Notes under the pieces: model-generated
What the model was told of the DNA's origin: nothing
The model's database searches: none
What the model saw: only the letters and a program-made list of their open reading frames with translations
Made by a program: the position numbers and the translations under genes
In this document: positions 1 to 27,954 of the stretch, in pieces
Numbering within the stretch: position 1 is the first letter of the stretch
Layout of the letters: each line of letters begins with the position of its first letter
IMG/VR virus record: IMGVR_UViG_3300042975_000097
Direction: 5' to 3' (one strand)
Length of the DNA stretch: 27,954 nucleotides
Source of the DNA: a virus
Taxonomy: Duplodnaviria; Heunggongvirae; Uroviricota; Caudoviricetes

Positions 1-315
1 GAACTTGAGGCGCATCTCCACGATCCCGTTGACGAGCCAAGAGAGCACGGTGTGTTCGCGGTGAGCGTTGCTGTCGCCGATCATGACTACGTGACCCGCG
101 ACACCATCATGATTCATGACGCCGATGGCTGGCATGATGATGATGGCGTTCATGATTGGACCGACCTTACGGGAATAGCGGGCAGGGTGAACGGCATCCT
201 GATCGTCACCCCGGTGGCGGTTCGTGGGGTGGCGCTTGACGAGCATGGGCGGACGGTGCTGGCGGATGATGCCGCCGAGATCGATGTGCTCGGCGTGGGC
301 GTGGTGAACCGGTAG
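1..315 (+). CDS. Hypothetical protein, 5' partial (runs off window start)
   Basis: Frame 1 is open from base 1 to TAG at 313-315; no recognisable motif. Confidence 0.4.
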   Translation, partial: ELEAHLHDPVDEPREHGVFAVSVAVADHDYVTRDTIMIHDADGWHDDDGVHDWTDLTGIAGRVNGILIVTPVAVRGVALDEHGRTVLADDAAEIDVLGVGVVNR

Positions 316-322
316 CATCGGC

Positions 323-352
323 GGCGTGTCGCGTAGCCGCGTATGTTACCAT
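323..352 (+). promoter_or_regulatory. Motif-C promoter: GGCGTGTCGCG-N13-TACCAT
   Basis: Motif 323-333, -10-like TACCAT 347-352 preceded by TG, upstream of the CDS at 405; same 13-nt spacing at four other loci. Confidence 0.5.
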
Positions 353-404
353 ATAGTCATAGGCAATAAGGCAAAACAATTATGAACATTGAAGGGGATT
401 GAAC

Positions 405-800
405 ATGAGAACGTTGGACGAGTTGGCACAGTATGAGAGTAGATGCTTTGATGGGCGTGATGTCTGTCGACTGGCGGTGTTTCTTCCCGTTGACAAGTTG
501 CCTGATCTTGGGTTGAAACTGGTGGGCGATGGGTCGGATCGGGTGCAGGTTCCGCTGACACGGGAGAACGTGCTTGAGCGCTTCCACGAGGATTTTGATT
601 TCGGTGTCGAGAAAGCCGCTGGCGAGCGTGGAATCAGCGCTTCCCTCATGGCGATCGTGATGGAGATGTGGGTCTGGGTGCTCGGTGATTCGCTGGACAG
701 CGAGGCCGATGATTCGCCGTACGGCATCGACACGTATGAGGAGGTCGCCTCGAAATACGGTTTCCACATGAAATACGACCTTGATAATCTCGACTATTAG
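405..800 (+). CDS. Phage-like hypothetical protein
   Basis: AAGGGG RBS 7 nt before ATG 405; protein has LDGRD/FDGRD..RL..F, TRENVL and RGISASLM..V..W.W segments that I recall from phage hypotheticals. Confidence 0.75.
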   Translation: MRTLDELAQYESRCFDGRDVCRLAVFLPVDKLPDLGLKLVGDGSDRVQVPLTRENVLERFHEDFDFGVEKAAGERGISASLMAIVMEMWVWVLGDSLDSEADDSPYGIDTYEEVASKYGFHMKYDLDNLDY

Positions 801-835
801 AACAGCATCGGCAGGAAAAGCAGAAAGGTTATACC

Positions 836-1051
836 ATGAAAACCACACTGGGCGCGTTGACCGCAAGCGAAGCGAGGAAGTATGTGGGTCGGCGGCTGTC
901 ATGCCGTGAACTCGGCGGTTTGCGAATCATGGCCGTGTTGAGGAAGGTGAACGGGGACGAGAACGATCGCATCCGGTCGGTGACCGTTGACGAGGGCGAT
1001 GCCGCCGGCATCACATGGCCCACCCAATGGGTCGGCGCGGAGATTATCTGA
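836..1051 (+). CDS. Small hypothetical protein (71 aa)
   Basis: Purine-rich GAAAGG upstream; co-oriented directly after 405-800. Confidence 0.6.
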   Translation: MKTTLGALTASEARKYVGRRLSCRELGGLRIMAVLRKVNGDENDRIRSVTVDEGDAAGITWPTQWVGAEII

Positions 1052-1226
1052 ACACCTGTCACCGATCGATGACGATGATGCCCGTAGGTCGAACATGACC
1101 TGCGGGCATCATCTTGTTCGCGTCCCCGGTGGTAGGTCACGACCACCAACATCTTCCACGCAGCGCAATCAAGCGCGGGCGTAGGCGATGCCGGCGGCCA
1201 CGGGTCAGTCGACCATCATGGTGGCG

Positions 1227-1487
1227 TCAACGGAGGGCGCGCACCAGGTCCCTGATGAACTCGATGCCATCGTTCACGTTGCCGGCGCGCTGCTGCGCGT
1301 TCGCGTCGGTGGCTGCGCTCGCCCTCTCATCATCCTCGGTATCGCAGGCGGCCGCTGGCGGGGTCGTTTCACCATGCGTATCCGGCGATCGGTCGCCATC
1401 GACCCGTGCGGGCACGGCGGTGCCGGACTCGTTCACCGGTGGATGGTCGACGATGATGTCACCGTTGACGGCGAGCGTGAGCATCAT
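1227..1487 (-). CDS. Possible small hypothetical protein
   Basis: ORF only; no clear RBS or homology. Confidence 0.25.
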   Translation of the reverse strand: MMLTLAVNGDIIVDHPPVNESGTAVPARVDGDRSPDTHGETTPPAAACDTEDDERASAATDANAQQRAGNVNDGIEFIRDLVRALR

Positions 1488-1557
1488 CCACAGGTCATGC
1501 TATCATGGACTTGTAGCATGAACTTCTGATCATGAGCATCGAATAAGGGGCACACGA

Positions 1558-1923
1558 ATGAACGAGAACAATGACGACGATTGGCCGTTCGTGGCCATTG
1601 ATAACGGTGACACCGGGAGCGTGAGCAGGATGCTCGACGCCAGCGCCAGCGAACCCGGCGAGCCGGCGGTCAGGCCCGCGCCGCGCGATGATGATGACCT
1701 GCCGGGTGGTAATGATGGACTCTGGGTGGTTGATGATCATGATGAGGACTCCGAGGGCGGGGCCGTGATCGACCGCACGTGGTGGCTGCGCTCCGCTGGC
1801 GATTGGCGGCGAGCGCGCGAGCGCATCGGCGGGTATGCTTATCTCCGGCCGGACGACCGTTCGCTCGTGTTCACGGCAGCGGTGCCGACCGCCAGCGAGC
1901 GCCGCCGGTTCGAGCGGTGGTGA
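1558..1923 (+). CDS. Hypothetical protein with acidic N-terminus (121 aa)
   Basis: AAGGGG RBS upstream; TGCTATCAT extended -10-like site at about 1498-1506. Confidence 0.6.
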   Translation: MNENNDDDWPFVAIDNGDTGSVSRMLDASASEPGEPAVRPAPRDDDDLPGGNDGLWVVDDHDEDSEGGAVIDRTWWLRSAGDWRRARERIGGYAYLRPDDRSLVFTAAVPTASERRRFERW

Positions 1924-1933
1924 GCACCGTTTA

Positions 1934-2155
1934 TCAGAGCGACCGGCCATGCGCTCGCGGTCGGCGGCATCTCATCGACGGCAGTTCGATGCGCACGTCG
2001 AGTTCAGGGTTCTTTTCGCCGGTCATGATCTCGATCAAGTCGGAGGCCATGTCGTTCACTTCCTTGAGGTTGGTGGCCATGGTCACGCGTCCGACTTGGG
2101 GTACCTTGACTTCCCAGGCGTTCTCGTCTGGGATGACGATCACTTTGTATGTCAT
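1934..2155 (-). CDS. hicB: HicB-like antitoxin, probably C-terminally truncated (73 aa)
   Basis: MTYKVIVIPDENAWEVKVPQVGRVTMATNLKEVNDMASDLIEIMTG resembles the HicB N-terminal domain; ATGA overlap with the upstream HicA-like stop; AAGGA RBS; similarity appears to end after ELPS. Confidence 0.6.
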   Translation of the reverse strand: MTYKVIVIPDENAWEVKVPQVGRVTMATNLKEVNDMASDLIEIMTGEKNPELDVRIELPSMRCRRPRAHGRSL

Positions 2156-2322
2156 TTCCACCAGTCCTTTCCTAGTTTCGGTTCGCATTCCCGGTAGATG
2201 TCGCGTGTGGTGCGTTCGGGGATGTCGTTATGTCGCGGGATCGTGATCATCATGCCGTCGAGCATCCAGATGTCATGGTTGCCGCCTTTGCGATTCGCCT
2301 GAGCGAACTCGACGCCGGCGGC
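2152..2322 (-). pseudogene. hicA: HicA-like mRNA interferase toxin, native 5' end missing
   Basis: GGNHDIW..DG..ITIPRHNDI..RT...I...CE..LGKDWW has the HicA G-x-H and IPRH motifs; upstream sequence switches to AbiEii-like DNA. Confidence 0.6.
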
Positions 2323-2352
2323 GGGCTGGACGCCTCCGTACCACGCGAGGAG

Positions 2353-2507
2353 TCGATATCCTCGGAGAACCAAGCGAACCCATAGCATTCCATGAGCGCA
2401 GTGGCGCCCTTGAGCACGAACGGTTTGGCGGGCGACGAGTTGATGCCCAGCAGCATCCGCTGTTTGTCCTGCCCATGCCGCTGGTTGTCCTGGCTTAGTC
2501 CGGTCAC
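2353..2507 (-). pseudogene. AbiEii-like nucleotidyltransferase toxin, 5' fragment (~50 aa)
   Basis: FVLKGATALMECYG...FSEDID matches the AbiEii LKGG(T)..RFSEDID signature; GTG start overlaps the partner's TGA with AAGGAG RBS; similarity stops right after SEDID. Confidence 0.7.
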
Positions 2508-2917
2508 AAGGTCTCCTTCTGCGGGCGCATGGCCTTGTAGTCCAGCCACGCGCCCAAATATTCGCGTCCCATGAACCGGTCGATGCCGGGCCAGTCCTTG
2601 CGGCCACGCAGCAGCAGGATATGGTCCATGACGGGCTTGTCGGTCAGTGGGTTGTCGAGGAAGTTGTCGCGCATGCCCTGGGCGCTGCCGTACAATCCCT
2701 GCTCGATCAGGTCGAGGCAGGCGCGCACGTGGCCCGCGACCGGCATCGTTCCCATGCCCGGCATCTCGTTCTCGGCGATGTCATACATGCCGAACGGCGA
2801 CGTGTCCGTGTCAAGCAACATTGGACGCGACCAGTCCAGCGCACTGAAATGCCAGTCACCAGGCGTGTATGACCTGTCGCCTATGTTCAGCGCGTGCATT
2901 CCCGTCACATATCGCAT
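2504..2917 (-). CDS. Putative type IV TA antitoxin (AbiEi-position partner gene), intact
   Basis: 137-aa ORF (MRYVTGMHALN..GDWH.SAL.W..AGHVRACLDLI..AQGMR..FM.REY..WL) translationally coupled to the AbiEii fragment; I recall this family upstream of AbiEii toxins. Confidence 0.6.
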   Translation of the reverse strand: MRYVTGMHALNIGDRSYTPGDWHFSALDWSRPMLLDTDTSPFGMYDIAENEMPGMGTMPVAGHVRACLDLIEQGLYGSAQGMRDNFLDNPLTDKPVMDHILLLRGRKDWPGIDRFMGREYLGAWLDYKAMRPQKETL

Positions 2918-2970
2918 CCGGCACCTCCTTCGCTAACCGCTGGAAACGGTTTTCATGACATGCCGACACC

Positions 2971-3105
2971 GCTCTACTTCGATTGCGCTCACACGGCAAG
3001 CGTTCGCTTATCGTATGAGCGTATTTTCTCGACGCCGTGCGAAAAACGGCGTTTTCGATGCCACGGTCGCAAAACCGTGTGATGCCGTTCTACGTGGCTT
3101 ACAGC
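2971..3105 (+). repeat. Element B copy 1 (~135-bp multi-hairpin intergenic repeat)
   Basis: Aligns along its length with 7674-7808, 10721-10855(-), 15627-15762 and 26079-26215. Confidence 0.9.
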
Positions 3106-3212
3106 GCACGGCGCCTACCCCGTGAAACCCGCTATCGAACCGGGCGCGGCGCCCGCGAGCGTCGACCATCGGTGACGTTCGCGGGCGGGATGCCGCTCGC
3201 GATCGCGTGCCC

Positions 3213-3866
3213 TCAGTGGTTCGCACCGACCCCGCAGTCGCCGGCGAGCTCCTTGACGCTGCCATCCGTGTTGTAACTCTTCACGTAGCAGCGGGCGCGC
3301 TTGTTAATGCTCTTACGCGACTTGCCGGTGTTCTTGTGTGATTTCACCGGTTTCAACGGGGTGGACGTGCCATCCGCGTTGTTCTCGATAATGCCGAATC
3401 GATTGTCATGGCTGATTAGCATACCTTTCGAGACCTCGTGCGCACCGCGCTTAACGTAGGCGATGTCATAGCGCTGGTCACCAGTGAGGTTGAAACTCGC
3501 ATCTGCGGCAATGCCGCCTGGTAGCACGATGATCTCGCCGCTCTTCGATTTCTCGGTGTCGGTTCGATGACCGTGATCATCGGTCAGCATTGTGATGCCA
3601 TACGTGGTATTCAAATCAGAGACGGCTACGTCGCGCGAGCCCCCTGAAGCAAGCAGGAGGGGTATGACTATGACTGCTGAGAAGAGAGCAATCCAAACCG
3701 CATCAATGGCACCATCATTATGACCCCAAAGGTATGATATGAGCGCCACGATGACCACGATGATCACGATGCCCGAGAGTACGAGTCCCGCTATCACAAG
3801 CCCCTGAGCGGTCGAGCCATCCACGAAATCACTGGTCGACATCGTAAGGTAATCATTCATGTTCAT
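3213..3866 (-). CDS. Two-TM membrane protein, paralogue family M, with C-terminal CYxKSYNxDGSxxELAGDC module
   Basis: Two hydrophobic stretches, then LNTTYGIT...IAYVKRG...GMLI...LKPVK, shared with 6517, 12163, 14936 and 22949. Confidence 0.75.
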   Translation of the reverse strand: MNMNDYLTMSTSDFVDGSTAQGLVIAGLVLSGIVIIVVIVALISYLWGHNDGAIDAVWIALFSAVIVIPLLLASGGSRDVAVSDLNTTYGITMLTDDHGHRTDTEKSKSGEIIVLPGGIAADASFNLTGDQRYDIAYVKRGAHEVSKGMLISHDNRFGIIENNADGTSTPLKPVKSHKNTGKSRKSINKRARCYVKSYNTDGSVKELAGDCGVGANH

Positions 3867-3872
3867 GACGGT

Positions 3873-4034
3873 TCACTTTCCTCTCACGTCGTCGGCGCAA
3901 TCGCCGGCGAGTTCCCTCACGATACCATCCGTGCTGAACGCCTTCGCCCGGAAGCCGTTGACGAACGCACCATCATCACCCTCAAACACGGCGCGCGCGT
4001 CCAATGGCACCGCGTGCTTGCTCAACTCGCTCAT
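3873..4034 (-). CDS. Small protein (53 aa) carrying the same RELAGDC C-terminal module
   Basis: GAGGGG RBS; TGGTATAAT extended -10 (TATAAT at 4069-4074); ends AKAFSTDGIVRELAGDC. Confidence 0.6.
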   Translation of the reverse strand: MSELSKHAVPLDARAVFEGDDGAFVNGFRAKAFSTDGIVRELAGDCADDVRGK

Positions 4035-4087
4035 GCTCGTTTCCCCTCTCGACTTCCCGGACGTGCCCATTATACCACAGTCGCCAT

Positions 4088-6284
4088 GGTGATTTTCTGT
4101 GGTTAGATTCTTGTACTGATAGTAATGTGTGATATTGTAATGGTATGGAAAGTATTAAGGTGCGAGCGCTTGCGGGCATGATGGGCGTTACCATGCAAAC
4201 CATACGAGCATGGATGCGAGCAGGCAGGATACCGTATCATAAATCACCGTCAGGGGGCATCTACTTCACTCCTGATGATGTGAGGCGAATCACTGGTGAT
4301 GATGGTGATGAGCCGACAGTCGAGCAACAATGGATCTATTACGTTCGATCATCCAGTGGTAACAAGGAACTCATGGACAAGCAAGCCATGATGCTTAAGG
4401 GCAAGTACCCTTCGCCTTCACGGGTAATCAAGGATAGCGCGAGCGGCATGAATGACAGCAGGAAAGGATTGAACAAGCTCATGGACCTGGCTCGGGCCCA
4501 TGAGGTCACTGACATCGCGGTCACGTACCCTGACAGGCTCAGCAGGTTCGGCGTGAAATACCTTGAGCGTTACTTCGATGCTTATAACGTTCATCTTCAT
4601 TACATGATGACTGATGACAAGCAGGACATGCACAAGGAACTCATGGATGATTTCATGGCTATCATCGCCAGCTTCGCCGGTAAGTACTATCACCTGCGCA
4701 GTACCACAAACAAGAACAAGCTCCTTGATCAAGCCAGCAGGGAAATCAACAAATGACAACTGCGTGGCGAGCATTCACCGTACCATTACGCGCGGCGTGT
4801 GACGAGCACGCCTACGATCTTATGCTACGCTTCTATCATTTCATGCAGGACGAGTACAAGCAATGCATCAATGATAAGATCCTCACAAGCAAGGCAACCA
4901 CGTACGCTCATGAGCACAAGGGCATCTTCCGCAACCGCCTCATGCGCGACACGAATCACAGGTACAAGCAATGGTCAAGCATCAGTAACAAGGCTAAGTA
5001 CTTCCGCATGCTCAGCGAGAACATACGCCACGCGATAATCTCACAGGAGGAACGAGTCCGCGTATCAACCATATGCCAACGTTATGATTACAATGCCAAC
5101 AGCATGCATGATATCCTTAACGATTGTCATGATGAACGATCATACCCAACATACGCCACGATCCGCAACATCTGCCGATCACGCAGCATACCAGCACTTA
5201 GCACGAGCACTCATATCATCCTTGACTGGTCCACGCAGGACACGCAGACAATCAGGACACATGATGATTACTATGACATCCAAGTTCTTAATGAATGGGT
5301 GACACTCCACGTTCCCATTCCATCGACAGTGCGACCAGGCACGGGGCGCGTAGCCAAGCCACGGGTAAGAATGAACGATAACGGGGAACTCATGATCGAC
5401 ATGAGTTATGAGATCACGGTGACTGCGGATCCGCTCGCTGATAGGGATGTGGTCATGGGTGTTGACCTCGGCATCGTGAAACCATTCGCAGCAGCATCAT
5501 TGAACACGCGAACAGGCGAGTACAGCACGGAACTCACGATGAGTCGAGAACTCAGCATTATAATGACAAGAAACGCTCCCTCGACAAGGAAATACGATGC
5601 CTGTACGAGAAAATCCAGCGGCTCGAACCACTGATCACACTGAGCAACGCATACCTCACGCAACACTACCATGATATCAAACGCGACCTCACCCTCAAGA
5701 AGAACAAGAGAACCCGGCTCAAGAAGCACATGCAATGGTGCATCGCCCGCGACATCACCACTCACGCAACGCACGAGCACGCCACCACCATCATCATGGA
5801 AGACCTACGATGGACACCCAACAGCAAATGGGACCACTCCATCACCCAGGAACGCATCGCCCAGACCGCTCAAGCACACAATATGCGAACCATAACCATC
5901 AACCCTAAGAACACCAGCAGAACAGACCCGTTCACCAACACTCCAACCACACCAAACGCGAACAGGACCATGATCACAACGCGCGGTCCCATCGACCGCG
6001 ATTACGCAGCAGCACTCAACATCACACAACGAACCAAGAAAACAACACGACCACTCACGCAACCAAGAGACAAGCACGCACCAACACCAAAACGACCACG
6101 AAACACCACGCGTAATCACGTCCACAAGCTCATCAAGCAAGCACGACATAACAGTAATGGCGGGTACCCCATAACCGTGAGTACATCGCATAAGGAAAGG
6201 CTAACCACCACCTTATTGAGCAATCACATTACCACCAGTCACGCGCGCACCATGGCACACCATGGCAAAACGCAACAAAACTGG
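4088..6284 (+). mobile_element. IS607-family element B (tnpA + frameshifted tnpB); ends approximate
   Basis: tnpA-tnpB with ATGA overlap; left end inferred from GGTGA, as at the start of element A; right end inferred at GG 6283-6284 (alternative GG 6289-6290); AT-richer than flanks. Confidence 0.75.
4145..4756 (+). CDS. tnpA: IS607-family serine transposase (MerR-like HTH + serine recombinase)
   Basis: N-terminal HTH (GVTMQTIRAW), YVRSSS catalytic motif, DSASGMNDSRKGL, DRLSRFG, ELMDDFMAIIASFAGKYY. Confidence 0.92.
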   Translation: MESIKVRALAGMMGVTMQTIRAWMRAGRIPYHKSPSGGIYFTPDDVRRITGDDGDEPTVEQQWIYYVRSSSGNKELMDKQAMMLKGKYPSPSRVIKDSASGMNDSRKGLNKLMDLARAHEVTDIAVTYPDRLSRFGVKYLERYFDAYNVHLHYMMTDDKQDMHKELMDDFMAIIASFAGKYYHLRSTTNKNKLLDQASREINK

Positions 6285-6287
6285 TAA
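4753..6287 (+). pseudogene. tnpB: TnpB RNA-guided nuclease with a 1-nt frameshift near 5556
   Basis: RuvC-I VMGVDLG in frame 1; RuvC-II IIMEDL and RuvC-III DRDYAAALNI in frame 3; frame 3 is open from about 5556 (HYNDKKRSLDKEIRCL...) to 6287. Confidence 0.85.
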
Positions 6288-6516
6288 CGGTCAACGGTCG
6301 TCAACGTCACCCGCAATCGCCGACGATGCTGACGGTGCCATCGGCGTTCGCGGAACCACGGCAGGCGCCACGCCGCGCAGACGGGTCCGACCGGCCGCGC
6401 TCGACGTTCGATGGCGGCGTCGACGATGGTTCACGCTTCGCCGCCGTGCGCCTGCGGTCGGCGGGCGTCGCCGTCACGGCCTCGGTGTGTTCGGTGGTGG
6501 TCGCGCGAGCCGCAGC

Positions 6517-7272
6517 CTATTTCAATACTGGAGTAAGCCGTGTTCCTTTTCCTGATCCTGATAGCTGATACAGCGATGCATGGCCATCGATGATAAGTAT
6601 CATTCCATCATACATGGAGGTTCCCTTAACATATTTCACATCGAAATATTGGTCGCCATTACGGGGATATACCGATGTCGCAGCATCAGGAGACAGTGGT
6701 ATGAGGTTAGACACATGGTTATCACGCGCAATGTCATCAAATGGAATATTGTAGACCCCATCTTTTTCCTGCAACTTCGTGTGCTTCACCAGCGTATTTT
6801 CATCATGATGATTACTGCCGAGTACTGGTTTTATGGCTGTTTTCCCTGAATCGGTATCAAACAATCCCGCCTTGCCGTTCTCTATAAGGATGATGCCGTC
6901 GTTCATCACGCCATCCTTTACATATGTTACGTGGTTCAATTCGTTCTTCCTCAAAATAATGCGGTCATGATCTGGACTGAGCGATGCTATGAGTACAGCA
7001 CCAGATGATTTTTTGAGCGACGATGTGTTAATGTATGCGTTTGTAGGCTTTGATGTAAATGCCTGGAACGCAAAGGCAGCGATAACAACAACCACAAATG
7101 ATGAAACTATAATGTTATATATTTTTCTGCCTATAGAGACTTCCGGGAGGCATACAACGCATAAGATAACGAATCCTATGGCAAAGGAAGTGATGATAAG
7201 TATCGTACGGATGGCGGATGTATGGTCAGTGTGCATAATGGGAACCGTATAGTTGGATGCAGCAAGTATCAT
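6517..7272 (-). CDS. Two-TM membrane protein of family M with two tandem extracellular domains; AT-rich gene
   Basis: Two TM segments, then two copies of VxYVK.G...DG.ILI..G.A.L(F/Y)......(I/L).PV; TGATACTAT extended -10-like site at about 7320-7328. Confidence 0.75.
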   Translation of the reverse strand: MILAASNYTVPIMHTDHTSAIRTILIITSFAIGFVILCVVCLPEVSIGRKIYNIIVSSFVVVVIAAFAFQAFTSKPTNAYINTSSLKKSSGAVLIASLSPDHDRIILRKNELNHVTYVKDGVMNDGIILIENGKAGLFDTDSGKTAIKPVLGSNHHDENTLVKHTKLQEKDGVYNIPFDDIARDNHVSNLIPLSPDAATSVYPRNGDQYFDVKYVKGTSMYDGMILIIDGHASLYQLSGSGKGTRLTPVLK

Positions 7273-7371
7273 GTTTACTCCTTAAAGATTATTCGGCTTG
7301 AATGCCGATACTGCTATCCATAGTATCACAGTGGTGGCGGCTTGTCGGAAGTCTGCGGGTGGCTGACCGCC

Positions 7372-7406
7372 GCTATACCTGATAGCTTTCACCTTTAACA
7401 CGATTC
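7372..7406 (+). repeat. Motif A copy 1 (35 bp)
   Basis: gctatacctgatagctttcacctttaacacgattc. Confidence 0.9.
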
Positions 7407-7507
7407 TGAGGGGGTTGGGCGTGGATTCGCCGCCGTGGGTGATGACATGTGATGGCTCGTCGCCCTCACCGTGATGTCGTGGTCGGGTTCGCTTCGCCGT
7501 GGTCGGC

Positions 7508-7542
7508 GCTATACCTGATAGCTTCCACCTTTAACGCGATTC
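7508..7542 (+). repeat. Motif A copy 2
   Basis: gctatacctgatagcttccacctttaacgcgattc; starts 136 bp after copy 1. Confidence 0.9.
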
Positions 7543-7673
7543 TGGGGGTGCCAATGGATTCGCTGGCGGCATGACCGGCCGCCGGGAACAGACCGGTCAT
7601 GCCCTTGCCCCCATGACCGGTATCATCGCCAGCGATAGTCGACGAATCATGATTCTCATGACGTCCCGACATC

Positions 7674-7808
7674 GCTCTACGTCGATTACGATCACACGGC
7701 AAGCGTTCGCTTATCGTATGAGCGTAATTTCCAGATGGCGTGCGAAAAACGGCGTTTTCGATGCCACGGTCACAAAACCGTGATTCCCGGTTCTACGTGG
7801 CTCTCAGC
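7674..7808 (+). repeat. Element B copy 2
   Basis: Full-length alignment to copy 1. Confidence 0.9.
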
Positions 7809-7820
7809 CCGCGATCGTCA

Positions 7821-8174
7821 TCACCGGGCGTACCCGCCGTTCACGTCGGCGGTGAAGAATTGCGTGTGCCAGTCGACCGCGATGGCGGTGATGGGACGCG
7901 CGGCCGGATCGAACGTCGGGAGCCGCCTGAACGCCCACGCACCCGATCCGATCGACTCGTCCGTCTCGCGCTCCAGCCATGTGCCGTCCGTGAACGTGAT
8001 CACCAGGTCCCCGGCGATCGGCGCGTACTCGTCGATGTCGCGGGCCAGCGCTGCGAATCCGTCGAAGTCAGTGCGGAACAACCCGTCATCTGAGCCGACC
8101 GCCGCGACGTCATCGCGCGTGTGCCCGCTGTACCCGATGTCGTCTAGCGTCGCCTTCAGAAGATTGTCATTCAT
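7821..8174 (-). CDS. Phage-like hypothetical protein (117 aa)
   Basis: NLLKATL...VGSD...IAGDLVITFTDGTWLER resembles a common phage hypothetical family; AAGGGA RBS; strong upstream promoter. Confidence 0.7.
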   Translation of the reverse strand: MNDNLLKATLDDIGYSGHTRDDVAAVGSDDGLFRTDFDGFAALARDIDEYAPIAGDLVITFTDGTWLERETDESIGSGAWAFRRLPTFDPAARPITAIAVDWHTQFFTADVNGGYAR

Positions 8175-8217
8175 GTCCCTTACCCCCATGTCCATTCTGA
8201 TAGTGTACTCGCCATCG

Positions 8218-8247
8218 AGTATAACGGAGGACGGCGTCCGATGTCAA
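8218..8247 (-). promoter_or_regulatory. Consensus sigma70-type promoter TTGACA-N18-TATACT
   Basis: Minus strand: TTGACA 8247-8242, TATACT 8223-8218. Confidence 0.7.
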
Positions 8248-8300
8248 GCCCGGCGCCGGGGCTACGGACGAGAGCATGACTCGCTTCGTCCTTGGCCGGC

Positions 8301-8335
8301 GCTATACCTGATAGCTTCCACCCTTAACGCGATTC
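8301..8335 (+). repeat. Motif A copy 3
   Basis: gctatacctgatagcttccacccttaacgcgattc. Confidence 0.9.
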
Positions 8336-8447
8336 CGAGGGGCTGGACTCGTGGGCCTTCATGGAGGGGTATGCCGAGCATGTCTTGGTGACAGTTGCGT
8401 GATATTATTATGATTGGTGATATTATATCATGTGGTCAGGGGGCGTG

Positions 8448-9059
8448 ATGATTCAGATTGGTAAGGCGGCGCGGATACTGGGCGTGACGCCGCAGACGGT
8501 TCGCGCGTACGTGAGGGCGGGTAAGCTTCGCGCGACCGTGAATGGTAGTGGGAGGTTCCTGTTCGATGAGCAGGATTGTTACGATTACACTGGTCGTAGT
8601 AAGGCGGAGTGTGAGCACCGGGTTGTCTTCTACGTGAGGTCGTCGAACGGTCAAGAGGCGTCGATGCGATCGCAGGTCGACTTGCTCACGGCGAGGTACG
8701 GCGCGCCGTTCAAAGTCTACAGGGACGCGTCATCAGGACTTAACGAGAACCGGCGCGGGCTGGCGGCACTCATACGGGACATCACCGATGATGACATCAG
8801 CACCGTGTGCGTGACGCACAAGGACCGGCTCACCCGATTCGGGTTCCATTACCTCGAACTCCTGTTCAAGGAGCACGGCACCACCGTCAACGTGCTATCA
8901 TCATCCTCGAAGTCATTACAAGAGGAACTCATGCAGGACTTCATGAGACTGGTAGCATCGTTCGCCGGTAGGTTCTACCGGATGCGCGGGTACGAGCAGC
9001 AGGAGAGACTGCTGCATGACGCGGAGAACGTCATAGAAGAGCGACGGCATGATAAGTAA
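8448..9059 (+). CDS. tnpA: IS607-family serine transposase (ORF extends to alternative start 8430)
   Basis: MIQIGKAARILGVTPQTVRAY HTH, YVRSS, DASSGLNENRRGL, DRLTRFG, EELMQDFM.L.ASFAGRFY. Confidence 0.93.
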   Translation: MIQIGKAARILGVTPQTVRAYVRAGKLRATVNGSGRFLFDEQDCYDYTGRSKAECEHRVVFYVRSSNGQEASMRSQVDLLTARYGAPFKVYRDASSGLNENRRGLAALIRDITDDDISTVCVTHKDRLTRFGFHYLELLFKEHGTTVNVLSSSSKSLQEELMQDFMRLVASFAGRFYRMRGYEQQERLLHDAENVIEERRHDK

Positions 9060-10473
9060 GGGCTGCCGCCTCAGACTCAAGGCCGCGTTCACTAGACGGC
9101 GCGGCGCCGAACCGGAGCGTATTAGCACCGGTGAGGCCGAGGATGCCTTTAAACGCCTGATCGAGTACGTGCGGGGTCGTGTCAGCATTGAGCTTGATTA
9201 TGCTCACATCCTTGCGAACAAGCGCGCCCTTGACCGGTTGGACGGCAAGCGCTTGAAGCCAGCGGAGGCGGCCCGTCAGGCGGGCATCCGCATAAGCGGG
9301 ATACCGGGCACCATCCTGAGCGGGTCAAGGGTGGAGAAGCTCATCACCGAGCAGATCGCCGGTAAGATCGGCAAGTGGAACGGCGACCCCAGGTTCAAAC
9401 CGAACGCCGGGTACAGCATTAACCTCGGCGCCGTTGATAGGAGCATGGCGATGCTCACCGTGCGGGGCGACGAGGCATGGCTGAGTTGCAACGCGTATGA
9501 TAAGAGACTCCTATTATGCTTCAACATCCCGCGGCATCTCAGGCACGCGAGCAAGGTCTGCCTGCCAAGCGTGGCGTGGCTCCCGGCAACCGGTAGGGTA
9601 TCGTTCTCGTTCGCGTTCCAGTACGGCGCGCCGCTCCCCGCGATCAGCAGCGAGTACGTGCTCGGCGTGGACAGGGGCATACGGGAGTTCGCGACGTTCA
9701 GCGTCGCCAGGACGCGCGACGGCTCGGTCGCGTGCGCAGGGACGCTCAGCACCCGCCTGCACCAGTTGTCCGCGCGCATATCGAGAATGGAACACGAGGT
9801 AAAGTGCCTTCACCCGCTGATCGATGCTTGCATCGACCGGCGTGACTTCCCGCTGTACCACGTGCTTATGGGACAGTTGGCCGGCAAGAATCGCAAACTC
9901 ACCGAGTTGAGAGCACTGCTCTGCAAGGAATCGGCGATGGAGATCGTCGCGGTCGCTCAGCATTACGGTAACTGCATGATCATGCTTGAGGACCTATCAT
10001 GGTCGGGGAACTGGCACTCCAAGGTGCCGTTCGGCCTTTTTAAATCATGGCTCGAGTTCACCGCGGTGAAAGCGGGGACGCACGTTCAGCTTGTGAACGC
10101 GGCTTACACTTCGCATGAGTGCGCTAACTGCGGGGAGACCAGTGATTACACCCTTAACCCGGGCACGAGGGAGTTCGAGTGCCACCAGTGCGCGGCGCGC
10201 CTCGACAGGGACGTGAACGCTGCTATTAACATCGCGCGGCGCGGTATCACCCGCGCCGTGAAATCATCCGTTACCCGGGGCAAGCACACGTCCACGCCGC
10301 GCGGCCGACGGGTACTACGCAGAACCATCAAACTCGATATCATCATGCCGGTGCAGGGGACCGAGAGTCCCCACAGAGTTACACCGGGACCAGCGCACGG
10401 GGCGCCGGCCATGAGCACTGCCCATCATGACAAGGGAATCCTACGCCACAGGTTATACTACTACACTACCTAA
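9049..10473 (+). CDS. tnpB: TnpB RNA-guided nuclease (474 aa), RuvC triad intact
   Basis: VLGVDRG (RuvC-I), IMLEDL (RuvC-II), YTSHECANCG..FECHQC zinc finger, DRDVNAAINI (RuvC-III). Confidence 0.9.
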   Translation: MISKGCRLRLKAAFTRRRGAEPERISTGEAEDAFKRLIEYVRGRVSIELDYAHILANKRALDRLDGKRLKPAEAARQAGIRISGIPGTILSGSRVEKLITEQIAGKIGKWNGDPRFKPNAGYSINLGAVDRSMAMLTVRGDEAWLSCNAYDKRLLLCFNIPRHLRHASKVCLPSVAWLPATGRVSFSFAFQYGAPLPAISSEYVLGVDRGIREFATFSVARTRDGSVACAGTLSTRLHQLSARISRMEHEVKCLHPLIDACIDRRDFPLYHVLMGQLAGKNRKLTELRALLCKESAMEIVAVAQHYGNCMIMLEDLSWSGNWHSKVPFGLFKSWLEFTAVKAGTHVQLVNAAYTSHECANCGETSDYTLNPGTREFECHQCAARLDRDVNAAINIARRGITRAVKSSVTRGKHTSTPRGRRVLRRTIKLDIIMPVQGTESPHRVTPGPAHGAPAMSTAHHDKGILRHRLYYYTT

Positions 10474-10489
10474 CGCAAGATTCTACTCT
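10290..10489 (+). ncRNA. Predicted omegaRNA scaffold of element A copy 1 (5' boundary unknown)
   Basis: Position only: TnpB omegaRNAs overlap the tnpB 3' end and transposon right end; this stretch is nearly identical between both copies. Not folded or verified. Confidence 0.45.
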
Positions 10490-10554
10490 CGTACTGGTCT
10501 TGCCCTGTGGGCTCGCCATGATGCCGCTGCCGGTGGAACCGGTGGCTTCGCTTC

Positions 10555-10589
10555 GCTATACCTGATAGCTCCCTCCTTTAACGCGATTC
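10555..10589 (+). repeat. Motif A copy 4
   Basis: gctatacctgatagctccctcctttaacgcgattc. Confidence 0.9.
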
Positions 10590-10720
10590 TAGGGGGTCGG
10601 GTGGTATCTTTTGCGTATGTCTCATCATGTTCTTCATGCCGCCTATACCATCCGGGAATCATCACGACCGCGGCGAGGGGAAGAAACGGCGCGGACTATT
10701 CGCAAGATGGGAGGGCGTGT

Positions 10721-10855
10721 GCTGAGATCCACGTAGAACACGATGTCACGGTTTTGTGACCGTGGTATCGAAAACGCCGTTTTTCGCACGGCGTCGAGAA
10801 AATACGTTCATACGATAAGCGAACGCTTGCCATGTGAGCGTAATCGACGTAGGGT
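10721..10855 (-). repeat. Element B copy 3 (reverse orientation)
   Basis: Reverse complement aligns with copies 1 and 2. Confidence 0.9.
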
Positions 10856-11007
10856 GGCGGCGAGGGTCATGAGCATCGTTTCCGGCGCCGACCAGCCGCT
10901 CACTTGGCGCCGACCGGTCGCGACACGTCGGCGCCCGCGACCGGGACCCGTAGTACCATGAGAAGAGCAAGAGCGGTCGGACGATGATGAACACAGGGGG
11001 TCACAAC

Positions 11008-11386
11008 ATGGAGATGACGATGGAGGACATCATGGCGGAGGACATTAGGCTTTACGAGGCCGCCGCGATGCCCGATCGCTTCGCCGGCGACCTGCTGGCA
11101 CACGTACGCGGAGCGCGAGGCCGACTTCAATCGATGGCGCCGCCGGCATGACACGATGGTGATGACCGACGTCATCGCGCTGGCCTTCGGCCTGGACGCC
11201 GGCGATCGCGAACGGCTGCGGGCCCGGCTTGATGGCATCGACGTATACTCGGACGAGGATGTCATGTGGGTGCTCATGAACCACATGCGCCCGCGCACCA
11301 CGCCCGCTACCGAGCGGACCGACGCCGATCCGCTGGACGGGCATGGGGGTATGCCGATGGCGTCGCCCGCGGCCGACGGCCGATGA
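11008..11386 (+). pseudogene. Frameshifted hypothetical gene
   Basis: AGGGGG RBS + ATG 11008 (MEMTMEDIMAEDIRLYE..) in frame 1; WHTYAEREADFNRWRRRHD..MTDVIALAF.. continues in frame 2 from about 11095. Confidence 0.45.
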
Positions 11387-11599
11387 TGGCGGCACCGCTT
11401 ACGAACCGGCATCTACGAGTGCGCACGTGCCACAGGATCCGACCGTCCCCGCGTATGAGCGGTTGCCATAGGCGGTTCCGCGGGCGATGCCGGCCGCCCG
11501 CGCGTCGGCGCCGTGAGCACGCCCGGTCGGGGTCCGTTCGCAATCGACCGGTGATGGTGATACGCTGGGACGGTATTCATTCACTTATATGGGAGGCAT

Positions 11600-11914
11600 A
11601 TGATGACCGATGAGACGAGGAGCACGGAACCGGGGGCCAAGCGGGTTACGCGAGCGTCCAAGGACTCGAGGATCAGGGTCGTGAATCACTGGCTATCGGA
11701 TTCCGGTGATTCCGAGATCGTGCTGGTCGAACCGGTGGACAAGGGCATCGAACTGCGGAACGACCTGTTCTGGTTCGCCGATGACCAGATGCCGCGCTGG
11801 TCGCCCGGCGTCGAACTCACCGTCAGCCAGATACAGGGGCTGGAGTGCTATCGGTGGGGCACCTTCGCGTCCGTCGAGCATGACATCCCCGACGGTTTCC
11901 ACATGCCGCTCTGA
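11600..11914 (+). CDS. Hypothetical protein (104 aa)
   Basis: GGGAGG RBS immediately upstream; protein-like composition. Confidence 0.65.
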   Translation: MMTDETRSTEPGAKRVTRASKDSRIRVVNHWLSDSGDSEIVLVEPVDKGIELRNDLFWFADDQMPRWSPGVELTVSQIQGLECYRWGTFASVEHDIPDGFHMPL

Positions 11915-12034
11915 TGTGAGACCGACGTCGGTCGCCGCCAATCGATGACGATGGTAGCGGCCGTTGACGCGCGAGGCGCGTCGGGTCCCGCGGCGGGGTA
12001 TACCACTGGTGATGACGTTGAGTATGCGGTCACG
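11906..12034 (+). repeat. Duplicated ~125-bp promoter-bearing segment, copy X
   Basis: Aligns with 14740-14861; contains GGCGCGTCGGG-N13-TATACC. Confidence 0.85.
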
Positions 12035-12162
12035 GCGCGGCTCGCGCGCTTGGACGCCGCCGGCGTCGCGCCATCACCGCGCTCCGGTATTACTGGTAGA
12101 AGGAGCGTGTCAGCCGTTCGGTCGGTCACGTTCGCGTTCGCGAATCGTCAACGATAAGGAGA

Positions 12163-12771
12163 ATGAGCATGAACGGCATTAACAAGCATATGATCCCGCT
12201 GGAGAGCATACGGAGCGTCAGCGTGGGTGACATCATGGCGATAATTTTCCTCGCGCTGGCCATCGGGGCGTTTGCCGCGCTGATTGTGGGCGGGGTTGTA
12301 GCCTGCCTCCCCAACCAGTCCGACGCCGCTGCCATGACGACAGCCGTGACTGTGGCGATTATCACGACGATAATCGCGTGCTGCTTGATGGCCCATGTCG
12401 GTCTTGAAAAGAGCATCGACACATCAAAGATCAACAACGAGTACGGCATCACCGTGACAGCGATGAAAAGCACCGATAACCAGGACGGCATGGGAACGCA
12501 CCGCGTGAGTTATCTCCACGATGGAGCACTGGTCAACGGCACGCTGATCGTCAAGGACGGGAAGGCCGGCCTGTTCGCGGGCACGGGTGACGCACTCGAC
12601 CCGGTGAAGCCGAGATCAGCGAGCGCCTCGTCAACCACGTCGAAGACAACGGGCACGAGCAAGCCGAGTAAGACCACACGCTCGCGCGGCGGCTGCTACG
12701 CGAAGAGTTATAATGAGGATGGCAGCATCAGGGAACTCGCCGGCGACTGCCCGGCGACCGCCGCTCGCTAA
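12163..12771 (+). CDS. Two-TM membrane protein, family M, with C-terminal Cys module
   Basis: AAGGAG RBS; two TMs; SKINNEYGITVT..HRVSYLHDGALVNGT.I.KDGK.GLF; close paralogue of 22949-23473, including the upstream region. Confidence 0.8.
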   Translation: MSMNGINKHMIPLESIRSVSVGDIMAIIFLALAIGAFAALIVGGVVACLPNQSDAAAMTTAVTVAIITTIIACCLMAHVGLEKSIDTSKINNEYGITVTAMKSTDNQDGMGTHRVSYLHDGALVNGTLIVKDGKAGLFAGTGDALDPVKPRSASASSTTSKTTGTSKPSKTTRSRGGCYAKSYNEDGSIRELAGDCPATAAR

Positions 12772-12786
12772 GGAGCGCATGTCATC

Positions 12787-12969
12787 ATGAACACGATCAT
12801 CATCGTCGCGTGGATCATCATGCCGTCGGGTCGGGGTCGGCAACGACCGCGAGCATCGGACGGGTACAAGAACACGCCGGTGTACGCGGGGGGGGGCGCG
12901 CCGCGCAGACGGCAAGCGAACGGTCGGCGGGATCGGCGCCCGCCTGCCCGGGCGTGTCGCGGACGATGA
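12787..12969 (+). pseudogene. Deleted remnant of the 14936-15580 gene
   Basis: Shares RBS/start (taaggagcgcat.tcatcatgaacacgatcatcatcg) and the block 12825-12929 = 15076-15178, but lacks the TM segment and the 3' part. Confidence 0.75.
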
Positions 12970-13024
12970 CGCTATAGAATGAGGACGCACGCCAACGCGG
13001 CGAAGAATAATACGAGGAGGAAGC

Positions 13025-13258
13025 ATGAAACTCTACAGAATATGGCAAACGGTCAACATTGACTATGACACGTACGACAGCGCCGTTGTCGCAGCGGAAA
13101 CGCCAGAAGACGCACAACGAATTCACCCGCACGGCGATATACCGTATTCGTGGGATGATTCATGGTGCGCGTATGATGATGTGAACGTCGAATATATCGG
13201 TGAGGCGAAACCCGGTACTAACCGCGGCGTCATTGTTGCCAGTTTCAACGCAGGATGA
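13025..13258 (+). CDS. Small phage-like hypothetical protein (77 aa)
   Basis: GAGGAG RBS; MKLY.I.Q..N.DYDTYDSAVVAAE..EDA..IHP..VIVASFNAG is a pattern I recall from phage proteins; motif-C promoter at 12951-12980. Confidence 0.8.
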   Translation: MKLYRIWQTVNIDYDTYDSAVVAAETPEDAQRIHPHGDIPYSWDDSWCAYDDVNVEYIGEAKPGTNRGVIVASFNAG

Positions 13259-13267
13259 GGAGGAATA

Positions 13268-13465
13268 ATGATACGTGACCTGATTGAGGCATCCGAAGAG
13301 TTCGCAGGGAAACATGGCATCGGCGAAATCGCGCTTGAACCCACGGTCCAGACCTTAGGATCTGTGGACATGGACCTCCATCAGGGTCCCGTACTGGCTA
13401 CTGTTTCTATTCTGACTCCATACCTATCGTATGGACGCCGTAACAGGTATGCAGTGCGTGCATGA
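13268..13465 (+). CDS. Small hypothetical protein (65 aa)
   Basis: GAGGAGG RBS; 9 nt after the previous stop. Confidence 0.65.
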   Translation: MIRDLIEASEEFAGKHGIGEIALEPTVQTLGSVDMDLHQGPVLATVSILTPYLSYGRRNRYAVRA

Positions 13466-13486
13466 TGCTGGCATACGGCATAAGGA

Positions 13487-13517
13487 ATAGGGAGTCGAAA
13501 ACGTATCGACTCCCTAT
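13487..13517. terminator. Perfect 12-bp hairpin between convergent genes
   Basis: ATAGGGAGTCGA-aaacgta-TCGACTCCCTAT. Confidence 0.65.
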
Positions 13518-13544
13518 GATGTCCACCAATGCTATTCCTTAACG

Positions 13545-14630
13545 CTATTCCTTCAGGAGGTACTTGTTGTTGATGGATTTGAAATGCCTCCATGATGGAT
13601 TCATGCCATCAATGGGTTCACCATCATAACGCCATACCACGCCCTCGGCAAGACGGTTGGTCTCAATAACGGACTTACGACCATACGACATGTCGATGAT
13701 GTTCTGCAGGGCGGTTCTGCCGTCAACGCCATCCACGGGAAGCTTCAGGTCAAGCTGCGGAACCACCGAATCCAAACCGAAGACCTTGTCCGCTGGGTTG
13801 AAGCGCTCGCCATCGATGATGACGTTGAATACATGGAATTCCAGAGACTTTCGGCCAAGGCGATTCCCGTTGATTCCCGGCCCGGTGGACTCGCCCTGAA
13901 TCACCACGATGGAGGCATGTGGATGCAATGCGGCAATGGCATCAAGATGAGATTGAATGCCATATGCCTCATAGTTCCTCCAATACAGGTTGTTTTCATC
14001 GCCATCGCCATGGAGCACCTCATTGTTCCTTGAACATGCCCCATATCGAACGCCGCCATCCATATCCACCTTACGATAGTATGATGTCGATGTTCCGTCA
14101 AGCTTCTCGGAAGCGCGGAACAATGCGGCGATGTCCGGGTGCTCCACCAGCCAATCAACCATCGGGGAAAGATTCTGCACTCTTTCCTCATCGGTCTTCG
14201 TGATGAACGAAGGGAACGTACTCATGCGACCAGTCTGGGTGATAACTTCCGGAGGGTCATACTTCTCGACTTCAAGCATTTCACTGACATCCTCACCCAC
14301 CGGAGCGTCCGCATCAATACCCAAATCACGGAGCGAGAAAGCAAGACCCTGCGACAACTGACCACGAAGCTTCACTGTTCTCAACACCACACAGGGAACC
14401 CCGCGACTATTGACACGGTTCTTGCCCCTGGTCGCCAATGGAGCGAACAACGGGTTCGTCAATGGGAGCATGGAATCAGGCTCGAAATACACGCACTTGT
14501 CTCCAATGGTGAAATAGTCCCTCGACGCCACGACCGGCCATCCTCCGATATGGGCGGTCACGATCCTGTCCGCGCCGGGGATCGGAGTGATGTCGTCGAT
14601 GGTCCTCACCGTGGCCAGTGTCCTCGTCAT
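13545..14630 (-). CDS. ATP-dependent RNA ligase, DRB0094/Rnl2-like (361 aa)
   Basis: N-terminal LAT(V)..I..I.PI.GADRI..A.I.GW.VV domain; ligase motif I EKLDGTS; SRN; IQGE..GPGINGN; F.VFN; EGVV; FK.INNKYLLK; AAAGGAGG RBS. Confidence 0.9.
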   Translation of the reverse strand: MTRTLATVRTIDDITPIPGADRIVTAHIGGWPVVASRDYFTIGDKCVYFEPDSMLPLTNPLFAPLATRGKNRVNSRGVPCVVLRTVKLRGQLSQGLAFSLRDLGIDADAPVGEDVSEMLEVEKYDPPEVITQTGRMSTFPSFITKTDEERVQNLSPMVDWLVEHPDIAALFRASEKLDGTSTSYYRKVDMDGGVRYGACSRNNEVLHGDGDENNLYWRNYEAYGIQSHLDAIAALHPHASIVVIQGESTGPGINGNRLGRKSLEFHVFNVIIDGERFNPADKVFGLDSVVPQLDLKLPVDGVDGRTALQNIIDMSYGRKSVIETNRLAEGVVWRYDGEPIDGMNPSWRHFKSINNKYLLKE

Positions 14631-14739
14631 GAACGCCCTCCTTTAACATAAATGCACGACGGCAATATCACAGGAGCCACTCGGTGATTCCGGTCGCCAG
14701 CGACAACTCGTTGGCGACGGTAATCGTGTCCTTTTTCCG

Positions 14740-14861
14740 CCGCTCTGATGCGAGATCGCCGTCGGTCGCCGCCAATAGATGACGATGGCGGCCGTTGACG
14801 CGCTCGAGCCGTCGATCTCGCGGCGGGGTATACTACTAATGACGTTGAACATGCGGTCACG
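14740..14861 (+). repeat. Duplicated promoter-bearing segment, copy Y
   Basis: Aligns with 11906-12034; TATACT at 14829-14834. Confidence 0.85.
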
Positions 14862-14935
14862 CGACGTCGAGGGAAGGCGTCGCCCGCGCCGGCGACTGCC
14901 CGGCGACCGCCACTCACTAAGGAGCGCATCTCATC

Positions 14936-15580
14936 ATGAACACGATCATCATCGCCTCAACCGGCGTGCCGCTATCGAACGTCATCGGAGCACGGTCCGA
15001 CATCACGCCGTACATCGTCACCGGCGTCATTCTGCTGATCATCGGCATCATCGGCGTCGCGCGGAGCATCAGGCTGTCGGGTCTGGGTCGGCAACGACCG
15101 CGAGCATCGGACGAGCACCAGAGCACGCCGGTGTACGCGTGGGAGCGCGCCGCGCAGGCGGCAAGCGGACAGTCGGCGCCTGTCGATAACACGACGGCGC
15201 AACCGGCACCCACGACCGGTCCCGTGGGAATAAGCCGGCGACTCGAGGTGGTGTGCGCCGTGCTGATGAACATCGGCGGCGCCGTCGGCATCTTCCTGCT
15301 CATAGTCGCGCTCGACTACGGTACCATCGCCCGGCCCGACATCAGCACCCGCTCACTCGAACACGAGTACGGCATCAGCATCGTCAAGGTCGCCGGCGCC
15401 GGGTATGCGGACACGATATCATGGAAGCCTTCGCATGATACTGGCACCGCCATCGTGTTCAAGCGTGGCGGCGAGCGGGTGAACGGTATGATCGTCGTCG
15501 ATGATAACCGGGTGACCGTGTTCGCCATGACCGGCTCGCATGGTGGCCTGAAGGAGTTGAAGCCGATTACCGGCCGGTAG
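14936..15580 (+). CDS. Two-TM membrane protein, family M
   Basis: AAGGAG RBS; two TMs; SLEHEYGISIV...VFKRGG..VNGMIVVDDNRV.VF...LKPI. Confidence 0.75.
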   Translation: MNTIIIASTGVPLSNVIGARSDITPYIVTGVILLIIGIIGVARSIRLSGLGRQRPRASDEHQSTPVYAWERAAQAASGQSAPVDNTTAQPAPTTGPVGISRRLEVVCAVLMNIGGAVGIFLLIVALDYGTIARPDISTRSLEHEYGISIVKVAGAGYADTISWKPSHDTGTAIVFKRGGERVNGMIVVDDNRVTVFAMTGSHGGLKELKPITGR

Positions 15581-15626
15581 GCCGACGTTGGCCACGCGCG
15601 GGCACGTCAACGGTCGATAACGTGCC

Positions 15627-15762
15627 GCTCCACGTCGATTACGCTCACACGATAAGCAAACGCTTGCCGTATGAGCGTATTTTTCATGCGACACCGTGAG
15701 AACGGCGTTTTCGATGTGACCCGTCACAATAACGTGAAACCGGGCGCTACGTGGCTTACAGC
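15627..15762 (+). repeat. Element B copy 4 (hairpin tip inverted)
   Basis: Aligns with the other copies; 15649-15670 is the reverse complement of the equivalent segment in copies 1-3. Confidence 0.85.
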
Positions 15763-15821
15763 GCACGGCCCGAACAGGCGGCGCGGCGTCGACGGTACGT
15801 GAGCGACCGCCAAGCACGACG

Positions 15822-16052
15822 TCATGAACGATGACGGGCGAGCGCTGACATGGCACCACGGAGCGCGGCGGCGAGGTTGGCATCGTCCAGTAGCGGCATG
15901 TAACCGCCCATGATGATGGCCATAACGGTTCGCTCGCCCTCATTGAGTTCGAGCACGTGATTGAGCGCGCGCCCGATCATGGTTGCTCTCATGTCGAGCG
16001 CCAGCCCGTAGAAGTCGTTGGTGGCGTCGCCGCCGTACTCACTGTTAAGGCT
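15822..16052 (-). pseudogene. 3' part (76 codons) of the gene interrupted by IS607-A copy 2
   Basis: Joins in frame to 18156-18611 when the element is removed: ..PEFVK|SLNSEYGGDATNDFYGLALDMR..ARHRS*. Confidence 0.75.
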
Positions 16053-16114
16053 TGGTGACAGTTGCGTGATATTATTATGATTAGCGATATTGTATCATGT
16101 GGTCAGGGGGCGTG

Positions 16115-16726
16115 ATGATTCAGATTGGTAAGGCGGCGCGGATACTGGGCGTGACGCCGCAGACGGTTCGCGCGTACGTGAGGGCGGGTAAGCTTCGTGC
16201 GACCGTGAATGGTAGTGGGAGGTTCCTGTTCGATGAGCAGGATTGTTACGATTACACTGGTCGTAGTAAGGCGGAGTGTGAGCACCGGGTGGTCTTCTAC
16301 GTGAGGTCGTCGAACGGTCAGGAGGCGTCGATGCGATCGCAGGTCGACTTGCTCACGGCGAGGTACGGCGCGCCGTTCAAAATCTACAGGGACGCGTCAT
16401 CAGGGCTTAACGAGAACCGGCGCGGGCTGGCGGCGCTCATACGGGACATCACCGATGATGACATCAGCACCGTGTGCGTGACGCACAAGGACCGGCTCAC
16501 CCGATTCGGGTTCCATTACCTCGAAATCCTATTCAAGGAGCACGGCACCACCATCAACGTGCTATCATCATCCTCGAAGTCATTACAAGAGGAGCTCATG
16601 CAGGACTTCATGAGCCTGATAGCATCGTTCAGCGGTAGGTTCTACCGGATGCGCGGGTACGAGCAGCAGGAGAGACTGCTGCATGACGCGGAGAACGTCA
16701 TAGAAGAGCGACGGCATGATAAGTAA
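16115..16726 (+). CDS. tnpA: IS607-family serine transposase (alternative start 16097)
   Basis: Near-identical to 8448-9059. Confidence 0.93.
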   Translation: MIQIGKAARILGVTPQTVRAYVRAGKLRATVNGSGRFLFDEQDCYDYTGRSKAECEHRVVFYVRSSNGQEASMRSQVDLLTARYGAPFKIYRDASSGLNENRRGLAALIRDITDDDISTVCVTHKDRLTRFGFHYLEILFKEHGTTINVLSSSSKSLQEELMQDFMSLIASFSGRFYRMRGYEQQERLLHDAENVIEERRHDK

Positions 16727-18140
16727 GGGCTGCCGCCTCAGACTCAAGGCCGCGTTCACTAGACGACGCGGCGCCGAACCGGAGCGTATTAGCACTGGTG
16801 AGGCCGAGGATGCCTTCAAGCGCCTGATCGAGTACGTGCGGGGTCGTGTCAGCATTGAGCTTGATTATGCTCACATCCTCGCGAACAAGCGCGCCCTCGA
16901 CCGGTTGGACGGCAAGCGCCTGAAACCAGCGGAGGCGGCCCGACAGGCGGGCATCCGCATAAGCGGGATACCGGGCACCATCCTGAGCGGGTCAAGGGTG
17001 GAGAGGCTCATCACCGAGCAGATCGCCGGTAAGATCGGCAAGTGGAACGGCGACCCCAGGTTCAAACCGAACGCCGGGTACAGCATTAACCTCGGCGCCG
17101 TTGATAGGCAGATGGCGATGCTCACCGTGAGGGGCGACGAGGCATGGCTGAGCTGCAACGCGTATGATAAGAGACTCCTATTATGCTTCAACATCCCGCG
17201 GCATCTCAGGCACGCGAGCAAGGTCTGCCTGCCAAGCGTGACGTGGCGCCCGTCAACCGGTAGGGTATCGTTCTCGTTCGCGTTCCAGTACGGCGCGCCG
17301 CTCCCCGCGATCAGTAGCGAGTACGTGCTCGGCGTGGACAGGGGCATACGGGAGTTCGCGACGTTCAGCGTCACCAGGACGCGCGATGGCTCGGTCGCGT
17401 GCGCAGGGACGCTCAGCACCCGCCTGCACCAGTTGTCCGCGCGCATATCGAGAATGGAACACGAGGTCAAGTGCCTTCACCCGCTGATCGATGCTTGCAT
17501 CGACCGGCGTGACTTCCCGCGGTACCAAGTGCTTATGGGACAGTTGACCGGCAAGAGGCGTAAACTCACCGCGTTGAGAGCACTGCTCTGCAAGGAATCG
17601 GCGATGGAGATCGTCGCGGTCGCCCAGCATTACGGTAACTGCATGATCATGCTTGAGGACCTATCATGGTCGGGGAACTGGCACTCCAAGGTGCCGTTCG
17701 GCCTTTTTAAATCATGGCTCGAGTTCACCGCGGTGAAAGCGGGGACGCACGTTCAGCTTGTGAACGCGGCTTACACTTCGCGTGAGTGCGCTAACTGCGG
17801 GGAGACCAGTGATTACACCCTTAACCCGGGCACGAGGGAGTTCGAGTGCCACCAGTGCGCGGCGCGCCTCGACAGGGACGTGAACGCTGCTATTAACATC
17901 GCGCGGCGCGGTATCACCCGCGCCGTGAAATCATCCGTTACCCGGGGCAAGCACACGTCCACGCCGCGCGGCCGACGGGTACTACGCAGAACCATCAAAC
18001 TCGATATCATCATGCCGGTGCAGGGGACCGAGAGTCCCCACAGAGTTACACCGGGACCAGCGCACGGGGCGCCGGCCATGAGCACTGCCCATCATGACCA
18101 AGGAATCCTACGCCACAGGTTATACTACTACACTACCTAA
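16716..18140 (+). CDS. tnpB: TnpB RNA-guided nuclease (474 aa), RuvC triad intact
   Basis: Near-identical to 9049-10473; D-E-D residues and zinc finger retained. Confidence 0.9.
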   Translation: MISKGCRLRLKAAFTRRRGAEPERISTGEAEDAFKRLIEYVRGRVSIELDYAHILANKRALDRLDGKRLKPAEAARQAGIRISGIPGTILSGSRVERLITEQIAGKIGKWNGDPRFKPNAGYSINLGAVDRQMAMLTVRGDEAWLSCNAYDKRLLLCFNIPRHLRHASKVCLPSVTWRPSTGRVSFSFAFQYGAPLPAISSEYVLGVDRGIREFATFSVTRTRDGSVACAGTLSTRLHQLSARISRMEHEVKCLHPLIDACIDRRDFPRYQVLMGQLTGKRRKLTALRALLCKESAMEIVAVAQHYGNCMIMLEDLSWSGNWHSKVPFGLFKSWLEFTAVKAGTHVQLVNAAYTSRECANCGETSDYTLNPGTREFECHQCAARLDRDVNAAINIARRGITRAVKSSVTRGKHTSTPRGRRVLRRTIKLDIIMPVQGTESPHRVTPGPAHGAPAMSTAHHDQGILRHRLYYYTT

Positions 18141-18155
18141 CGCAAGATTCTACTC

Positions 18156-18611
18156 TTTCACGAACTCCGGGGTGGTGAGCAGGTTGAGCATGCCGGCCTG
18201 CTCCATGTACTCGGCGAGCGTCACCTGATAACCGGCGGCATCGAACAGTTTCAGCGTGGCGGTCATATCGTGGTTCTCCGCCGTGATGGTGAGCTCCGCA
18301 TACCCGTTATCATTGTCCGAGTACGTGATCACGTCATTCATGGTCTCGTGGTGGTTGTCGTTTCCCGTTCCCGTGAGATTGCGAGTACCGTCAACCGATG
18401 CCGCCAGCATGGCGTCGATGAAGTCCTGCGGGGACGGGGCGTCATACGCCCACATCTGAGAACCAGCAGACCGTGCGAGGCCGAGCAGGTCGAGCAGCAT
18501 GTTCGGACCGTAGCCCCACTGGTAGTGGATGGAGAACGCCGCGACCTCGGTGGTCTTGCCGTTCTTGCCGATGCTGTTGAACCTGACGAGTGCCTGTGTG
18601 CGCTGACCCAT
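18156..18611 (-). pseudogene. 5' part (152 codons) of the interrupted phage-like gene (MGQRTQ..HYQWGYG..)
   Basis: GGGAG RBS; motif-C promoter at 18654-18683; now terminates at a TAG inside the IS right end. Confidence 0.75.
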
Positions 18612-19510
18612 GATGAACTCCCTGCTTGCTGTCGTTTGCTTCCGATACCCATCATCATACGCCGGCCACCGACGCGACGCGCCCGGGCACGGCAGTGATT
18701 TGCCGGAACATGAACACGGCGTGTCCCCATGACCTTGCAACGTGCGGTTCCGGTCGCGTGGAGTTTCGTTATCGACCGCCGACGACCGGCGGCAATGCCG
18801 GTGAAGCTTCCTACCGGTACGGGTTGGGAGTGGCCGCGCCATCGAGCCGGTCATGCTCACCGGCATCATGCCCCCGCGACCACGCATCCGCTTTCACGAT
18901 CGACAACGCTGGCGAGCCAAGCGTCGAACCCGCCGCCGATTCTTCGCTTGGCCGACTCCCAATCCCGCACGGTCACGTTCCCCTGCGGGAGGCAACCGTG
19001 AATCACTGCGGCCGGTTTTGTCAGATTAGTTCGGTAACCTGCATCTCCGATATTGTCGGAGCAGCGAGAAGTGCCGCTTCAAGATCAACCGCGACGTTGA
19101 GACCAGCCGAGAGATCGGTGCCCGCGACGCGAGGATCAGGATGCGAGAACTTGACCGTTAGTGAAACTCGGCGGGTGCGCGCCCGTCGTACCCGGTTCCC
19201 GGCGCAGTGGAACGCGTCGGTGCCGGGCCTCATGACGAGGTGACGCTGGTTCAGGTGAGAACTGCTGATTCTTCAGAGATTCCAACCTAATCAGCGAGCG
19301 TACACGTAATCATGCCTGACGTCCTTGGTGCTCGGCGTGCTCACCTGATTCACTGGTTCCCCTTCCCATATGCCATCACCGCTAACGCGACCGCGAACGG
19401 CGCGCGAGCGCAGTCCACCCCGCTCGCACGCCCACGTCCAAGCCTATCGGTGTATCACCGCTCACCGACTACGCCCTCACCGGTTCACGGCATCATCGTC
19501 GCCGGCGTGG

Positions 19511-19987
19511 TCATATGGTCCGCGCGCGGTCCCGGTCGGCGGCGATAAGCCGCTCCGTGATGTCGCGGGCATGCTCCAGCGCCACCTCGACGGTGTAGAC
19601 GTTCCCGGCGTCGGCGGCGGCCAGCGCGCGGATGAGCGTGGTGGCCAGCATGGCGCGGTCACCACGGATGGCGTCATCGGCGTCAATCGTCATCACCTGC
19701 TCACGTCGCGGTGATGGCGAAGCAACCGGGGCGACGTCGACCACAAGATTCGGCGATGGCGTATCGTAATCGCCGACGCCGGCGACGGCATCGTTGGCCT
19801 GACCGATGAGATCGCCGATGGAATCGCACTCGTACACCGGCTCGTCATCGATCTCGCCGACCGGCTTGAGGGAACCGACGTCGTAGAAGTCCGCCGACCA
19901 GTCCGGCGCGTACTGGCGCGTGGCGTCATCCCACTCGTGGAGGGTGATCGAAACCGTGGTCTTGCCATCGGTGAAATAGGTGCCCAT
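19511..19987 (-). CDS. Hypothetical protein (158 aa)
   Basis: AAGGAG RBS, TATCAT at 20033-20038; acidic globular-looking sequence. Confidence 0.7.
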   Translation of the reverse strand: MGTYFTDGKTTVSITLHEWDDATRQYAPDWSADFYDVGSLKPVGEIDDEPVYECDSIGDLIGQANDAVAGVGDYDTPSPNLVVDVAPVASPSPRREQVMTIDADDAIRGDRAMLATTLIRALAAADAGNVYTVEVALEHARDITERLIAADRDRARTI

Positions 19988-20164
19988 GATGAATCTCCTT
20001 GACAAGAACCGAACGACCTCTTGCTGATCACCATGATACGGGGTGATGGCGATCACGGCAACCGCGACACGCCGGCGGGATCGTCCATCCCACCGGTCGC
20101 CATCGAGCCGACGACACCGCCGGCGATCGGCGGCGAACGAGTTCACACCAGTGGCCGACGCCGG

Positions 20165-21121
20165 TCAGTCGAGCATCCCATCACCGCTGATGATGGCGTT
20201 CACATCATCAGCGGTGATGGCGGCGGACTGGTCCACCAGTCGTAACGCCTCGGCGAGCGGGCGCAGACGGGTCATGATGGCGGCGCGGACGATATCGCTG
20301 GCATCGCCGGCCAGCCGGCGCAACTGGCCGACGGTGAGGCCGTTGAGCCGACTGGCGGCCTCATAGCGAATGTCCTCGTTGGGGTTCGCGACCAGCGCCT
20401 CGCGCTCGGCCGGCGTGAGCAGATCTTGGTACGCCGGACGGCTGGGCGTGCCAAGCACCTGATTGACCGCGTACACATCATCGGGTACGTACAGGCGCTC
20501 GAACTGCGCCGGCGTGAGCGGCACGTTGGCGCGCACCAGCGCCAGCAGCAGTTCACGGCTATCAGCGGCGTTCCCGTCAATCCAGTGGTCGATGACGGTC
20601 GGCGTGATGACGTCAACAAGTATGTCATGACGCATGGTCACATGGCACAGCACCGCTTTGATGGTGTCCTCGTCGGTGAACCCGGTGAACAACGCCAACT
20701 GCTCAGGCGTTATGGATCTCATGTAGGTGAGAGCTATAACACGACCGCGCGCCGACGTATCGTTCTCATCGGCGTAGCGCATGCAGTCTTCCATAGTGAC
20801 GTTCATCGACATAAGCGCAAGCATCCGCACGGTTTCCGTATCGTCATGGAGCAGCGCCCGGCGCTCGCCCTCGGTGAACAGGTCCTCCCGGATGATGGCG
20901 TTCTTCACTTTTTCGTCGATCATGTCCAAGCGACCGTTCGCCAGATTATCGTGAACCTCGCTGATGAGTGATTCACCGGCGCCGGTCACCTTGCCGTCCT
21001 CGGTGACGTACCCGAGGGTGACGAGTCGAGCCGCGACTTTCTTGGGCGCGAACCGCAGTTCCGATTTGCCTGCGTGGATATTGGACAGGACGGCGAACTG
21101 TGCTTCGGTGATTTTCTTCAT
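20165..21121 (-). CDS. Hypothetical protein, possible N-terminal winged helix and C-terminal HEAT/LRV-like helical repeats (318 aa)
   Basis: AAGGAG RBS; LVTLGYVTEDGKVTGAG wHTH-like end; LVANPNEDIRYEAA and LAGDASDIVRAAI repeats. Confidence 0.7.
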   Translation of the reverse strand: MKKITEAQFAVLSNIHAGKSELRFAPKKVAARLVTLGYVTEDGKVTGAGESLISEVHDNLANGRLDMIDEKVKNAIIREDLFTEGERRALLHDDTETVRMLALMSMNVTMEDCMRYADENDTSARGRVIALTYMRSITPEQLALFTGFTDEDTIKAVLCHVTMRHDILVDVITPTVIDHWIDGNAADSRELLLALVRANVPLTPAQFERLYVPDDVYAVNQVLGTPSRPAYQDLLTPAEREALVANPNEDIRYEAASRLNGLTVGQLRRLAGDASDIVRAAIMTRLRPLAEALRLVDQSAAITADDVNAIISGDGMLD

Positions 21122-21164
21122 GGTGTACTCCTTGTCGTAACCCGCTGTTCCCTTGATGACTCCC

Positions 21165-21193
21165 ATGATACGCGACGTCAACGGCTATCGCAA
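21165..21193 (-). promoter_or_regulatory. Sigma70-type promoter TTGCGA-N17-TATCAT
   Basis: Minus strand, about 45 nt upstream of ATG 21121. Confidence 0.6.
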
Positions 21194-21773
21194 ACCACGT
21201 GTAATCCGGGCGTGTCGCGAGCATGATCGGACGTGACCGGGGCAGCCGACGAAGCCAGGACGATAACGCGGCGCGGGCGATGCCAGCGGTTAGATGCCAT
21301 GTATGCGCGAACGATCACGGAAGGTACAATAATGAGCGGTAAGACCTATTGCTGGCACTAATGAGTACATAGCCACGCGAGGACGATACAAGGGGCAGCC
21401 GGTGAAATGCCGCAGTAACCCGTGCTCGCTCCACTCGGATGCGGAGCGCATCAAGGCGGGTACATGCGATGACGCCATGACCATCGCCAAGGAGCGTGAG
21501 CGTGACGGCGCGATGCCCACGCCGACGGCCACGCTCACCCGTTCGCGATCGTCGGCGGCCGGGGAGCCGCCGGTGAGGTCCGCGCAGACCCCTGTCACCG
21601 CGCCGACGCCGGCGCCCACGGGGGTCGGCATGCTCGATCGGTATCAGCGCCCCACCGCCCGGGCGATGCTCGACGCCGCCGCCGCTCGCGGGCTTGACGT
21701 CACCATCGGCGGCGACGCGCCGTCATACTATGATGAGTACGATGAGCCGCTTGATCCGCCCGAGCATTCGTTC

Positions 21774-22186
21774 TTGACTTCTCCCCACGGCCAAAGCCGG
21801 GGGATTCCAAGCCCTAGTGAGACATGCGCCTCCGGCACGGCGTCCGGGTGGCGTCTTACGGTCTCGTGGGCTTCAGGGACAAGTCCTGCCCTGGTGAGCA
21901 TGTTCGCAGCCGCGTTCTTATCACGGTCCTTCACCATTCCGCAATGTCGGCAACGGTACACGCGCTCCTTCAACCCGATTGGGGGATTGGCTATCTCCCC
22001 GCATTCGGAGCAGGTCTGCGTGGTGTACGCCGGTTTGACCGGAATGAACTACCGTTCCTGTGGACGAACAGCTACTTCGTTGCGACCGTAGGCGGAGCGC
22101 CGCTTGCCATACGTGCAGAACCAACACAACGTATAGGGGGCGGCTTACCCCAGTCTTAAAAGGCGGGGCTTGCGCCGCCTTTGTCA
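21774..22186 (-). mobile_element. Internally deleted IS605-type element (~410 bp) with both ends
   Basis: Minus: tnpB 3' fragment (YTTQTCSECG..RCRHCG..DRDKNAAANM) ending GGAATCCCCCGGCTTTGGCCGTGGGGAGAAGTCAA (IS605 right end). Plus: Y1 tnpA 3' fragment (LWTNSYFVATVGGAPL, 22049-22136). End hairpin at 22140-22178. Left boundary uncertain by a few nt. Confidence 0.85.
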
Positions 22187-22187
22187 G

Positions 22188-22484
22188 TCAGTGGGGTCGC
22201 ACCCGGTACTCGGCGATCTCGGCCACGCCATCGGCGACCTCGGCCGGCGTCAGCGAACCGCCGGCGAGCCTGTCGGCGAGATGCTTCGCCTCGTCATCGG
22301 TGAGCGCCAGCGCCCGCCGGCCGGCGGCGTTCTGCGTGAGCGTGTCGTGATGCCTGATGGCCTCAGCGGCCGCCTCCCGCGCGTCATGTGCGACGCCATC
22401 GACGTCGGCGGCGTCGCTGGCCTCCCTTGTCGACTTGTCGGCCCACGCCTCGATCAACGCGCTCATTGTTGGTTTCCGTGCCAT
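22188..22484 (-). CDS. Hypothetical helical protein (98 aa)
   Basis: AAGGGAG RBS; TGGTATCAT extended -10 at about 22529-22537. Confidence 0.65.
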   Translation of the reverse strand: MARKPTMSALIEAWADKSTREASDAADVDGVAHDAREAAAEAIRHHDTLTQNAAGRRALALTDDEAKHLADRLAGGSLTPAEVADGVAEIAEYRVRPH

Positions 22485-22669
22485 TGTATGCTCCCTTCGA
22501 TTGGCATAATCACATATATGGTATCCCCATGATACCACACATGACGGCCATCGGCCTCGACGCCGTCCGCGCCATCTGATTACGGGAGCATAATGCGAGC
22601 GATTCAAGCCCGCGAAACGAACATCGATACTGTTCACTTCCGCGCCGTAGTCGAACGAGCAGCGCGCAC

Positions 22670-22942
22670 TTACGCCGGCGCCGGCGTAAGTGTGGCATCC
22701 GAATCCAAGTCGATGGCGTCAAGTGATGTGCGCAGCCGCTCGCGGCCGCGCTGAGAGCCACGTAGGCGCCGTTCGCGGCTTCGGATCGGTTCAAGGAGGC
22801 TGCTCACGATTCCTACCACGATAAGCGCGGCGCTCATTCCCATGGGCAACGCGAGGAGAATCATCGCCATGATGCCACCCACGCCGGTACTCCGTATGCT
22901 ATCCAGTGGAATCATGTATTTGTCAATGCCGCTCATGCTCAC
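22670..22942 (-). pseudogene. Truncated family-M paralogue (first TM only)
   Basis: MS.SGIDKYMIPLDSIRS.GVGGIMA.ILLAL matches the adjacent gene's N-terminus; similarity is lost near 22790, next to a 16-nt element-B end remnant (22750-22765). Confidence 0.7.
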
Positions 22943-22948
22943 GACGAT

Positions 22949-23473
22949 TCACTGTGCCCTCACGTCCGCGTGCGAGTCCGAGCCCGTTGTCTTCGACGTG
23001 GTTGGCGTGGCGCTCGCTGATCTCGGCTTCACCGGGGTGAGTTTGTCACCCTTTCCCGCGAACAGACCGACCTTCCCGTCCTTGATGAGCATCGTGCCGT
23101 TGACCAGTGCTCCATCGTGGAGATAACTCACGCGGTGCGTTTCTATGCCGTCCTGCTTATCGGTGTATTCCATTGACGTCACGGTGATGCCGTACTCGTT
23201 GTTGATCTTTGATGTATCGAAGTTCTTTTCAAGACCGGTATGGGCCATCAAGCAGTACGCGATGGCCGCCGTGATAATCGCCGCAGTCACTGCTGCTGTT
23301 GTGGCAGTGGCACCAGCGTGTGGGCGGACAGTGGTGGCAAATACGGCCACGCGCACGATAAGCGCGACAAACACCCCGATGGCCAGCGCGAGGACAATTA
23401 TCGCCATGATGCCACCCACGCTGACGCTCCGTATGCTATCCAGCGGGATCATATGCTTGTCAATGCCGTTCAT
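22949..23473 (-). CDS. Two-TM membrane protein, family M (174 aa)
   Basis: AAGGAG RBS; highly similar to 12163-12771 but lacks the Cys module. Confidence 0.8.
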   Translation of the reverse strand: MNGIDKHMIPLDSIRSVSVGGIMAIIVLALAIGVFVALIVRVAVFATTVRPHAGATATTAAVTAAIITAAIAYCLMAHTGLEKNFDTSKINNEYGITVTSMEYTDKQDGIETHRVSYLHDGALVNGTMLIKDGKVGLFAGKGDKLTPVKPRSASATPTTSKTTGSDSHADVRAQ

Positions 23474-23614
23474 GCTCGTTCTCCTTATCGTTGACGATCC
23501 GCGAACGTGACAGTGACCGCCCGAACGGCTGGCACGCTCCTTCTGCCAGTATACCGGAGCGCGGTGATGGCATGTCGACAACGGCGTCCGCGTGGGCGAG
23601 CGACCGCCGGCGAG

Positions 23615-23655
23615 TTATCCACATGGTTATCCACTTATCCACATGGTCATCCACA
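23615..23655 (+). promoter_or_regulatory. Cluster of four tandem DnaA-box-like 9-mers
   Basis: TTATCCACA 23615-23623, TTATCCACT 23627-23635, TTATCCACA 23635-23643, TCATCCACA 23647-23655. Confidence 0.65.
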
Positions 23656-23806
23656 TGATGCCGGCAACATGTGGACGGCCGGCATGTGTCCATGAGCATA
23701 CATGAACCGGCGAACGCATACGTGTGGTGACGGTGCCAGCGACACCGCTTGCCACTGGTCAACGGCCCGGCGCCGAGGAGACGCGCATGCCAAGGCCGGG
23801 TGGAAA

Positions 23807-24385
23807 CTAGCGCGCGGCCGTGTCCATCACGTAGCCGCCTGACGCCATGAGCGCGCCACAGGTCGGCGAACGATACCCATCGACGATGGCGGGACCGGCC
23901 AGCATGCCGCGCCGGAGCATGTCGACGGCGACTTCATCGTGCGGGCGGTTCATGTCGATCATCCCCGTGAGCGCAGACAACGCCAGTATGCCGCGAGTCA
24001 CCGTGTCCGTGGCGGCGATGCCGGCCCGGCATTCATCGGGAATCACGGTCATGGCCTCGCAGTCGAGACCGAGGAAGTCCAGTGGCCGGCTGAGGCCGTC
24101 GGCGATCCAGTCGGCGTAGCCGAGCTCAGTGTCCCCGTTCGCCACTTCGTAACGCCAATCGTCATGAGACGTCGAATCATGCTCGGCTTCCTCGGCGAGC
24201 GCGGCGATCTCATCATGACTGTACACGCGGTGTATGGTCATCGTCGTCGAGCGCGGGCCGTCGGCGTGGTCGAGCGGGGTAACCAGCGTGAGCGCGTCCC
24301 CCTGTTTCGAGAAGCCGAGGAACGCCGTGGCCACGCCCTCATCGTCATCGTCCGTTGCCGTTGTCATGCTGTCATCACTGGTCAT
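23807..24385 (-). CDS. Hypothetical protein (192 aa), probably leaderless
   Basis: TATCAT-GGTGCCC-ATG; contains DDWRYEVANGDTELGYADW, which I recall from phage/plasmid hypotheticals. Confidence 0.65.
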   Translation of the reverse strand: MTSDDSMTTATDDDDEGVATAFLGFSKQGDALTLVTPLDHADGPRSTTMTIHRVYSHDEIAALAEEAEHDSTSHDDWRYEVANGDTELGYADWIADGLSRPLDFLGLDCEAMTVIPDECRAGIAATDTVTRGILALSALTGMIDMNRPHDEVAVDMLRRGMLAGPAIVDGYRSPTCGALMASGGYVMDTAAR

Positions 24386-24467
24386 GGGCACCATGATACG
24401 CCATGATTCCGGCGTGGGCAAGCTGGGCGTGTGTCCGCGTGTCGTGGTTTCCTCGCGGGCTGTCGCC

Positions 24468-24502
24468 GCTGTACCTGATAGCTCCCTCCTTTAACGCGAT
24501 TT
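24468..24502 (+). repeat. Motif A copy 5
   Basis: gctgtacctgatagctccctcctttaacgcgattt. Confidence 0.9.
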
Positions 24503-24609
24503 GACGGGGTTGACACGTGGCTTTCCGTGGACGCGGAGCGAACCGGCCGCCGATACCGCTAGTTGCCATCGCCGTCGAGCATAGGCGGTCCCGCTTCGCC
24601 AGCGGTTTC

Positions 24610-24644
24610 GTTATACCTGATAGCTCCCTCCTTTAACACGATTC
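24610..24644 (+). repeat. Motif A copy 6
   Basis: gttatacctgatagctccctcctttaacacgattc; starts 142 bp after copy 5. Confidence 0.9.
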
Positions 24645-24758
24645 GAGGGGACTTCGCGACCGGTCACGCGCCACGATCCGGTCGTCTTGATTTCAACGTC
24701 GGCGCATGATCGTTCGCTTGAACGCCGTCAGCGCACGCCCGCGACACGCCGGCGATGG

Positions 24759-24787
24759 TTGCGATTCTCATCGCGAACCGTTATGAT
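24759..24787 (+). promoter_or_regulatory. Sigma70-type promoter TTGCGA-N17-TATGAT
   Basis: Upstream of CDS 24841; CGCGACACGCC lies 8 nt upstream of the -35. Confidence 0.6.
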
Positions 24788-24840
24788 GGAACCATCAAAC
24801 GGCGGCAGCCAAGCCGCGGAGTCCACTGGAAGGGGACATC

Positions 24841-25434
24841 ATGCCGAACCACGTAACCACAGTCATCAACGCCGACCCGATCGTCATCGATTCGCTTGCG
24901 GGCGAGAACGGCCCGGTGGATTTCAACGCCGTCATCCCCATGCCAAGCACCGTGTTCCGCGGCGATCTTGACGTGGACGCCGCTCGCGACTACCCCGGTG
25001 AGGCCAACTGGTATGGCTGGTCGCGTGCGCACTGGGGAACCAAATGGAACGCGTACCAAGCCAAGCGCCTGCGTGCCGACGCGGTGCGTTTCCTCTCGGC
25101 TTGGAGCTTCCCCGAGCCGGTGCTGGCGGCGCTGTCATCGAAATTCCCCGATAAGGAGATTCGCGTGGCATACGCCGACGAGGACTTCGGCTCGAATCTC
25201 GGAATGGTCACGTACCGCGGCGGAATCGGCACCCGCAACGAGATCATCGATAATGCGCCATGGGGCGCTCGCGCTACGTTCGCGACCATGCTGACCGATG
25301 GCCTCGGCGCGGAGTCGTATTATGATGGCGATTCACTGCAAGAAGTCATTGATGACACGGCATCGTTCACCCTCGAGCACCCTGATTTCGATTTCGATGA
25401 CATCGCCAGCATGGGCGAGGAGGAGATCAACTAA
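24841..25434 (+). CDS. DUF1281/YubB-like ferredoxin-fold protein (197 aa)
   Basis: MPNHVT start, VDFNAVIPMP, NWYGW..HWGTKWNA, F.SAWS.P, YADEDFGSNLG motifs; AAGGGG RBS. Confidence 0.75.
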   Translation: MPNHVTTVINADPIVIDSLAGENGPVDFNAVIPMPSTVFRGDLDVDAARDYPGEANWYGWSRAHWGTKWNAYQAKRLRADAVRFLSAWSFPEPVLAALSSKFPDKEIRVAYADEDFGSNLGMVTYRGGIGTRNEIIDNAPWGARATFATMLTDGLGAESYYDGDSLQEVIDDTASFTLEHPDFDFDDIASMGEEEIN

Positions 25435-25569
25435 GATTAGAGTCCGCTCTTCCCGATTGAGGCGTCTGCTCCGCCGGGCGCCTCACCGCGGTCGCTGACG
25501 CGAATGGCCGTAGCCGCGCGGGCGGTGCCATGGGTTTCGTGGACGTTCCCGGCGGCGTGGGCCACGTCG

Positions 25570-25820
25570 GCGCGAAGTTCTTCCGCAACATCGGCCTCGC
25601 CGACGAGCTCGGAAGCGGCATGCGCAACCTGTACAAGTACTCGAAGCCCTACTCCGGTATGGATCCCGTCTTGGACGACGGCGATGTGTTCGAGGCATTC
25701 GTGCCCGTGCGCTGGGCGGAAGGCAGCGTTGAAGGCGTTTTACCTGCTCACGGTGAGCAGGTAAATGAGCAGGTAAATGAGCAGGTAAATTCGACCGCAC
25801 GAGAGCAGTCCTGCCGGTGA
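25570..25820 (+). pseudogene. Fragment of an AlbA_2/Schlafen-associated HATPase_c_4 ('RecG C-terminal') gene
   Basis: KFFRNIGLADELGSGMRNLYKYSK.YSG..P....GDVF...VP followed by EQVN x3; no 5' part present. Confidence 0.6.
25755..25790 (+). repeat. 12-bp tandem repeat GAGCAGGTAAAT x3
   Basis: Three exact copies encoding EQVN. Confidence 0.9.
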
Positions 25821-25877
25821 TGCTGGAGGCGCTGTGCTGTGTTGGCGGGCCAACTGATTCATCGGCGGCTTCGCTTC

Positions 25878-25912
25878 GCTATACCTGATAGCTCCCTCCT
25901 TTAACGCGATTT
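25878..25912 (+). repeat. Motif A copy 7
   Basis: gctatacctgatagctccctcctttaacgcgattt. Confidence 0.9.
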
Positions 25913-26078
25913 GAGGTGGTCGAACCATCCGCGCCGCCGGCGGCGGTCACCACGCATCACGGTCCTGCCCCCGTGGCCGGCGATGATTGTCCGCGTTCGC
26001 CGGCGTCACGTTGATGCCCATGACGGCTGCTGCCCGCATGTCTCCTCCGCGAACGCGATTCGGTCGGCGGCCGCAGGC

Positions 26079-26215
26079 GCTCTACGTCGATTACGCTCAC
26101 ACGATAAGCAGACACTTGCCGTATGAGCGTATTTTCTCGACGGCGTCGGGAAAACGGCGTTTTCGATACCACGGGGTCACAAAACCGCGTTATCGCGTTC
26201 TACGTGGCTTACAGC
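26079..26215 (+). repeat. Element B copy 5 (hairpin tip inverted)
   Basis: Aligns with the other copies; 26101-26122 is in the same flipped state as copy 4. Confidence 0.9.
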
Positions 26216-26293
26216 CGCCGCGCGCCACCGAAGACGGCGATCGCCGACACGCCGCTTCCCGACCGGCCTGCCGCGCGTGCTATCATGGTGCCC

Positions 26294-26692
26294 ATGAGCA
26301 GAGAACGAACCATCAGGGGATGGTCGAAGGCCGGCATGAGCATGGGCGAGCGGGCGCGGGCGAACCGCATCACCGTCATCGAGGACGTCGCGCGGTTCCG
26401 GGACGCCGACGGTCGCCCGCACATGGCCGGCACGGTCGGCGACGCTGGGCACCGGACGATGCTCGTCAGGGCCGTCGAGGACCGTATGGGCGTCATGCGC
26501 TACGGTTCGCCGGGGAAGGGCGACGGCGAGGGGCGGACGGTCATCATACTGACCACCAGCGGCGAGCCGTCGCATGACCGCGAGTTCGATCGTCGTGACG
26601 ACATGGACGGGGTGCTCCGGTTGGCGCACCGCATGAGAGAGGCGCATCTCGCCGACGTGATCCGCGTCGTGGACTCGCTGCCGATCGCCTGA
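26294..26692 (+). CDS. Hypothetical protein (132 aa), probably leaderless
   Basis: TGCTATCAT-GGTGCCC-ATG; no RBS. Confidence 0.55.
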   Translation: MSRERTIRGWSKAGMSMGERARANRITVIEDVARFRDADGRPHMAGTVGDAGHRTMLVRAVEDRMGVMRYGSPGKGDGEGRTVIILTTSGEPSHDREFDRRDDMDGVLRLAHRMREAHLADVIRVVDSLPIA

Positions 26693-26889
26693 ACCGTTTT
26701 ACGTGAGCGGGTTCACACCGCGCGCGCTACCGACCGCGGCCGTCCTCCGACGTCATCGGATTGACGCTCGCCGGCTGCTTGCGGTTCATGAACCCGTTGC
26801 GTGTCACATGCCTCCGGGCGTGTCGCGAAGTGCTCCATGCTATCATGGGAGAGCAAGGAACAAGGAACGGTAGTTACAAGGAGAATCTC

Positions 26890-27075
26890 ATGGCACTGTC
26901 AATCAGGGAAATGATCGCTAAGGTCGCGGACGATACGCAATCCATCGATGACATGCTGAGCGCGTGGCTCTACGAGCATGATGACGGGGTCACGGATCAG
27001 GATGCGGTGGATATAGCCGATTCGATTCACGAGCACCTGTCATCGGCCGTGGAACTGGCGGCGACGTTGGAGTAG
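26890..27075 (+). CDS. Small acidic helical protein (61 aa)
   Basis: AAGGAG RBS; motif-C promoter at 26817-26846; followed by a terminator. Confidence 0.7.
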   Translation: MALSIREMIAKVADDTQSIDDMLSAWLYEHDDGVTDQDAVDIADSIHEHLSSAVELAATLE

Positions 27076-27090
27076 GGGTGAGCCAATAGG

Positions 27091-27142
27091 GCCGGCCCGC
27101 GGGGAACCACGAATGCGGAACCCCGCGGGCCGGCTTGTTTTC
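27091..27142 (+). terminator. Intrinsic terminator
   Basis: 14-bp perfect stem GCCGGCCCGCGGGG/CCCCGCGGGCCGGC followed by TTGTTTTC. Confidence 0.75.
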
Positions 27143-27188
27143 TCCGTGTTGGCCACCGTGCGAGGCGTATGCCATCGCCGGCGGGCGC

Positions 27189-27954
27189 TTACCTGATGTC
27201 GGCGCCGCCTAGCTTCTCCATCCACTTCAAATCATCGGGGATGTTCTCCGTGACCCCGCAATCGTCGAACACTCGCATCTCGTCATGCTCATGCGCGGTG
27301 AGGAACGCGTTCAGGTCGATGCCGGGTTCGCCGTACTTGTAGAACTCCCCGGTCCCCGGACCCGTCTCCTGCAGAACGATGAACGGGAGGCCCGTGTTCT
27401 TGGTGTACTGATCGGCGGCGGCCGCCTTCGCTGCGAGCAGCGCCGGCGAATCGTAGGCGGTCGAGCCTTTGATCTCCACGAGAACCGGTTTCACCGCGCC
27501 CGTGTCCAGCGAGCGGACGAACAAGTGGTAATCGGGGAAGAAGTTGGCGCGCTTCGCCTCGCCTCCCTCCGAGTATGACACCATGAGGTGGATGCCGAGC
27601 GAGAACGTGATCTCCGAGTGCGCTGACGGCAGTTTCTGCAGAGCCACGAGTTCGCGATCGTGAAGCCCGCCTATGACCATGCGCTCGAAATCACGCTCCG
27701 GCGACGATGGGGTCGCAGGGTCGATACGGTACGCCACATGCTCATCGGCGGCATCACGGTACAATGCATGGGACACCATGTAATCACCCAGCGGCGCGCA
27801 GTTGCGGTTCACCAGCATGTGCTTCGGCAGGCTGTGCGCGCCCGTGAGCGATAGTCTCGACTGGGATGTCGATACGGGTTCATCATCATTCACGGGGTCG
27901 AACACGCGATCGTCGGCGAACGCCTTCACCAGGTCGATGACGGCCTGCCTGTTA
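27189..27954 (-). CDS. C-terminal part of a type III restriction (Res)-like PD-(D/E)xK endonuclease; 5' end beyond window
   Basis: FFPDY..VLVEIKG...AKAAAADQY motif; frame stays open to the window edge. Confidence 0.6.
   Translation of the reverse strand, partial: NRQAVIDLVKAFADDRVFDPVNDDEPVSTSQSRLSLTGAHSLPKHMLVNRNCAPLGDYMVSHALYRDAADEHVAYRIDPATPSSPERDFERMVIGGLHDRELVALQKLPSAHSEITFSLGIHLMVSYSEGGEAKRANFFPDYHLFVRSLDTGAVKPVLVEIKGSTAYDSPALLAAKAAAADQYTKNTGLPFIVLQETGPGTGEFYKYGEPGIDLNAFLTAHEHDEMRVFDDCGVTENIPDDLKWMEKLGGADIR

What the first reader, a model, noticed from the sequence alone, without database searches (positions are those of the whole stretch)
2971..26215. Element B: ~135-bp multi-hairpin intergenic element in five copies
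Seen at 2971-3105, 7674-7808, 10721-10855(-), 15627-15762 and 26079-26215, plus a 16-nt end remnant at 22750-22765(-). All copies are intergenic. Each can form a long imperfect stem (CGTCGA..TACGCTCA.ACG..AAGC-loop-GCTT..CGT.TGAGCGTA..TCGACG), a near-invariant GAAAAC-GGC-GTTTTC hairpin that competes with an alternative CGCCGT/ACGGCG stem, and in most copies a CACGGT/ACCGTG stem, bracketed by CTACGT direct repeats. No target duplication or cognate transposase seen; I do not recognise the family. Inference: a folded-ssDNA signal (Frpo/ssi-type single-strand promoter or priming site), a recombination site, or a new structured RNA.
Basis: partly seen in the sequence, partly recalled or inferred. 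Interest (0 to 1): 0.78.

Follow-up and report, generated by a model that had tools for sequence, protein, structure and literature searches.

The report
Plasmid origin-like hairpin module, multiple copies
The five roughly 145-bp repeats are real, and the same module is the best-conserved non-coding piece of small rolling-circle plasmids of Bifidobacterium, so it is most likely a DNA-level replication or maintenance signal (a single-strand-origin-type cassette) shared between a tiny plasmid and a 346-kb element, and not a new RNA.

Summary
Observation confirmed. There are five full copies of about 145 bp (four on the + strand, one on the - strand) and one 17-nt end remnant. All lie between the best gene models. 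There is no match in Rfam, PLSDB, the phage records, IMG/VR or the GTDB genome contigs.

New here: the same module occurs once, in a fixed orientation about 70 nt after the rep stop, in five variants of a circular replicon (4,464 bp in the one closed variant). This replicon encodes a circovirus-like HUH/SF3 Rep; its nearest named relative is Bifidobacterium plasmid p4M. In these replicons the module is the most conserved non-coding stretch (0.90-0.93 pairwise identity, against 0.71-0.85 for rep). Four integrase-carrying relatives lack it.

The leading-strand origin (CAGTATTAC in a stem) lies upstream of rep, so Element B is not that origin.

Across ten copies there is no compensatory change in 34 proposed pairs. 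Hairpin 3 is missing from the plasmid copies. Only the long hairpin is robust, and its tip shows nested inversions, a DNA-level feature.

Best reading (about 0.4): a single-strand-origin-type, folded-DNA cassette. The ICEBs1 sso1 element, which is shared with small plasmids, is the precedent. A structured RNA, a MITE, an IS607 or TnpB derivative and an Frpo promoter are not supported.

Sequence look-ups found it on no other DNA.

The parts
2968..3112 (+). Element B copy 1. Long hairpin at about 2984-3023; left direct repeat 2973-2991; right direct repeat 3089-3105. It lies between two minus-strand genes: 3213-3866 ends 100 nt to its right and 2504-2917 starts about 50 nt to its left.
   Evidence: 163 bits
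7671..7815 (+). Element B copy 2. It lies 5 nt after the stop of minus-strand gene 7821-8195, and about 118 nt from a motif-A pair that precedes gene 6517-7272. Its right flank shares TGATGACGATCG with the small-plasmid flank. Contigs of related strains break at 7670 and 7813.
   Evidence: 158 bits
10714..10858 (-). Element B copy 3, the only inverted copy. It sits in a divergent gap between the promoter-like motif A of gene 7821-8195(-) and the plus-strand gene starting at 10980. An IS607 element (8384-10489) was later inserted into this gap.
   Evidence: 163 bits
15624..15769 (+). Element B copy 4, the most diverged (71-79% to the others). It lies between convergent genes; 14936-15580(+) ends 43 nt to its left. 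It is also present in an IS-free allele (L109), so it is independent of the neighbouring IS607.
   Evidence: 134 bits
26076..26222 (+). Element B copy 5. It lies between plus-strand genes 25530-25820 and about 26285-26692, and 153 nt after a single motif A.
   Evidence: 153 bits
22750..22766 (-). Solo right-end motif CCTACGTGGCTCTCAGC, a remnant. It lies just after the point where a truncated paralogue (22795-22941) loses homology.
   Evidence: 10 bits, E 0.69

Best explanation
Element B is a portable, cis-acting DNA module tied to rolling-circle (single-stranded DNA) replication. It is most likely a single-strand (lagging-strand) origin type of signal.

Shown:
- In small p4M-like Bifidobacterium plasmids (4,464 bp in the one closed variant) it sits once, always in the same orientation, about 70 nt after rep, on the strand that Rep nicks and displaces.
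- There it is more conserved than rep itself.
- It is present only in the variants that lack an integrase.

Inferred mechanism: when that strand is single-stranded, the imperfect hairpin of about 20 bp and the flanking conserved sequence blocks are recognised by host priming machinery (RNA polymerase or a primase/primosome). This lays down a primer for complementary-strand synthesis.

Inferred for the window: the 346-kb element acquired the cassette by recombination with such plasmids and multiplied it in intergenic gaps. The copies either serve the same priming role when the element is single-stranded (conjugative entry or rolling-circle phases) or persist as recombination-prone relics.
For: 1. 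The same 145-bp module, 71-83% identical to the window copies, lies in L121, L122, L127 (two copies) and L128/L129. Nothing else is shared with the window.
2. L128 and L129 are the same 4591-bp contig from two samples, differently permuted and with a 127-bp terminal overlap, so the molecule is a circle of 4464 bp with all genes on one strand.
3. Its 339-aa protein has rolling-circle Rep motifs (WLLTIN, HYQ, YCSK) plus Walker A and B. The nearest plasmid is p4M RepA at 28% identity. Papers call that Rep circovirus-like (PMC2702318).
4. The nick-type origin CAGTATTAC, inside a stem and followed by GGGACA-type iterons, lies about 130 nt upstream of rep on the coding strand. It is also present in integrated relatives, and in p4M as TAGTGTTAC. 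B is therefore not the leading-strand origin, and its reverse-complement sense lies on the displaced strand.
5. B is the most conserved part of the plasmid segment compared (pairwise identity 0.90-0.93, against 0.71-0.85 in rep and 0.16-0.77 in the other non-coding DNA). Conservation drops sharply at its distal edge.
6. Complementary distribution: 5 of 5 integrase-less variants carry B, and 0 of 4 integrase-carrying relatives do, although their Reps are 67-84% identical.
7. Columns that vary in window copies and in plasmid copies overlap more than chance (odds ratio 4.2, p=0.003), which suggests shared constraints.
8. Precedent: ICEBs1 sso1 lies just downstream of the relaxase gene, resembles the single-strand origins of small plasmids, works in one orientation only and is redundant with another region (PMC4595007). 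Single-strand origins are about 160 nt, act as folded DNA, are exchanged as cassettes and contain a recombination site (PMC5703833).
Against: - No similarity to any described single-strand origin. The RSB motif is absent from B, and the hairpin tip TAAGCG(A/T) only resembles CS-6 TAGCGT (for the motifs).
- Predicted folding shows no consistent strand asymmetry and only modest z-scores for many copies.
- In the window one of the five copies is inverted, and gene orientation around the copies is mixed. A strictly strand-specific role is hard to assign to all copies.
- The plasmid has a second conserved non-coding stretch (L128 1425-1500) that is shared with p4M and starts with an RSB-like TTTATGCCG. 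It could be the true single-strand origin, although it is not structured.
- It is not known whether the 346-kb element ever exists as single-stranded DNA.
- No experiment exists.
Confidence: 0.4

Rival explanations
1. In the 346-kb element B is mainly a selfish or neutral dispersed repeat. It would be spread by homologous or illegitimate recombination, or by an unidentified enzyme acting on its direct-repeat ends, with no role for the element. Any function is confined to the small plasmid it came from.
For: - Discrete edges, unrelated flanks, intergenic only, plus a truncated copy (L115 16886-16978) and a 17-nt remnant.
- Window copies are far more diverged (71-89%) than plasmid copies (86-94%).
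- Mixed orientation relative to genes.
- Contigs of related strains switch partners at 7670 and 7813 (short sides, so weak).
- Copy 2 keeps 12 nt of plasmid-type flank.
Against: - The same sequence blocks stay conserved in window and plasmid copies.
- No terminal inverted repeats, no target duplication and no cognate enzyme were found.
- No clean filled-versus-empty site pair was recovered for any window copy.
Confidence: 0.22
2. B is a transcription stop or insulator cassette: hairpin 1 followed by TTTTC, and a second GC stem followed by TTTTCGAT, in the + sense.
For: - The terminator scan flags hairpin 1 plus a T-run in copies 1 and 4 on the + strand.
- Every copy is intergenic, and copies 1, 2 and 4 follow gene ends closely.
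- B often lies about 115-155 nt from promoter-like motif A.
Against: - In copies 1 and 2, and in all plasmid copies, the T-run sense is antisense to the flanking genes.
- Copy 3 sits in a divergent promoter gap with no gene end to serve.
- The plasmid has a canonical hairpin plus a run of 6-7 T about 370 nt further on.
- A terminator does not explain more than 90% sequence conservation of 145 nt, including unpaired blocks.
Confidence: 0.13
3. B is a double-stranded binding platform for a plasmid- or host-encoded protein, for example a partition, copy-control, incompatibility or operator site. The copies on the large element would then titrate or share that protein.
For: - Conservation lies in sequence blocks, not in pairing.
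- There are internal direct repeats: CTACGT.G..T twice, and AAAACGGCGTT / AAAACCGTGTT.
- A GCCGTTTTTC-type motif recurs near the plasmid operon promoter.
- The plasmid encodes small proteins with faint ribbon-helix-helix-like hits (E 0.1-0.2).
Against: - No partition ATPase or clear DNA-binding protein was identified on the plasmid.
- The strict single orientation in plasmids is not required for most binding sites.
- Nothing was tested directly.
Confidence: 0.13
4. B encodes, or is part of, a structured RNA: a small RNA, a 3'-UTR stabiliser of rep mRNA, or a cis-regulatory leader.
For: - The reverse-complement sense folds somewhat better as RNA in the five-copy consensus (-40.8 against -33.3 kcal/mol).
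- In plasmids that sense is co-transcribed with rep.
- Contigs of an RNA run include B sequence (no strand or end information).
Against: - No Rfam hit even at E<=1.
- 0 of 34 pairs show compensatory change, and 394 of 500 shuffles reach the observed covariation score.
- Hairpin 3 is paired in only 67% of cells and is absent from plasmid copies. Hairpin 2 is broken in L122 and L128 without compensation.
- Wobble and mismatch positions favour neither strand.
- No conserved promoter lies within the unit.
Confidence: 0.07

Closest known systems
Single-strand origins (sso) of rolling-circle plasmids, and sso1 of the conjugative element ICEBs1 (PMC5703833; PMC4595007)
   Same: - Non-coding, about 150 nt, with hairpin potential.
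- Sits in a rolling-circle replicon outside the nick-site origin, in a fixed orientation.
- ICEBs1 sso1 also lies just after the relaxase/Rep-type gene.
- The same cassette is shared between small plasmids and a large mobile element.
- It is dispensable for forms that persist integrated, and it is associated with recombination and cassette exchange.
   Different: - No sequence similarity to the ssoA, ssoT, ssoU, ssoW or ssoL types, and no RSB or exact CS-6 motif.
- The host is an actinobacterium and the Rep is circovirus-like.
- At least five copies in both orientations on the large element.
- Function untested.
Frpo/ssi single-stranded-DNA promoters of plasmid leading regions (PMC11541004)
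   Same: Several hairpin-forming intergenic copies lie in a region rich in methyltransferases and small orphan genes of a large mobile element. The proposed action is on single-stranded DNA.
   Different: Frpo rebuilds -35, -10 and UP elements in a long stem and is followed by genes all encoded on the transferred strand. B's stem is about 20 bp, has no hexamer pair, and its neighbouring genes point both ways.
Bifidobacterium pseudocatenulatum plasmid p4M (NC_003527.1)
   Same: - Similar size (4488 bp against 4464 bp).
- Circovirus-like Rep (28% identity).
- Stem-loop origin with a TAGTGTTAC-type nonanucleotide upstream of rep.
- Shares a motif of about 75 nt (CGTTTATGCCG...GGTCTGTTGA...CTCTAAC) downstream of rep.
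   Different: p4M has no Element B (nhmmer and covariance model). It carries an FtsK/SpoIIIE-type gene that the new plasmids lack.
Dispersed intergenic hairpin repeats and mobile regulatory cassettes (REP/BIME, SPRITE, PeSL of T4-type phages)
   Same: Short, intergenic, hairpin-bearing and multicopy. They mark points where gene cassettes are reshuffled.
   Different: B is longer, has direct-repeat ends, and is conserved as sequence blocks. It has a single-copy, position-fixed counterpart in a plasmid, where it is under strong purifying selection.

Membership tests
Single-strand origin (sso) of rolling-circle replicons | Lies in non-coding DNA of a replicon that replicates by the rolling-circle mode, separate from the nick-site (double-strand) origin | tested here: met
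   The plasmid Rep has HUH-type and Tyr motifs plus an SF3 helicase. The nonanucleotide stem-loop and iterons lie upstream of rep. B lies 70 nt downstream of rep.
Single-strand origin (sso) of rolling-circle replicons | One fixed orientation relative to leading-strand synthesis | tested here: inconclusive
   Same orientation in 5 of 5 plasmid variants. In the window the split is 4 to 1, and the replication or transfer direction is unknown.
Single-strand origin (sso) of rolling-circle replicons | Extensive intrastrand pairing of the single strand | tested here: inconclusive
   Hairpin 1 is paired in 93% of cells. Whole-element DNA-fold z-scores range from 0.0 to -4.3, with no strand preference.
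Single-strand origin (sso) of rolling-circle replicons | [quoted passage not shown] | not testable with these tools
   Needs the plasmid assays described in PMC4595007.
ssoA type | RSB motif (TTATGCCGAGAAAATTT-like) and CS-6 (TAGCGT) in the hairpin loop | tested here: not met
   TTATGCCG is absent from every B copy. The hairpin tip reads TAAGCG(A/T), not TAGCGT. Motifs as quoted in PMC4598088.
Frpo-type single-stranded-DNA promoter | -35 and -10 hexamers rebuilt about 17 bp apart in a long stem, with co-oriented genes downstream | tested here: not met
   By reading the sequence, the stem is about 20 bp and holds no hexamer pair. The promoter scan lists no site inside any of the four B copies in the scanned region 1-16000. 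Flanking genes are in mixed orientation.
Structured RNA family (Rfam or new) | Match to a curated model, or base pairs kept through compensatory changes | tested here: not met
   No Rfam hit. 0 of 34 pairs show changes on both sides, and 394 of 500 shuffles reach the observed covariation score.
MITE / non-autonomous transposon | Terminal inverted repeats and target-site duplications | tested here: not met
   The ends are imperfect direct repeats. The flanks show no duplication.
IS607 or TnpB derivative (miniature element or guide-RNA scaffold) | Ends or scaffold similar to those of the resident IS607 elements, and a fixed position and orientation at the tnpB 3' end | tested here: not met
   No similarity to the IS ends. 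Copy 4 persists in an IS-free allele. Copy 3 is antisense to tnpB and lies 225 nt beyond the IS end.
Intrinsic terminator | GC-rich hairpin followed by a U-run, downstream of and co-oriented with a gene | tested here: inconclusive
   The hairpin plus T-run exists in the + sense. That sense is antisense to the flanking genes in copies 1 and 2 and in all plasmids. Copy 3 follows no gene.

The most novel reading that the evidence does not exclude
The 346-kb element keeps several copies of the small plasmid's origin-type module as an interface between two mobile elements. The copies could be landing pads that let the plasmid form cointegrates and ride along. Alternatively they could be decoys that titrate the factor acting on the plasmid's copy, a form of incompatibility or inter-element conflict.
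Probability: 0.1. Interest if true: 0.75.

Novelty: new member of a known kind. Interest (0 to 1): 0.5.

Why it matters
- It links a giant, almost wholly uncharacterised Bifidobacterium-associated element to a family of tiny circovirus-Rep plasmids through one shared 145-bp cis element.
- It gives a concrete, testable candidate for a lagging-strand origin in actinobacterial rolling-circle plasmids. No such origin type has been catalogued for them, and it could be useful for Bifidobacterium vectors.
- If the copies on the large element are active, that would suggest the element passes through a single-stranded stage such as conjugation or rolling-circle replication. This would help decide what kind of element it is.
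- It is also a cautionary case: an apparently "multi-hairpin RNA" turns out to be conserved as DNA sequence blocks with one invertible palindrome.

Tried and rejected
- A 15-mer scan of IMG/VR gave only chance hits.
- Two stricter patterns found nothing in IMG/VR or the GTDB contigs. The first found nothing in the metagenome contigs; the second found only two records there.
- blastn of copy 1 and of 25 kb of the window against PLSDB and the phage records gave no match. The plasmid intergenic region against PLSDB also gave no match.
- No whole genome is held for the window or for the fetched loci, so no genome-wide or genus-wide scan was possible.
- Extending along the 346-kb contig returned no further DNA.
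- Searching the protein collection with a spurious peptide read through B found nothing.
- TnpB guide-RNA scaffold and IS607-derived miniature element: rejected (see membership test).
- Leading-strand (nick) origin: rejected, because the nonanucleotide stem-loop is upstream of rep and is kept by relatives that lack B.
- Pairing between the variable 8-nt stretch and the TCGACGGCG region was perfect in L128 only and is not kept in the other copies (by reading A10).
- An all-against-all column-pair scan gave only noise with 7 sequences.
- Strand asymmetry of DNA folding: none.
- Read laying: RNA-run contigs overlap B, but contigs give no strand, ends or level. Joints at B's edges have short sides (23-38 nt) and are only weak hints of extra copies in related strains.
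- p4M and the integrase-carrying relatives were searched with nhmmer and the covariance model: no B.


Full report
**What is there.** The five claimed copies align over about 145 bp with 82-85% mean column identity. A covariance model built from ten copies recovers each at 134-163 bits and finds nothing else in the window except the 17-nt remnant. The right-end motif occurs 6 times against 0.02 expected by chance, and the left-end motif 5 times against 0.00. The two ends are imperfect direct repeats (CTCTACGTCGATTAC and TTCTACGTGGCTTAC). There are no inverted termini and no target duplications. A 5'-truncated copy lies 3.9 kb beyond the window next to an N6/N4 methyltransferase gene (L115 16886-16978).

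**Setting.** The window is 99.1-99.4% identical, over the parts fetched, to the start of a 346,143-bp JGI metagenome contig. It holds two near-identical IS607-type elements (serine recombinase plus TnpB) at 8384-10489 and 16051-18156, and a third, broken one at 4089-6290. Element B is unrelated to them. The IS ends show no similarity. Copy 4 is present in an IS-free allele (L109). Copy 3 is antisense to tnpB and lies outside the IS.

**Position relative to genes.** The position of the copies is inconsistent:
- Copies 1 and 2 lie between minus-strand genes.
- Copy 3 sits in a divergent promoter gap.
- Copy 4 lies between convergent genes.
- Copy 5 lies between plus-strand genes.

**Structure.** No Rfam family matches, even at E<=1.
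- 87% of cells pair.
- None of the 34 pairs shows a change on both sides.
- 394 of 500 shuffles reach the observed covariation score.
- Helix 3 (CACGGT/ACCGTG) is paired in only 67% of cells and is absent from five copies.
- Helix 2 is broken without compensation in two copies.
- The alternative CGCCG/CGGCG stem holds in a minority.

Only the long hairpin is robust. Its asymmetric features (the loop GTTY or RAAC, a 2x2 internal loop, an outer C/A or T/G mismatch) occur in combinations that fit nested inversions bounded by successive parts of the stem. The 4-nt loop is exactly reverse-complemented between two orthologous copies, GTTT in L121 and AAAC in L122. That behaviour belongs to a DNA palindrome and says nothing for an RNA. 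Neither strand folds consistently better. Conservation lies in sequence blocks: ACGTCGA, GCTCA.ACG, TGA.CGTA, AACGGCGTTTTCGATG, TCACAAAACCG and GTTCTACGTGGCT. These are separated by variable stretches.

**The decisive lead.** One degenerate pattern hit two ENA metagenome contigs whose only similarity to the window is Element B. The gene next to it has homologues at 67-89% identity. Their contigs showed two kinds of element.

*Free, integrase-less replicons.* L128 and L129 are the same 4591-bp contig from two samples, differently permuted and with a 127-bp terminal overlap. That makes a 4464-bp circle with all genes on one strand. Its 339-aa protein carries rolling-circle Rep motifs (WLLTIN, HYQ, YCSK) and Walker A/B boxes. 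The nearest named plasmid is Bifidobacterium pseudocatenulatum p4M (RepA 28% identical), whose Rep is known as circovirus-like (PMC2702318). All five integrase-less variants (L121, L122, two in L127, L128/129) carry one Element B. It lies about 70 nt after the rep stop, with its reverse-complement sense on the coding strand.

*Integrase-carrying relatives.* Three lie among chromosomal-type genes: a B. psychraerophilum MAG contig, a 330-kb JGI contig and L126. Two short contigs, L124 and L131, show only the element itself. Their Reps are 67-84% identical, and none has Element B. The homology between L121 and L126 ends exactly at B's edge, just past the integrase stop.

**What B is not, and what remains.** The circovirus-type origin CAGTATTAC lies about 130 nt upstream of rep on the coding strand. 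It sits inside the stem AAAGTCGGG/CCCGACTTT and is followed by GGGACA-type repeats. It is found in free and integrated forms alike, and as TAGTGTTAC in p4M. So B is not the nick-site origin, and the strand displaced by Rep carries B's reverse-complement sense. Within the plasmid family B is the most conserved stretch: pairwise identity is 0.90-0.93, against 0.71-0.85 for rep and 0.16-0.77 for the other non-coding DNA, with a sharp drop at its far edge. A canonical hairpin plus T-run terminator lies about 370 nt further on, so B is not needed as the operon terminator. Columns that vary among the window copies overlap those that vary among the plasmid copies (odds ratio 4.2, p=0.003).

**Interpretation.** B is single-copy, fixed in orientation, strongly constrained and hairpin-bearing. 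It lies in a rolling-circle plasmid outside the nick origin, and it is present only in the forms that must replicate on their own. These properties fit a single-strand (lagging-strand) origin best. Such origins are about 160 nt, act as folded DNA in one orientation, are exchanged as cassettes and contain a recombination site (PMC5703833). ICEBs1 carries one, sso1, immediately after its relaxase gene. It is similar to the origins of small plasmids and is redundant with another region (PMC4595007). By analogy, the 346-kb element would have taken the cassette from such plasmids. Copy 2 even keeps 12 nt of plasmid-type flank, TGATGACGATCG.

I put this reading at about 0.4, for these reasons:
- B resembles no described single-strand origin (no RSB, no exact CS-6).
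- Folding is only moderately above background.
- One window copy is inverted.
- A second conserved plasmid stretch with an RSB-like start is a competitor, although it is unstructured.
- It is unknown whether the large element has a single-stranded phase.

The rivals are a neutral dispersed repeat on the large element (0.22), a terminator or insulator cassette (0.13), a double-stranded protein-binding site (0.13) and a structured RNA (0.07).

**Limits.** The rest of the 346-kb contig could not be read. Genome-wide copy number and strand bias, and whether the element has a relaxase or a Rep, are therefore open. The RNA evidence consists of assembled contigs only. Nothing has been tested at the bench.

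Noticed in passing
window 8384-10489 and 16051-18156; 4089-6290: There are two IS607-type elements about 98% alike (209-aa MerR/resolvase TnpA plus 474-aa TnpB). L109 is an IS-free allele of the second site. A third, diverged copy has tnpB split into two ORFs and is skipped in contigs of related strains.
   Followed up: partly
window 7357-7416, 7493-7552, 8286-8345, 10540-10599, 24453-24512, 24595-24654, 25863-25922: Motif A (GCTATACCTGATAGC...TTTAACGCGATT) occurs as pairs 136-148 bp apart. The pairs lie 30-90 nt upstream of minus-strand genes 6517-7272, 7821-8195 and 23807-24421, which looks promoter- or operator-like. IS607 copy 1 landed between the two members of one pair.
   Followed up: partly
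window 10980-11465: A 161-aa plus-strand gene is intact in the related contig L107. In the window version it is interrupted by frameshifts, either as a pseudogene or through assembly error.
   Followed up: partly
L128/L129 (4464-bp circle); L121, L122, L127: A family of small circular Bifidobacterium-associated replicons encodes a circovirus-like Rep, a prepilin-motif protein and several tiny ORFs, all on one strand. The origin CAGTATTAC sits in a stem upstream of rep and is followed by GGGACA/GGAACA repeats. L127 holds two diverged copies in tandem.
   Followed up: partly
L123, L124, L125, L126, L131: Integrase-carrying relatives of the same replicon. L123, L125 and L126 lie among chromosomal-type genes, including a B. 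psychraerophilum MAG contig. In all of them an integrase occupies the place that Element B and its neighbouring sequence hold in the free forms.
   Followed up: partly
L128 1425-1500; L130 (p4M) about 4025-4100: A motif of about 75 nt (CGTTTATGCCG...AAGGTCTGTTGA...CTCTAAC) is shared by the new replicons and p4M, although their Reps are only 28% identical. Its start equals the RSB motif of ssoA-type origins, but the stretch is not predicted to fold.
   Followed up: partly
window 12040-12657 versus 22979-23601; 12738-12929 versus 14887-15178: There are inverted and direct segmental duplications (85-96% identical) that carry paralogous small genes. The region is a reshuffled cassette zone.
   Followed up: no
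window 13545-14630(-); 27189-27929(-); 24841-25434(+): Three genes have weak or partial family matches: an RNA ligase with a PHA02142 OB-fold domain, a faint TnsA-like endonuclease N-terminal hit, and a DUF1281_C (Api92-like) protein. Most other ORFs match no Pfam family.
   Followed up: no

Follow-up and report, generated by a model that had tools for sequence, protein, structure and literature searches.

A 35-bp intergenic repeat of a giant actinobacterial mobile element, a possible protein-binding site and recombination substrate

Genomic setting of the motif A copies

The window (the whole stretch of 27,954 nucleotides analysed here) is part of a giant uncultivated actinobacterial mobile element, in which a 35-bp sequence, motif A, recurs between unrelated orphan genes. 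Seven copies match the consensus with zero mismatches, starting at 7372, 7508, 8301, 10555, 24468, 24610 and 25878. All of them lie on the plus strand, and 0 matches are expected by chance (100 shuffles). Our recount agrees with the seven copies listed in an earlier note on this DNA. The distances reported there between the starts of paired copies are likewise confirmed, with 136 bp for the first pair (7372/7508) and 142 bp for the third (24468/24610). For the second pair (8301/10555), stated to be 151 bp apart without its insertion sequence, we obtain 148-151 bp after removing the 2106-bp element of the IS607 family, with a TnpA serine recombinase and TnpB (8384..10489, plus strand), that splits interval 3; the length of 2106 bp comes from comparing the two copies. 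The seven copies represent only four independent loci, and because of this the apparent strand polarity reaches a p of only 0.125 (n=4 independent loci). They are clustered rather than evenly spread, and in relatives none occurs in the ~24 kb that follow on the right side of the window.

All copies are intergenic, as previously described, when judged against genes supported by GC3. A public gene call of 68 aa crosses the copy at 7508 and displays coding-type conservation in no frame. To the left of the three pairs lie minus-strand orphan genes of 251 aa with predicted membrane segments (6517..7272), 124 aa (7821..8195) and 195 aa (23807..24394), respectively. To the right of the third pair follows a DUF1281/Api92-like gene on the plus strand (24841..25434), for which a separate promoter candidate lies at 24759-24787. 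No homology connects the neighbouring genes with each other, so that motif A is an independent module.

Sigma-70-like promoters were found on the minus strand for the second of these leftward genes (8218..8247; TTGACA-18-TATACT, 11/12; -35 box 52 nt from copy 8301) and for the third (24393..24421; TTGCCC-17-TATCAT; -35 box 46 nt from copy 24468), where the -10 box ends 7 nt ahead of the ATG. The candidate for the first gene (7322..7350, minus strand; TTCCGA-17-GATACT preceded by TGT; 21 nt from copy 7372) was read by hand and falls below the promoter-scan threshold. At three window loci, and also in the unrelated contig L001, motif A is placed 21 to ~130 bp upstream of sigma-70-like promoters that serve leftward genes, at variable distances and without helical phasing. 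The locus at 25878 is arranged differently, with motif A behind plus-strand genes and not before a leftward promoter. Local transcription at the four loci is tandem-minus, divergent, divergent and tandem-plus, and the orientation of the motif does not follow it.

The right side of motif A usually faces a hairpin-rich element, here called element B, and the order motif, gap, element B recurs at three loci. Element B lies 110 bp right of copy 7508 (7653..7813, plus strand; families D3-D5), inverted 126 bp right of copy 10555 (10716..10862, minus strand), where plus-strand genes begin at ~10984, and 145 bp right of copy 25878 (26058..26218, plus strand), where a leaderless-type promoter and start follow at 26281-26296. 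No recognisable regulator occurs in the window besides the IS607 TnpA genes and toxin-antitoxin remnants.

Architecture and conservation of motif A

Motif A is composed of two invariant blocks separated by a variable pyrimidine linker of 7 bp, and its flanks are more weakly conserved. Block 1 (positions 1-17) contains the dyad GCTAT-N5-ATAGC (5-5-5), and block 2 (positions 24-34) reads TTAACRCGATT. The block centres are ~21 bp apart, i.e., two helical turns, which places both blocks on one side of the helix. The linker is of type 1 in the copies at 7372..7406 (TTTCACC; the gene-proximal member of the first pair), 7508..7542 (TTCCACC) and 8301..8335 (TTCCACC, with C instead of T as the next base), and of type 2 at 10555..10589 (TCCCTCC), 24468..24502 and 24610..24644. 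The copy at 25878..25912, single in the window, matches the consensus exactly.

Some features ascribed to every copy in the earlier note turned out to hold for most of them. The inverted repeat is perfect in five of seven copies, and the remaining two have one transition each in the left dyad arm. The A>G change at 24468 is polymorphic, with A in relatives L005 and L016, and the C>T change at 24610 is common to all relatives seen. As for the G-rich tract, a GGGG run follows six copies within 2-8 nt, whereas 25878 is followed by GAGGTGG. The minus-strand reading AAAGGAGG is present in only four of seven copies, with AAAGGTG or AAGGGTG in the other three. Linker type and G-rich tail show no co-variation, as read from the sequences. 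Both dyad-arm transitions stay G-U paired on the plus strand only, a faint hint of a role as RNA.

Across the four loci, with their unrelated flanks, 30 of 35 positions are invariant, and these are also kept in every copy of the relatives L001, L003-L007, L008/9, L011/12 and L016-L020. Variation is limited to the linker (positions 17, 18, 20 and 23), positions 29 and 35, and the two dyad-arm transitions. The edges of the core are sharp, with conservation falling to ~50-60% within 10 nt on both sides. Weight-matrix scans with the whole motif and with each block, which covered the window, relatives (~60 kb) and unrelated phage loci (470 kb), returned no weak, half or decayed copies. Among orthologous copies of close relatives, the core changed at 4/70 positions versus ~36/376 in the flanks and is not significantly better conserved. 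Constraint is therefore argued from the paralogous copies, which gene conversion could keep alike.

Intervals between copies and a one-unit polymorphism

Start-to-start spacings in the window and its relatives range from 136 to 183 bp, leaving intervals of 101-148 bp. Interval 1 (101 bp, 7407..7507) lies between the copies of the first pair; only its ends resemble other intervals, and it has no phage match. Interval 2 (107 bp, 24503..24609) separates the copies at 24468 and 24610. The intervals had been described as unrelated apart from a GCTTCGC-like tract. This is correct for their bodies, but two ends are shared, the head weakly (GAGGGG..CGTGG.TTTCC) and the tail in a form resembling GGTCCCGCTTCGCC. 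Searches with the interval sequences gave no match in phage and plasmid collections and none within the element. In comparisons of close relatives the spacer as a whole is variable and the interval bodies rank among its more variable parts, and substitutions concentrate in interval 2 and right after each motif. The tails beside the motif look patch-copied; the first L005 tail, for example, is similar to the one at 25878.

The window, L003-L005 and L007 have one copy at 25878, while L008, L009 and L016-L019 have two copies and a 148-bp interval. The difference is a clean gain or loss of 183 bp with breakpoints inside motif A. The earlier suggestion of a recombination site stands only weakly, in that one clean unit bounded by the motif separates the relatives, and the work of a dedicated recombinase is not distinguishable here from homologous recombination or replication slippage. 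For 35-bp direct repeats 140-180 bp apart, either process explains the polymorphism without an enzyme.

Possible function

We interpret motif A as a bipartite docking site on double-stranded DNA for a sequence-specific DNA-binding protein, with the site doubling as a recombination substrate, a reading to which we give a probability of roughly 0.4; the protein is probably encoded by the element itself. The earlier note had left the choice between a binding or recombination site and boundaries of small RNAs. A protein site fits the tests best because of the two-block conservation, the lack of an RNA structure signal, the lack of partial copies and the position upstream of promoters, while the small-RNA part is unsupported. 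The sites sit in promoter-bearing spacers of unrelated orphan genes, flanked on the right by element B or a divergent gene and on the left by a leftward host-type promoter. A protein bound there may be a regulon-wide controller working at a distance or as a barrier, by analogy with phage-plasmid master repressors and plasmid global regulators, whose operators are dispersed. It would not be an activator of fixed geometry, since the unphased promoter distances exclude a classical upstream activator. With at least 30 of 35 bp identical, the copies in a second role serve as portable homology, in which recombination or slippage between direct copies adds or removes one motif and interval unit, as seen at 25878, and the shared tails suggest that sequence patches are also copied between motif copies. 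The length of 35 bp is long for a single operator and counts against a binding site, as do the lack of a recognisable regulator in the window and the location of copy 25878 behind plus-strand genes.

The stoperators of Cluster A mycobacteriophages are 13-mers oriented with transcription and bound by repressors such as L5 gp71, and in the solved structure the repressor uses two DNA-binding domains per asymmetric site (PMC9283540). Stoperators resemble motif A in the many copies of one asymmetric site, recognised by its sequence and scattered over the short gaps between genes in a mobile genome of actinobacteria, and by analogy a two-domain repressor would fit the two-block motif. By contrast, motif A is 35 bp long, contains a dyad, often occurs in pairs 136-183 bp apart and has an orientation that ignores transcription. 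The P1 C1 operators and the RK2 KorB OB sites are further cases in which one protein acts at many scattered promoters through a repeated site. The KorB site, which is palindromic, may lie at variable distances from the promoter. Both kinds of site are 13-17 bp long, compared with the 35 bp of motif A.

A different and rather unlikely explanation is that motif A is itself a promoter, used by a sigma factor or RNA polymerase encoded by the element, with the blocks as upstream and downstream elements and the tandem copies as tandem promoters. Phage-specific promoters typically occur as near-identical, all-or-none copies of ~35 bp ahead of orphan genes that are unrelated to one another, the pair of conserved blocks around a variable spacer would agree with this, and motif A, read on the minus strand, lies ahead of leftward genes at three loci of the window and also in L001. 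However, these leftward genes each already own a host-type promoter between motif and start, at 25878 the minus-strand reading runs antisense to plus-strand genes, and neither the window nor ~50 kb of relatives showed a gene for a polymerase or sigma factor. A host promoter is rejected, as neither strand of the commoner linker type (type 2) has a TANNNT hexamer and none of the promoters called by the scans falls within the motif.

We regard it as unlikely to a greater degree that motif A binds a replication initiator or partition protein, in the manner of an iteron or centromere, with the dispersed pairs as titration or handcuffing sites. The asymmetric site with its short dyad followed by a G-rich tract is compatible with such a role, as is the clustering of copies with none in the ~24 kb right of the window in relatives. 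Iterons, however, repeat about every 22 bp, and the spacing of motif A is far wider, with unrelated intervals unlike those of iterons. No rep or par gene was seen near the window copies. Plasmid iterons, defined by tandem copies at ~22-bp phasing with an adjoining rep gene and AT-rich region, are rejected (spacings of 136-183 bp, rep absent from the window). Archaeal origin recognition boxes consist of a short dyad and then a G-rich string, with opposite copies around an AT-rich unwinding region; like plasmid iterons and motif A they are asymmetric sites. The present element differs in its bacterial-type promoters and ribosome-binding sites, and in window copies that lie far from an AT-rich centre.

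Small odds apply to the possibility that a dedicated site-specific recombinase uses motif A for crossover, by which motif and interval units and small gene cassettes would be inserted and excised as in integrons. The one-unit polymorphism is cleanly bounded by the motif, and intervals taken from different loci are unrelated to each other, as if acquired separately. The motif nevertheless lacks the symmetric arms and spacer of tyrosine-recombinase cores and any attC-type folding, the only recombinases nearby are IS607 TnpA, whose element ends differ from the motif, and slippage or homologous recombination across direct repeats of 35 bp suffices. With similarly low odds, motif A would be the attachment site in an undescribed cassette system, where circular units of motif and interval, occasionally also small genes, would enter and leave by means of a recombinase located elsewhere on the 346-kb element.

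It is just as improbable that motif A has no function of its own and is a short repeat, selfish or neutral, that gene conversion keeps uniform. The patch-copied appearance of the tails (first L005 tail and 25878 tail) and an orthologous conservation no better than that of the flanks would be expected of such a repeat. The sharp core edges, the complete lack of decayed copies and the consistent position relative to promoters and element B, on the other hand, would not.

The least probable of the readings, for which we hold out very little hope, is a function as RNA, either as a nut-like loading site, i.e., a hairpin with a CUUUAAC that we take to be boxA-like over its 7 nt, or as the conserved termini of small RNAs cleaved at the hairpin. 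A stem of 5 bp with a loop of 5 nt adjoins a conserved block that is single-stranded, the two stem variants remain G-U paired on the plus strand only, and the order motif, gap, element B recurs at three loci. Yet minimum free energy z-scores are 0.0 to +2.4 versus shuffles on both strands, the consensus fold is a 5-bp hairpin only, without compensatory or double changes, and the orientation is independent of local transcription direction. A search of Rfam 15 gave nothing at gathering score and nothing relevant at E <= 1. With folding no better than that of shuffles, no covariation beyond the hairpin, and interval bodies that are variable and lack matches in phage and plasmid collections, the earlier proposal of small-RNA processing boundaries has no support.

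Several other classes of repeat are rejected. CRISPR arrays have spacers of ~21-72 bp as opposed to intervals of 101-148 bp, and each window locus has at most two copies, with intervals that match nothing in phage and plasmid collections. Integron attC sites are rejected because the long hairpin fold is missing and the window recombinases are of the IS607 serine type only. An IS or MITE terminal repeat conflicts with copies that are direct, not inverted, and with IS607 ends that show no relation to motif A, which also rejects the motif as a part or end of IS607.

Among known mobile repeats, the PeSLs (promoter-early stem-loops) of T4-type phages are mobile regulatory cassettes in which a sigma-70 consensus promoter is combined with a stable transcription-terminating stem-loop (Arbiol et al. 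2010, PMC2839356). Like motif A, they are short conserved non-coding repeats in plastic regions before orphan genes, linked with terminator-like hairpins, and recombination between copies leads to insertions, deletions and shuffling. Motif A shares with them the unrelated orphan-gene neighbours and the recombination of copies, evident from the one-unit polymorphism at 25878. It differs from PeSLs in having no host -10 box on either strand, with promoters and element B as separate neighbours, and in forming a weak 5-bp hairpin only (fold z-scores 0.0 to +2.4).

Motif A is a new example of an already familiar kind of repeat. In giant uncultivated plasmid- or phage-like elements almost all genes are orphans and the regulatory logic is obscure, and motif A offers a handle on it. 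It defines a candidate regulon, may serve as bait for the controlling protein, and marks where such genomes gain and lose segments. If motif A proved to be a signal of an origin or centromere, or the site of a recombinase, it would also tell how such elements persist or diversify, and an attachment site for circular units would imply an integron-like gene-shuffling platform without IntI or attC-type structure.

Copies and anatomy of motif A

Motif A, a 35-bp intergenic repeat, matches the consensus given in the earlier note without mismatch at 7372, 7508, 8301, 10555, 24468, 24610 and 25878, always on the plus strand, where shuffled sequence is expected to yield none. The seven plus-strand copies claimed there are hence confirmed, as are the distances within pairs, which are 136 bp from start to start for 7372/7508, 142 bp for 24468/24610 and 148-151 bp for 8301/10555 once the insertion between these two copies is subtracted. 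This insertion is an IS607-family element (8384-10489, its limits set by comparison with a second IS copy) that encodes TnpB along with TnpA, a serine recombinase of the MerR-HTH type.

Alignment of the copies with their flanks reveals two invariant blocks, positions 1-17 (CGCTATACCTGATAGCT, containing the dyad) and 24-34 (TTAACRCGATT), whose centres lie about 21 bp apart. They are separated by a pyrimidine linker, which reads TTYCACC in the copies from 7372 to 8301 and TCCCTCC in all others. Two details of the original description hold only in part: five of the seven copies have a perfect GCTAT-N5-ATAGC dyad and two depart from it by a single transition each, and the minus strand reads AAAGGAGG in four copies, the remaining three having the second linker type with GGTG for GGAG. 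About ten bases out on either side, conservation is down to roughly 50-60%, leaving a weak consensus to the right (GAGGGG..CGTGG.TTTCC) and another to the left (GGTCCCGCTTCGCC, 0-14 nt before the motif). Weight-matrix scans with the whole motif and with each block found no weak, partial or decayed copies in the window, in about 60 kb of related contigs or in 470 kb of unrelated phage loci.

Gene context and neighbouring elements

The surroundings of motif A were mapped by combining a GC3-based gene map with public gene calls. At locus 1, a minus-strand gene (6517-7272) is followed by two motifs, a gap, the hairpin-rich element B (7653-7813, plus strand) and a second minus-strand gene (7821-8195). 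From the latter gene, locus 2 continues with two motifs that flank the IS, the right-hand one followed by a gap, an inverted element B (10716-10862) and genes on the plus strand that start at about 10984. At locus 3, two motifs lie between a minus-strand gene (23807-24394) and a plus-strand gene (24841-25434). Locus 4 opens with a gene fragment on the plus strand (25530-25820) and a single motif; after a gap come element B (26058-26218, plus strand), a leaderless-type promoter and a plus-strand gene. As gene directions differ among the four loci, the orientation of motif A tracks the strand and not local transcription. The seven copies amount to four independent loci, for which placement on one strand has p = 0.125, so that strand polarity is no more than a putative feature. 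The genes beside the motif are mutually unrelated and lack an informative family.

To the left of motif A, in three loci and in a 1-kb metagenome contig (L001), lies a gene transcribed leftwards from a sigma-70-like promoter of its own. In the window these are TTGACA-18-TATACT (8247-8218, 52 nt beyond the motif), TTGCCC-17-TATCAT (24421-24393, 46 nt beyond) and a hand-read candidate, TTCCGA-17-GATACT (7350-7322, 21 nt beyond). To the right, element B follows after 110-145 bp in three loci; its place after copy 24610 is taken by an imperfect palindrome (24657-24716), which surfaced only as a meaningless weak match to a microRNA model on both strands.

A 16-bp leaderless-type promoter with start, TATCATGGTGCCCATG, is identical at 24383-24398 (minus strand) and 26281-26296 (plus strand). 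The two face outwards as an inverted repeat and bracket three motif A copies, a DUF1281 gene and one element B. The gene called at 26123-26692 encodes 189 aa in the window lineage and 118 aa in a second lineage, and the shared leaderless-type start suggests that the shorter form, or a form starting at 26296, is the real gene. Directly ahead of copy 25878, three tandem 12-bp units (GAGCAGGTAAAT, 25757-25790) close the 3' end of a plus-strand gene fragment of 96 aa with an EQVN x3 tail.

Several further insertions concern the IS607 family. The third IS607 copy (4091-6286) is decayed: its TnpA is intact, its TnpB broken into two ORFs. In a Logan contig of a different run (L013:1105-1120), window position 6287 joins straight to 4090, so that this contig lacks the copy and shows the empty site. 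A different IS607-family element, with a 207-aa TnpA and a 532-aa TnpB, is present in L016 of the second lineage (1872-4104, corresponding to window 21327) and absent from the window. With several more TnpB genes (394, 413, 478 and 542 aa) within 25 kb, the element is unusually rich in TnpB transposons.

Relatives and distribution

The window aligns at 99.1% identity with the beginning of a 346-kb metagenome contig from JGI (3300051660, Ga0527070_018) and has no match among plasmid and phage records; relatives of 118 kb and 48 kb end about 24 kb past it. Runs containing its sequence derive from bioreactor sludge, and smaller shares appear to be present in pig-gut and fermentation runs, the pig-gut run covering parts of the window when aligned to it. 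Motif A itself has no true match in one genome from each of 185,579 species, where the only match (L002) falls within a gene and is due to chance, and none in the viral collection; metagenome contigs gave one, L001. The viral collection holds no relative of the neighbouring helicase, nor does the motif occur beside 80 distant DUF1281 genes there, and a literature search with the motif string returned unrelated primers only. Motif A is a real, uncatalogued cis-element.

Close relatives (L003-L007, 96-99.9% identical) retain both copies of locus 3. Their flanking genes are almost unchanged, and substitutions and small indels are concentrated in the spacer, chiefly in the 20-40 nt that follow each motif. 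Within the two motifs differences occur at the known variable positions only; they affect 4 of 70 motif positions, compared with about 36 of 376 for the remaining spacer, so that this orthologous comparison alone does not prove constraint on motif A. A poly-G tract (21799-21803) is G5 in the window and L016 and G13 in the 346-kb contig (L003:6950-6962); it lies within 21017-22476, a region otherwise densely substituted between window and contig.

At locus 4 the window lineage has one motif A copy. The second lineage (L008, L009 and L016-L019; contigs from five samples and a partial contig from a sixth) has two there, with an interval of 148 bp between them that is unique. The two lineages differ by a clean 183-bp unit with its ends inside motif A; gain or loss of units at the motif, by whatever mechanism, is thereby shown. 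Apparent joints in DNA runs, 7403-7413 to 24439-25878 and 8334 to 7370, are not rearrangements, because their shorter sides (22-35 nt) are the repeat itself.

Interpretation of motif A

Taken together, these patterns point to motif A as a double-stranded DNA site recognised by a putative protein. This reading draws on two blocks that are conserved in sequence, face one side of the helix and are joined by a linker free to vary, on copies that are all-or-none, on the lack of an RNA structure signal, on an orientation independent of transcription direction and on the position in promoter-bearing spacers. The earlier note gave an accurate description of motif A, and its suggestion of a protein-binding and recombining site was broadly right. 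A classical upstream activator was rejected: relative to the inferred starts, the dyad centre is placed near -64, -97 and -89. As these distances are out of phase, any activator of fixed geometry is unlikely, and a putative motif A-bound regulator acting at a distance or as a barrier would fit better.

That motif A serves as a promoter read by a sigma factor or polymerase of the element itself is unlikely, and yet the best placed of the alternatives. An initiator or centromere site is less probable again. Nor is motif A a host promoter: promoter scans found no site inside it, and neither strand of its commoner form contains a TANNNT -10 hexamer. ECF, sigma-28 and extended -10 readings by eye gave no consistent match. 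We see little chance of a dedicated recombinase site, the 183-bp unit at locus 4 notwithstanding. Some copies seem to have taken over the tail of another, a pattern suggestive of gene conversion between them; that motif A is a functionless repeat homogenised in this way is an equally slight prospect.

Action at the RNA level is the least probable of these alternatives. The two stem transitions keep G-U pairs on the plus strand and give mismatches on the minus strand, which may be a weak hint of RNA, and consensus folding returns a 5-bp hairpin alone with no compensatory change. Folding is no better than in shuffled sequence on either strand (z-scores 0.0 to +2.4), no Rfam family matches even at permissive thresholds and no tRNA does. 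A helix between linker and tail was rejected, since linker type shows no covariation with the G-rich tail: a CCTCC linker can be accompanied by GGTGG, and a CCACC linker by GGGGG. For the intervals that separate paired copies, compared as the earlier note had proposed, no match exists in phages, in plasmids or within the element. The note's alternative of small-RNA processing boundaries finds no support. Parts of the window occur in the RNA run X16 and in a second run that may be RNA, in both as contigs, which are unable to show starts or ends; the little cover at the motif regions speaks neither for nor against transcription there.

Other readings fail outright. The IS607 ends are unrelated to motif A and no motif lies near the other two IS copies, which excludes an IS part or a TnpB guide RNA. 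A CRISPR-like array or repeat mimic is contradicted by the interval lengths, the lack of protospacer matches and the lack of a real match in the species genomes. As coding sequence, one minus frame is open in every copy, but there is no common start, contexts and lengths differ and changes are non-synonymous; AUC after the SD-like linker leads into unrelated peptides of 16-49 aa.

Dispersed operators are found for P1 C1 and RK2 KorB, which are close analogues of motif A as a putative protein-recognised site. Among the closest likewise are the stoperators of Cluster A mycobacteriophages, which are dispersed asymmetric repressor sites (PMC9283540). The recombination behaviour of motif A parallels that of the PeSL cassettes of T4-type phages, although it lacks both features that define them, a sigma-70 promoter and a terminator stem-loop (PMC2839356). 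Motif A belongs to a familiar kind of repeat, dispersed through large mobile genomes and both regulatory and recombinogenic.
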